From the NCBI RefSeq assembly GCF_052425735.1, contig NC_135769.1, positions 2,046,001 to 2,110,000 on the forward strand: a stretch of 64,000 nucleotides of DNA, in the 5' to 3' direction. Source of the DNA: Oculina patagonica (lineage: Eukaryota). The translations under genes and the position numbers were made by a program. This document shows, piece after piece, positions 1 through 64,000 of the stretch (within the stretch, counting starts at the first letter, position 1; each line of letters begins with the position of its first letter). Below the pieces are notes generated by a model, which had not been told where the DNA came from, searched no databases, and saw nothing but the letters and a program-made list of their open reading frames with translations.

Positions 1-2942
1 GTGATACTGTATGTTGGGATGGGAAATGCCTTCCCTGCTGCGAATAAAGCCACCAGCCTCAAGATGTGCAGTGGCACACGGGCCAGTCCTGGTAAGGAAC
101 CACTTGACTCCAATAGGAACCATGTTATACCACTTGAGTGAGCGGTACAAACTTAGCGGCTGAGTACATTCCTGAAATGTGATCACAATGGGGTATATAT
201 TACATCATTTGAAGGTGTTAATTTCATCTCTTACCAAAGGAGGGATTGGTGCAGCATGTCCTACTTGAAATTTTTTTGTCCAAAAACACAACGCAAACCA
301 CCCTGGCTGGCTTGCCACTCCAAGGCAAACCAGAAATCCTAAAATTCAAAAATGCATCAGGGCTCGAAAAAAAGTATGACCTCAACCTTTTTCTTCTCCA
401 GGCAAGCAGCTATCAAATTGTGCTTTCCTGGGGCAGTTGCATGTTTATTTTATACAATTTTAATATTATTATTTTTTAACAACTTAGACAGCCCATTATA
501 CAATTGAAAATAAAAAGTTACCAGGGTACTTGCCTTGCAGGGAAATCTATAGGGTATACTTGTCCCAAATGACTGGTCGACACTTTTTTTGCACCCTGTA
601 CATGCCAATTAGGAACAAGAATGTAATTTATTTATGTACAGGCTTAGAAGCTTACAGAATGACTTAAAGGATATGTACAACGTACACATAAAGCACACTA
701 CAAACCTGGTGAAAATACATTTCTAAATGATCCTGAAAGTTCTGGCCCACACCAGGAAGATGAACATTCACAGGGATACCAAGCTTCTTCAAGTCATCAG
801 CATTTCCAATACCAGACAAATTTAATATCTGTGGCGTATTAATCGCTCCAGCAGATAAAATAACTCCCTTCCTAGCCATAGCTCGCTTCACTTGACTGCC
901 TACAAAGTATTCAACACCTACAGCACGGTTCTTCTCAAAGATCACTCTGGTGATCAACGTTCTTGTGTCTGCTTTAAGGTTTTTACGCTTCAGCGCAGGT
1001 CTAAGGTATGCATTTGCTGTATTCCATCGTACTCCCTTGTGAATTGTCATGTCTTTCCAACCAAATCCTTCTTGTTGATAGCCATTTATGTCTTCTGTGA
1101 AGGGATAGCCAGCTTGGACGCCTGCGTCAATAAATGCTTGGTATAGAGGATTGTTTGATTTCCCGCGTGATACATGGAGAGGACCATCGCCTCCTCTGTA
1201 ATCATCAGGACCTACAGGAATAAATCAATAAACCAACAATTTGAAAATAAAATTAATTGGCCATTAGATTATGCAGAAAGTTTCAATCTCCCATAAACAC
1301 TTTGATGAAGTTTCTCAGCTTCACTGAATCATCCTGTGTCAGTATCCAATGTGAATCAACAGCAACTAAACAGTTTAGACAGACATGAACAGAAAAAAAT
1401 CTTTATATTGGAAACCTGTGAATCTGATTAGTTCTCCCATTGTTTTATTCGCTGACATAACACAATCATTTGTTAGTTGCTCTTTTAAGGGGCAATTATT
1501 CTAGATTTTGGCTTACAAATACCAAAAATTGTAGGTTTTGGACTGCAATCCTTTAGAGTTTCTACTAAAACAATTAGACTACTCATCCTTGTTCTCTATG
1601 ACAATTCAACTCGGCTGCTCCTCGTTGTCTATTCACTCATAGAAAATTTGGGCTCATAGTTTTTTTAAGTTGATGCACCTCACAGTTTTTGTATGGCCAT
1701 CAGGGAAGATAACTAATTTATTACATTATATAATTCTTAAAAGCAAATTACACTTTACCTAATTCATGGGTCTGGGACTTCCTAAAGTATGGCAAACAGT
1801 CGGCATATGACCAGCCTTCAGCACCTTCCTTCTCCCAGTTATCATAATCATAAGCATGACCTCTGATATACACCATAGCATTCAGTGATGACGATCCACC
1901 CCACACTCTCCCTCTAGGTTGATAGATTCGCCTGAAAAGAAATTGAACGCAATTTAAAAGTTTTACAACTTGAGTACCGGTAATTCGTTATGATATAATA
2001 TAAAAATCATAGCTAAAAATAATTAAGAGGAAAAAGCAACAGGCACCACCAATGACATTTGATCAGATGGCCAGTTCTTCTCTGCAAATTTGCAAGCCAG
2101 GCTTTAACAGTGGCACTTTGCCTTTGATACTGGTAAGGAATTCTTAGGCTTTTCACAAAATGTTACCAAAAATCAACCCTCCAAGTTAAGACCATTTTAG
2201 TCACCATGGCGACTAAAATGACCAAACTTTTAGATCAGAGTGGAGACTAAATTGGAACTGAAGTTTCCAGACTGGCAACCAAAATTGAGAAGAAGGATTG
2301 AAAGCGTGAGCTTAATTTAGCAACTAAAATTTTTCACTGGTGACCAAACTTGAGGAGTCAGTGGCCAAATGGCCACTAACAAAGAAAATATACTTGGAGG
2401 GTTGAAAATATAGGCTCACTAAACACCAATCTGACATTTTAATAATGTAATAATTTTAATACTTAAAATACCTGTTGTCCATAAACTCTTGAGGCTCTGT
2501 CTCATAATACCAGTTGTATTTATTATCACAAAGATTATATATAAGCGCAGCCGGCATGTGAATCTTCCATGTCCAATCTTTAGGTCCTGCCTCAAGTAAA
2601 AGAACTTTGTCTTCAGGGTTTGCCGACAGACGGTTTGCCAGAACACAGCCCGCAGATCCTGCTCCACAAATAATGTAGTCGTGGATTGAAGAGAACTTTA
2701 TTGTGCCAGTACCAGAAAGAAAACATTTTTGTTGGAAAGTAGGGCGATGGACTAGAAGGCCAAAAAAAGAAAATTTATCAAAATACAGAAAAATAAGGTA
2801 AAAATTAAAATCAAACTGGTTAATAAAATTTGTGAAATAAAAAATTAATCCACAACATGTACATGTACCCACCTTTTATCATACGAAATGTGGATGCCAG
2901 ACTTTTATTAAAGCATTTTTTAAGAGTCAAGAAGGAGGCCAT
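1..2942 (-). CDS. CHDH: Choline dehydrogenase-like GMC oxidoreductase, copy A (3' part lies outside the window). Coding exons 2942-2873, 2751-2472, 1931-1759, 1211-706, 171-<1
   Basis: Presequence [23 protein letters not shown]; FAD motif [18 protein letters not shown]; [16 protein letters not shown]; [10 protein letters not shown]; NIQYH. GT-AG boundaries, phases and internal exon lengths (173, 506 nt) match the other copies. Confidence 0.9.
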
Positions 2943-3740
2943 GACCTTTGCCTAGCAAAATTCTGGAATTAAAAATAATGTAAAAAATAAAATGGAATTA
3001 TACAATTATTCAGTTTAAAAAAAAAAAAAAAAAAATTAAAAAAGTTTTTCGGGACCACAGAAGAAGAAAGTAAGGTGTTGGGGGGGGGGGAGGAGAAGAG
3101 AGGAAAAAAAAGAAGAGGGGAGGAAGAAAAAAAAAAAAAAGGGGGACGGGCCCCCCCCCCCCCCCCCCCAAAGATGGTGGGTTGAAACTTGAAAGAATGG
3201 CATGTTGAACAATAGAAAATTGCACAACAATTTTTTGTTATTACAAATTTATCTACATTCTCACACTGTTAATCCCATTTGAATTGAACATTAAACTTTT
3301 CGTATAAATATATACATTATTATCATTATTATTATTATTTGAATCTTATCCAGCAGTTCTGACAAGAGTGTGATAATTAAACTATTACCTTTATACTACC
3401 TTTATACTAATGCGCTTTTGCTCATTTACATGTTAAAAAGCGCAATATAAATTCATAAATTATGATTAATTATAAATTTGTTAAATGCAAGGATAAAAGG
3501 GGACCGCCCATCATTGAAGGGGTATTGAATGGTTTTTGCTAGCATGCAAGCACAGTGTTTTTCTTTGCAAGCACAAGCATTGACAGAAGATAGATCTATA
3601 TCAAGTTAGCCTTGCAAGCAATGAATACTTTTCAAAAAGCTATCTCCACTAAAACCAAGCATGCAAGCACTCGTGAAAATAAGCAAACAAGCACCCACTA
3701 AAATTCTGCGAGCATTCCGAGCAGAGGCCTAATTTCGACC

Positions 3741-4078
3741 CCCAGGGGGGTACTCCGGGACCTAAGTGACGGGGATGTGCGAAGGATTTTTTTGGGGTCG
3801 AAATTTTCGATTCCAGGATTTTTTGGGTAGGAGAATTTGGCAGGTATTTTTGGGGTTACTTGATTTAAATAGGGGATTTTTTTGGGTATTAAAATCAAAC
3901 TAAAGTGCCTTGGCGCGGCCTTGGCAATTAAGTGGTAATTTGACTAGGGATTTTTTTGGGCGTTTTTTGGTCCAGGGATTTTTTGGGTAATGTCGGGAGA
4001 CTTAGGGATTTTTTGGGTCCTGAGTTTTGCCTCCATTCGATCATCCCCGTCACTTTGATCCCGGAGTACCCCCCTGGG
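3741..4078. mobile_element. MITE with CCC(A/G)GGGGGGTACT termini, 8-bp TSD
   Basis: TIRs plus TSD TTTCGACC. Confidence 0.8.
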
Positions 4079-4182
4079 TTTCGACCCCTCCTTGTTCCCC
4101 AACCCCCTCCCCCTTAAATGCACCCAGGGCTGCGCAAAATACCCACACTAACGCCAGCCAATTAGATTAATCAGTGTACTTA

Positions 4183-4582
4183 GGCCCGGTTCAGACGCCG
4201 ATCTTTTCATGAGCCGAAACTAATTCCTTGAATTAAGTACATGAAAAGATCGGCGTCTGAATTACATTAGAACGGCCATTTCAATTTGGAACGGCTCACC
4301 CGTTCTTCCCGCCTGGCTTGGCCGAGAATTTCGCCTGTGGAACGCCTTTGGAACGGCTTTGATTCAGACGCCGTACTTTTCATGTGCCGATCCTAATTCA
4401 TAAATAATTATTATAATGTATTTTGACAACTTTGATTGGTTTTATAGGAACTGTATTAGGAACGGCCTTGGAACGGCCAAAAAGTACGGCATCTGAATCA
4501 AGAGGCGTACTTTTGTCAATTTGGGTCGGTCCAAACTCGAATTGAGTTCGGCTCATGAAAAGTACGGCGTCTGAATAGGGCC
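4183..4582. mobile_element. PIF/Harbinger-type MITE
   Basis: TIR GGCCC(G/T)(G/A)TTCAGACGCCG; TTA TSD on both sides. Confidence 0.8.
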
Positions 4583-4981
4583 TTACTCAAAGTTAGGGTT
4601 GAGTGGATAAGACTGAGTTTGTCATTCAGCTTTAACTTTCAGTGTTTGAATACTTACAGAATAGCAAAATTTACTACATACAGGCAAAATTGCAGTAAAA
4701 TTTGATTTCTTATGCAATAATGAGCAATTATAGCTTTAAAGAGAACTCTGATGTCAAGATCTAGGCGTTTGAAAGTGACCTAGTTCTCGCTTTTCTCATC
4801 ACAATTTTTTTGCAAGATCATTCTGATCGTTTTTTTTTTTTTCACCAGTGCAGTAAAACCACTGACACCAGATCGCATACCATGTGCACACCGCACGCGA
4901 ATCGCCGGGCACAATCCGCTAAAGTTTCACGATTTTGCTAAGTAAAACTAAACTAAAGCACCAAAACAAAAAGCTACTTAC

Positions 4982-5210
4982 CTGAGACGGTCACTGGGCT
5001 GACAAGAAGAAAATACTAGTGCTTGTGAAAATGATCTGAACTGTTGCAAGAGGATTCAAGGTACACACAGCACACTTCTTGAGAAGGCTGGAAACTAGTA
5101 CCGACGTTTGAGCCGACTGCTGGCCGATGCCTTACGATTACATAACGAGGGCTAAACGAAGATCATTTTTTCAGCTGCAGTATTAGAAAGAAAACGTAAA
5201 TCTTCATATC
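4982..5210 (-). other. Probable non-coding first (5'UTR) exon of gene A
   Basis: Strong donor CAG|GTAAGT at 4981; stops in all frames; similar to 22952-23150 upstream of gene C. Confidence 0.55.
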
Positions 5211-5454
5211 TTAAAAGAAAATTGTGTAAAATAAATTTGTAGATGACACTATTTTTCTGAGAACTTTTGTGATATTTGTGAGAGCGGACGAAAGTGACGT
5301 GACATGACAAATCATGTTCGATGGCGTGACACAGCCGAGTGGCGTGACACCATTTTATGTATCCATGCGGCAGAAGTCCGATCTTCGATCTTCTTTAACC
5401 GCACGGCGTCAGAAATCCAATCAATTTAAGCATGGTTATCCACTCAAGCAGCCT
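5210..5454. promoter_or_regulatory. Putative bidirectional promoter of genes A/B plus the 5'UTR exon of B (donor CCT|GTAAGT at 5455)
   Basis: CpG-rich interval between divergent genes; TGGCGTGACAC at 5322 and 5340; GTGACGTGAC at 5294. Confidence 0.5.
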
Positions 5455-5787
5455 GTAAGTGTTGGAATATCACGTTAAAGGATGCTGTATTTTCTTTTGG
5501 AGTTTTGCAAGGTTAGCTAGATTAGAGTGCGTGCTGTTCACAGGTTTCAAAGACTCGCAAGTTTATGCAAGCGAGCACTCGTATAATTTTCTCTTAGAAT
5601 TATTAAGTGAAAATGTGGAAAAGGGTTTTGGGTATCGTAATCTGGACACAGCAAATTTTAAATATATATGTTCTGGCATTGTATCTGTTCTGGTGGTACC
5701 GGGGTTAGCTGAGATTAGATTGCAAAATTGTTATTTTGGGAAAATCGTTGCGTGACAGCACACAGTCGGCCTCGGATCATTACCTCA

Positions 5788-5788
<1 letters not shown>

Positions 5789-5819
<31 letters not shown>

Positions 5820-6359
5820 CTTTATTTAAACACATGTCACCAATGAGCCTGGGGCTCGTTTAAAAGTGAACGTGTATTCTAAAAGTTACAATGTAAAAAA
5901 TTTAAATATGATTATCTATTCAATAAAAATACAAAAATTAGACTATAAAATTTAAAATTTAAAAACTAGACTATAAAAATTTAAAAACTACGTAGACAAT
6001 AAAATTTAAAAATGTAAACTAATCGATACAAAGATTACAGCAGCAGCTGGCCTCGGTGGTCAGGTTAACATTGTTCAGTAAATTTTTAAATATTCTAAGA
6101 GAGGACGCTCCTCTTGTATTGTCAGGTAAGTTGTTCCATAAACGTGAAGTTATGTAGCGATAAGATTTATGTAAAAACTTTGATTTAAAAGCAGGCTGAT
6201 TAAGCTTACAATAGCCTCTTAGATCATAATTGCTAGAACGCAATGAGAACAATTCCTTGATGTAGCTTGGCCCGGTAATAAATAAAGATTTATAAAGGAA
6301 GATTAGGGCTTGCGTGTATCTGCGATGCTCCAGGGACTTAATGTTTACCATCTTTCCAA
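5789..6359 (-). mobile_element. 5'-truncated LINE (CR1/L2-group) 3' end
   Basis: ORF 6019-6351 LEHRR...LYK...SNYDLRG...RLWNNLP typical of the ORF2 C-terminus; (TAC)n tail at 5789-5819; TSD TACCTCAT. Confidence 0.8.
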
Positions 6360-6985
6360 TACCTCATTCCAGGTATTGCTGTCATTCTCTCGTTTTCTAA
6401 AGAATCTGAGAGTCTGGAGCAAATAGGAAAGGACGTTTATGTATATCAGGGGTACTAATGGATATACAATAATTCATAAAAATGAGGCCTTGTCAAAAGT
6501 CCTTGTGCAACATCGCCAAACGCTTCTTCTGAAGCGTTGCGTGACGTCCGAAAGTTATGATTCTATAGGTACTTGGAAACGTTTTGGTGGGAGTGCACCG
6601 CTGGGTTCTAGGAATCTCTACCCCGTCTCAGACGGTAATTGAGTTAGACTAAACTAAGACTAAAAAGTTAAATTGTATAACCCATCTCAGACAAGAAGTG
6701 AAGAGGATGGTTTTCTTTTTAATTTTTTCCACAATACTACAACATCTGTTGATTATTTTAGTGCATTTCAAAACGAACAGTTTTTGGTAAAACAGAAAGA
6801 AGTAACTTGGACATAATTTTTCCCATGTAGCGACTAAAAGGACTTGGAAGATCAGAAATGGGAACCCATATCCAGCAGCACATACCCATATAGTGTATAT
6901 AAGGTTGTACCCCCCCGGGGGAATTCTATACACGTGTATTCCCAATAACTTTTGAATTTCAGGTGATGAAACACATGTGAATGTA

Positions 6986-9900
6986 ATGACCTCATTGATG
7001 CGCAAAAGATTGCTCCTGAAAAGGCTGGGCATTGGCATTGCACTTCATGTTCTAGAGGGCAAGTATCTTAAGTTTGGTATCTTATCCAGCCCACTGTGCC
7101 TCTACCATTGATCTCAATTACGTGCTTCAATCATTTAGCTGACCTTTAATGATTTTTGTAATCTATTTTCACGCAGCCCACAGCCCAAAATTCCATCGAA
7201 GATGTTTGCAGTCCACCATGACGTTCTCTTCAACCCACGACTACATTATTTGTGGAGCAGGATCTGCAGGCTGTGTTCTGGCAAACCGTCTGTCGGCAAA
7301 CCCTGAAGACAAAGTTCTTTTACTTGAGGCAGGACCTAAGGATTGGACATGGAAGATCCACATGCCAGCTGCGCTTATGTATAATCTTTGGGACACGAAA
7401 TACAACTGGTATTACGAGACAGAGCCACAAGAGTTTATGGATAATAGGTATAGAATTAATCATGATCATTCTAACTAAGCAAGGTCTTCAAAGTTCGGAT
7501 CAAATGCAGCGAGGAAAAAGGCGAAGGTCGATATTCTCCCAGTATGGTCCTGAACAAGCCTTATTCGCCGTGTCAAAACATTCTAATTGGCTAATGTTAG
7601 TTATTGGACTTCTCAGCTGTGTTAGGGATGGACCTTACGGGTGGGGGGTTGAGGATGAGCAATTACCCCCCCCCCCCCAAAAAAAAAAAAGAAGAAAGAA
7701 ACAGGAAAAGTATAGGGAAAAAAATTCACGCACAGCAAGCCAAAGGTAAAGCTGCCCAAGCTAAGGGTGAAAAAAGTTGCGGAAACACAAGTCGGAAACA
7801 ATTCTAGCCCACCCCCCCACCCCCGCCCAAAAAACATAATAATAAAATGGTCCAACCCTTAGTTGCGTAATAACGTAACAGCAGAGGGAAACGAGAACTA
7901 GAAATTTCAGAACTTTATTTGCTTGATTCTAGCAGTAGGTTATCAAAAATAATATTTCGAGCAGACAAAGCACTCAGTTTGCCTGGTAATTGTCTTGTAC
8001 CTTACATGTAAGGTACAAGAAGAAACTAGCTTGTCGAAGAAACTAGCTTGTCTTAGCTATATTAAATTCGAGGGTAAATAAAGTTTTATGTTATGTTATG
8101 TTATGAAATTAACTATCGGAAGATCTTCTATCGAGTAATATGAGGTCATATATAGACAATCAGTTGTCCGAGGAAATGACAATTTTTTTCCTTTTTTTGT
8201 TTTTTGCTTTTTGCTTTTTTTTGTTGTTGTTATTGTTGTTGTTTTTTTTGCTTTTCTGATAGAGTCATTTAAACTCTTAAACTTTGGTCATCACAAGTTA
8301 TTTTTTCTAGACGCATCTACCAACCTAGAGGGAGAGTATGGGGTGGATCGTCATCTCTGAATTCCATGGTGTACGTCAGAGGTCATGCTTATGATTATGA
8401 TCGCTGGGTAAAGGAAGGTGCTGAAGGCTGGTCATATGCTGACTGTTTGCCATACTTTAAAAAGTCCCAGACCCATGAATTAGGTACGATTTTGGTTTTC
8501 CATGGTTAGACAATTCTTCATGATATTTAAATCGTTTTAAAAAAGATATTTAACATTTGATTTTAGTTCCAAAACGTAATAACAAATTAAGTTATCCCAG
8601 GCCTGGAATAAACCAGGTGGGCTGTAGGATTCTGTCAGGAAGAGTTTTGTGTCAAGAGAGAATTTAGCTGCCCCGCCTTCTACCAATAATGCCCACAAAA
8701 CCCCTAGATGGACATCTGACAAAAAACGGTCGGCTTTCCGACATAGAGGACCACCATCTACGATAAGAAATCGCTGCGTCGCGGTCGTAATGCACACACC
8801 ACCTGACAGGAAATAGAACATCGTTACAGTGGTTGTTTCTTAGGCGACAGATCCTGAGAACACATCGAACCAAATAACATCTCACATCATATGAAGACAA
8901 CAACCAAATTAGACATTTTGTTTGATGCTCCTGTCAAATTCAGAAAAACGAAGTCACAGTAGATCGATACGTTACATTTATGTAGAATCTGATCTAAACT
9001 TTGAGGTCTCTGAGACTGTGACACCAACTTCAGCTAAAGACTTCATCAGCCTGGTGTGCCAGACCTTTTGGATCTTTCAAGAGGACCCTTTAGACACGAG
9101 AAAGGCCCGAGTGACACCTGAAGTTACACCTTGACCAGAGGTGTGGGTCTTTGACTGGGCGTGTAAGAACCCAGCAGTAAACTTACTTCGTAAGGTTAGC
9201 AAGGGGGAGAGGTTTTGCTACTGAAGTAAAGATCTTTAATAGGAATTTGAAAGTCAATGAAGAACAAAAAAATCACCACAAACAAAAAGGATGAATACGG
9301 GCGGCTACAAGAAGAGCATCGGCACGAAAATATAGTTAATGTAAGACTACTGAGTTGCTTGCTATCGAAATAAGTCGAGAACAAGACTCAGATTTCTACC
9401 TGAAATAGCGAGATAGATTATAATACAGCAAGATGCTAAATAAGTCTAAGTAGGTTAATTTTTTTAAATTTCCGTAGGTCCAGATGATTACAGAGGAGGC
9501 GATGGCCCTGTCCATGTATCACGTGGAAAATCAAACAATCCTCTATACCAAGCATTTATTGACGCAGGCATCCAAGCTGGCTATCCCTTCACAGAAGACA
9601 TGAATGGCTATCAACAAGAAGGATTTGGTTGGATGGACATGACAGTCTACAAAGGTGTACGGTGGAGTGCAGCAAATGCGTATCTCAGACCTGCGCTTAA
9701 GCGTAAAAACCTTCGAGCTAAAACAAGAGCAATGATCACAAAGATTGTGTTTGAAAACAACAAAGCTGAAGGTATCGAGTACGACTTAGACAGTCAAGTG
9801 AAGCGGGCCCGGGCTAGGAAAGGAGTTATTTTAGCCGGTGGAGCAATTAACACACCACAGATACTGAACTTGTCTGGTATTGGAAACGCTGACGATTTGC

Positions 9901-10100
9901 GGAAGCTTGGTATTCCTGTGAAAGTCCATCTTCCTGGTGTAGGATACAACCTGCAAGATCATTTGGACGTGTCTATACATCAGGTTTGTACCTATGCACG
10001 AAAAGTTGGCTTTCAACCGCCGACCGGTTAGCTTAGTTAGCTTTAGTTGGTAGAGCGCCGGACTACCGTGTGGGAGGTCTCGGGTTTGATTCCCAGACCA

Positions 10101-10136
<36 letters not shown>

Positions 10137-13100
10137 TATGTTGCCTTTGCAATGACATCTGCAATAATACCGCTTTGACGTTTATCAAAGGTGTGACCAA
10201 GGTACAGTAAAAGATGACCGTGACTCGTGTCAAGGGAACCTTTGATACGCTTTAAATCTGTTATAACTTTGAAGAACGTCAAATCCCTGTCAAAGGCGAC
10301 ATTAAAAGACTTGATAACTTTTGACATCTGTATCAAAGATAATCATCATTCTTTGCTTCACTTTTGATTCGACAAAGCCGACTTCTTGTGCCGAAGCTAC
10401 CAAGATCCGACCAGGTTTTGAAGCAGAATTGAAGACTCTGAAGCCTGCATAAGATGAATAGATGGGAACAGTTGACAGACCAAGCCCCTGCATGATTCCC
10501 CACCCGTTACTTAGGTCCTACATCCCGCTACATCCCATAAGCAAAATGTTTCCTAGTGTGCAAGCTCTTTTTGGCCATCAGAAGTTGAATATGGCAAGTA
10601 ACAATAACCACCATTTTGGTGGGATGTTGTTTTTATCTTTGCGCTTGTCCAAACAACTAGTTAATTCTCTCTTCTGTTCCTTAATCCAGATAGAAATAAA
10701 TTCTAAAAATGTTTTAGTGGGAGGAAACCCAGAAAAAAAACCTTGTAGCAACGCTGAGAACCAGCATCAAATTAAATCTGACTCACGTATGGAATCTGAT
10801 TCAAATCTGATTCACGTATGGAATGTGATTCAAATCTGATTCACGTATACCGAAATACAGTTAGTGGTTATAAGCGTGCCGTAAACGACTTTGTAAACCC
10901 GGCCCTACGTCCTGGTGATAATCCATGTGATAACAACTACGTTAACCTGTGATAACTTTCTCACGGTAACTCCCAAGTGATATCCCTTTGAAGTAAATCC
11001 TCCATTGTGATCACTTTTCAGGAATGTACACAGCCCTTAACTTTGTACCGCTCACTCAAGTGGTGGAACATGGTTCCTATTGGAGCCAAGTGGTTCTTAA
11101 CCCGGACTGGTCCGTGTGCCACTGGACATATTGAGGCTGGTGGCTTTATTCGCAGCAAGGAAGGCATCTCCCATTCTAACATCCAATACCACTTTCTACC
11201 CTTAGCTTACAAAGATCACGGTAGAGTGATTTTACAGAAAGAAGCCTTTCAAGTAAGAACATGATGTGTTTTATGATTTATCCTTACATTGCCTCAGTCT
11301 TTAATCTCAATGGCTGAATGGGAGGGAAAGGAAGCACCTAGTGAGAGCAAATATTATACCTCATTGGTGCTTACTTTCGCGGGTACTTAATTTCGCGACT
11401 TTGGCGAGACAGTATTTTGCGGGGTTTTATTTCAACGATTTGGCCAAAAAGGACGTTAAAAGCATTAAAAATAAATCAAAAACTTATGTTTCGCGGTTTT
11501 TGAGAATCGCGAAAATCGCGAAATTAAAGGCCCGTGAAATGAAGTAGAGGTGCTAAAGGAATCTAACTTGCTGTTTTTATACTTTAATTTAGTTTACAGT
11601 ACACAAAGCGTATTCTAAAACGTTAATTAGCGTCCCAATAAAATGAATCTTATTGAATTATGGCTGCTCTTGTCGTATCCCCTTTTTTTAGAATAAAATA
11701 ATTTTAGCAAGCGGGGTAACGCATTCATTCGGCTCAATTTTCCAATTCTTTTCTACGTTTTAAGGTATTTTTCTGTTCCTTGCGGACCACAAGTAAAGAG
11801 CATCGAAACCATATCATTTTACAGCCTTTTTCAGTTTCTGTTTTGTTTTCAAGGTTCACATTGGCTCCCTTCGAGCTCAGAGTCGTGGATATGTGAGGCT
11901 GAAGTCTTTGGATCCATATGACCATCCCATCATCAACCCCAACTACCTGTCCACTGAAGAAGATAGAGTGGAGTTAAGAGATGCTGTTCGACTAACCAGG
12001 GAAATCATCAAGCAGAAGGCTTTTGATCCTTTTCGCGGGAAGGAACTACAACCAGGTAAATGCACATCAATAGTTGATATACTTTCTTTGCAGCGTATCA
12101 TTTTTTGACACTTGTCACACAACACATCTCGTTTGAAGTACAGTCATCTCTCTCTAAGACGGACACCGTCGGGACCGGCCCCAACTGTCCGTCTTAGAGA
12201 GGTGTCCGTCTTATAGAGAGTCGAGGTAATGTGACACCAGAAATTCTGAGATAATAAAGATAAATGGCTATGCACAATCTTATGAATACACGTCTGTTTA
12301 AAGTCTGTTTAAAGTCGCTTACGTTAGCAAAACCTTCAAACTGGGACAAAAATATTAGAAAGAAAATTTACTCGTTTGCTCATTACAATGGATAATTTAC
12401 TGCTTCTGAGAAGTAAGCAGTACATACATGTTGCATACTAAACATGTCCATATGTATTCGCTTGTTAATGCGAACGTTCACGATTTATACTAGTTTAAAA
12501 ACTTAACTGTACACTTTTCAAAATACTAAAGAGACCGTATTCGTGCGTTGAAGCAAAAGTTGAGACCTTTTACAAGCTGTAAGTCAGTGGAAAACTTCCT
12601 CTTGTTACCCATACACTTAAGTAGAGAGGTAATGCGTTATAGCAGATTTTTTTGATAGGTTTGGTATCTTAAAGGCGCTGACTAACTTTGCTTTATGTCG
12701 ATACGAAGTTTTGAAGTATTATTCACTAAAAAAAAAACACTTAATGTGCGTGTCCGTTGGTAGCCGTCGTCTCTCTCCCCGAACGCAGCAAGCGGATCGG
12801 AGCGTGAGAGGCGGCTGTTTTCGCAGGCTAGTCCGTTGGCGGTTTCAAAGTGTCCGTTGTCCGTCTCAGAGAGGTTTCCGTCTTATAGGGAGTTTTGTCG
12901 GTTGCAGTAAAATGACTGAAAAACGGCAGGGACCATCATCAGGTGTCCGTTTTATGGAGGTGTCCGTTAAGAGAGAGTTGACTGTACTTTGTTTTGTATG
13001 TGTTTGTGGTGAGCCAGAAGAGTATCTTTGACGCAGGTTAAACCAGGTTAAGGTTAAACGACGCCAAGTCTTTACATGGGCCACTTATGCTTTCATTATT

Positions 13101-13538
13101 TTTGGAAACATTTTGCTCTTTCCTTCAATCCTTTTTGGTTCTAACATCAAGTTGTTCCTCATAGAAGACCACTTTTTACGTTTACTCAGTAATCGCACTT
13201 GACGCGTCTTTGTTTTTCAAGGTGACCATGTTCAAACAGATGAGCAAATTGATGCCTGGGTGCGACAAAATGCCGACACTGTTTATCACCCATCATGCAC
13301 GTGCAAGATGGGTGCCGAAGATGACCCGATGGCTGTCGTCAATAACAAAACGGAGGTCTTCGGAGTGGAAAATCTGAGGATTGTTGACGCGTCAATAATG
13401 CCGAGCATTGTGAGCGGAAATCTTAATGGACCAACCATTATGATCGCAGAGAAAGCAGCTGATGTTATATTAGAAAATCCACCCCTGCCTAAATCAACTG
13501 CACCAGTGTACAGGACGCCAGAAAAGGGACAGAGATAG
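6986..13538 (+). CDS. CHDH: Choline dehydrogenase-like GMC oxidoreductase, copy B (~590 aa). Exons 6986-7058, 7177-7447, 8311-8483, 9478-9983, 11022-11252, 11854-12055, 13222-13538
   Basis: Spliced ORF of 1773 nt: [14 protein letters not shown] presequence, [32 protein letters not shown] (catalytic His), [14 protein letters not shown] (catalytic Asn). The first coding intron is GC-AG. Confidence 0.9.
10016..10165 (+). mobile_element. tRNA-derived SINE fragment
   Basis: A-box-like TAGTTGGTAGAGCG and B-box-like GGTTTGATTCC, followed by a non-tRNA body. Confidence 0.65.
10773..10848. repeat. Short tandem repeat with a ~29-bp unit AAATCTGATTCACGTATGGAATCTGATTC
   Basis: About 2.6 copies visible. 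Confidence 0.7.
12141..12984. mobile_element. Tc1/mariner-type non-autonomous element
   Basis: TA|CAGTCATCTCTCTC...GAGAGAGTTGACTG|TA; internal ACGGACACC/GGTGTCCGT repeats. Confidence 0.8.
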
Positions 13539-14994
13539 GTCATTTTACGCAGTTGTGGTTAGGATGCTCTTGTGTATGTGTAAAGCTCGATTGAGGCCTG
13601 AGTTGGTATCGTGAGCGAAATGATAGCGAAGCGCGCAAGGTCTAAAATAGAATGCAAATGAATATAACCCCCACGAGGCTCAAAAAACATCAGCGTGTTC
13701 TGAGAGAAATAGAAGGAATCTAGGCGAAGTTTACGTTTTATGAAAGTGTTTTAGGAACATCGGCTCTTTTAGAAAGTGTTTTAGGAAAATCGTCCGCCAT
13801 TTCGGTTTATTTGTCAGTCTGAGTCTTGTCTTAGTCGTGACGTCACTCGCGCGCTTCGCTATTGGAAAACGCGTACGTCATCGACTGTGACAAGAACTTA
13901 ACTCTCCACACTGTCTCAGTTTAGTGGTATTCACTGTACATGTTTCAAAAAGCACAGTTAGTGGCCAGCAAATCGATGGATAAGTGATTTATAGATTTCT
14001 TAAATTCAAGAACTGTTCAGTAATGAAATAAAAGCAAGAGAAACGGCATCAAACTTTGTATAGAACCATGGGCTGATTTAGGATGGGGCCGAGGGTCACG
14101 TTACATCTTTTTTCCTTGAATTTATTTTAAAAAATAACCAACCGCCTTTCCAGTCGTATTTTGGAAGAGCATATGCGGCGCCAAAGTCTGAAATAAGGTA
14201 TGGTTTGTACAGTCAGGTCAGCGGTATAATTCTTGGGAGAAACTATTTTTATGACTGTTTTTATCCATCCTTTGAGAAGTAGGATTTCAAAACGTTGGTT
14301 ATTTCTATACCATCTTAAATATTTACAAAAACCAAGGAGTTTCTGGGTTTAGGGTCTGGTCTGAGATGGGATATCGATTTTTGGTGTCAGCTCTAAAATA
14401 GGGTAGCGAAAACCGTATGTTTTGGTTTGAAATAGGGCAAGGGTTTCCAGTAAGACACTACCTCTCTGGAACCTCTATTCTCATTCGCCCGCTGTAAACA
14501 CTACCTCTATTGTTATTCAGGGCTAGGGGCATTGTTGTCACCTGTTATCTACTGTTTTAAGAACCAATGAATTAACTCGTTCCGAGAGGTAGTGGGCGAC
14601 CCAGGGTTCCAGGAGGCGCCCTGTACACCCCCACCTAAATATTCGAACTTAGCGAGGGTGGGGGGAGAGATTTATACTCCTAGTCAGTTAATGCTACAGA
14701 AACTGGGATAAGCTCCGACTGTATGGGCCACTTGGCTCGGACACAGACGACGGTGTCCGTTTTAGAGAGAGTTGACTGTATCAGCAAAACCTGACAGTGT
14801 ACGTGACTGTGTTTGAAGCTCCACCCACTCTACCCCCTCACATCACGCCAAAAATGCATGCAAACAGCTACAGACATTGTTCACTGTGGTGGGGTTGTCC
14901 TCAGCTTCATATATTACGGTCTGCTATGTTTAAGTGGTATCTGTCATTCTATTATCTTTAACAAATCAATTTTGGTTTTTGGATTGGTTATTGC

Positions 14995-15203
14995 TACTCC
15001 CCCCTGGCGGGATGCCAGTCCATCGCAGGGTTACCCCCCAGCAGTAAATTCGCCGGTACCCATTTATACACCTGGGTGGAGGGAGGCACTGTGAGAGTTA
15101 AGTGTCTTGCCCAAGAACACAACACAGTTTACCCAGCCAGGTCTCGAACCTGGACCGCTCGATCTGGGGTCCAGCGCGCTAACAATTAGGCCACCGCGCC
15201 TCT
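14995..15203 (-). mobile_element. tRNA-derived SINE (same family as 26100, 30512, 57283)
   Basis: Shared core CCCATTTATACACCTGGGTGGAG...GTGTCTTGCCCAAGAACAC; tRNA-like head on the - strand. Confidence 0.75.
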
Positions 15204-15568
15204 CAATACAAGGTACGTAAAGTAATTTATTTAGTGTCAAATAGACAAGGAGTGGTCTCCCAATCTCCCGAGCCAGAGGCTCATAAAAAAGTGTTTGACA
15301 ATTTAACTGCTAAGAATAAATTAATTACATATTAAAAATACAATATCAAAAAGATGTAAACCCCACATATACAATATTAAACAGATTTAAAAGCAACAAA
15401 TGTCTGTATAATTGACATTTAAGGCAAGTGCTGCACTGGCTGAGCCACTAAAATTCAGCTTAAAAGATGACAGGTTGGGTGTGTTTTTTAATATGTGCCC
15501 GAGCTCGTTCAACACCTCCATTTCAGTTCCTTAAAGTTTAAGCTATTATTCTAAATTGTACAACTGTT

Positions 15569-15927
15569 AGTCGGCAGGGGTACTTTGTAGAACGCAGAAC
15601 GCAGAATGATGGTCAGCGGTTTGCTTGCGGTTAGCTTTCACTCCAGTTTGCTTGTGGTTAGCTTTCACTCCAGTTTGGTGGCGGTTAACTTTCACTCCAG
15701 TTTGCTGGCGGTTAACTTTTACTCCAGTTTGGTGGCGGTTAACTTTCACTCCAGTTTGCTTGCGATTAGCTTTCACTCCAGTTTGCTGGCGGTTAGCTTC
15801 ACTCCGGTTTGCTTACGATTTGCTTTTATTTGCTGGTTAGGGCATTATACTATCGCCGCTCTGTCCGTTCAGCCATTTCATCATTTTACGTTCTGCGTTC
15901 TGCATTCTGCAAAATACCCTGCCGACT
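15569..15927. mobile_element. MITE with an internal 30-bp minisatellite (about 6 units, 15617-15815)
   Basis: TIR AGTCGGCAGGG/CCCTGCCGACT; GTT on both flanks; unit GGCGGTTAACTTTCACTCCAGTTTG(C/G)T. Confidence 0.75.
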
Positions 15928-16308
15928 GTTCAGGGCAGTAACTAGCAAGAGGCAAGAAGAGGCACTTGCCTAGTCTAGATTTTAATCTTTAGTTAAAAAC
16001 AAAAATATGTTTTGTTGGGAAAATAATCCCACGTTGAACAAAAGATTTCTCTCAATTATGAAAAATGTCGAAGAAAGAGTTTTAGAACTTCTACATTTCA
16101 ACACTTCCTGGAGAGCATGCCACCAGAACTGCCCTAGCAAGATTTTGCCTCGTCTACGGCAAAGGTCTGATTACGGCTCTGCTGTTAGTGTCCCAACATA
16201 CAAAACGATTTCTTCCAACCGCCAATTTGTGATCTCATATCCGTTTTTCACATGCCCTTATACACTGTCACATACAACAGTATTTCAATCTCGGCCGCGT
16301 ATGATGAA

Positions 16309-19300
16309 CTATCTCTCTTCCTTTAGCTTTTCTGGCGTCCTGTACACTGGAGCATTTGATTTAGGCAAGGGTGGATTTCCTAATATGATATCAGCTGCCT
16401 TCTCGGCGATCATAATGGTTGGTCCATTAATATTTCCACTAACAATGCTCGGCATGATTGACGCGTCAACAACTCTTAGATTTTCCACTCCGAAGACCTC
16501 CGTTTTGTTATTGACGACAGCCATCGGGTCATCTTCGGCACCCATCTTGCACGTGCACGCTAGATGGTAAGCAGTCTGAGCATGTTGTCGAACCCAAGCG
16601 TCGATTTGGTCATCAGTTTGAACGTGTTCACCTTGAAATACGTGGATTAAAAAAGGAATGTCATGATAGAATTGAGCAACTGCAACTATCATGCAAAGGG
16701 ATACATATATTTATTTTATTGCATTGTTCAGGAAGTTGAGGGGTGTTGAGTAATAGCTGGAAGGAACAGATAACAACAAGAAGCTTAAAGAGCTAAAACC
16801 ACGGTAGCATTAGCGAGACAAGATTGGTTCTGGTTTTAGTTCTGGTTGGCTGAGAAAGTGGCGCGAGTTTTTTAAACCAATCACTGAGCGTAGTAATGCA
16901 AAACCAAAGCAAACGCAAATTACTTTCGATACTTAAGTGAAAACCGCTCTATACAAAGGGATGGTTATCGTCAATTAATGGGGTGGGATATTAGTTGATA
17001 GTCTATTCATTGCGAATACCTGGCCGTAGTTCCTTTTTACGAAACGGATCCAAAGCCTTCTGTTTGAATATTTCACGAGTAAGTTTAATGGAATCCCTCA
17101 AATCTACTCTATCTTCTCCAGCGGAGAGGTAGTTTGGGTTGATAATGGGATAATCATATGGATTCAAAGACTTCAGCTTTACATATCCACGACTCTGAGC
17201 TCGCAGGGAACCAACATGAACCTTGAGAAACAAAGAAGTAGACCATGTTATCAAGCATTATGACATCATCTGGAAAGTTAATTTTTTCTGGCAATATAGA
17301 ATTGTTGTTGTTGTAAGTTATAATTTACTGAAATTGCAAAAATAGTCTTACTTGCCATTAACCCTATTCAGACTGGGCTTTTTGGATCTTTTCAGACCGG
17401 GGGGGGGGGCGGATTCCGCCCCCCCCCCCTCCGTAACTTCCAGGATATTTAAGCAATCCAAAACGTCAGAAAACCGCTAAAAATTACTGCAAAGTACTAA
17501 AATTCAATAAAACTGTTAATTTTCATTAATAGAAACACGAAATTTACAAATTTGGAGAAAACAGGCCTGTCAAAATGCCGTTGACATGGTGACGTCAAGT
17601 TCCTGACACAGCAACCTATCATATCAAATTGTTCCCAGATACATTTTAGATAAAGTCGTAAAGTTTGACAGCGTTTGGCTGAATATTAAAAAAAGTTATT
17701 AGCGTTCAAAGTCAGCGCGGGCACTTTCCGCCCCCCCCCCCCCGGTCTGGATAGGGTTAAGTTTCAATTTTTTTTTCTAATCATAAGGATCAAAGAATCC
17801 GCTACAGTGGCACTGCCATGCAATCTACTTTCTTTATTTCGACTTGGAGTACTTCTACTTCTCCTGGATAGGATGATAGTCCACTTTTAGCATTTTCAAC
17901 CAGTCCGAGCAATAACAGTAAACTGGGTGGGTAAACTGTCTTGACTTCGGACCTTCCACCTACAGATCTTAAGACGAACGCCCTTACCAATAGGCCAACG
18001 CGCCTTCACGCTTGGCTTTGTCTCTGCTGTTATGCGTTGCAAGAAATTAAAGCCTGAAAAAATCGCTCATCTTTGCTTGCACTTTAAACAGGAACATTGT
18101 TGGATGACAAGGTCCCAAAGGAATTTAGGGATCCAGAAATCCGAGGTATGCAGCAAGCGCTTTCAGGATTCCATGCTCTGCAACAAAGTGATATTAGGGT
18201 TCCAAGCAGCAATACGACGGGGTCCAGCCTCTACGGTAAAAATCTTAAGGCTTCTGGGCTACAGCTACCCTCCCGTTTGGTACCCTAAGAAGGGACAGTG
18301 TCGATTTTACTCATGAACTTACCTGAAAGGCGGGAACCTCCACTGCTACTCTACCGTGATCTTTAAATGCGGCAGGTAGAAAGTGGTACTGTATGTTGGG
18401 ATGGGAGATACCTTCCTTGCTGCGAATAAAACCACCGGCCTCGAGATGGTTGGTGGCGCACGGGCCAGTCCTGGTAAGGAACCACCTACCTCCAATAGGA
18501 ACCATGTTCCACCATTTGAGTGTGCGGTACAAACTTGATGTATTGGGAGTACATTCCTGAAAAAAACAAACCTGATGAAAATACATCGCTGAATAATCCT
18601 GAACGTTTTGCTCGACACCTGGAAGATAAACCTTCACAGGAATACCAAGCTAAACTTCTACAAATCGTCAGCGTGTCTTCCTAAAACACAGCATAGCGAT
18701 CATGGCAAGGGCTCAAACCAAGAACTCCTAATCCAGAAATAAACATTTTGTAACTAGATCACGTTTGCGGGTTTGGAAGCTGCAAGAAGTACATCAGGGA
18801 TACAATACGTAAGCTACAAACCTGGTGAAAATACATCTCTAAATGATCCTGAAAGTTTTGCCCCACACCAGGAAGGTGAACCTTCACAGGGATACCAAGC
18901 TTCTTCAAGTCATCAGCATTTCCAATACCAGACAAATTTAATATCTGTGGTGTATTTATCGTTCCAGCGGATAAAATAACTCCCTTCCTGGCCATAGCCC
19001 GCTTCACTTGACCGTCTAACTCGTACTCGACACCTACAGCACGGTTGCTTTCAAACACAATCTTTGTGATCATTGCTCTTGTTTTGGCTCGAAGGTTTTT
19101 ACGTTTCAGCGCAGGTCTGAGATAGGCATTTGCTGCACTCCACCGTACACCTTTGTAGACTGTCATGTCCATCCAACCAAATCCTTCTTGTTCATAGCCA
19201 TTCATGTCTTCTGTGAAGGGATAGCCAGCTTGGACACCTGCGTCAATGAATGCTTGGTATAGAGGATTGTTCATTTTACCGCGTGATACATGGAGAGGGC

Positions 19301-19841
19301 CATCACCACCTCTGTAATCGTCTGGACCTACAAAAATACGGTATAAACATAATCAATTCAATCGCGATTAGCCAGCATCGTACAGACCGCTCCACCGGCT
19401 TTTACAAAAACTGTTCACTATTTTAAACTCTAATACAGAGTACACTTTTGCCCTTATTTGTATTCACATATAATCCATTGTCTTCTTTCCACGACATGCG
19501 CGATACCTGATTCCAAAGTTACACAACTCATTTGGGCCCAAACCTGAGAAGCAAACTGCTCAAGCAAGCAAACTCACGTTGAAACTACGTTTCAAGTAAT
19601 ATATCAAACACGAGAGACAGTGTTTCTTCGGGATATCCAAACACCGAGAAGAGAGTTGAAAATATGACGCGCAGTGGAGTATTTTTGAAAAAATTCGAGG
19701 TGTTTTGATAGCCAATGAAACACTGTCTCGAGTGTTTGATATATCTTCTCAATCGAAGTAAAAACCACAGAGTAAACGGGGAAATAAATCGTAAAAATCT
19801 ATGCTAATTAAGACCGGGTATCCAAACCTCCTTCACGGTTA

Positions 19842-19878
<37 letters not shown>

Positions 19879-22174
19879 GTTTTAGAACTTGCGTATTAAG
19901 CTTATTTTAACTCCTACCTAATTCATGAGTCTGGGACTTCTTAAAGTATGGCAAACAGTCGGCATATGACCAGCCTTCAGCACCTTCCTTTACCCAGCGA
20001 TCGTAATCATAAGCATGACCTCTGACGTATACCATGCCATTCAAAGATGACGATCCACCCCATACTCGTCCTCTGGGTTGGTACAGCCGTCTGGAAAATA
20101 ATTTATTTGTTAAAATAAGTATGTTTTTAATGTTAAACTTATTCAAAGAGGCACTTGGGGGACCTTTTGGGACTGAGGCGGGGGGCCTTCTTCAGAGGCC
20201 AGCCACCTGTAACTATAAAACCGCTAAAACTACGGCAACCAAATTCACACACGATAATGTACAGACACATTCTAATAGCTCCCAATAGCTATAGCTATTT
20301 TTGGTGTCGTTATGACGCAATTTGACGTCATTATGACGTCTTTTACTTGATTTTATTGGGTGTAAATGTCTTTATTAATAATTCTATTGAGTTTGAATGT
20401 ATAACCACAACACTTTAAAAGCTACGTGTTCGACAAAACTCCGGTCTCAACTAACAGTTTGGTTGTCATTTGAAACAGCAAAGGCGTCACTAAGGCGTCA
20501 TATAAACGCAAAAATGAATACGCCATCTTGAATTCCTTTAACCTAATAATATTTATAATATAAATAATAACCTAAAAAGCGAAGTATGTCATGGACTGGA
20601 GAGTACACTCTGGGCTATAAATACTCTGTCATTTTCCACACATGCCGCATTGCTCATATTGTTGTAGCCAGGATTTGTAAAATGCAGCAGTCATGGAATT
20701 ATTTAATTTTAAAACATAGTTGGAGCAATTTTCAATTGAGTGCCCAAAAATAGTCTAAAATTGCTTGATTTTGCTTTACTACACAATGTGATTGGTTTGA
20801 AAAGCTCAGGCCACCTACTCAACGAATCAGATGCAAGGCCGAAACCAATCACGATTTGATCAATCGCGTTTTCCCGTGCTTGGCGCTTGTCACGTGTACA
20901 TTTGCTGCGTGTTCTCATTAGATCGTTATGTATTGAACGTTGGTTGTGATTGACAATTGTGAATTGCTTTGGTTTCTGTTTTATGACACTTAATTGAAAA
21001 CCGCTCTAACTTTCGGAGAGATACCTATTATCCATAAACTCTTGTGGCTCTGTCTCGTAATACCAGTTGTATTTCTTGTCACAAAGATTATATATAAGCG
21101 CAGCCGGCATGTGGATCTTCCATGTCCAATCCTTAGGTCCTGCCTCAAGTAAAAGAACTTTGTTTTCAGGGTTTGCCGACAAACGGTTTGCCAAAACACA
21201 GCCTGCAGATCCTGCTCCACAAATAATGTAGTCGTGGGTTGAAGAGAACTTCATGGTGGATTGGAAACATCGTTGATGAAAATTAGGGCTGTGGGCTATG
21301 CGAGAAAAAAAAACTTGGGCATATAAGGGTTGCAAGTAACTGAGTTAAGTGAAAATTTTGCGGGAGTTTATTTTTTCGATTGGTCATTTGGCGGAATAGA
21401 ATTTCTGCAATTTGTATATACTGAACTAGAGCCCAGAGATAGTAAACAAGGGTTGCCATTTTGACACAAATGGCCATGTTTGTTGGTTTGGGCTAGTATA
21501 CCAGTAGGGGTCGTTTAAAGAGCCCTCTCTCCTCCGCAGAGGCTGCCTGTGCGCTTTCATTTCCCTTTAATTTCACAAGGCTCCACGCAATTACTTTTAA
21601 CCTCTCCCGCCTCGAGCCCGTACGAAAAAATAAATGACAACAACAACAAGCTCTATTTGCATGACTGTAAATTTGTTACAATATTGCAAAAGCGTAAACT
21701 TATTAAGTAATAATAATAATAAAATAAAAGAGGCCTCTGCGGAGGAGAGAGTAATGAGGGCCTAAGAAAACGTCTTTTTTCACTCGTTCCCGGCGTGAAG
21801 GACTCGTAAAGTGATGTAGATATAACTGAAAATGCACCCAGTAATTTTCAAGCTTTTTATGTAAAAGACGCTTGAGTCTAGTTAGCTCTTGATCATGAGA
21901 TAACTTTTAAATAATGCAATTTCCTTTTGCTGTAGCTCAGAGTATTTCAAATCACAGCTTTTCCATTTTAATTATAGTACTCGATGTTGTCACTGATTCG
22001 TTCTCGTAATTTATCAAGAGTGTCACGCTATTAGCGTTTTGAGGTATTTTGGCTAATGACTAAAAACGGAGCTGAAAAAGAAATTTACTTACCCGTTAAT
22101 ATAATTTTATGTGGTGCACGTGCTGCAGGAAGAATTTTAAAGAAGCATCTTTTCAACATCAAGGAGGTTGCCAT
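16309..22174 (-). CDS. CHDH: Choline dehydrogenase-like GMC oxidoreductase, copy C (~596 aa). Exons 22174-22093, 21295-21025, 20090-19918, 19327-18822, 18556-18323, 17221-17020, 16631-16309
   Basis: Spliced ORF of 1791 nt with all GT-AG introns; [22 protein letters not shown] presequence; QDHLE; [12 protein letters not shown]; SGNINGPT. Confidence 0.9.
17362..17756. mobile_element. piggyBac-type MITE
   Basis: TTAA|CCCTATTCAGAC...GTCTGGATAGGG|TTAA. Confidence 0.8.
18572..18675 (-). pseudogene. Degenerate duplicate of the 3' end of coding exon 4 inside intron 4 of gene C
   Basis: Translates ...[26 protein letters not shown]|gtttgt versus the real [26 protein letters not shown]; frameshifted at its 5' side. 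Confidence 0.8.
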
Positions 22175-22951
22175 GTCATTGACGCAGATGTTATAATCTG
22201 AAATTCAAATATTTATTTTTAAAGAAACGCCAAATGATTTTTCGGTTTTATCGAAAACCACCTTCTAAATATACGGTTGTAAAGCATTTCAGGCTCTCAG
22301 AGTCGCTTGCAAGCTTTACTGCAGTTTATTTCGACAGCTTAGCTACATGTCGCCTGTACCGCGCCACCCAGAGATCGTGGAGACCCCCTCCTAAGAGGGA
22401 GGCACAGTGGGTGCATGGACCCCTTACCCTCCCCTGGTGGGTAGCCAGATGGTCAAAATGGAAACTGCATACAATTAAAGGCTAATAAATCCCCCGGCCT
22501 ACAATAACCACCACCAACACCCCCCCCTCCCCCCGCACATGTTAACTTACTCCCCCCCGGCCCTGCCGCTCCCCAACTTATGAAGGAAGGAGACTTGTCA
22601 CGTAACGCGACTTTCGTGACAATTTCCTCCCCAGATTTTTTTCGTCCAAAATTGAACATGTCGCCTGAACTTCGTTTTTGTACTGGAATGTATACAGTGT
22701 AATCCACATATATCAGCAACAGTACTTTTACTGGATCAATTTCGGCATTTCTGGTTTTAGTGGTTTTCTTGTTGTCTGTATTTTTACGGTTTCTCCACTC
22801 GCGTGCCGTCACTGAGTATCACTTACGTTTGCTATAAAAAGATCGGGGTGGAAGATCCCACGAGACTATTCAATTTCCCGCAAATGAAGCGTATTACTCC
22901 AGGGTATCACTACGATATTTCTATTTGAACACATAAAAGTCAAACTTTTAC

Positions 22952-23401
22952 CTGACAGCGTCACACGATGGCATAAAATAGAGAAGATAAATCTTGTACT
23001 TGAAGCCAAAAAAGTGCAGCTTGTGTTACATGGAAAGACTGGGAACTAGTGTACCCAAAAATTGGCAACAGAGTCGGACCGGACAGGCAACAGGGCGATG
23101 GTGTCACGATGTGATGTTTAGAAAATGCAAATATTCTCTCTTCATATCTTGACAGTGAACTGAAACATGTTTTAACCTAATGGAACAGTTATATAAAATC
23201 GTGACTTAACACACATTGGAGAGCCTTACACTCGTGACTGATCAGTATGTCGTGACAGTCCGCAGGGGTTGTCCGGCCGCTCTCGTGAGAAAGTGGAGAG
23301 TCACGCAAACGAATGAGAGCTCTTACTGCAGTAGCAACGTGGGGTCTTTTAGCAGTGACTAGTGCAAATCTACTTTCTTGACTTGTGCAACCCGCACTCC
23401 G
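22952..23401. promoter_or_regulatory. Putative bidirectional promoter of genes C/D, with flanking 5'UTR exons (C donor near 22951 on -, D donor CCG|GTAAGC at 23402 on +)
   Basis: Lies between divergent genes; cluster of CGTGAC/GTCACG motifs; homologous to the A upstream exon and to 35870-36030 upstream of E. Confidence 0.5.
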
Positions 23402-24879
23402 GTAAGCCGAGATCAATATTATTATTGTTCCATCAATGTTTAAATGAGCGTTTCCGTGACTTGAGAAAAAATCTCCTCGCCTTACTTGCACAGATGTCCA
23501 AGTGTTTTAATTGAGCGTTTCTCTCTATAGTATATTTCGACCTTTCTAAAGCGCTAGCTTTAGCCTCTCCCTCGTTGCTTCAGTAAATAATTTGCCACTT
23601 AAATCATCTAGTTAGAGTAATGAAAAAAAAATACCACAGATCATACGGTTGTATGTACCTGTTGAAATGATTTGCTTGCTTCGGAGGGTGAATGAACTGA
23701 AGCTTTGAATATAAGCCTAATGCTTAGGCTACATTTCTGCAAAACTTTGATAGAGTTATGCAAGGTAAAAGAGACAGGAATCAAGGTGCAACTATAAACA
23801 TGAAAACGCCTAGTTCGCTTTTTCCAACCTAACCCAAAATACTTAACACTTGAGGTTTTATCAAGCAGAAGGTTAGCCCCCCTGCCTTGCTCCCCCCCCC
23901 CAACCAATTAACTGAAGTTGAACCAAGGATTATTCCCTATCAGCTCTGTGGGTTTTTTTTTACTCCCAGTACTTGTTTGACACTACTGAAATTCTTGCAT
24001 TAGCCATTCACATATCACAATTCTGATCTATTGTTTGATTTTTTTAATAAATCATACCAGTACATTGCATTTTGTTATATAAGTTGGCCATATTGCTGCC
24101 ACAAGGGCCATTCCATTTTATATTCACACCCCCCTGTTGACAAGGTTATTCGCCATTCCCAACAACCAAAGAAATTCCAATTTGTACCCAAAAGTCTATT
24201 GCACCCCCATGGGGACTCCCATACAAAAAGGACTAGGTATAGGATGCTTGTCATCTCATTTAGGAGTGTAAATTATGGATTTTGGTCTAACTTAGGGTTT
24301 TTACAGAACAGAACGCCATAATTTTTTTATCTGTCAAGGTTTTGTTATGGGTTGGAAAATGAAATAATAAAAATAGAATAATGATGATGATTTTGATATA
24401 AATCACTGCCATACTGTATTGGTGGTCTGTTGTGTTTTAGGGGTGAAAAAAGTTTCAGCCAAATACCTTTAGAAGGGGCCTGAAGGGGTAAAATGGGAAC
24501 TGGGATTTGGACAAATTGTCACTGGGAAAATTGGATCTAGGTCACTGGGACTGGGAATCAAAAAATAGAGCTGGGAATGGGATTAGGAAATTTGGGAAAA
24601 AATAGGCTGGGAAATGGGATTTTATACCCCCTCCCTCCATTTTCGGGGGGTTTTAGGGGTTTAGTTCAGGTTTTCTGATGAGCATCCCATATGGGAGCCT
24701 CTTCCCTGGGGTTGCACAACCCCATTACCACCACCCTCCCCCTCCCTGGGGTTGCACAACCCCATCACTACCACCCCCTCCCCCTCCACCCATACCAGTT
24801 CTTACCCAGCAAGGTAGAGTGAGGGTAAGGTTCTGTCATGTAGACGAATGGCTAAAATTATGTTACTCCTTTTATAGGC

Positions 24880-27800
24880 ATGAGTATGTACAGCTTTTCC
24901 TTGAGGTTTGCTTGTAGAGCACAAATATCAAGAAAAACATTTGCATGGAAAACCAGGGGTCAGTTAAACCAGCTTTGTTTCTTTGTTTGCTGTTGGCGTA
25001 CTTAACTAATTAAGGCTCTTATTACAAGCAGGAAGGGTAACCCAAGTGCTAGGCTAGGGTAATAAATACCCTGGCAGGAGGGTCAAGAATAGCCTGGGTT
25101 ACAAACAAAATTTCACTGGAAGGGTTACCTTACCTCCCAGGACACCTTTATGTGTTTGGTAACCGCACATGGTTACCAAGCATCACAAACAACAATCAAA
25201 GGGTCTGGAAACCAGATGCAAGTTGTCATGGGTAGGCTAGTTGTCCTTAGCAGAACATTTACAAGGCAGCTAGGGTTACCCTTGCACTAGGGTAACCCTA
25301 GAACGAGGGTGGCATGCTAAGGTAAACCCTGGCTGCCTTGTTTCTTATGTTTGAATGCTGGGCCCTATTAGTTCTTGTGCTAAATCAGTTACTGAGGGTA
25401 AACAAATGTCATTTTTTTTTGTAAATATTTTAATGAAAAATGTGCAAGTGCTAGGGTAACCCTCTCACTAGAGTAATCTTAGCAGTTAGGCCCGTCGGGA
25501 GGGAGGTGCGATTGGTGCACCTGCACCTCCCCCCCCCCCCCCATGAGCTATAGAAGTCCACCTACTGTGGATCAATAGCTACATAGAAAATATTTTTTTA
25601 AAAAAATACTCTTCCCTTCCTGCTTATAAACAATGCTAAAAGTTTAATAACTGTACATTCCGTTCACTAGCAGGCCAAGTCCAACCAAGCGGTTTCAAGT
25701 CAACTTCGTCATTTTCGTCCACCCATGATTACATCATCATTGGAGGCGGATCTGCTGGATGTGTTCTAGCCAATCGGCTCACAGAAAATCCAGATACAAA
25801 GGTGCTTCTCCTTGAAGCTGGACCAAAAGACAACACATGGAAAATCCACATGCCAGCAGCAATGCCATACAACCTAGATGCTGACAGTCATAACTGGTGC
25901 TATACATCACAACCTCAAGAAAATTTGCAAAATAGGTAATTGCAATTTGTTTTCTTGATCTGTATTTCATAAGCGATTAAAAAGAAATACACTGGCAAAA
26001 CCATAGTTTTGCCAATGTTTAAGGTGCATTCTTAAAACGACCCTTATACCTTGACTCTGTCCCTTCCTTTTCAGGAGAAATAATAAGGGATAAGGAGAAG
26101 CCACGAGCCAAGCGGCCCACACTGCCGGAGCTTATCCCGGTTTCCGTAGCATTAAGCGGCTAGGAATATTTCTACTCCCCCCTGAATGGGATGCTAGTCC
26201 ATTGCAGGGTTCCCCCCCAGCATTATGTCGCCGGTACCCATTTATACACCTGGGTGGAGAGAGGCACTATGAGAGTAAAGTGTCTTGCCCAAGAACACAA
26301 CACAAGTGACCTCGGCCGGGGCTCGAACTCAGACCGCTCGATCCGGAGTCCGGCGCACTAACCATTAGGCCACCACGCCTCCCACATCAGGAGAAATACC
26401 CCCTTAAAAAAGAGAAGTGCATAGAGCACTAAAGAGTATAGCCTCCTCTGCAGGCAACTCCCTTTGTTACAGAAAAGAGACCTGGGGGGGTACTCAAAAA
26501 AGTTTTATACGGGGAGGCTCCACCCCGAGGTCCAACCCCTTACCCTTTTATATACCAGAAAAAGCACTCCTTTCGTATACCTGTTATAGAAAAAAGGTAC
26601 CTCTTTCATATACCTACACGACACAAAATATACTTAATTAAAACAGGACGTTTTCTTGACATTTTTTATGTAGCGCTTAATAAATTAAGACGATACAGCC
26701 ATAAGTTGCGTCTGTTCAAAATAATTAATTTATAGGCCTTTTTAAATATCTTAATGACAGATTTCCCTACCCTTTCATATACCTAAACTTGTGAAATCCC
26801 TACCCTTTTATATACCTGAAGCCTGAAAATGGTACCCCTTTCAGGCGGAGCCTCCCCATATAGGCCATTATATGGAGTACCCCCCCCCCCCCGGAAAAAG
26901 AGACTGGGACTGAGCAAAAGAGCAAAAAACAAGGGGGAGAGGGAGAAAGAAAAAGCACACCCCTTATTTTTTCCGGACTACTTCGTCCCCAGTCTTCCTC
27001 CCTACTAGTCCCACTTTTCTCTCTCTTCCTCTCTGCTACCACAGGAATCCCAATATTAAGTATTCAAAGGAGTAGCCTGTGGAGGAAGCTATCAAGAGTA
27101 AAGGGGCATCTAATTCCTTCATTTTGCCTCTGTTTGAAAACGAGTCCAAGGAACATGTTTGATTTACATGAGAAAGAACTTGCAGTAAAAGCATGAAATC
27201 ACCAGCACTTGTGTAGAAATGGAGGTATAAGGAACTCAGAAATGGCCTAGCCAATGCTTCCTCCGCTCCCTAACATTTCAGATTTGAGCCGAAAACTTCT
27301 ATACTGATGACAACTGGCTTTAACTGAGTCTTGAATTACAGCTTAGTCTTAAATTACAAGGATTCTCTTGAATTACAAGGATTCTCAGGCTACAAGAATA
27401 CTCAGGCTTCTCGCCTGATGGTAAAATAAACTGAGTGAGCATTGAAGCAATTCGTGAGTCGCGAGACTGGACCTTTAGCAACTTGCATTTCCTTTAAAAA
27501 GTTTTTATGGGTACAATAAAGTGGGTTGTGTGGTGTTGTTGTTGTTGTTGTTGTTTAGAATCCTCTGACAAATTGTCTTTTGTGGGGCTATAAAACTCCA
27601 ATCGTTTTCTGTCATGTTCTGTGTTGCAGGACCATGTATCATCCTAGAGGTCGAGTATTGGGCGGTTCCTCGTCGATAAATGCGATGATTTTCGCGCGAG
27701 GACATGCATTTGATTTCGACAGATGGGACAGAGAAGGTGCCACAGGGTGGTCTTACGCAGGTTGTCTGCCTTACTTCAAGAAGTCAGAAACCTACGAGCC

Positions 27801-30800
27801 TGGTACGTCTGTTCACGGGGATCGATAACAGGGGCCTTATCGCTAGCCTTCAAGCCTTATCATGCCCAGATGTTATGTTCGTAAGATTTTGACGCCCGAT
27901 AAGTTTGCCCTTACTGTACGAAATCCTTAGTGATTTCGAACCTCCTCTTTTTTTCTCCCAGGTGGTGAAATCACCAACGATTATCCGATTAGTTCCCTTT
28001 CCACTTTACACCCTCTCACTACTATTCCCTCCTCCTCCCCTCACCCCTTTCTCTCTGGTACTCTCGACATAACAACATGACCAAGTACAAGAATTTGCCA
28101 ATGATTTTAGAGCAGTGTTCAGTTAAGTGTCGTTAAACCAAAACCAAAGTAATTTACTCTGGCCAATCACAAAGGACACAGACAATCCAGTAAACCAGTC
28201 AAAACTCGAAGAAAATACATGTAGCCAGCACGAAGCGCGGGAAAATGTGGGCGAGCAAGACACCATTGCTTTTGGTTTAAGTCCTGATTGGTCGAGAATG
28301 TGGCGCGAGAATTTTAAACCAATCACTCAGTGTAGTAATGCAAAACCAAAGCCGAAGCGCAAATTACTTTCAACACTCAAGCAAAAACCGCTCTAACTGT
28401 TCAATCCAATTATCTTTCTTTGGTCTAGGTGCTAACCAATACCGAGGTGGAAGCGGCCCGCTGCGCGTGTCACGTGGTACAAGCTCCAACCCTCTGCACC
28501 AGACCTTTCTTGATGCAGGTATTGAAGCTGGCTATCCATCCACAGAAGACTTCAACGGCTATCAACAGGAAGGGATTGGGCGGCTAGATCGAACTGTGCA
28601 TGACGGAAAACGATGGAGCGCGGCAACGGCGTTTCTTAAACCCGCTCTACATCGAAAGAACTTATTCATTGAAACAAGGGCGCTGGCAAACAGAGTTCTA
28701 TTTGAAAACGACAAAGCTACTGGGGTAGAATACTGCGTCGGGAACTCAACAACAAGCGCGCGTGCTTCTAGAGAAGTTATTGTTTGTGGAGGAGTGTTCA
28801 ATTCACCGCAGCTTCTTATGTTGTCTGGTATTGGAGATGAGGAGGAGTTAAAGGCGTTGGGAATACCCGTGGTGGCTAATTTACCAGGAGTAGGAAAAAA
28901 TCTACAAGATCATGTGCAAGTTTATGTACAATATGTAAGTAATAAAGATAAGATGTTCTACATGACACGAGCATGGGACAAAGAAAAATTCTGAGTCCCC
29001 GACGGGAATCGAACCCATGGCCTCCCAGAATACCGGTTGGGCGCTCTAACCAACTGAGCTACGAGAGACTCGTTGTGAGCTGGGCCATTTTACTAGGTTG
29101 ATATGTGACACGCGTCCTACATACTGCTAGCATCAGCAATGTCGAATTCATCAAGTTTTGTAGTAAATAATAAAGATGGTAAATTTTAAGCTCGGTAATA
29201 AATAATAAAGATAAGATGTTCTACATGACACGAGCATGGGACAAAGAAAAATTCTGAGTCCCCGACGGGAATCGAACCCATGGCCTCCCAGAATACCGGT
29301 TGGGTATGGGTTCGATTCCCGTCGGGGACTCAGAATTTTTCTTTGTCCCATGCTCGTGTCATGTAGAACATCTTATCTTTATTATTTATTACCGAGCTTA
29401 AAATTTACCATCTTTATTATTTACTACAATATGTAAGTACATTTGATTAAGAACGTTTAGGGGTATCGAATGGTCTTTGCGAGCATGCGAGCAGAGCGGT
29501 TTTCTTTGCGAGCACGAGCATTGACAAAAGATAGCCTTGCGAGCAACGAGCACTTTTCAATAAGCTTCTTCTACTAAAGTCGAGCATGCGAGCACTTGAA
29601 AAAAGGTGCGAGCACGAGCAAACGAGCATCCACTAAAATTTTGCGAGCATTCCGAGCAGATGCCTAATTTTGCGAGCACCATTTATGACCCCTAACGTTT
29701 GTGCTATAGCTACTTGTTTGTGCGCGTCCTTTCTGCGCACGGATTGCGCGCAGTGGAAAAAACTGGACTGTGGTAGGGCCTGGTTGTTCAAAGGGTGGAT
29801 AACGCTATCCACCGGAAAATTCACTATCCAGTGGATAGCGTATTATATTCTTCAAGCACTTATCAACTCGATAGCGATTTTTTCATCCTTTGAAAACCCG
29901 GCCCTGGTGTCAGGGTGGTCGTCGCTGCAATATTGATCTTTGTATGGATTAACGATCTTGGATGCCCGGTACCCGCCGTTTTTCTTTCGATATATTACCA
30001 TATTTATTGATTATCTCCACTTTCACATAAAAAGGAAGTCTTTTTCCACTGAGGTGCGATCGAATTGCTATAATATGCGGTTGTGTAAGATTTGGAAGAA
30101 TTCTTCGTGGAGTTTTGTTCTCAGTCGTGAGAAATTACTACTCTCGTCATTTTCTGCTTAGCTAAGCTTTTATTTTGAGGCTTCCTTCAGTGTAAATAGA
30201 ACTTAGAGTGACGGAGAATAACTTGCGTCCTGATTAACCGTTGGACGTGATCAGAGGCGTGATTAGTATCTGAACATGTGTAAATCATATGACAAGCACT
30301 GCAGTCGGGGAAGCAAGGACCGTTTTTATCAAATCTGCGGCTACAACTCGTTTATGACAATTGTCCTTTTTGTAATAACTTTGAGTTCTGCCTGTATGCG
30401 ACGAGTGAGTCAAGATCACCATAAACATCATGTTCCTAGATGATGTTTTGGTCCACTTGATAAAAGATCCTGGAAGGTAGCAGGACACCTTTCGCTCAGG
30501 TCAAAGGTAATTAAGTCTGCATTCGACCCTAGTGGCCCATCGACCGGAGCTTATCCCGGTTTTCGTAGCATGAAGGGACTATAAGCATTTCCACTTCGCC
30601 TTGATGGGATGTTAGTCCATCGCAGGGTTACCCCTAGCATTAAATTTGTCGGTACCCCTTTATACCCCTGGGTGGAGAGAGGCATTATGAGAGTAAAAAA
30701 ATTTGCACAAGAACATAAGTTTAAAAGTTCACTAATCAGCCTTGTTACAACAGGAATGTCTCCAGCCCGTAACACTAAACAGCGCCTTTAAACTGCACAA

Positions 30801-32678
30801 CATGGTCATGGCGGGAACACAGTGGTTTTTATTTAAGAGCGGGACGTGTGCCACAAACCATTTCGAGAGCGGTGGATTCGTCAAAAGTGAACCTGATGTA
30901 TCACACCCGGATATAGAGATGCAATTTGTTCCTGTTGTTATGAGGGAAGCGGGGACATCTCAGATTATCCAACATGGATATCAGGTAAATAATTCACATA
31001 TACAGTCTTTTAAAGGTCTGGCAAAACGAGAAAACATGTTTCCAAGAACACCCGTAGCGCGCGCATGTTTCCCCAATGTTTCCAGGTTTTGCCACACGAG
31101 AAGCATTGTTTGCAGCGTCAACTTTGTCTCCAAGAAGCAAAATATGCTTCTACTACACGGCAGAAACATAATTCTGTGTTTCTGCGTGACATGGAACCAT
31201 GGCAAAACGAGGAAACAATTTTGAAAACAGATTTCTGAAGACATGTCGGCCTCGTTTTACCAGGCCTATAAGTGAGCAAAATGGGAACTGTGTGGTGGCC
31301 TCATGATTGGTACATTACGGATTCGAGACTGGCCAACGTGAGGAAGAGAAACGATAAATTGGCGTTGTCCTTTATATATATAAAGTTAAACATAGATTAT
31401 GTCCTAATAGCATCTGTAACATTTTTAACGAGCATAATTCCACGTATAACCTGAGACAATCAGATTTTTCTACTCCTAGATACAACACTGTTACTTATGG
31501 AAAGCACTCTTTGCGTTGTGTTGGACCCAAACTATATGGGGCAAACTTTCTACGGCTGACAGATCAGCCAAGACACTGCAGGCTTTTACAAACCGTATTC
31601 ACAAAAGGGATATAACTCGCTTAATGGACAACGGCTGTAAGGGATGCATCCTATGCTGCACATANNNNNNNNNNNNNNNNNNNNNNNNNNNNNNNNNNNN
31701 NNNNNNNNNNNNNNNNNNNNNNNNNNNNNNNNNNNNNNNNNNNNNNNNNNNNNNNNNNNNNNNNNNNNNNNNNNNNNNNNNNNNNNNNNNNNNNNNNNNN
31801 NNNNNNNNNNNNNATTTTTCTATATCATAGATTATAATAACATTTTTATATGACTTATATATATTTTTATTGTATTTATATTTAGTATTAGTGTAGCTTT
31901 TAGTTTTTAGCAGTGTCCCCTAATTAGTATGGTATTATTTTCCAGGCTATAAGGTTTTGACACTTAAATAAAGTTTCTTATCTTATCTTATCTTTATCTT
32001 TCCGCCAAACAACCGTTTCTGTAACACTTTTTGTTTATTTTGTTTCAGCTCTGTATTGAATTCCTAAGACCCAGGAGCCGAGGCTTTGTCAAGCTGCGGT
32101 CACGTGATCCACTCACTCATCCTGTCATTCAACCAAACTATTTGACACGTGACAGCGATCGCCGGCTCATGAGGACCTGCGTACGAATCGCCCGTCATGT
32201 GCTCAACCAGAAGGCCTTTGAACCTTACAGAGGAAAAGAATTAAAACCAGGTTTGTTAAAGATCTGTCTTATGTGGAAAATGAATCTCTTGAAAGAGCTC
32301 TAATCTGCGCGAAATCTTCCTGTCTTTGAGAGCGCCTGGTTTCCATTGTTGTAACGCATTTCCTCACCACTCTTCGTAGGTACATCATGTAAAACAGAAG
32401 AAGAAATAGATGCTTTCGTACGAGGATTCGCCAAGACCGATTACCATCCCTGTGGCACGTGCAAAATGGGAGCCGACGATGATCCGACGGCTGTTGTCGA
32501 CAAGAATACGCGAGTCTTCGGAGTCGACAATCTTCGGGTCGTGGATGCGTCTGTTATGCCCAGTATAGTCAGCGGTAATCTGAACGCGGCCACGATCATG
32601 ATTGCGGAAAAGGCAGCGGACTGCATTTTAGGGAAACCGCCATTGCCCAAGGAACATGTACCAGTCTATGGCAAATAG
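24880..32678 (+). CDS. Divergent choline dehydrogenase-like GMC oxidoreductase, copy D (~584 aa). Exons 24880-24958, 25671-25935, 27630-27802, 28429-28934, 30754-30984, 32049-32250, 32380-32678
   Basis: Spliced ORF of 1755 nt; [19 protein letters not shown] presequence; [11 protein letters not shown]; GGSSSINAM; QDHVQ; [12 protein letters not shown]; SGNLNAAT; same intron positions as A-C. Confidence 0.88.
26100..26385 (-). mobile_element. tRNA-derived SINE, near full length
   Basis: tRNA-like head with GGTTAGTGC and GTTCGAG boxes on the - strand; same body as 57283-57555. Confidence 0.8.
26481..26895. mobile_element. CCnGGGGGG-TACT MITE nested in an older TAGCC-ended element (~26439-27091)
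   Basis: 8-bp TSD AAAAGAGA; inverted copy of 33861-34285. Confidence 0.8.
28109..28395. repeat. Interspersed TIR repeat (TAGAGC...GCTCTA); related copies at ~16820-16951 and ~20722-21008
   Basis: Shared AAACCAATCAC...GTAATGCAAAACCAAAGC...AAAACCGCTCTA. Confidence 0.7.
28942..29428. mobile_element. tRNA-containing retro-like insert with tandem plus inverted (hairpin) structure at the exon 4 donor of gene D
   Basis: tRNA-like segment 28994-29069 (-); direct repeat 28941-29041/29204-29304; inverted arms 29158-29282/29306-29429; 15-bp duplication TACAATATGTAAGTA. Confidence 0.8.
29458..29694. mobile_element. hAT-like MITE (TAGGGG...CCCCTA); related copy at ~3518-3740
   Basis: TIRs; ACGTTT on both flanks; GCGAGCA internal repeats; absent from E. 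Confidence 0.7.
31390..31995 (+). mobile_element. LINE (CR1/L2-group) 3' fragment spanning the assembly gap
   Basis: [30 protein letters not shown]-like peptide; AATAAA followed by a (TCTTA)n tail. Confidence 0.65.
31665..31813. other. Assembly gap (149 N) in intron 5 of gene D
   Basis: Run of N. Confidence 1.
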
Positions 32679-33860
32679 TAGATCTTGATCTTTCGTTATT
32701 TTTACGAAACTGTAGTGCGTCGGGAGCTCCTAAAAACGCGGAAATTTATTTATATATTTATATTGTGGTTTAATTTTATATTTGGATTAAAATTTTTCAA
32801 ACCAGTTTGATTTTGATTTTTCATTGTCTTGTATTCATTATCATAATCTGAAACAAAGGGAAATGAAAATCAAACTGGTTTGAAAAATTTTAAACCAAAG
32901 ATAAAATTAAACCATAACATATACACGCCGGTCACTGTCAACAGTGATTTTCCCAAAAGGGCGGCGGGTCTAATTCGAAGGTCACAGGTCACAGGTCTCT
33001 GGTAACTGGCCGCTTAATAGGAGGCCGCTTGATAGAGGTTAAACTGTATAAATTTCGTATTAATTGAAATTATTGTGGCATCTGTAATATTACTTGGCTT
33101 CACACTAGAGCTCGTAAGTATAATCTAAGTGCAATTGGAACCTACTTGAGTGTGAAGGGGTAAAACGTACTTACTTGAACTTTACTTGGTGACCATGGAA
33201 ACTTTCGTAGTTCAAAGAAGCCGAAGTACGCCACCAAGTATGGTCTACACCACACTTGAGAACGCACTTGACCAATAGGAAATGGAAGCCAAATGAGAGC
33301 GGCGTGCAGCGTTGTCACGATTCTGAAGATGATTGACGGCTTGTACCTCAAGTAATATACCATGTCGTCAAGTGTGAAGCCAAGTTTTGTAAAGTGCGAC
33401 TTGAGATTTTCAAGTGCACTTGACTCAAGTGCTGACTTAAAACTAACTTAGCTTCTAGTGTGAAGCCAAGTAATAACTAAAAATGATTATTTATTGATTT
33501 AATGTAGTTCATTGTTTGCTTACGAACCTTGGTCGTTAACTTTCGTTATAACAGAACTCAAACGACGGAAGTGTTGATAGAATTCGGGTTTTCTGCGCGA
33601 TGAAACGTATCATTTTAGTTGCCTGGGCTGTTATTGGCTGTACAGAGGGAGAACATTGCACGCCCATATTGAATCTAATTAAAGAAGGTCAATTACGATT
33701 GTAGACGTGTTAAGAACACTGTCTTTCGGTATTATTGTTTAAAGAAATATTAGAATCCCGATTTCTTTAACCTGCAGGGGAAATGAAAATTGCTTCGAGA
33801 AATCGGGAGGTTCGTGAAATCAGAGGTAAAGTTATAGAGGTGTACTATATGACCCTTGAT

Positions 33861-34285
33861 CCCGGGGGGGGGGGTACTCCCTATAATGGCCTATACGGGG
33901 AGGCTCCGCCCGAAAGGGGTACCTTTTTCAGGCTTCAGGTATATAAAAGGGTAGGGATTTCACGAGTTTAAGTATATGAAAGGGTATGGAAATCTGTCAT
34001 TTGCTTATTTAAAAGGGCCTTTAATTAAAATATTTCGAACAGACGCAATTTATGGCTGTATTATTTTAATTTATTAAGCGCTACATAAAAATGACAAGAA
34101 AACGTCCTATTTTAAGTCCACGCCATGTCTCTTAGATATATGAAAGGGGTACCTTTTTCAGTTAAAGGTATACGAAAGGGGTACAATTTCTGTCAAAAAT
34201 GGTAATATAAAAGGGTAAGGGGTTAGAACTTGGGGCGGAGCCTCCCCGTATAAAACTTTTTTCAGTACCCCCCCCCCCCCCCGGG
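33861..34285. mobile_element. CCCGGGGGG-TACT MITE
   Basis: 8-bp TSD CCCTTGAT. Confidence 0.85.
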
Positions 34286-34903
34286 CCCTTGATACTATCC
34301 AAGGGAAACGAAAATTGTTTCGAGAAATCGGGAGTTTCGAAAAGCCGGGATTTTACTGTACTTTAAGTCCTTGTTTAATAGAGTATTCGCAGATAAAAAG
34401 GAGAGCCATTAGACCTTTGGTTGATGCACAAAACTGTTAAGAAGATCTGTTGTGTTATTTTATTAATTTCTGAAAAGTTATGGGAGGAACCTTTTTGAAC
34501 AAAAAACAAATATGTGTTTTACCCAGAGGAGGTTGGACAGCAGTCACGTGGCCAATTTTTGACCAATGAGAATGGTCATTTTACGTGACCTTGGCGAACC
34601 GTAAAAAAGATTCCACAGCGAGAAGGTGGCAGTTATTTGCGTTTTACTGATCCGTTTTGGACGCTAGTCGTCAGAAAATCGTTAGTTGATTTTTCATTGC
34701 ATATTTTTGTCATGATCTGAAGAGCCGTCGAACGGTGTTGTTAGTTTTATACGTGTCATATGACACATTTTCTGTGTTTTACCTGCGAATTCCTTTTTGT
34801 GGCAGCGAGTTCAAAATAAGGAATTTTCGAGAGAGATGATTGATTATATTATCTGCTGCCTGTGTCCTGCGAATAACCTGCGACCTGCGGACTAGGCCCG
34901 CCG

Positions 34904-35220
34904 TCATTCACGCAGATGTCACGATCTTAAATTAAAATATTTATTTTTAAAGAAACGCGAAATATTTTGGGTTTATGGTAAACCATTTTCAGCATCTACC
35001 ATTGAAAGGCACTCTATGCTCTTGCAAAGACACTTGTAAGCTTTACAGCAGTTTATTTCGATAGCCTTGCTACGTGTCTCCTGTACCGCTCAGAGATCGT
35101 GGACCGGAGACCCCCACCAAAGAGGGAGGCTTAGTGGGTGCATGGATCCTTCCCTCCCCCCTGTACGTAGCCGCATGGTCAGAAAGAAAACTACATTAAA
35201 CTCAAGGCAAAAATCCTCTC
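34904..35220. pseudogene. Duplicated remnant of the gene C 5' region (copy of ~22175-22495)
   Basis: Colinear similarity, e.g. atatttatttttaaagaaacgc, gcagtttatttcga, cagagatcgtgga, agtgggtgcatgga. Confidence 0.75.
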
Positions 35221-35254
35221 CAATAAACCCCCCCCCCCCCCCTCCGCCGGAGTG

Positions 35255-35795
35255 AATTCGACGTTTTTTTAAGCGCGAAAACATCAAGACGGCTTTTAAA
35301 ACCACTAAAAACATTGGTTAATGTTCTCAAAAAGCCCCAAAAACGGCCAACAAAAGAAAAGTTGAAAGGCATTGTGTACAAAGTGAGCCACAGAACGTGC
35401 CCATTTTGTTGGAGACCTTATGCGTCACTGGTTGCCTCTCTAGGGGGCAACGAACAATAACGTCTTAGCTAACATATTTGCATTCTGTGGCAAGATTTCC
35501 GCACAGCCCCAAAACAGTTAATTATGCATACAATTTTCTGACTGACTCGTTCTTTTCATGATTGCTCTTTGTGTATGGTGATGGTATAAAATAGTTGCAT
35601 ACATAATTAATGCATGGGTTGTGCGGAAATCTTACCCATTCGGCATTCTGTTACCCTTGAAGAGACATTTCTCTAAAGAAGACCGCAGAGACAGTCGAAA
35701 ATTCAGTTGTTTTTCTTTTTTAACGTTTTAGATCTGTTTTAAACGTTTTTAAAAATAGTTATGAACATAGATCGCTTCAGCAGTTTTATAAGTAT
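35255..35795 (+). mobile_element. Decayed Penelope-like element: GIY-YIG-adjacent coding remnant (35255-35410) and 3' end with a hammerhead-like motif (~35670-35705), interrupted by a small MITE (~35489-35636)
   Basis: Frameshifted RENIKTAFK/PLKTLVNVLKKP...LKGIVYKVSHRTCP; CTAAAGAAGAC...GTCGAAA. Confidence 0.6.
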
Positions 35796-36614
35796 GGCAT
35801 CTATTGTGTTATGCCTCATTCTACAAAGCGTTCTGATACATGTAAATAAGGTGCACCAAAGCGGCCCTGAATTCTGTAGTTGCTCCAGGCTTCTTTTATT
35901 CTCCGACCGGTGCAAATATATCCTTCAGCTGTGCGACCCGTAAGTATCAATATTGTGTTATTGTGTTGTATATAAGCGTTTTACTTTCCGTGACTTGAGA
36001 AGAACCATCTCGCCTTACTTGCACAGGTGCCCAAGCAAGACTTTAACTGCCGGTTAAAAGTTTTGGATAAGCTTATCTGAGCGTTGCTCAAGCGTTCCGA
36101 CCCGTTAAGGGCCTGATTATATGAGTTACTTAAACGCAACAAAAATCAACTTTGCGATTTTATGACAACCAGGCCAGTCCGGTTAGTCGAGATCCCGGTA
36201 TCGCGATGCCGGGATCCCGGCTAGCCGAGCTGAAAATTTTCCATGGTAATCACGTTTAATACGAGCAATGAGCAAAATGTCCGCGCGTATTATATGTTAA
36301 ACCATCGAATAAGGGATTTATTATTCCACTAAGTTTGGGTCTGTATTCCGTAAGTTTGTCCGTCGGTATTCTTGCCATGTTCTACAGTGTAATAACGTGG
36401 CATATTGGGGTTTTCACCGCAAAACACCAATACTTCTAGCTAGCTGCCAAAATCTTGTAAAGGGTTGTACAGGAAAAGAAATAAAAAAGCTACCATATTA
36501 TGTTGGTGGTCTAGACTGTTCAAGCATGAAAAATGGTTTATCTTTCAGGGGTCACCCCCCCCCCCCCACCCCCTGTGGTTGCACCTGCCCATCACCTTTA
36601 AGCTGGCTCAGTAG

Positions 36615-37077
36615 CCCGGGGGAGGGGTACTTCCTATAATGGCCTATACAGGGAGGCTCCCCCCGAAAGAGGTACCTTTTTCAAGGTTTCAGGTATATAA
36701 AAATAAAGTTCTTATTATTATATAATATAGTATATAATATAATATAATTATTATATAGTATATAAAAATAAAGTTCTTATTATTATTATTATATTATTAA
36801 AAGGGTAAGGATTTCACAAGTTTAGGTATATGAAAGAGTAGGGAAATCTTCGTTAGGTAAAACAGATTGAACAAACGCACCCTATGGCTCTATCAATTTA
36901 ATTTATTAAGCGCTACATAAAAAAAGATATATGAAAAGGTATATGAAAGGGGTGCCTTTTTTCAATAAAAGGTATTCGATAGGGGTAACTTTTCTGTCAA
37001 AGTAGTATATAAAAGGGTAGGGGGTTGGACAATGGGGCGGAGCCTCCCCGTAATAAGTTTTCTGAGTAACCCCTGGG
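36615..37077. mobile_element. CCCGGGGG-TACT MITE
   Basis: Same body as 33861-34285; CTCAGTA on both flanks. Confidence 0.75.
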
Positions 37078-37197
37078 CTCAGTAATCATTCCTCCCTTCT
37101 CTCAGCAAACATGCAAAAAACATTGATAGGGAAACTTGGTAGGGTTCTCCCGTGGACGAATGTTAATGGCTAATTGTTATTCATTTCACAGACATGC

Positions 37198-40100
37198 ATG
37201 AGGATGTACAGCTATTCCTTGAGGTTTGCTTGCAGAGCACAAATATCTAGAAAAACACTTGCATGGAAAACCAGGGGTTAGTTAAACCAGTTTTCTTTCT
37301 TTGTTTGCTCTTGGCTTGCTTTAACCCTAGTGCTTGGTGTTTTTCTAGTCGGAGGTAGGCCTTTCTCGATTATGCTAGCATTTTTTTTCGGCATTTTTTG
37401 GGAAAACGAGCATTTTTTTTTTTTCGTTTTTTCTTGAAAAAGAATTGCTAGCATTTTCTGTCATTTTCATGACTGTGATCCAGATTTCAGCACTCAGAAC
37501 TCAGAAGGATAAATAATCCTAAAGTTTCACAATTTTGATTACTTAATTTGATTGTTTTCTGTCTGTTTCGACTGTTTGTGCGTTGTGTTACTTGTGTTAC
37601 TTGTGTTGTGTTACTTGTGTGTGTTTGTTTAATTTTTTTAAAAATATTTTTTTAATTTTTTTTTTAAATAATTTTTTTTAAATAATTTTTTTTATTATTT
37701 TTTTATAAACAAACAATTATTAAGTATCACCTGTTGTTGATATGAGCATATAATGTAAGAGTTTGTACGTTTTGTTTGAAATAAAACAAAGCATTCTTTG
37801 GAATTCAAGTGGCATTTTTTAAAGAAATCAGGCATTATTTTAGCATTTTTTTGGCTTTATGCGAGAATTTCTAGTAGCATTAAATGCCAGTTTTACTAGC
37901 ATAATCGAGAAAGGCCTAGTCGGAGGGTTAAAGAAAACCCCCCTTTACAAGCAAACTTTCACAGGTAAAGGGTCTGGAAACCAGTAGAAAGTTGTCCCGC
38001 CGACCGGGTATGCAAGTTGTCCCTGGTAGAACATTTACAAGGCAGCTAGGGTAATTACCCTGGCACTAGGGCACCCGAGAGCTATTGTAACGCCCTAGGG
38101 TAAACGTAGTACCCTAGTGCTAAGGTAACTCTAGCACTAACGCCATTTAACCCCTTCTGCTAGCAAACATGGCCTAAAGTTCAATAACTTTACATTTTCA
38201 TCTACTAGCAAGCCAAGTCCAACCAAGCAGTTTCAAGTCAACTTCGTCATTTTCTTCCACCCATGATTACATCATCATTGGAGGCGGATCTGCTGGATGT
38301 GTTCTGGCCAATCGGCTCTCAGAAAATCCAGATACAAGGGTACTTCTACTTGAAGCTGGACCAAAATACAACACATGGAAAATCCACATGCCAGCGGCAA
38401 TGCCATATAACCTGGATGGTGACAGCCGTAACTGGTACTATACATCAGAACCTCAAGAAAGTTTGCAAAATAGGTATTAGCAGTTTGTTCTCTTGGTCTG
38501 TATTTCATGAGAAATTAAAAAAAAAATAAAACTGGTGAAACTGCACTTAATTCTGCCAATGCTTTAGGGGCATGCAACAACCTTTTCACCTACAGTTTTT
38601 CCCCTACTTGCCGGATAATAAAGTAGAGTAAATGAGCATCGAAGCAATGCGCAAGTCGCAAGACCGAGTGTGTGGAATTCCCAGACAAGTGTCTTTTGCG
38701 TGGCTAAAATCCAATCATTTTCTATCTTGCATGTTGCAGGACCATGTACCAGCCGAGAGGTCGAGTATTGGGCGGATCCTCGTCGATAAATGGAATGATT
38801 TACGCGCGAGGACATGCATTTGATTTCGACAGATGGGACAGAGATGGTGCCACAGGGTGGTCTTACGCAGATTGTCTGCCTTACTTCAAGAAGTCAGAAA
38901 CCTTTGAGTCTGGTACGTCTTTTTACTGGAATCCCAGGGACTTTAATGCTAGAGACGTAGCCTTCAAATCTGATCATGCCCAGATGCTGTGTTCGTAAGA
39001 TTTCCCCCCCCCCCCCATAATTTTGCCCTCATTGGGAGAAATTATTAGTGATTTCGAACTTCCCTTCTTTTTTCCTGCCCCGTGGTGAAATCATCAGCGT
39101 TTAGCCCCCTCTCCACTATTGCACCCATCCCACGCCTACTATTCGCTCCCCTCCTTCTCTGGAAACCTCAACAAAACACCATTACAAAGTACAAGAATTA
39201 ACTGATGACTTTAGCTGTCCTTCGAATTCTACTGAATCTAGTTACCTTTCTCTGTCCAGGAGCTAACCAATACCGAGGAGGAAGTGGCCCGCTGCGCGTG
39301 TCACGTGGTACATGCTCCCACCCTCTGCACCAGACCTTTCTCGACGCTGGTGTTGAAGCCGGCTTTCCATTCACAGAAGACTTCAACGGTTATCAACAGG
39401 AAGGGATTGGGCGGTTGGATCGTACTATACATGACGGAAAACGATGGAGTGCTGCAACGGCTTATCTAAAACCCGCTCTACAGCGAAAAAATTTAGTTAC
39501 GGAAACCAGGGCGCTGGCAAACAGAATTTTGTTTGAAAACGACAAAGCTACCGGTGTAGAATATCGCGTTGGGAACTCAGCCAAATGCGCGCGCGCTTCT
39601 AGGGAAGTTATTGTTTGTGGAGGAGTGTTCAATTCACCGCAGCTTCTTATGCTGTCTGGACTTGGAGATGAGGAGGAGTTGAAAGCGTTGGGAATACCCG
39701 TGGTGGCTAATTTACCAGGAGTAGGAAAAAATCTACAAGATCATGTGCAAGTGCATGTTCAATATGTAAGTACATTTGATTAAGAACGTTCGCGCTACTT
39801 GTTTGTGCGTATCCTTACTCATTCTCGTCCCCATGGCCCTTTCGTTTTTCTTAGCCGGCTGGGCCTTGGCAGAAAACGAAAGGCTCTGGGGACACAGGAT
39901 CTCCAGTCTTAGATTCAAGGACTTCCGGTCTTCATATATGCAGTCATGGTGTTTCAAAAAAAAATGTATAAGAGAATCGTTATGCTTTCGACTCCCGTTT
40001 AGGTATTCTTTGTTCCAAACAGCCAATCAAAAAAAATTCGAATTAATTCAAAAATCATATGTCCCCAGAGCCCTTCGTTTTTTCGTGCCAAGCCGGCTAA

Positions 40101-43100
40101 GAGAAACAAAAGGGCTATGGGAACGAGAAAGATCCTAACTGCGCACCAACCTCGTTCTCAGGGCCTCTCTCTCCTTTTCCTCCTCCTATCGTCGAGGAGA
40201 GAGGAGGAGGAGAAAAAAGCGAGAGGCCCTGTGAACGAGGTTGACTGCCAACGGGTTGCTACGTAATGATTCGGGCGCGCACAATGGAAGAAACTGGACA
40301 ATTATTGTACTGGGTTCAGTTGTTTAAAGGGTTGACAGCGCTATCCACTGCACCTGATAAATCACTATCCAGAGGAAAGTATGGTATGTTTTGCAAACAC
40401 TTATATCCACTCGACGGCGGTTTTTTCTAGCGGATAGCGATATCCACGTTTTGAAAAATCGGGCCCTGTTTAGGGTGGTGGCTGCTTCAATATCTTGGCT
40501 TGGATTTAACGATCATGATTTCCGATGACCCCCGTTTTTTTAATAGATAACCATGTTTTTATTATTATTTCATAGATGGTAAACAATCTGAAATCTCCCA
40601 CTTCTCTATACTGGTACGATAATTAAAATTTCGCGCTCCAAACCATTTTCATTTGGCTGAGCCGGTTTAAGTTTATTTAAAGGGACTGTGTCACGGCTGA
40701 GTTAAGTTTATTTTATTATTTTTGTCAAATACTCGCTATGAAACTTAATGTTTGCAAAGAAATTACTTCTATGGATCGAAATGACGAAACCATAGCTTCA
40801 TTGCAACCACATGTGTCTCCCGGGCGTTATAATTTAAAGCTAGAAGCAAACAAGATTAACTTTGAACACTGTTCAGCCCAACAACATTTCAAAAACCCAT
40901 GTCGCAATGCGTTTCAATCTTCGTCGCTTTTGGCCATCCGTACTTTCTTTTGTATTTGGAGTGTTATTGAAATGTTCTTTCACCGTTTTAAGAGGTTATT
41001 TTTATATTTTTAACGAACTTAATGGCTTGCCTAAATTTAGCTAAAATCCGTGACACAGTCTCTTTAAGGAGCTATGTCACGCAATTTTAGGCAATTTCGG
41101 CACTGACGAACTAGTCATAGAATGAACTGAAATATCGCAATAACGGCTTAAAACTGTAGACGAACTCATAAGAAACACAGAAAGGCCAAAAAGTGGCATG
41201 GATGGGCAAAATTCGAGAAGATTAGCACGGATTGCGTTCGGGTAAACTTGAAAAACGTCGGCCCGACCTTTTTTTTTAAAAAAAAAGTTTAATGCAATTT
41301 ATATGAAAATGTCATTTACAATGCTCGAAAATCATCCTTGTTTGTTATTTGGCCGTAATTTTGCTAATAAAAGACTTTTTGCTCTGCCAATTTGAAGTTT
41401 AGAGCTCTCAATTAACGAAAATAAATAGAATTACCTAAAAAACCGTGGCATAGCCCCTTTAATCAGCCTTGTTACTACAGGAATGTACCCAGCCGGTAAC
41501 ATTGAGCAGCGCCTTTAAACTGCACAACATGGTCATGGCGGGAACACAGTGGTTTTTATTCAAGAGCGGGACGTGTGCCACAAACCATTTCGAGAGCGGT
41601 GGTTTCGTCAAAAGTGAACCTGATGTATCACACCCGGATATAGAGATGCAATTCGTTCCGCTTGTTTTGGGAGAATCGTGGACATCTCAAATCCATTCTC
41701 GTTCCCAGAGCCTTCCGTTTCTTTTGGTCACGTGGTCGGCGAAACGAAGGGCTCTGGTAACACTGACTACCGGATGTCGTAAAATCCACGACATCCGGTA
41801 GCGCATGCCCACTGCATAAATGTTCGTCTGCGCCTGCTCAGTAAAAGAAAGGGGAAGGCTGGGGCTGACTTAGACGAGAAGAAAGCGAATTTGAAAGAAG
41901 ATACGACATTTGAGTTTGGCGTTCGAAAGAGCTGTACAGCAATCCTTGCTACAATTGTCGGAGGACATCAAGAAACAAGGAATGGAACAGGAAGACGGCA
42001 GATAGAAAAGTTAGAATCCAGAGGAATTGGAGTCATAGTGTTTAAACACGGAGTCGAGGAAATCATCAGCTGATATAAACATTCCGACGGTTGATGACTG
42101 TCTGTGAAATTTATTTATGGCCATGCGGAGGTATTGTAGAAAATTCAGAGCTAAAAAAGCGGCTGAGCGATGAGGTATCATTCTATTGAGCGGCGGTAAG
42201 AAATATCACATTGAATTTCAAAGTCTTCATGTATTCATGAACTCCATTTAGTGTGTATATCTTGTATAAGCTAAGTTAACGTTGATAGTGCAAATGTTTG
42301 CAATATTTTTAATGCAATAAAAAGTACAACCGAGTTACACCTTACAAAAGATGTACTTTTCATTTGTTCATAAACAAAGGTCTGCTTCGTGAATATGTTA
42401 TTCCAATAAACTCCCAACAAACTCCCAGACTGTTATTCGGTCTTTTTTCCGGAAACATTTTCAAACTGACCGGAAGTATAACGAAAATTGCGTAGAAGCG
42501 TTTCATTTTTTTACCTAATTACGCATGCAGTTTTTATCAGCCAATCAAAAAAATCATATTTTTTACCGTTACCAGGGCCACTACGTCATGTCATTTAAAA
42601 AAATACGCGTGGCCCTGGGGAAGAGGATGTCTCAAATCCAACATGGATATCAGGTAAATGGTTCACTTACTTATAGTTTAAATAGTTGGTTGTTCTATTT
42701 ACTGCTCGAGGGCCTCTCGCGCGGGGGTCGCGCAAGGAGAGTTAAACAAAAAAAGAAAATTTTGCATCCATCAATTTCAGTCATCGAAAATTGTACTGGA
42801 CATATATTAGTTTTAGTCTGAGCGCGCTAACTATTTTAGACTTGTTCGGATTTCGGCCACACTGAGTGAGCAAAATGTGGCCGTGTTCACACTTAGTGCC
42901 CGAGCACTGGTACCTGGGCACCGATAAAAAATAGCGTCGTGTTCACACACAGAAAACCAAAATACCCAAGTACCATTAAGTGACCGAGTGACCTTGTACT
43001 CGGGCACGGGCACTGTTCCCGAATTATGACGTGGGCACTTGAAAAAATAGTATGTTCACATTAGTGCCCAGCGAGAATCGTACCCAGGAACCGTACCCAG

Positions 43101-45496
43101 GCACCAAGTGTGCATACAGTCGAAGCTCTCTTAACGGACACTCTCGTAAGCAGACAGCTCTACTTACGGCCACCTTGTTTGAAACCTCGTTTTAACTCCC
43201 ATACGAATTCTGTATTTTTACATTCTCGTAAGCGGACATTCCCGCAAGCGGCCGCGGACTCTTTCAGAGATTACGACTTTTTCTTTGTTTTTAAGCTCCC
43301 GTAAGCGGACAGTCCAATGAAAATTGCATCTGCATCTTGTGTTTATCAATAAACTTCAAATCGCCGTTCGTCACAATGATTTTAAAGTGATTACAGTACC
43401 ATATCTCAGTGCTTGTTTTGTCGTCATCCACGTCCGTCCGGTTATTGTTAGCTGGGCAAGCTCCCTTGAACGGCCATTAAACCCCTACACCTCTAGTGGC
43501 CGCTTACGAGAACCAATCTCGTAAGCGGCCAGCTCCAGTTACGGACACTTTTTTCGCGTCCCGAGGGTGTCCGCTTACGAGAGCTTCAACTGTACAAACT
43601 CAAGCCTTATGGTGTTATGATTCAGGTACATTACGGGTTTGAGCCTGGTCATCCTACGTCATTGTGACACAGTGCCTCTCTTTACTCAGGTGTTTTAACG
43701 GGTAACGGCAAACTGTTGGGATAACATGACAAAAATTAGATGGGAGGGGTGGGGAGTAATATGCAATGAGCTGACATGCGACCCGGGGGGATACCAGTAC
43801 TTCTAGTCGCTTAATGCTATGGAAAGCAATATTACCCGGTAGTTTGGTGAGCCACAAGTAGGCATAAATAGATTGTGCTCAGCAACTTTTGAGCAACTTT
43901 TTGTAGCACCAGCAAGCTAGGGCAACTTTTGCCTTCCTTGGCAACTTTTGAGCAACAAATTGATATAAAACCGATCCAAACCATAAAAGTCGTTTCATTT
44001 CGAGGGATTTTTATCTTTTTTATCTATTTTTTATTTATTTTTTATTTTTTATCTATAATTGAAATTATGTTGAGTTTAAAGAGTATATTGATTAAAACAA
44101 AGTATTTATATTTCTCATATAACAATGGCTTTTTGGACTCTTTCAATGATTGTAGAATATTTAATGAAAATTTTTAAATGGCAACAAACAGACAAACACA
44201 TTTATCTAAAACAAAACGACTCTAGAGCAAGCAATTTTTCTAAATTTTGGTGGCAACTTTTTGATATTTGAGCAACTTTAAGGTATATTGTGAAGCAACT
44301 TTTCCTGAATTTACTAGCACAATCTATTCATGCCTAGCCACAAGAATTAGGAAAGAAAACGATTACTTGCCACTGTCTTTTCCACTCCGTAACAAGTTTT
44401 ATTTATTGTTTATTTTGTTTCAGCTCTGTATTGAAATTCTAAGGCCCAGCAGCCGAGGCTTCGTCAAGTTGCGGTCACGTGATCCACTCACTCATCCTGT
44501 CATTCAACCAAACTATTTGACACGTGACAGCGATCGCCGGCTCATGAGGACCTGTGTACGAATCGCGCGTCACGTGCTCAACCAGAAGGCCTTTGAACCT
44601 TACAGAGGAAAAGAATTAAAACCAGGTTTGTGAAAGATCTGTTATATGTGGTTTTGTTGGGATGTACTGACCCGAGCAAAATGAATCTCATGTTTTCACC
44701 GATAGCTCTAAAATAGCGGTAACCAGCGCGATATTTTCTTCTCTTAAAGAGTAGACTGTTCGGCTAAACTGCAGGAAACCCCGCAACTTATTTGCATCCT
44801 ATTGTTTTCTGCCTCTTTCTTGAAAGAGTTCCCGGACTCGGTGAATCTCATTTGCGGGGTATTCTGCAGTTGCTCTGGCTGTTCACAACCTCTCTATTTT
44901 TCAACGCGAGAGAAACAGCATTTGAAGAGTGCGCGAAGCACGCGGGGGCGGGGGGTGGGGGGCGGTGGTCAAGCCGAGCGAGCGAAAGAGTTATTTCTGG
45001 GTCGCCCACTACATCTCGATCGGAACGAGACATTTTATTGGCTCTTAAAACAATAGCGGCACCCACCTCCTCTCGCCTCCCGCTTGCGCTGACTTCCAGC
45101 TCTCTCGCGATTCTTAGGTAGAGGATTGTGAACAGTCTAATTTAAGGGCGCTGGGCTTTCATCGCTGTAACACATTTCCTCGCCACTCTTCTAGGTACAT
45201 CATGTAAAACAGAAGAAGAAATAGATGCTTTCGTACGAGGATTCGCCAAGACCGATTACCATCCTTGTGGCACATGCAAAATGGGAGCCGACGATGATCC
45301 GACGGCTGTTGTCGACAAGAATACGCGAGTCTTCGGAGTCGACAATCTTCGGGTCGTGGATGCGTCTGTTATGCCCAGTATAGTCAGCGGTAATCTGAAC
45401 GCGGCCACGATCATGATTGCGGAAAAGGCAGCGGACTGCATTTTAGGGAAACCGCCATTGCCCAAGGAACATGTACCAGTCTATGGCAGATCGTGA
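37198..45496 (+). CDS. Divergent choline dehydrogenase-like GMC oxidoreductase, copy E (duplicate of D). Exons 37198-37276, 38209-38473, 38740-38912, 39260-39765, 41481-42653 (interrupted by a TE at 41694-42629), 44424-44625, 45195-45496. May be a disrupted allele
   Basis: All exons are in frame and D-like, except for the transposon insertion 15 nt before the exon 5 donor. Confidence 0.75.
37356..37918. mobile_element. hAT-type MITE
   Basis: TIR TAGGCCTTTCTCGATTATGCTAG; 8-bp TSD GTCGGAGG. Confidence 0.85.
39820..40131. mobile_element. MITE with related termini (CATTCTCGT...ACGAGAAAG), 9-bp TSD
   Basis: TSD ATCCTTACT/ATCCTAACT; absent from the matching intron of D. Confidence 0.8.
40147..40243. 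mobile_element. 97-bp MITE (CAACCTCGTTC...GAACGAGGTTG)
   Basis: Terminal inverted repeat; degenerate 9-bp TSD; absent from D. Confidence 0.7.
40681..41458. mobile_element. Two adjacent Kolobok-type MITEs (~40681-41063 and ~41068-41458) sharing a TTAA
   Basis: TTAA|AGGGACTGTGTCACGG...CCGTGACACAGTCTCT|TTAA|GGAGCTATGTCACG...GTGGCATAGCCCCT|TTAA. Confidence 0.7.
41694..42629. mobile_element. 936-bp non-autonomous TIR transposon inside exon 5 of gene E, 9-bp TSD TCTCAAATC
   Basis: Imperfect TIRs CATTCTCGTTCCCAGAGCC / GGCCCTGGGGAAGAGGATG; TSD at 41685-41693 and 42630-42638; empty site in gene D. Confidence 0.9.
43117..43592. mobile_element. Tc1/mariner-type MITE nested in an older element (~42879-43606)
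   Basis: TA|CAGTCGAAGCTCTC...GAGAGCTTCAACTG|TA. Confidence 0.8.
43859..44336. mobile_element. hAT-type MITE
   Basis: TAGGCAT(A/G)AATAGATTGTGCT TIR; 8-bp TSD GCCACAAG. Confidence 0.85.
44752..45139. mobile_element. MITE (TAGACTGTT...AACAGTCTA) in intron 6 of E
   Basis: Terminal inverted repeat; absent from the short intron 6 of D. Confidence 0.7.
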
Positions 45497-48400
45497 TCTT
45501 TCGTTATTTTTACGAAACTGTAGTACGCAGGAGCTCCTGAGGACGGAGGAATTTATTTATATATTGCGGCTGTTTATAGCGACTGTTAAAAATAATCGTC
45601 TGTTTTTACGAAAAAAAAATTTCTAAAAAAAAAAAAAAAAAAAAAAAAATCGTGCACAAGTAAACACGGGGAAAAAATTCAAGCAAGCCCCGCCTGCTCA
45701 AGATGGATGGTGCAAAAAAAAATCTTGCAGAGGGTAATGTTGGTGAAACGAAATTCTTGCAAATACCAATGCTGAAGAAAGAAATTCTTAATTAAAAAAA
45801 TTTCCCAACCCCCCCCCCCCCCCTAAAAAAAATTAAATGGTCCGTCCCTTATCTTAATGGAACTGATGTCCCTTGAACGTTAACAGATGGGACTGAAATC
45901 GATACTGCTTGAAAGTCTCATTAAATAGCTCTATAATAAGATTGTTAATTAGCAGTAAACTTCATGATAAGTTTGAAATGACGATAAACTTTGTATCAAA
46001 ACAATAAAAAAAAGAATCACGTAAAAACACAACGACTTGACGGATGCAGACTGATAAAACGTTGTTGGCATAAATATAACCGGGCGACGGTCGAGCCAAT
46101 TACGTTCTATATTTCTACATACTTGAATCAACCAACTTCAGTATGGAGAGAAATGATGAAAACAGTCACAATTTTATGAAAGCTTTGGAACAACCGGACA
46201 AAACAATCATGCCATATTGAAACAACCCGACACCTTCTCCCCGGCTCCCCCCCCCCCCCTCCCCCCTTCTTCCGGACCCAACCCTGAATCAGAGTTGATA
46301 TAAATACGCGTAAAAATGAATAGGTCTACTATCTTAGTATTTCCATTATCAATTTAAGCGGTCTACTCGAGCTTTTCAATCTATGACCACAAATCTTTCT
46401 GTAGCTGTCTTGGGTAACAAAAATTGTTTTCAGGCTCGATATTTCCGGACAAAACATGGTTTTTCCTTTTAAGGTCAGATTTTATTTTTGCGGGAAGTTT
46501 GACTGTTCTACATTTCACATAACTTTCTGGCGCGATTTCTTTCATTTAATTTCGTTCGTGACCGCTGTTCCCCGATTAAGATACAGCGTGCACAGTCGGC
46601 ATGACACATTCGACTTCCATTCGTTTGATTTAACAACAAAATGGCACGAAGAGTTCTTTTTTCGAATTAATATTTAAAGAAAATGAATAACTGCATGTCC
46701 TAGGCATGACCTTTCTAGGGCCCGATTGAGAGATCTTTTCTGCGATAATTGAACGCATTAGTTTATTTTTTGAGCCCAAATTGGACAAAATTCCAACAAT
46801 TTTGCTTTGTTTCCCAAACATAATCTTCATTTTCATGTGGTTTTAATAATCCAAAAATTTATTACTTTCTTACGGATCTGTCGTTTGGCCGATATGAAAC
46901 TTGGAATTTGCTGGGTTTTATCATTCCTGTAATTTCGACGCTTTTTCGAGCGTTTATTCCCAGTAACTTACGATATACGCCCATAAGTTAAAATATACGA
47001 AACAATACTATTTCAAGGTCGATTTCCAATAAAGGCAACAATTTTTTTCTAGAACAAATATTTATAAAGGAATTATCTTTCCAATCTTGATGTCATATGT
47101 CAAACGAGGATTAGTCGACGAAACGATAAAATTTGGAGGGAGGGGGAGAAAGATGACAATCGCTCAAGATTTAATTTGAAACATTTCGTAGCAAACACTT
47201 TCTTTCCTTTTAAAGAGGGAAGACGTTTCTTCTAGAACAAACGATCGCTGAAAAGCGGCATTTGAAGACCATATTGACAGACAAAATAAACTTGTAAAAT
47301 AATCTCTTACAAAGAACGGAAATCATTCCGGCTCCCTTTACGGCCCATAATCCCTCGGAACCCGGGGTATTTTGGGGTGTGTTGAGAAGAATAAATACCA
47401 ACATTGTCTAGAGTTGCAGGCGATTTTGCGAAGCGTTTTCGTGCAGAGAAGTCTTGTTGTCAGGGTGCGAGTTTTCGAGCCACTTTACAGATTTCACTGC
47501 GGATTATTGTAGAATGTAAGTAGACGTTTTAATTATACCCTAGAACAGCCAATTTGATTGAAATTATCTCACATCCAATGAGATGCATAGATAGAACAGG
47601 GTTGTTTTCGTACAAATAATTAGCTTCTGGTATGTAATCGCCTGTTCGATCATAAAGGCAAACTCTTCGCTCTGCTGATCAATCCCACCCGCCGAGCTTA
47701 TCATTTACGAGGAAGATATGAGCTAAAAAACCACTGAATTCACTCTTCGAACGAATTTACCAGCAAATTAACCATTTCGTAAAATAAGATCATTGAACGC
47801 GACCTGATGCTATGTTAATTTGTAACAGTTTACATATTTCAAGGGCCAAAATTACTCGATTGTTCTCTTTGCTCAGAGATCGAAAGGGGCGCACTGAAGT
47901 GGGCAACTTGAAAAACAATATCAACTGTACTGTATGTCAAACTTTTAGTAAATTACCCTACGACTCTATATCCACACAGAAAATATCGTTTGCTTCGTCT
48001 GACCTTTTACACAAGAATATAATCCTTCCAAGCTGTTATACTGCTTATTTCTATCAGAACTTCTTTTGAAGTTAAATCTTTTCGGTGACACCAAAATCGA
48101 ATGAAAAATATAATGGTATGAGGAAGATAGATTGGTCGTTAACGAGTTCCGTTAAAAATTTTATTTTTTTAGACAAATTTCACTTTCCTCGCCTAAACTC
48201 AAGACTGCTCTGAACTTAAAATATCTTTCGTGTCTATGAAAGGCGGTGTCCCTAACCTATGACCAAAGATAAGCTTAATAGTCTGTCAGATAACAAGACT
48301 TTCAATAGACTTGCTAGACACACAACAATCAAGTAGTGTTTTGCCGCTAGTCACACAATCATCACTAAAAATGCGTCAAAATATAAATGCTCTAGTTCTT

Positions 48401-48610
48401 TTTTTTCGCAGGCAACGATAGACAAAACGAGAAAAGAAGCTATTTAATTCAGTCAGCCAGCTAGGAATCTGCCTTCCATTAAACGCAAAAGTAGACGGGC
48501 CGGCTTTATAGTGAAACGCGATTCTCTCGCGCGACGTACACGTTTTGTGAGTAATGTCGAACCCAGTAGTTTGCTAATGTTATTTTGGTTCGTCTCCTGC
48601 GCAGTTTCAA

Positions 48611-49302
48611 ATGCCTCCAAAAGCGCCTCCAGAAGGACCCTCACCTTGTCCACGATGTGGAGATAAAGTCTACCATGCCGAGGAAGTCGTGTGCGGCGGC
48701 GAAAAGTGGCACAAACGGTGTTTCGGCTGCAAAGACTGTGGCAAGAAGTTAGACAGCACAACATGCAACACGCACGAAGGTAGGTTCATGTAGAAAGAAA
48801 ACATGTTAAATCGCGCTTGGATCTAACAGCAATTGCCAAATGATTGAGCAAATTTCAGGCTTTTGCTTTTTCATTCGCTTGCATTGTAACATTTGGTTGC
48901 AATAAAGCTATGGTTTTGTCATTTTGTCGTTTAGATCCATGAAAGTTATTTCTTTCAAGTATTTAAACTTAACTCAGCCGTGACACAGTCCCTTAAATTT
49001 CATGGGAAACTATAGACTGCATGTGGACAATATGAGCTCTAGATTTTATTTCTGTCACACATGCGACACAGCACGCGCGAGAACGAGGAGGCCTCGTTTC
49101 ACCATAACTCGCAAGCAGAAACATATATCCTTCTGGCGAGAGACTGCCATCTCTTTACGTACATGCTGAAAGCCAATCCACACTGACACCGCCTTTTTTC
49201 TCTACAGGCGAAATCTACTGCAAAGGTTGTTACGGAAAGCACTATGGTCCTAAAGGTTACGGATATGGCGGTGGAGCAGGGGCCCTTACGCGCACACAGT
49301 GA
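48611..49302 (+). CDS. Cysteine-rich protein 1-like (CRIP-type single LIM domain plus Gly-rich tail), gene F, 87 aa. Exons 48611-48779, 49208-49302
   Basis: CPRC...[11 protein letters not shown]...[26 protein letters not shown]; phase-1 GT-AG intron; AATAAA at 49431. Confidence 0.9.
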
Positions 49303-49840
49303 TAGGACCCCCGATGTAGCACCTCTGTTGTGGACGCATTTAGGGAAGACGTTCGTTTACGTGTCTTATAACTGACAAAGGTTCAGGAAGAGTTTTGTAG
49401 GTTTAGGGAAAAGGAATCTGATTTCTTTTTAATAAAGATGTTCAAAACATATAATTCACCTTGTGTTCATTTGATGTAGCTTGCGCGCGGGCAGATGCTC
49501 TGAGGTGTTCCCGCGTGCATTCCACGATGACCTCGCGTGGCGTGCGCGCGTGCGGAGCGGGAGCATGCATGCAAGCACCGTTACTGTCAGCAGCCCTAAT
49601 TTCCTTCCCGCGACTAGTTATAGAGGAGCGAGAACCTTTTTTCCCTCTTCGTGTTATGGAGTTCTTCAACTCCCTCGAGCTTTATCAAGATAAAATGCTT
49701 TATCTGCTCTTTGACCACTGAAATCGCTTGCCCAGCAGTGCAGAAGACTAACAGGAAGAGGAGCCTGAAGGGGTAAAATGGGAACTGGTATTTGAGCAAA
49801 TTTTCACTGGGAAAATATGATTTGGGTCACTGGGACTAGA

Positions 49841-50870
49841 CTTACTTACTCCTCTTCGTGCGTGGGTGCACATAAGGCCTCAACCAGATAGCGCCATTGG
49901 CTACGGTCGGCCGCTGCTCGTTCGAGGTGGCCCCATGTCCATTCGTTGTCCCTCATTTCTCTTTCCACCGTCCTTCTCCAAGTTTCTTTTGGGCGACCTC
50001 TCTTTCTACGGCCATCGGGGGTCTATCTGAGGGCGACTCTTGGTAGGGCTGTAGGCATCATACGAAGGACATGACCAATCCATCTCCATCTCCTTCACTT
50101 GCTGTGTGATGGTTTCTGTTCTTGTAATTCTACGCAGCTCATAGTTTAAGATTGTGTTTGGCCAAAATATGCGGAGAATCCTTCGTAGACACCTGTTCTG
50201 GAAGACTTCTAGCTTGTGGCTAATGGTCTTGGTCATCTTCCAGGATTCCGCACCATACAAAAGAGTACTTAAGACATTGCTCTTGAAGAATCGGATCTTG
50301 GTTTTCTGGCTGATGTTTCTGGATTTCCAAGTGCTCCGAAGAGAGGCAAAAACCTGACTTGCCTTTGAAATCCGAGCTAGGATCTTTTCCTCTCCATCTC
50401 CGCTGGTTGACACCATTGAACCCAGGAGGTAAAGTGCTCAACCTCTTTGACTGCTTCCCCATTCAGCATGATGGCTTCGCTGGTTTTGCTATTCATCCTT
50501 AAATGACTGGTGACTGGTCTTCTTGGTACTGATCTTTAGGCCAAGCTCCCTGCTGTAGTTGCCAAGGTGTTGGTCTTTGCCTGCATGTCCTGGTATCGAT
50601 GGGAGAGCAGCACAATATCATCCGCATAATCAAGGTCTTCCAAGATACTAGTAAGCGTCCATCCGATCCCTCGTCTTCTGTTACTAGTCACTTGCTTCAT
50701 GATCCAATCGATTCCCAGGACAAACAGAAATGGCGAAAGAATGCAGCCCTGTTTCACGCCGGTGGTCACGTTGAAGGTATCTGTCAGCACTGTGTTGCAT
50801 ATCACCTGGGACTTGCAGTCATCGTTCAGCATCTTGATAACATTCCTTCGAAAACCTTCGGAGAAAAAAA
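49841..50870 (-). mobile_element. 5'-truncated RTE-like LINE with a frameshifted reverse transcriptase, inserted into a MITE related to 24477-24625
   Basis: GVKQGCILSPFLF, LDYADDIVL, LLYGAESW, GRPKETWRRTVE; (TAAG)n tail; TSD ACTGGGACTAGA at 49829 and 50871. Confidence 0.88.
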
Positions 50871-52188
50871 ACTGGGACTAGAAATTAAAAACAAATAAAT
50901 AATAGATCTGGGACAGGGATTTGGAAAATCGGGAAACAATAGGCTGGGCAATGGGATTTGGGCAAAATTTAGGCAAACCTATATCTGTTCCCATAGATTG
51001 CAGTTTCTTTGGTCATAATAATTCCTTATCATCTTTTGATTCATCTTTACACGGGATGGACTAGCGCTGAGTGTGGTAAAGGGTCTCGAGGAGATCGCGA
51101 TCCCGTTTCACGCACCCAGTTCTCACATTTACACGTCACGTACTTTACTTCACGAATAACGGACTCGTCCAAATTTGAAACAAGCCAAATTATGTCCCCG
51201 CGTGTCCCTCCAGTACCTCGACCTTTGCTTTAACCTAGACCCAGATCCCTTTGATGTGTTGCCGAGGATAGCAACAACGATCTGGGAACGAGAAAGTTCT
51301 TTTCCTGTAGCCATACAATATACAGTACTTTGGAAAATCTATCCAGAAAGAATTAACATTACCACAAAGAACGAAAAGGTACAGTTCTTCTTTATCATCT
51401 TTTGGTAGCGTAACGTTTACGTGGGAAAATGTAAGCAGAAATACGTTTTTAATAGTTTTTTAACGAGGTTCGGATCGAGCTTCAGAAGTATAAAATCAGA
51501 TAAAATATTCCACAGCCTCAATTTAGTTTCTTCCTCTGAGCCGGCCTTGGAGCCATATTTCAAATTTAGATCATCCTACTGATTCATGTTTCGTACTGAC
51601 CTTTTCACAAAAGAACTAAAGAAAATTAACTATTAAAAGGTCATGACTTGCCAATTGGACAAGATCATGAAATCCTTAATAAAATAATTGCTGCAAACTT
51701 CAGTGTGAGACTTCTTTTTTGACTTCAGATCATACATTTTCCACATGCCCTTAACCTCCCTCACCACCCCCCTCCCCCCTTCTTTTGTTCTGGTGGTCTG
51801 CCACATACCCAGCCCTTATATCAACTCTATAACAATATTTTAATTTTGAAGTGACTAATTTATTTCAAGAATGAAAACACTCAAGTACTAACCAACACAA
51901 AAAATAATTACAGTGCCAGACTTTTATTCATTTATTTTGCTACAAAACTAATCTTAAAAACTCTATGGTGCACCTCTAAAGTGTTGATTTTTATTAAACT
52001 ATCAAGCCCCCTTAATTATGTTTTTATGAAATGGCATAAACCTCCTGCTAAAGAAAATAATTTACAGAGCTTGCACGTATTAAAATACTTCTGGCATAAT
52101 GTGATCAAGAAAGCGGAAATTTAATGCACTTATGAAGGTATAAGCTAATGGACTAGCGGGTTGCTGAACCATGTGCTCATGGTGTTGT

Positions 52189-55100
52189 TCACTTTCCAGT
52201 CAAATGAAGGGCACCTGCACCACCGCCATATCCATAACCTTTGGGGCCAAACAACTTGCCATAGCAACCCTTGCAGTACACCTGGCCTACAAAACAAACA
52301 AACAAACAAAAATATATTATTGAAATTCCATTTAATATTGGTGTTGATAATTCCAAATTCCATCAGCAAGATCCTTGGAGAAGTCACAGACAGTGACCCC
52401 TGAATAAACTAGTGGAAGATTGTTTCAAGTTTGCCATTTGTAATCCATCTTAATCTTCATCAGTTCAAACCATCCTTGGTTGTTTTCAGAGTTTTATTAC
52501 TGTTGGTTTTTTTGTACTTCAGAAACTATTTTTTGTGGTTTCCTTCAAATTAATCAGAAAATGACTTCAAATACCACTGACATTTTAAGACCCATTAAAA
52601 GCCCTTGGATGCTTATCAAGAATGTTTTTCATCACCCCCCCCCCCCCCCCAATTTTATGATCAAAAAATTCAGACATGTTAGGTTTTTGCATTCAAATGT
52701 TTGTTCACAATCTGAAAGGAGTTCATAGCAGAGGACGTATGGCAAAACTAGTATCTCTGACACAAGTTGTTCCTAAAAATTGAAGAGTAGGCCACATACG
52801 TACCATCATGCTCATTAAACGAGCCGCTATCTAAGGACTTGTTGCAGGTTGGCTTGTTGTTGCAAGTAAAGCAACGCTTGTGATACTTTTGTTTACCAGC
52901 AAGAACCTGCTCTGCCATGTAGACTCTGTCCTTGCAACGAGGACACCTTTCTGTATCTGTAATGATCAGCAGAAATAGTCAGTGGCAGATCTAGGAGGAG
53001 GCTCTATTATACTCTGGCGGTCTGGCGGTTTAAGCCGATTTTGAGCGTCAGCCAGCGGCCCGGGGGGGTACTCCCATAAACTTCGGATAGGGGTGTGCCG
53101 CCAAGGTTCTTAAACCCTGACCCTATTTAAGGATAAAGAAAGCGAAAATTGATACCCTATTTAAGGCCCAAAACCGAAAAATGACACCCTATTCAAGGGG
53201 AGGAGAAGCGTTCCGTGACGACGCAAATAACGGCTAACCGCGCACGGCAAGACACAAATCTTTATAAAATCGCTTTACTAATACCTGAACAGAAAATTCA
53301 GTTTTTAAGATACATTTTTTTCGTTTAGCTGGGCGTTTATTTTAGCTAATAAAATTTAGGTACCCTATCTAAGGATCACACCGGTAACACATTGCCAAAA
53401 GGAGCAAAAATGATACCCTATTTAAGGACTGAGAACCTCAAAAACCATACCCTATCGGGCAGCACATACCTATATAGGCCACATATGGGAGTACCCCCCC
53501 CCCCCCCCGGGGCCAGCGGGCACATTCTTTATTTTCTGGCGGTCTTTGGTCAAAAAATTTAAGGTGGTCTCGGTCTCGGCAGAAAATAAAAGAAACTGGC
53601 GGTCTAGAAAGAAGAAAACATTGTGGTCTGTGGACTGAACGACCCCTCCTTATAATAAACCCCACTGGAGGGGACCCCAGGAGGCATGGACCTCCCACTT
53701 TCAGTTGAAAAGGACTGAATAATTTTCAGCCAACCCCTCCCTCCCTTATCCCCTGGAATAAGAATGGACTCTCCTTTAATTCCCCCCTCCCTTTAAAAAA
53801 TCCTTTAGACACCACTGTTCATAAAGTGCAAAGAATTAACATGACTAGGCAAAAATAAGTTGCAGCATGCATCAAAGAGCAATATAACAAGCTGAAAATA
53901 TCTTCCCTTTATAGGGGCCTGTATTTGTCTCGGTGATTCATGACAAGAATACCAGCCAGGGCTTTGGTGGATGCCAGTTCCTAATGAAATCTCTGTCAGT
54001 ATGCCCATATCATAAATTTATTATCACCACTTCTTATATTTGCAAGGGAAAATATTTCTCAAGTAGCTTGTTCCAAGCAAGGATTCGGAAAATCTGATAA
54101 TTTCAGAAAATTCCTTTTAGTGTAGTGGTCTTGAGTACTTTATAAATTTGTGGTCATTGATCGAAGAGTTCTATTCATAAACAGTTGGCAAATTTGAATT
54201 ACAAAAAGAATTTGACGTCAAATGAATGGTTTAACAATCATAATGAAAACATTTATATTGTGCAAACTCCATAAAATATGTTCACATGTTTAATGACTTT
54301 CATAAATGCCACAAGATTTATGAAAGTAAAAAAATTATAAACAAAATAAAATTAAAATAAATTAATAAAAGTCAAAAAATAAGGTATGTGATGTTACAGA
54401 AAAATGTTGGGTATTTTGAACGGAAGGGCATTCCCTTGAACTGTCAGCTTTAAATTAATTTGAGAGAGAAAGAATTTAGAAAATGCTTCACAAGACTCGA
54501 TACTATTGTCAAAAGCCACCCCCTGGAAAGTTCAAAAGTAATGTATTCATTTGACGCAATTATCTCACTGGCTAGCCACAATGAAACAAATGGCTACTGT
54601 GGGTTTCGGAATAATTGTACAAATAAACAGTAACTACAAAACATTCAAATGCTATGCTAGCGCTCTAAACTATGTGTGAAATCGAGCTGTATGCATAAAA
54701 CAGACCTTTTCAAGACATTAAAATCATTTTCGATTTCGAATCCTCGAACGAATGAAATAATTGTAACTTTTAAGCGCGCGTTTCAAGCGATAGTTTGCTA
54801 CAGAAAATACTCAGAACACTTTCCCTTGCTTTCTAAATGGAGAGCTATGCAGCTAAGTTATGCTCTGGAATTCAATTTGGAGGAATTTGCCCCTTTCTTC
54901 GGGTTATCATGAACACGCAAAAACTGTCAGCAATGAACATTAACTTTTCATTCTCACCAAATCGCGTGAGTGTTGTGTTTACGCCAATAATGACCTCGCG
55001 AGATTATTGTTAACAATCGCTCAGCAAAATAGCAAGAACTGTCACGTTACATTTAATACCACTTTTAATACTCCAGAACGCTGACAACCGGCCGTTTTAA

Positions 55101-55274
55101 ATCGTACATCACAAGCGCTTAACCACTCGGTCAATTAAAATGGCGTTTATGCATTGTGGGGCGTTGGTTTTCGTCGCTTACTCGTAACATAAATCCATCC
55201 TTGACCAAGAAATTTACACCACAGCCCGTTAAAACAGATCACAAGAAGAATCAACTATGGAACTTACCAGCCAT
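52189..55274 (-). CDS. CRIP-type single-LIM protein, gene G, 85 aa. Exons 55274-55268 (ATGGCTG), 52956-52804, 52286-52189
   Basis: [19 protein letters not shown]...[14 protein letters not shown]...[26 protein letters not shown]. The 7-nt first coding exon is inferred from a G|GTAAGT donor and phase. Confidence 0.8.
53059..53511. mobile_element. CCCGGGGGG-TACT MITE in intron 1 of gene G
   Basis: 8-bp TSD GCCAGCGG. Confidence 0.85.
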
Positions 55275-55333
55275 GCTTTAGAACCCAAGCTAATATAGCT
55301 TTTGCTCAAAGAGTTGAGAATGCGGTCGTTTCT

Positions 55334-58300
55334 TATGGTGGGTGATTACCGTCATAATTAAACTTTGGATTTTGTTACTTGTTATTGCATTTTGTTTTAC
55401 AATAAGTTGCTTGTGTGTTTGAATTTTATGTTGGTTGTATCAATTTTCTGTCAGAATTCAGAAATTTTCGTCTAATCAAATTTTCGGATAGCTCTAAACT
55501 TTCTAGTAATTTGAATTTTTCAGGTTGTGCCAGTTTTCGGGAACTATTCCAATTTCTGGTGTCATGATTTTTTGCCAGTAGTTCGAATTTTCGGACACAT
55601 TCAATTTTCTGCTAGTAGTTCGAATTTTCGGACACATTCAATTTTCTGCTAGTTCCCGGCGCCATATTGGAATAGTAACCGCGCAGACATGATAGCGAGG
55701 CTACCGGTGACCCGTGGCTGAGCGTGAAGAGAGATTACAGTGAGGATTCGGCAATTAGCCCGTGTTTTTTCGCGTTTTTCGGAACATAAGCGAAAGTTTT
55801 GATTCTAATAATACTCCTTCGTCATCTTCTAAGATGAATGGAAAATATTGGGCCGCTTTTGGCTGTAAAAAAGGCGAGTAAACTTCTCAGGGGCCATCAG
55901 TTGTTTTCGCTGCGAAACAAAACACAAGGAGATCCAGTGAAGAAATCGCATCCATGGTGTAATCTGATAAGACGCCAGCATGAGCATGGTGAGGACAATT
56001 TTCTTCGTCTTTAAAGCAATTTTTCTTTGCACTAATCATTACAAAAAAGGAAATATACACAGCTCTCCTGAGCAAGTCGTTGGGATCAGAAAAAAGGTTT
56101 TTAACATGCAATGTTTACAAAACTTTTGTTTTATACTTGCTTCTAATCACTGAAGTTGTTTGATAATATTTTATATCTAGGAAAGCCCTTCTGTTGACAA
56201 GTCTCCATTTAAATATATATCTCAATTCAGAAATTATTCCCAATTTTGCCTACGGTTTTTTTATTTCTGTATTTATTTTGAGTCTGATATAAGCTTATTG
56301 TATTTTGATAAGATTTAAAAGAAATAGATTATTGATAACAAAGAGTTGCTTTTAGGTAAAGTTGTATATATATAGCCTTGGCTCCTAAGTGAAGCATAGC
56401 TCATCCACAGTTTTCTTCCACTGTTCTCTGTCTTGGGCTTAGGTAAAGTTGTAAGCTTAGTTTAAATCCGTTTTCAATATTGTCTCATAGGTGAAAGCTA
56501 TCCCAGTAAACATGGATTGTGAAATTATCACACAAGGAAGTCACTATTTAAAAGAAGGCACAGAGAAACATCTACTCAAGAAATAAAAATGCAAAAGAAA
56601 AGGGAAAACTTTTTTCTCATTAACCAGGAGTATTATTGCACCCTATTAAATCACCTGATGAAAAGTCTGATTGATCTGCAAAGAGAATAATGCATCATTG
56701 AATTTAAACTGGTTGAATTTCAGGCAAAGTTTGGTCTCAACCACATTACAGTCAGGGTAGTTTAATCGTCCATCAGTGATAACCCATCATTTTGGTATTA
56801 TTTCTCCAGAAGAGGTTAAAAATCAACTTTTCTATCAGCTCTAGATGAGAGAATTTGGTCAAATTCAGGGAAAAATTTTAATTACTGTTACATCTCCTTT
56901 TGTGTACATGTGTATGTATTGACCTGGTAAAGTTTTCGGGCTGTTCATTCTTTGACAGTAAAGGGTTAACCACCCATAAATCTTTTACACTGAAACCAGA
57001 AAGTATGTCAATACTTTAAACACTTTCTGAATGTTTATTATCTCAAATGGGGAGCTATAAAATTTAAGGTCCTGCATGTAGTATTGAAAATATTGATGTA
57101 ATGTTTAAGATGAATGTATTGTTTAAATAAGACAGTAAAGAAAATTAAAATAAATAAAATCTTCATCATGAAGCTGGATGGAACTCTGCTAGATTAGCTG
57201 TAGTTTGGTGTCCATATGAAACTCTACCATCAATGGGGAAGAGGAATTTCTATTGTTGTAACCTCCAGGTCAATCTGTAAAAGGTAAGGTAAAGTCTGTG
57301 TCCGAGCCAAGTGGCTCATACAGCTGGAGCTTATCCCGGTTTCCGTAGCATTAAGCGACTAGGTCTACTCCCCCCTGGATGGAATGCCAGCAGTAAATTC
57401 GCTGTTACCCATTTATACACCTGGGTGGAGAGAGGCACTGAGAGTAAAGTGTCTTGGCCAAGAACACAACGCAGCTCCCCCACCAGGACTCGAACCCGGG
57501 CCGTTCGACTGGGAGTCGAGTGCGCTAACCATTGGCCACCGCGTCTCCCACACCAGGTCAATGTGTAGGGGTGGAATTTGTTTTGTCTGAGAATGTGGTG
57601 TTAAAAAAAAATTGAAAAAGCAAGCCTTTTCTCTCCAAAATAGACAATAAAATTCCTTTAAGGCCAGAATAAGGCAAGGACAAAGAACAAATACAGTTGT
57701 CCCTGGACATGTAAAGTATAGCAATGATTTTATCATTCCCTCAGGCAATTTTTGTAAATATAACTTTAGACTTGCAAGCATTATTGTCAGTTATACATGG
57801 TCCACATTTTGTGCATCTCATTATAATAATCCTTACCATACTGTTTGGGTTGGTAATACTTTTTTATAGTAACAGGAACTGTTAAATGGCTTTTTGAAAC
57901 ACCTTGATTCAACACTGCAAATGATTTATTTCAAAACTTAGTAGCTGATGCAGTCATTTCAACTATGAAAACATTTTTTATTCTTAAAAAATTGCCCTCT
58001 GCTTGTGTTATTTTCCATTTCTTGACTTGAATAGATGATTTTCTGAGCTTCTTTCAACTGGCAGACTCCTTTTAGAATGTTTCACAATCTATGTTGCTGG
58101 GATTTCTCTTTACCTATGAGATAATATTAAAACTTTATTTAAACCAAGCTTATAACTTCACCTAAAAGCAGCTCTAACCAATATAAAATAAACTGCCACA
58201 CTCAGAAATAAAATAAAAAAGAAGTCTGCAAAATTGAGAATAATTCCTGATTTGGGATAACTATTTTACTGAAAACTTTCAAGAATTGGGCACTGTGTAA

Positions 58301-59141
58301 TGTAAAGTATTATTAAACATCAACTTCAGTGATTGAGAGCAAGTAAACAAAAGTTTTGTAAACATTGCATGTTAAAAACCTTTCTTTCTGATCCCAACGA
58401 CTTGCTCGAGAGCTGTGTATATTTCCTTTTTAGTAATGATTAGTACAAAGAAAAATTGCTTTAAAGACGAAGAAAATTGTCCTCACTATGCTCATGCTGG
58501 CGTCTTATCAGATTACACCATGGATGCGATTTCTTCACTGGATCTCCTTGTGTTTTGTTACGCAGCGAAAACAACTGATGGCCCCTGAGAAGTTTACTCG
58601 CCTTTTTTACAGCCAAAAGCGGCCCAATATTTTCCATTCATCTTAGAAGATGACGAAGGAGTATTATTAGAATCAAAACTTTCGCTTATGTTCCGAAAAA
58701 CGCGAAAAAACACGGGCTAATTGCCGAATCCTCACTGTAATCTCTCTTCACGCTCAGCCACGGGTCACCGGTAGCCTCGCTATCATGTCTGCGCGGTTAC
58801 TATTCCAATATGGCGCCGGGAACTAGCAGAAAATTGAATGTGTCCGAAAATTCGAACTACTAGCAGAAAATTGAATGTGTCCGAAAATTCGAACTACTGG
58901 CAAAAAATCATGACACCAGAAATTGGAATAGTTCCCGAAAACTGGCACAACCTGAAAAATTCAAATTACTAGAAAGTTTAGAGCTATCCGAAAATTTGAT
59001 TAGACGAAAATTTCTGAATTCTGACAGAAAATTGATACAACCAACATAAAATTCAAACACACAAGCAACTTATTGTAAAACAAAATGCAATAACAAGTAA
59101 CAAAATCCAAAGTTTAATTATGACGGTAATCACCCACCATA
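55334..59141. mobile_element. 3.8-kb non-autonomous DNA element with ~820-bp terminal inverted repeats (55334-~56158 / ~58321-59141) and 6-bp TSD GTTTCT
   Basis: Ends TATGGTGGGTGATTACC...GGTAATCACCCACCATA; GTTTCT at 55328-55333 and 59142-59147; arms near-identical; no long internal ORF. Confidence 0.9.
57283..57555 (-). mobile_element. tRNA-derived SINE nested inside the large-TIR element
   Basis: Head GGGAGACGCGGTGGCCAATGGTTAGCGCAC...GGTTCGAGTCC on the - strand; (TTACC)-type tail. Confidence 0.8.
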
Positions 59142-59745
59142 GTTTCTCGAATAACACGCACTTGTTGAGCAGACGAGTACGTCTAAATTCCACGCATAAT
59201 TAGAAGTCCAAATGGGCATGGGAGGGCAAAATAAACAATGCAATTCTCTCCTGACCGGGTGGGGGTGTTTTGCTTTGTTTTGTATCTAATTTTGTCGCGG
59301 GAGAAAAAGGTTTTTCAAAATTCGCCCCATATATATTTTGTTCAGTACAGACGGGAAAAGAAACTTGTGGCGAGCATCGAGTACAGACTTTCACAAGAGG
59401 AGCACACACTGACCTGGTCTCCTCCACAGCCGTTTTTTAGGATGTCACGCAACGCTTCCCCCGGGGCTCCAAGAACGGCTGCGAACGAGACCAGCACTCC
59501 CGAAAAGCTCGCGCGCGTTTATAAACGCGTCACGCCTTTCGTGTCGCGCGTGTTTCGAGCCAGTTGCATAAGAAACGGCCCTTTCAATTCAGCTTCTACT
59601 TAAATCACTTTATTTATGAATTTCTCAACTAGACATTTCAACAACAACAAAAGTTCTTTTGAGACTGTGACAATGGCTAAATAAATCATCTTTAGTTAGT
59701 ACACCAACATCCTTAACAGACCAAGGAAGCGCACGAGTTTTGTTT

Positions 59746-61261
59746 CTACTGTGTTCGAGTCAGCGCTCCAGCTCCTCCGCCAAATCCATATCCTTTTGGG
59801 CCAAAGTTTTTGCCATGACATGTCCTGCAGTAGATCTCACCTGCGAAAGAAAAAGCGGTTTTGATCTGTAAGTTAAACTGTCATGCTAGTTAAAAGAGCT
59901 GTGTCACCGGGGTTTTATTTGGTCTAAACTGTTCTGAAATTAGTAGAAGGCAACTTAACGCATAAAAAACATAATATTTGAACATCTAAAGGAGGATATA
60001 ACCTTAATTTGCGGATTGAAATCAAGCTACGGCTATAAATATCGATTTTTTTTTAAAACGCGCGTAAACAACTTGAAAAAGTAAGCTTTACTTTTTCAAG
60101 TTGCAATCCGTTTCCATCAGAGCCATCCGCAGCCAAAGATACACGTTAACAGTTTCAGTGCTCTAATATAGCAATTTGTAATTAAAAATAGACTATTATT
60201 TTTAGGTTTCCTGCGACACAAATATAAGTTTTGGCTGTTTAAAAATCTTGTTAGATCCGTGACATAGTCATAGACTATGAGCCCGAGTTTCTATGAGCGA
60301 ATTGTCAACGAGGCGCAGCTGTTTTAGTAGAAACTCTAAAGGGTTACGGTCCAAAAATCGAGAAAAAATAACCCTGCAATACATAAAATTGCAGGTTTTG
60401 GTCCAGGGTGGGCGCTTAATCGAATAAATACGGTAATACAGAACTAGGGCTTTCCACAAGGTGCTCGGCATCTTTTTGGCAACTTTTCATATTTCGAGCA
60501 ACTTTTTCCCTTTCAGGCAACTTTTTCCCTTTCGAGCAACTTGTTGCATTTTGAGCAATTTTTAGACCGAAAATCTCCGAAGATTGTCCGAGTTTCTGTC
60601 CGAAGGAAAAACAAATGTTTCCGAAGAATGACAAAGTTTGCCGAAGGTTTTCGTTGAACATCCGAAGACATTTTGACTTTTGACTCATTCCTCATTTTAA
60701 AAACATTACAATGTTAGCCAGCAAACATGACGCCATCGATAACTTACGATTTTTCTCAGTGAAAGAAATCTTTGTAATTTAAAATATTATTGCCTTAAAT
60801 TGTTACTTAGACACTTCTGGTGCAGTGAAATTGCATGAAACTGCTTAGAAATCTTATCTTCAAAGGGAAATTAGCATATATTTGGAGAATTTTTTTGATA
60901 AAAAGCAGCGTTTTGGATTTTTTGGGATTTTTAAAGCAACTTTCGAGCACCTTTTTCAGAAATTTCGAGCAACTTTTTGAATAATCTCGAGCAACTTGTG
61001 GAAAGCCCAAAACAGAACCCGTGATTTAGAATCATACAATACTCAACAATGCAAAAATCCTAAATATTGGTTACATTGAAAGATCTTCTTACCCTCGTGC
61101 ATGTTGAGGCTGGTACTGTCCAGTTTTTTCTTACACTCGGCGCACGAAAAGCATGGTGACTTATGCCACACACCGCCGTCTGAATCTTTCGCCTCTTCGG
61201 CCTGGTAAACACTTTTTCCACATCTCTTGCACTTTGGCGCTTGCACTGGTGTGAAAGGCAT
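59746..61261 (-). CDS. CRIP-type single-LIM protein, gene H, 87 aa. Exons 61261-61093, 59840-59746
   Basis: [13 protein letters not shown]...[12 protein letters not shown]...[30 protein letters not shown]; exon sizes identical to gene F. Confidence 0.9.
60445..61010. mobile_element. hAT-type MITE in the intron of gene H
   Basis: TAGGGCTTTCCACAAG / CTTGTGGAAAGCCCAA; TSD (T/A)ACAGAAC. Confidence 0.8.
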
Positions 61262-61346
61262 TTTGTGTTCCTGTTAATGAATTGATGAGAAACAATTTTA
61301 TCTACAAGTCGTCAGGACGAAGGGATGTTTTATATTAACATTACAG

Positions 61347-61580
61347 AGGCCCTGTTAGGGGTTTTTGGATAAGGGATAACTCACAAAATTATTTTAGGGA
61401 TCGGGGATAAATGTTTAAATATTATAGGGTGAGGTATACAACTCAATGTTTGGGATAATGAAAATTAAAATAATATGGATACCTGCTTTCCTAATTTTGG
61501 GGATAAGGAATAACTTCCCTTAAAATTATTAGATTGGGATAAGAGATAAACCCCCACCCCCCACCCCGCTAACAGGGCCT
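61347..61580. mobile_element. MITE (AGGCCCTGTTAG...CTAACAGGGCCT)
   Basis: TIR; CATTACA on both flanks. Confidence 0.7.
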
Positions 61581-64000
61581 CATTACACTGTAGAGGTACT
61601 GTAGGTCATCAGTAATGGGTCAAAACTTATGCGTCTCACTCACAGGGGATCAACTGAGCTCGCTAATAAACTGGCTTTTGTCTGGTGGTTCTAATTTCTC
61701 CATGCACTCTTTTAGGAAGGAGCGCAAGCCTTTAGCGGTGACGTCACCAAATGACACACTGCCTAAATCAGGTTTGCGCTTCTTATAAACCAAATCAAAC
61801 AAAAAAACCGATAAATCAAGTCTATAATATCAAGTATTGACGAAACACTTGTGTATTTTTGTATTACTGCTCCGCTAATAAAAAAATTAATGGAGCAGTG
61901 TCAGGATATTATAAGTCATCTCTCAGATTACTTTCAAATTGAAGTCAACCTCAAAATAATGGTTTTCTAACGTAGAAAAACAACAAAGGAGTAATAAAAA
62001 CCCAAAAATAAACAAGGATGATTTCGACTGACGAAGATTTAGAAGGATTACGAATGACAAACTTGAAAAACTTGCCAATTTTTTCAAGATGCGTGTTCCG
62101 TGATGACACTGACCTAAAGTCACTATTTGTAACAATACAAAGCAGACTAACAATGTTGTGACTGGCGTGACTAAAACTTTTCAACAATTTATTTTGGTAT
62201 TAACCTTGAGGCTTATTTAGGCTGCTACACAAGACAAGTATTATGATGTCAGTGAGAAGTTTTCTAGAACCATCCATTTAGCGATTTTTAAATAACTTTG
62301 GGTTGTTGGGATTCCTTTGCATTTTTGGTAAAGCAAACTAAATATATAAGTCCACTGTTTCCATAAATAAATTAAACTGTTCCCTGAGGTTTTCACGTTA
62401 AAATTCCCGTAAATAGTACTTAAAGATAATTCTTGTTCCCCAAAAATAACACTAAAATTTTCTGCCCTGTTCCCATGAAATAAATGCCGACGGACCATGC
62501 ATATATCCCCTTAAACCTGGGAGGCCCTTAAATAGGAACATACAGCCGTCAACACACAAAAGGCCTCGGAAAGAGTTTTGCACATACTTTTAGGGCCTTT
62601 TGTTAACTTAACGTCAGTTGTTACCTCGATCGCACAACTATCCAAGGAGGGTTTTAACTCTGGTTATTCAATTTGAACTTTCGCAACACACACCGAAACA
62701 TAAACAGTTTACTCTACTCGAGCGTCAGTAAAAACAACAATGTTGTTTTGGTAAAACGCTGGTCAGTAAGCAAATGGATGTTTTACTGTTCGAATTTGCA
62801 CGTAAATTACCGATCCCTGTGCTAAAAACTCCCCCTCATGTTCTTAACAGTTTTGCCGTTACAGGTTTTTTGTTCGAAACAACCACAGAAAACTGAAACA
62901 CTCTTTGGAAATAAAAACAGAAAAGATAAATTAAGACGAGAAGGGCATCCATTGTTAGGGTGTCAACCTACTGGGAAAGGTTCGATTTACACAATCTTCA
63001 AAATTTTTCTTTTTATCCTCAGAAACGAGCAAATCTTTACCCGTGTGACCAACTACACGAAGGGAACGACCTTAAAATAGTACTAGAGTGTGGCCTACCT
63101 TTGATTGTGCAAAACAAACCTCAAACAGACACCAAATTTGTTCCCAAACTATAACTCCGTCCGCTCACAAAGTTGACCCAAAGTGTTGTGTACTCCGAGA
63201 AAAATTTTGGAGTTGATCCGTCAAAATTACAATTTGCTATGCTTGATAAAATTAGTTGATGATGCGCATCGGAGAACTGAATCACTGATCAACTACACTG
63301 CGCTATATTTTGATTGATTTCGCTAATTTCTCCTTACTTGTTCATAATTAACTTAATCGTGTAAGTCATCTTTAATATCACGAATGCCACAGGCATCACA
63401 TACGTTTGACTAGCAGCTAAATACTTCTGCCAATCAAAAATTTTGTCTGTCTCTCAAATTTTCCAGAAATTTAAAGCACAAGATTTTTTTTATTAACCAA
63501 ATTCCTTTTGCAATAAAATGCTTTAGCATAGCCCCTTTATTTTACTTTGTTGGCTTCAATTACGTGCTGAAATGAACAACATAAGGGCTTTCAATATCGA
63601 TTCAATAGGGTTCTGTAAGTTTATATTTTGGTTGCATCTCAGCATGCTTAGAATTCTTGGACAAATAAGGAAATTTAATTGCACTGACTGACAAATTCTC
63701 TCAAGGCCACTTTTAACGGTCATTTATGGTCGAAGAAGCCGATTGAAAATGGGGATATTTGCTTAGATGGTAACGGTATTTTATAGGTGCCGATCGCATC
63801 TTTTCCGCAAAAATGTGCCCACTCAAGGAAAGGAAAACACAAAAATATGCAAACGATGGATGCGAAAATTCTAGACAAACTCAAGGGTCTCGAGATTGAC
63901 CTCGTCAAAAGTGTAACTGTATACGTAGAATTGAAAAGACCAACATATGTTGAAGAATGAACTGATCGAAAACATCTTGAAATGAGTAATTGATAAAATA

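Follow-up and report, generated by a model that had tools for sequence, protein, structure and literature searches.

Large amounts of glycine betaine and related osmolytes accumulate in corals, whose enzymes for producing these compounds are poorly resolved (PMC7240134). Choline dehydrogenase is the enzyme with which glycine-betaine synthesis begins. In the stony coral Oculina patagonica, five GMC/choline-dehydrogenase (CHDH) genes, designated A to E and each with an intact reading frame, lie side by side within CM126646.1:2046001-2110000, a stretch of 64,000 nucleotides referred to here as the window. Does such an array supply more of one enzyme, or does it encode enzymes that differ in their substrates? 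An earlier note on this DNA had proposed the second, describing a mitochondrial toolkit with stepwise remodeling of the substrate pocket and classing the locus as a candidate gene cluster.

Gene structures and surroundings of the array

The array is both inverted and tandem, running A (reverse), B (forward), C (reverse), D (forward), and E (forward). Gene models built with GT-AG splice sites gave open frames; the donor of B exon 0 is GC instead of GT. Each gene has seven coding exons, with junctions at matching positions and phases (intron phases 2, 1, 0, 0, 1 in all five). The first exon listed below for each gene, exon 0 (phase 1), is an upstream exon for the presequence and was missing from the earlier note. 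The features are as follows, with pocket residues in choline oxidase numbering.

1..2942, minus strand: gene A of CHDH type, truncated at the window edge, with the canonical pocket E312/H351/A464; exon 0 2942-2873, exon 1 2751-2472, exon 2 1931-1759, exon 3 1211-706, exon 4 171-1
6986..13538, plus strand: gene B, pocket D312/H351/V464, S at 101; exon 0 6986-7058, exon 1 7177-7447, then 8311-8483, 9478-9983, 11022-11252, 11854-12055, 13222-13538
16309..22174, minus strand: gene C, pocket E312/H351/A464, with G at 101 and Leu following the catalytic His; exon 0 22174-22093, exon 1 21295-21025, then 20090-19918, 19327-18822, 18556-18323, 17221-17020, 16631-16309
18572..18650, minus strand: tandem copy (79 nt, degenerate) of the C exon 3 3' end, in intron 3 just ahead of exon 4
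24880..32678, plus strand: gene D, pocket Q312/Q351/D464; exon 0 24880-24958, exon 1 25674-25935, then 27630-27802, 28429-28934, 30754-30984, 32049-32250, 32380-32678
31665..31813, no strand: assembly gap (N) within D intron 4 (30985-32048)
37198..45496, plus strand: gene E, pocket Q312/Q351/D464; exon 0 37198-37276, exon 1 38209-38473, then 38740-38912, 39260-39765, exon 4 from 41481 (interrupted), 44424-44625, 45195-45496
41696..42640, plus strand: transposon-like insertion in E exon 4, 945 bp start-to-start

Our models of A, C, and D were 100% identical to deposited Oculina patagonica proteins. For A this applies to the part in the window (P0377/P0378), the gene extending a further 2.7 kb beyond the edge. 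The match for C is P0165 (KAL9955253.1/XP_078345900.1), which leaves out the 79-nt exon 3 copy, and D matches P0269 and isoforms XP_078345901-904, with an alternative first exon near 23758. The D exon 4/5 junction (GYQ/LCIEF) is an exact match to E and to the RefSeq protein, so the assembly gap costs no coding sequence and the frame is continuous. The E model agrees with P0270 at all but one junction. The public model of B (552 aa) begins at an internal ATG at 7218, after the N-terminal extension.

Homology searches, with deposited proteins or exon pieces as queries (including for B and E), placed all five genes in the GMC oxidoreductase superfamily. Rossmann-type Pfam matches were obtained on exon 1 translations, and the GxGxxG FAD-binding beta-alpha-beta motif reads GAGSAG in A-C and GGGSAG in D/E, so the FAD motifs are intact as originally described. 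Exon translations of B and D matched PF00732 (GMC_oxred_N, E ~1e-33) and PF05199 (GMC_oxred_C, E = 1e-11 to 1e-27), and both domains were found in the deposited proteins of all five genes, which fall inside the animal CHDH clade (SH-aLRT 99-100). The locus is a five-gene array of nuclear, intron-bearing CHDH-family FAD enzymes. A mitochondrial location is suggested solely by the basic, acidic-poor N-terminal extensions of the array proteins (~40 aa, 7-8 Lys+Arg, 0-1 acidic residues).

The window contains no betaine-aldehyde dehydrogenase or other pathway gene. ORFs downstream of the array match only RVT_1 and DUF6451, which are retroelement fragments, and within 10 kb beyond A there is a reverse-transcriptase gene in place of a sixth CHDH copy. 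We rejected a multi-enzyme cluster on these grounds: with no other pathway genes nearby, the locus is a paralogue array and not a gene cluster in the metabolic sense.

The identity of intron positions reported earlier holds for A-E in position and phase, but exon 4 of E is broken by the 945-bp insertion, so that E is not identical to the others in structure. The insertion is bounded by direct repeats of 16 nt (GGAyrTCTCAAATCCA; 41680-41695 and 42625-42640, 14/16 identical), and its ends are imperfect inverted repeats. A subterminal inverted repeat (GGCTCTGGTAAC / GTTACCAGGGCC) supplies both the donor (CTG/GTAAC) and the acceptor (GTTACCAG/), which are mutual reverse complements (terminal slashes mark the splice point). 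RefSeq splices out 41678-42625, using weak splice sites, and thereby loses a net 1 aa; in the GenBank model the excised segment is 41757-42575, with a net gain of 42 aa. Both solutions remain in frame. A search of the window yielded no further copy of the insertion, only a weak match to its first 62 bases at 40065-40129 (77% identity). These features point to a possible case of intron birth, with a transposon in a coding exon as the source. The insertion may impair E and leaves the present-day function of that gene uncertain.

Three pocket classes on a conserved catalytic scaffold

We mapped the pocket by sequence alignment to choline oxidase, for which the roles of S101, E312, H351, V464, H466, and N510 have been described (PMC10980864). 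Numbering was checked on 546-aa Arthrobacter-group orthologues, retrieved by a degenerate DNA pattern and bearing all 16 published positions. The motifs quoted in the earlier note were all located in the genes named there. QDHLE occurs in A (721-735, minus strand) and C (18837-18851, minus strand), QDHLD in B (9954-9968, plus strand), and QDHVQ in D (28905-28919) and E (39736-39750). NIQYH is present in A, B, and C and DIEMQ in D and E; TVYH in B, TAYH in C, and TDYH in D and E; and LNAM, LNSM, LNGM, INAM, and INGM in A, B, C, D, and E, respectively. These motifs align with choline oxidase active-site residues 101, 312, 351, and 464-466. The differing residues are thus pocket residues, matching S101, E312, H351, and V464 and adjoining the catalytic H466.

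The genes fall into three classes. A and C retain the canonical Glu312/His351/Ala464. The combination in B is Asp/His/Val, also seen in a Desmophyllum paralogue. Gln/Gln/Asp is found in D and E, in Orbicella XP_020619304, and in two further coral sequences, jgi198 and lgn271. The equivalent of Glu312, the carboxylate that stabilizes the trimethylammonium group, is therefore kept in A and C, conservatively replaced by Asp in B, and lost to Gln in D/E and their orthologues. At the position of His351, A, B, and C have His, as does every reference CHDH/BetA in our set, and D/E and their orthologues have Gln. Vertebrate, other invertebrate, and bacterial enzymes show little or no variation at either residue. 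The D/E clade has also gained acidic residues, with Asp at 464 and Glu at the equivalents of 349 and 378. The catalytic pair, His466 and Asn510, is kept in 5/5 genes (Y-H and G-N-x-N). In B-E it is intact as the earlier note stated, and the part of A outside the window has both residues according to the full protein P0378.

Position 101 varies among A, G, and S in genuine BetA/CHDH enzymes, and the LN[A/S/G]M differences, once counted as pocket remodeling, are within that normal range. Positions 312 and 464 are also variable in mollusc CHDH-like proteins, so changes there need not abolish choline use. 'Stepwise' fits as a label for three classes, which are conserved across coral species, rather than for an order of events.

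Evolution of the D/E lineage and of gene B

At seven more columns, each at least 95% conserved, D, E, Orbicella, and jgi198 have substitutions in common; five are shared exactly, and at one the Orbicella residue differs. Sequence lgn271 shares the seven only in part. In the full 51-row tree, which carries SH-aLRT supports only, the D/E clade is nested within the animal and cnidarian CHDH clades (SH-aLRT 96-100) on a long stem of 0.52 substitutions per site. An AU test of whether the D/E split predates sea anemones gave p = 0.345.

Within-class dN/dS is ~0.2, and all copies are under purifying selection: 0.18-0.21 for D-E, 0.18-0.19 for B-C, and 0.16-0.25 for A-B and A-C. Neutral evolution of D/E, which the earlier note had named as part of a result that would count against it, was not seen. 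We rejected D/E as neutrally decaying copies, given omega ~0.2 and a signature conserved across species. Rates differ among the remaining genes. A has 10 unique changes versus 42-44 in B or C (p < 1e-5), and C, which evolves faster than A, has four changes at conserved sites.

The neighboring placement of a B-like gene (S/Q/V) and a D/E-type gene is retained on coral scaffolds from Tara Pacific; the Orbicella D/E-type gene has no GMC neighbor within 10 kb. Database protein matches included no D/E type from Acropora, the classic DMSP-producing coral genus. No Logan transcript in the protein collection searched was identical to an Oculina copy. Public annotation labels D, E, and their orthologues in other corals 'choline dehydrogenase, mitochondrial-like', while names for A-C are uninformative or absent. 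For D/E, this label is probably misleading.

Gene B is a mosaic. Over positions 272-448, B groups with Desmophyllum 029970 and Stylophora (support 99/98). In the flanks, B groups with C (95/98) and the two Desmophyllum genes group with each other (97/95). These two partition trees were careful runs, the 272-448 partition having been picked after the site pattern was seen. B-C nucleotide identity likewise differs along the gene, at 97% in exon 1 versus 78% in exon 4. Since the substrate domain clusters by type across species and the flanks cluster by species, the pattern points to gene conversion that spared the pocket of B. The array would then be a case of selection shielding a substrate domain against gene conversion.

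Function of the array and comparison with known systems

We consider it reasonably probable that this is a CHDH-family array whose three pocket classes have been kept apart by selection, with D/E not redundant with A. For all five enzymes, the predicted reaction is hydride transfer to FAD from an alcohol (or aldehyde hydrate), which is thereby oxidized. A would be the slow-evolving canonical choline dehydrogenase, its pocket as in vertebrate CHDH and bacterial BetA, and C would retain that pocket while evolving faster. B is a variant with Asp312, Val464, and Ser101, its substrate domain also carrying Trp/Ile/Tyr changes; the substrate-binding segment of B would be orthologous to the Desmophyllum and Stylophora paralogues and its FAD-binding flanks homogenized with C by gene conversion. 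D/E would represent an older, long-stemmed cnidarian clade, present also in Orbicella and on a Tara coral scaffold, that retains the putative hydride-transfer machinery (FAD fold, His466, and Asn510) while having Gln in place of both the choline-holding carboxylate, Glu312, and the substrate-positioning His351. Because this lineage lost choline-holding residues, D/E probably act on a substrate other than choline; alternatively, they may bind an onium head group in another orientation through relocated carboxylates. Such different binding is what would make D/E nonredundant with A.

The same observations can be read in other ways. All five proteins might still be choline (and betaine-aldehyde) dehydrogenases, their number reflecting dosage or an expression split by tissue, stage, stress, or compartment, and their pocket changes tuning kinetics only. 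We hold this to be rather unlikely. In its favor, every copy keeps the FAD motif, His466, and Asn510, the A and C pockets are fully canonical, and Asp312 of B is conservative. Coral betaine levels are high (PMC7240134), other marine invertebrates also have several CHDH copies, and the public B model without a presequence hints at a difference in compartment. What speaks against it is the absence from D/E of Glu312 and His351, otherwise invariant or nearly so, together with seven more clade-specific changes at near-invariant sites and the preservation of the B substrate domain against gene conversion. The claim that the array is 'not just extra dosage' survives to this extent: conserved pocket classes, purifying selection, and a B substrate domain kept despite conversion argue against simple dosage. 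That D/E have no efficient catalysis and persist in a non-enzymatic role, for example as a mitochondrial outer-membrane adaptor like that in CHDH-SQSTM1 mitophagy, seems improbable. Two substrate-handling residues are indeed lost, and a noncatalytic CHDH role of this kind is reported for a sea cucumber, an echinoderm, in the accessible part of its source (PMC10559093). However, conservation at omega ~0.2 extends to the FAD-contact motifs, the catalytic His/Asn, and the GMC core as a whole, and new acidic residues conserved across species suggest a working pocket.

It is quite improbable that some copies, notably E, are young pseudogenes and that the apparent diversity is partly decay. The insertion in E exon 4, on whose removal annotations disagree, E's private changes at conserved sites (D40Y and G368W), and the duplicated exon fragment and four conserved-site changes of C fit such decay. 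All frames are open, however, both E splice solutions are in frame, and D-E omega is ~0.2; the excess of unique changes in E (19-23 versus 11-12 in D) is not significant, and a pocket signature common to other species is not explained by decay. Acquisition of D/E from an alphaproteobacterium is vanishingly unlikely, and we rejected it. Although D/E have 61-62% identity to a Denitrobaculum-like BetA, slightly more than to A-C, A-C are likewise ~60% identical to bacterial BetA, the seven-exon structure and intron phases of D/E are those of A-C, and D/E nest within the animal and cnidarian CHDH clade.

Returning to selection-maintained pocket classes, a more specific version is doubtful. Here the D/E clade would be an oxidase/dehydrogenase dedicated to an onium or hydroxy compound other than choline, belonging to the osmolyte/antioxidant metabolism of corals. 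Candidates are another betaine's precursor and, on a DMSP-type route, a sulfonium alcohol or hydroxy-acid; B would be a second specialized enzyme. If true, the CHDH-derived enzymes of robust corals would form a small toolkit protected by selection, each with its own substrate. Three natural pocket classes on one enzyme scaffold, side by side, offer a concrete handle on coral osmolyte enzymes, and one of these classes is conserved across coral families even though two choline-binding residues are gone.

Among solved structures, bacterial BetA (PDB 9lq0, named 'oxygen-dependent choline dehydrogenase') is the best relative, matching over the full length with E-values of 3e-174 (C) and 9e-166 (D). 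BetA and vertebrate mitochondrial CHDH (EC 1.1.99.1) have the GMC fold, FAD motif, and His/Asn pair in common with the coral genes, and the Glu312/His351/Ala464 signature in common with A and C. The coral differs in having five linked copies versus one, Asp312/Val464 in B, and Gln312/Gln351/Asp464 plus the seven clade-specific changes in D/E. Choline oxidase of Arthrobacter globiformis (PDB 2jbv/4mjw) is homologous to D across its whole length but far more distant (E = 1e-83). It binds FAD covalently through His99, where all coral genes have Leu or Ile, and its Val464 is as in coral B.

Introners are transposon-born introns that carry splice sites in their terminal repeats. The E insertion resembles them in this placement of splice sites and has a target-site duplication and inverted ends, making the array also a display of possible intron birth; unlike introners, it is single-copy in the window and known here from DNA and two conflicting annotations. 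A conserved GMC oxidoreductase gene cluster is found in insects (Iida et al. 2007, PMC1891103). Judging from the accessible part of that paper, the insect cluster resembles the coral array as a cross-species set of tandem GMC paralogues with diversified substrate use, but it is larger and consists of unrelated insect-specific subfamilies, not CHDH/BetA, with no orthology to the coral genes.

Gene models and surroundings

Six-frame motif searches placed every motif of the earlier note at five loci, A (-), B (+), C (-), D (+) and E (+), in the order A<- B-> C<- D-> E->, and the observation was confirmed as a whole. Open frames were compared all against all and splice sites then inspected. All five genes share six coding exons with GT-AG borders and intron phases 2, 1, 0, 0, 1, so that the claim of identical introns held except for an insert within exon 4 of E. 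In Pfam, the exon translations matched both GMC_oxred_N and GMC_oxred_C. Deposited matches were drawn from one profile search and three homology searches. The models of A (P0377/P0378), C (Oculina patagonica ACROYT_G036548, P0165) and D (XP_078345902, P0269) showed 100% identity to deposited proteins, and that of E was the same as XP_078345926 (P0270) apart from one junction. The window was placed at CM126646.1:2046001-2110000 of assembly GCA_052425735.1.

Features in and beside the array
6986-7060, + strand: B exon 0 (putative presequence exon) with its GC donor GAGG/GCAAGT
31665-31813: assembly gap within D intron 4 (30985-32048)
50006-50416, - strand: retroelement remnant DUF6451, downstream of the array
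50536-50832, - strand: retroelement remnant RVT_1, downstream of the array
20833-25927 of locus L122: reverse-transcriptase gene, 770 aa, just beyond A and outside the window

Deposited proteins revealed an additional upstream coding exon (exon 0) in all five genes, joined via a phase-1 intron at an identical place. The N-terminal extensions comprise about 40 residues, 7-8 of them basic and 0-1 acidic, a composition compatible with mitochondrial presequences. The public model of B ignores exon 0, starting at internal ATG 7218, and its protein lacks the extension; this may reflect a compartment difference or merely an annotation gap. Despite the assembly gap, D lacks no residue relative to any paralogue, as the end of exon 4 (...GYQ) and the start of exon 5 (LCIEF...) exactly match E and the RefSeq protein.

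The locus represents a paralogue array rather than a set of differing pathway enzymes clustered together. No other GMC gene was found within 10 kb past the 3' end of A, and scanned ORFs downstream of E matched only RVT_1 and DUF6451. The proposal of a pathway gene cluster was therefore abandoned, the neighbours being retroelement and reverse-transcriptase sequences with no other pathway enzymes.

Several repeats were also observed. In C, the end of exon 3 recurs as a degenerate 79-nt tandem copy (18572-18650, - strand) within the short intron 3, 15 nt upstream of exon 4; the deposited protein does not contain it. Long, nearly perfect inverted repeat arms occupy 55293-56150 and 58330-59200, about 2 kb apart, and parts of them match at 93-100% identity when translated. 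A short element recurs at 3456-3855 (A-B intergenic) and 29401-29692 (D intron 3), with weak translated matches (53-88% identity over 17-32 residues).

Substrate-pocket classes

In Arthrobacter choline oxidase, glycine betaine is contacted by W61, S101, I103, W331, H351, V464, Y465, H466 and N510. The positive charge of choline is stabilised by E312. H351 contributes to substrate binding and to transition-state stabilisation, FAD is attached covalently at H99, and M62, L/K65, V355, F357 and M359 form the entrance gates (PMC10980864). As a numbering reference, actinobacterial loci were retrieved with a degenerate search pattern built on the H99 motif, and four 546-aa orthologues (L011, L016, L040, L111) had every listed residue at exactly its published number. 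Aligning these with 51 CHDH/BetA proteins assigned LN[A/S/G]M to positions 99-102, the final residue of QDHLx to 312, the final residue of NIQYH/DIEMQ to 351, and T[V/A/D]YH to 463-466. Position 101 carries little weight because A/S/G also varies in genuine BetA/CHDH enzymes. H466 and N510 were retained in every sequence of the mapping set.

Residues at positions 312/351/464
E (or D)/H/A: vertebrate, echinoderm, hemichordate and bacterial enzymes
E/H/A: A (via P0378), C
D/H/V: B, Desmophyllum OS493_029970
S/Q/V: Stylophora P0321, one Tara coral gene
Q/Q/D: D, E, Orbicella XP_020619304, unnamed coral sequences jgi198 and lgn271
Q/D/N: Actinia

B and Desmophyllum OS493_029970 also have W65, S101, I331 and Y359 in common. 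Across 164 columns, each at least 95% conserved among 43 reference proteins, deviations numbered 1 in A, 2 in B, 4 in C, 9 in D and 10 in E. Seven of the D/E deviations were found again in Orbicella and jgi198, with Ala rather than Glu at Gln-349 in Orbicella. Among these recurrent changes are H351Q, Q-to-E at 349 and two in the QVHxG motif, H-to-C at 376 and G-to-E at 378.

For B there is reasonable support that the array offers more than extra dosage; for D/E this is strongly suggested. Osmolyte chemistry, a mitochondrial location and any particular substrate are hypotheses.

Descent, probable gene conversion and the insertion in E

Quick maximum-likelihood trees placed A-E within the animal CHDH clade (support 99-100) and within a cnidarian clade (96-98). 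D/E, Orbicella, jgi198 and lgn271 grouped together with 100% support; their stem measured 0.52 substitutions per site and Actinia was their sister (97-98). A stony-coral-only origin of D/E was not rejected (AU test, p = 0.345). A bacterial origin of D/E was excluded by the shared introns and tree position. Pairwise dN/dS, an average since each duplication, was 0.18-0.21 for D-E, 0.18-0.19 for B-C, 0.18-0.25 for A-B and 0.16-0.21 for A-C. With Acropora and Montipora as outgroup, A had 10 lineage-specific changes compared with 42-44 in B or C (p < 1e-5). The difference between E (19-23) and D (11-12) was not significant.

In the full tree, B and C formed one pair and the two neighbouring Desmophyllum genes another, and site patterns were mosaic. 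Grouping by species was favored at 20 sites, none of them between B residues 272 and 448. Eight sites united B with Desmophyllum 029970, six of these between residues 289 and 373, and the third pairing had just 2. In separate careful trees for each partition, residues 272-448, a partition picked after the data were seen, joined B, Desmophyllum 029970 and Stylophora (99/98), and the flanks joined B with C (95/98) and both Desmophyllum genes (97/95). These patterns suggest gene conversion in B that would have spared the substrate domain. B and C share 97% of their nucleotides in exon 1 and 78% in exon 4; for D and E the shared fraction is 89.5% in exon 3 and 99% in exon 6.

Within exon 4, the D-E alignment holds up to ...TCTCA(G/A)AT and is then lost, the exon remainder resuming 945 bp downstream. 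The transposon-like insert is bordered by GGACATCTCAAATCCA and GGATGTCTCAAATCCA; its ends are imperfect inverted repeats, and it has a subterminal inverted repeat (GGCTCTGGTAAC / GTTACCAGGGCC). Reading straight through meets a stop.

Annotated removals in E
41678-42625: RefSeq, in frame, net loss of 1 aa
41757-42575: GenBank, in frame, 42 extra residues left

By eye, the RefSeq splice sites look weak. The GenBank sites lie inside the insert's repeat (CTG/GTAACA ... TTTTTTACCGTTACCAG/G). Within 41678-42653, the insert's own inverted repeat thus holds both a donor and an acceptor. The insert may be a nascent intron, or it may have disabled the gene recently. Because either splice solution, or neither, could be in use, the present-day function of E is uncertain.

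Other corals and known systems

Desmophyllum has two A-C-type genes, of the canonical clade, with adjacent locus tags. On Tara Pacific coral-metagenome scaffolds, the D/E-type lgn271 lies head-to-tail behind an S/Q/V gene and has the same seven exons, with exon 4 uninterrupted. One such pair, a B-like gene (Ser312/Gln351/Val464) and a D/E-type gene immediately downstream, spans L124 1767-12667 on the same strand; its B-like member is closest to the Stylophora paralogue. Within 10 kb of the Orbicella D/E-type gene there was no GMC neighbour. Searches turned up no D/E type in the named proteins of Acropora, Montipora, Porites and Pocillopora, a weak negative.

In bivalves, hemichordates, amphioxus and crinoids, many 'CHDH' proteins run to 800-900 aa and have a HAD-type hydrolase (PF13419/PF00702/PF13242) fused to the N-terminal side of the GMC enzyme (P0005, P0151-P0158, P0178, P0182, P0196, P0252 and P0330, none in the window). 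Such a fusion could provide a joined phosphatase-plus-dehydrogenase route to betaine; corals are without it.

No publication on the Oculina array emerged from our literature searches. Ngugi et al. 2020 compiled the betA/codA-like genes of cnidarians and demonstrated their expression in Aiptasia; the array and its pocket classes are not described there (PMC7240134). Among solved structures, bacterial BetA (PDB 9lq0) came closest to C and to D alike; at the 312/351/464 sites of the alignment, its E, H and A stand opposite Q, Q and D in D. Insect GMC clusters offer the closest precedent for a linked and diversified set of GMC genes (PMC1891103).

Follow-up and report, generated by a model that had tools for sequence, protein, structure and literature searches.

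In the window (the whole 64,000-nucleotide stretch of Oculina patagonica DNA that was analyzed), five choline dehydrogenase genes of six exons each lie in tandem (referred to as A to E), and two of them, gene D and its duplicate E, have five replaced residues in the substrate pocket. Based on comparison of their sequences, we consider it probable that D, E, and their orthologs in other assemblies (referred to as D-type genes) encode a neofunctionalized FAD dehydrogenase whose substrate is a new alcohol that is probably still cationic. The retention of the catalytic machinery together with the change of five pocket residues suggests that the D-type enzyme probably oxidizes something other than choline. 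We found no description of the D-type clade in the literature searched.

Gene Array and Gene Structures

The five copies in the window array are all that the 529-Mb assembly contains. Genes A (minus strand, truncated by the window start and extending to 2704), B (plus strand, 7206-13523), and C (minus strand, 21266-16312) are canonical choline dehydrogenase paralogs, as indicated by their motifs (DHLE or DHLD, NIQYHF, HxG, and A/V-Y-H), and their exon positions are common to the six coding exons of D. Gene D, on the plus strand, is intact, has no stop codons within its frame, and has canonical splice sites throughout. Its first recognized coding exon (25640..25935, with an uncertain 5′ limit) contains the FAD-binding GGGSAGC motif, and is followed by exon 2 (27630..27802, with GGSSSINAM), exon 3 (28429..28934), exon 4 (30754..30984), exon 5 (32049..32250), and exon 6 with the stop codon (32380..32678). 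In-frame extension and cross-species tblastx yielded nothing convincing as a start-codon exon. Gene E (38196..45490, plus strand) is a tandem duplicate of D with 92% amino-acid identity, and its exons lie at about 38196-38474, 38738-38926, 39256-39765, 41481-41693 (plus 42640-42657), 44418-44627, and 45194-45490, with exon 4 split by an inserted stretch of about 960 bp.

An assembly gap (a run of N at 31665-31813) falls inside intron 4 of gene D (30985..32048), both splice sites of which are canonical (GT..AG). Since spliced contigs of runs X1, X2, and X4 join 30984 directly to 32049, the reading frame of D is continuous across this gap, and in the alignment of D with the solved choline dehydrogenase 9lq0 no residues are lost over the junction between HGYQ and LCIEF. 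All four gene D introns that were checked are spliced as modeled in contigs from three studies (runs presumed to be RNA, at low depth), the other joints being 27802 to 28429, 28934 to 30754 (in three runs), and 32250 to 32380. The signature codons for Gln320, Gln382, and Asp490 show no variant letters in these contigs, and no processed copy accounts for them, as the assembly has only the five copies in the array. Raw poly-A reads of run X23 have almost no depth on the exons and are uninformative for expression. An assembly artefact as the source of gene D was ruled out by the intact frame, the splicing, and the dN/dS values given below.

Family Membership and Closest Known Systems

Gene D is a member of the GMC oxidoreductase superfamily by both of its domains and by its motifs: exon 3 scores 116.9 bits against PF00732 (GMC_oxred_N), and PF05199 (GMC_oxred_C) is matched by exon 5 with 44.7 bits and by exon 6 with 96.5 bits, all above the gathering scores. 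Within the superfamily, the exon pieces of D sum to 707 bits on the subfamily model NF002550 (cut-off 605), and to 639 bits on the equivalog model TIGR01810 (cut-off 732.1), both being sums over pieces and not whole-protein scores. The canonical coral protein P0161 scores 791 bits on TIGR01810 when whole and 696 when cut in the same way, about 57 bits above D; from this loss on cutting, the whole-protein score of D is estimated near 734, i.e., at the cut-off. As D passes the NCBIfam subfamily score, automatic annotation would label D-type genes “choline dehydrogenase,” and pathway reconstructions based on such labels may count choline oxidation too often and overlook another reaction.

The closest known system is the CHDH/BetA family (9lq0; NF002550/TIGR01810), with which D shares the two-domain GMC architecture, 57-62% identity to canonical enzymes, the FAD motif, the catalytic His and Asn, and the equivalents of choline oxidase Tyr465 and Trp61. 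It differs from this family by the replacement of Glu by Gln, His by Gln, His by Cys, Gly by Glu, and Ala by Asp in the D-type pocket. The choline oxidase of Arthrobacter globiformis (2jbv, 4mjw) has an overall identity to D of only about 30%, but shares the fold and the His466/Asn510 hydride-transfer machinery, and its pocket positions map one to one. Exon 2 of D aligns with residues 85-140 of 2jbv, where Arg89, Val92, Gly95, Ser97, Asn100, and Ile103 match, so that Ile falls at the position of the covalent-flavin His99 and Ala at that of Ser101 (residue list from PMC10980864), as in BetA/CHDH. At the signature positions of choline oxidase (CodA), His99/Ser101/Glu312/His351/Val464, gene D therefore has Ile, Ala, Gln, Gln, and Asp, and in addition Cys replaces Thr376 and Glu replaces Asn378.

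Replacements in the Substrate Pocket

In the crystal structure of choline oxidase, the product glycine betaine is contacted by His351, Val464, Tyr465, His466, Asn510, Trp61, and Trp331, while Glu312 stabilizes the positive charge as its counter-charge (PMC10980864). His351 and Asn378 lie on the beta-sheet beneath the substrate (PMC10991250), and Val464 adjoins both substrate and flavin (PMC10980864, PMC10991250). Residue equivalences in D were assigned by alignment to choline oxidase (2jbv) and to 9lq0, and the family background was taken from 27 canonical choline dehydrogenases ranging from bacteria to deuterostomes.

An earlier note on this DNA had proposed that the equivalents of Glu312, His351, and Val464 are Gln, Gln, and Asp in D and E, and all three assignments hold. 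At the end of exon 3, NLQDHVQ aligns with D309-H310-P311-E312, placing Gln320 (CAA, 28917-28919 in D and 39748-39750 in E) at the position of Glu312. In exon 4, HPDIEMQF aligns with R345-P-D-L-M349-M-H351-Y of choline oxidase, placing Gln382 (CAA, 30922-24) at the position of His351; exon 4 alone gave no phmmer match to choline oxidase, and this equivalence was obtained through the canonical relative P0009. In exon 6, KTDYH aligns with residues 462-466 (the aligned region spans query 3-82 and residues 447-526 of the choline oxidase chain), placing Asp490 (GAT, 32439-41) at Val464, followed by Tyr491 at 465 and His492 at 466. The note had further described a change of the conserved DIQ/NIQ to DIE. 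The resulting Glu380, at the position of choline oxidase Met349, is indeed encoded in D (GAG, 30916-18) and also present in E, but it is not a clade-wide feature, as three of the eight orthologous loci keep DIQ. Hence, of the two acidic residues said to be gained, Asp490 is clade-wide, while Glu380 is found only in some lineages. The second clade-wide acidic gain is instead Glu406 (32058-60), which the note had not listed; this Gly406Glu change and His404Cys (32052-54), both near the start of exon 5, are clade-wide changes on a pocket strand that had been missed. Cys404 and Glu406 correspond to Thr376 and Asn378, the strand being placed by sequence comparison with choline oxidase, to which identity is about 30%.

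The canonical columns at these positions are near-invariant: Glu in 25 and Asp in two of the 27 sequences at 312, His in 27/27 at 351, Gln in 27/27 at DIQ/NIQ, Ala in 24 at the Val464 position (the rest Val, Gly, or Asn), and His and Gly in 26/26 each at 404 and 406. The changes in D and E are thus outside ordinary family variation. Kept in D are His492 (catalytic His466), Asn536 (Asn510, encoded in exon 6), Tyr491 (Tyr465), Trp61, and a hydrophobic residue at Trp331. The GxGxxG dinucleotide-binding motif, His492, and Asn536 do not vary in any D-type or canonical row of the alignment.

Conservation of the D-Type Clade

Besides D and E, eight further D-type loci (L001-L008) were found in other assemblies, and all carry Gln320, Gln382, Cys404, Glu406, and Asp490; gene E has the same five changes. 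An acidic residue at the Glu312 position, the His at the His351 position, and the His-x-Gly of the next strand are absent from these genes. The DH-x-Gln motif was also present in 15 exon-3 clusters (14 at 70-86% identity, and P0001 at 63%) and in the fragment P0127, whereas the less similar exon-3 clusters that were checked, P0001 aside, have Glu, Asp, Gly, or Arg in place of Gln, mostly Glu. A profile search (P0009 plus the D exon pieces) for a full-length D-type protein, in which D would score 510 bits, returned canonical enzymes only, and a search for the contigs encoding P0127 and P0273 found none.

In the tree, the D-type genes group together (support 100), and this clade, which has a long stem branch (0.38), is placed inside animal CHDH as sister to the canonical genes of corals (support 80). 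Of the columns conserved in canonical enzymes, 153 of 186 are fully kept in the D-type genes, and the clade-fixed replacements are 25-37-fold enriched at pocket positions (Fisher p 1e-3 to 4e-5). Between D-type orthologs, dN/dS is 0.08-0.16 at dS of 0.3-2.5; the D-type genes are under purifying selection.

These observations bear on whether D and E could be decaying duplicates or a non-catalytic pseudo-enzyme, the pocket changes then being loss of function. The insertion in exon 4 of gene E, the loss of the canonical Glu and two His, the low depth of the transcript contigs, and the lack of a recognized start exon could all be read in this way. However, D is free of stops and all of its splice sites are canonical and used, dN/dS stays low across a long divergence, the catalytic His/Asn and the FAD motifs do not vary among ten D-type genes, and the five replacements are fixed and not scattered, which makes decay very improbable. 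A functional shift over decay is supported by the conservation at eight loci, the dN/dS values, the kept catalytic residues, and the spliced transcripts. For gene D itself, a pseudogene was ruled out by the intact frame, the splicing, and dN/dS.

Proposed Function

In the explanation that we favor, D, and E before the insertion in its exon 4, belong to a distinct and conserved clade, sister to the canonical mitochondrial choline dehydrogenases of stony corals, that originated in tandem duplication, and they encode GMC alcohol dehydrogenases that still depend on FAD. On the stem branch of this clade, Glu320Gln, His382Gln, His404Cys, Gly406Glu, and Ala490Asp would have rebuilt both the walls and the floor of the pocket. 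The usual counter-charge for the trimethylammonium group (Glu320) and a substrate-positioning His (His382) are thereby lost, and carboxylates are gained at two other sites, which would lie next to the flavin in one case and on the beta-sheet floor adjoining 382 in the other. The substrate would then most likely be an alcohol or aldehyde hydrate that differs from choline but is also positively charged (amino, ammonium, or sulfonium), with the hydride-transfer chemistry unchanged. We infer that the substrate pocket of D has the geometry seen in choline oxidase and BetA, and that choline would be a poor substrate for D.

A precedent is provided by the evolved choline oxidase of Arthrobacter chlorophenolicus (S101A/H351V/N378S/Q329N), in which changes at 351, 378, and 101, pocket positions at which D also differs from choline oxidase, shifted preference from choline to other primary alcohols, with H351V plus N378S retuning specificity (PMC10991250). 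These positions thus set specificity, and the D-type changes fall where directed evolution retunes choline oxidase. Unlike the evolved variants, which were made less polar for neutral cyclic diols, the coral clade gains carboxylates (Asp490 and Glu406), pointing to a polar or cationic substrate. With the textbook choline-binding Glu and His replaced and the catalytic residues kept, the clade may serve as a natural experiment for GMC enzymology.

Alternatively, the D-type enzyme may still be a choline (or betaine-aldehyde) dehydrogenase in which the negative charge has moved from 320 to 490 and 406, an isozyme differing in affinity, pH profile, regulation, or step preference on the same route to glycine betaine. 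Its place inside the CHDH/BetA family, the kept aromatic cage and catalytic residues, the summed betA-equivalog score near the cut-off, and the acidic residues still in the pocket, among which Asp490 might take over the role of Glu320, are all consistent with such an isozyme. Against it, the five positions, 89-100% invariant across sequences from bacteria to deuterostomes, were replaced in concert and have since stayed fixed over dS >1, and up to three canonical copies are already adjacent in the genome. Moreover, Glu312Gln and substitutions of His351 reportedly have strong detrimental effects on the binding of choline and on hydride transfer in choline oxidase. Weighing both sides, we regard an isozyme as rather unlikely.

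The pools of glycine betaine and of related osmolytes in corals are large, and to our knowledge host enzymes have not yet been assigned to most of these compounds. Within the favored explanation of a remodeled pocket, a more specific and only tentative suggestion from the residue comparison is that the D-type enzyme is dedicated to a non-choline onium or amino alcohol, e.g., the precursor of other coral betaines or of sulfonium osmolytes. If so, it would represent a second osmolyte-forming oxidation step in the coral animal, encoded beside its choline dehydrogenase genes.

Finally, the main effect of the replacements may be on the flavin, such that Asp490 by the flavin N5/C4a and the loss of two His alter redox potential, oxygen reactivity, or acceptor coupling, with alcohol specificity secondary. 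Of the five changes, that from Ala/Val to Asp is the most drastic, and the Val464 position, adjacent to both substrate and flavin, is said to control oxygen reactivity in choline oxidase. We consider this improbable as the primary effect, as it leaves the concerted changes at 320, 382, 404, and 406 on the substrate side unexplained. An altered flavin environment is nonetheless compatible with a new alcohol substrate, and the two are not mutually exclusive.

Substrate Pocket Residues of the D-Type Genes

Choline oxidase binds glycine betaine through contacts with Trp61, Ser101, Ile103, Trp331, His351, Val464, Tyr465, His466, and Asn510, and Glu312 stabilizes the positive charge (PMC10980864). 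The earlier note had proposed that three of these positions are altered in the GMC genes D and E, with Gln replacing Glu312 and His351 and Asp replacing Val464, and all three assignments hold. The first Gln (CAA at 28917 in D and 39748 in E) lies in the DH-x-E column: D exon 3 aligns over its full length with residues 150–317 of choline oxidase (2jbv), and the motif in the canonical relative P0009 aligns with D309-H310-P311-E312 of 2jbv. At the His351 column is Gln382 (D protein numbering); the segment HPDIEMQF of D matches PNIQYHF of the bacterial enzyme BetA column for column, and hpdiqyhf of P0009 aligns with R345-P-D-L-M349-M-H351-Y. Exon 6 residues 3–82 of D align with 2jbv residues 447–526, with KTDYH placing Asp at 464, Tyr at 465, and His at 466. 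As their equivalents match the contact list and the reported role of Glu312, the altered residues lie in or at the substrate pocket, as had been supposed. A further claim, that DIQ had become DIE, is correct for D and E themselves (Glu380 for the family Gln), but DIE is not a clade character, since position 380 is Glu in five and Gln in three of the eight D-type contigs from other assemblies (L001–L008).

An alignment of 27 canonical sequences from corals, echinoderms, hemichordates, amphioxus, and bacteria with six D-type sequences yielded twelve replacements fixed in the D-type clade, five of them on pocket elements: Glu to Gln at 320 (choline oxidase Glu312; Glu in 25 and Asp in 2 canonical sequences), His to Gln at 382 (His351; His in 27/27), His to Cys at 404 (Thr376; His in 26/26), Gly to Glu at 406 (Asn378; Gly in 26/26), and Ala to Asp at 490 (Val464; Ala in 24/27). 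The changes at 404 and 406, which the earlier note had not listed, lie on a single strand with one residue between them, and we therefore infer a common orientation of their side chains. In choline oxidase, His351 and Asn378 sit on the beta-sheet beneath the substrate, and H351V and N378S jointly move the enzyme toward other alcohols (PMC10991250). Among 186 columns with at least 93% conservation in canonical enzymes, 153 are wholly retained in the D-type clade, and clade-fixed replacements are enriched 25–37-fold at pocket positions as defined from the literature (Fisher p 1e-3 to 4e-5).

Distribution and Evolution of the D-Type Clade

The exon-level ORFs retrieved with exon 3 as the query form a gradient of identity. 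DH-x-Gln is present in 14/14 clusters at 70–86% identity, as well as in the match P0001 (63%) and the fragment P0127, while the other checked matches, at ≤64% identity, have Glu, Asp, Gly, or Arg at that site, mostly Glu. L001–L008, from eight assemblies, each contain six exons and encode Gln320, Gln382, Cys404, Glu406, Asp490, His492, and Asn536. A canonical choline dehydrogenase gene (CHDH) adjoins the D-type gene in L007 (586–2298), L008 (309–5490), and L002 (135–371, minus strand); in the first two of these it is the immediate upstream neighbor. Downstream of the D-type gene, L001 and L006 share a LIM gene with the window; the array and its neighborhood are therefore old and syntenic. L006 also contains two copies of D-type exon 6 about 11 kb apart (1951–2238 and 13172–13469), the extra one upstream of that of the main gene, suggesting a tandem pair resembling D/E. 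The main-gene copy aligns to D as two pieces with one frame offset between them, a possible frameshift or assembly error.

The D-type genes are monophyletic (SH-aLRT 100, stem length 0.38), have canonical coral CHDH as their sister group (support 80), and are nested in animal CHDH. Because the canonical states are common to bacteria and deuterostomes, the D-type pocket states are derived. Pairwise dN/dS among D-type orthologues is 0.08–0.16 at dS 0.28–2.5, and that of D vs. E is 0.20. Literature searches covering coral glycine betaine genomics and choline dehydrogenase yielded no description of this clade. Ngugi et al. (2020, PMC7240134) counted betA and codA homologues without setting apart a D-type-like group.

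Structure and Expression of Gene D

The splice model of gene D (plus strand) consists of a recognized exon 1 at 25640–25935, exon 2 at 27630–27802, exon 3 at 28429–28934, exon 4 at 30754–30984, exon 5 at 32049–32250, and exon 6 at 32380–32678. Each of the five introns has GT..AG ends and a polypyrimidine tract, and the reading frame runs for 568 codons without a stop; in-frame extension and cross-species tblastx found no start-codon exon. Assembly-gap Ns at 31665–31813 fall within intron 4 (30985–32048), and alignment of the D protein with the solved choline dehydrogenase 9lq0 loses nothing across the exon 4/5 junction. Intronic contigs of the public runs X2 and X4 jump 154–164 bases over the gap (31661–31826), and public data cover this region.

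Contigs of three public runs, each from a different study, were placed on 27550–32750. After correction for cut offsets, their joints (27802|28429, 28934|30754, 30984|32049, and 32250|32380) coincide exactly with modeled introns 2–5. As the genome has no intron-less copy, the joint-bearing contigs are spliced transcripts, although the RNA nature of the runs is itself only guessed. Some contigs are identical to D exon 3 with zero differences, and the codons for Gln320, Gln382, and Asp490 show no variant letters in the contigs. In X1, X2, and X4, contig depth over repeats in the D introns (28072–28245, 28942–29811, and 30508–30855) rises to 10^3–10^4.9. These repeats are members of abundant transcribed repeat families; some look like tRNA-derived SINEs.

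Putative Function of the D Protein

The catalytic apparatus of D is untouched. The pocket exchange removes the usual Glu counter-charge and two His residues and adds carboxylates, 490 beside the flavin and 406 on the pocket floor; the five residues were exchanged once and afterwards kept under purifying selection in an expressed gene. Together with the retained catalytic apparatus, such a history fits a change of function rather than its loss. We infer that the substrate of D has changed, the candidate probably still being cationic. The main rival explanation is that choline is still the substrate, with Asp490 standing in for Glu320. Family scores do not discriminate between these readings: the exon pieces of D score above the cut-off of the NCBIfam choline-dehydrogenase subfamily model, and with the betA equivalog model their score trails that of an identically cut canonical coral enzyme by ~57 bits, so that D is about at the cut-off.

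Gene E and the GMC Gene Array

Gene E carries every pocket change of D. Its exon 4 (interrupted region 41693–42657) is broken after ...TSQI (41693) by a ~960 bp insertion between copies of a repeated CTCAAATCC, and the remaining six codons and GT donor resume at about 42640, leaving D as the intact representative. Transcription of E may persist, given the E-like letters at the 3' end of one X4 contig.

ORFs in the window are short and GC is ~40%, a eukaryotic pattern. Based on tblastn with exon peptides and full-length relatives, genes A (−), B (+), C (−), D (+), and E (+) lie in tandem with six recognizable coding exons each, and searching the entire 529-Mb assembly in six frames revealed only five copies of exon 3, every one inside the window. 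Exon 3 of gene A shares 86.5% identity with a Pocillopora damicornis protein and 93% with a transcript-derived protein, which points to a stony coral, or a near relative of one, as the probable source. The canonical gene B shows milder pocket variation (about 9960–9990 and 11022–11255), with Asp at the Glu312 position (DHLD) and HSNIQ in place of HPNIQ. Gene C contains a degenerate second copy of the exon 3 3' end immediately upstream of exon 4 (18649–18575, minus strand) and HL, not HP, after the catalytic His, and may therefore be damaged or alternatively spliced.
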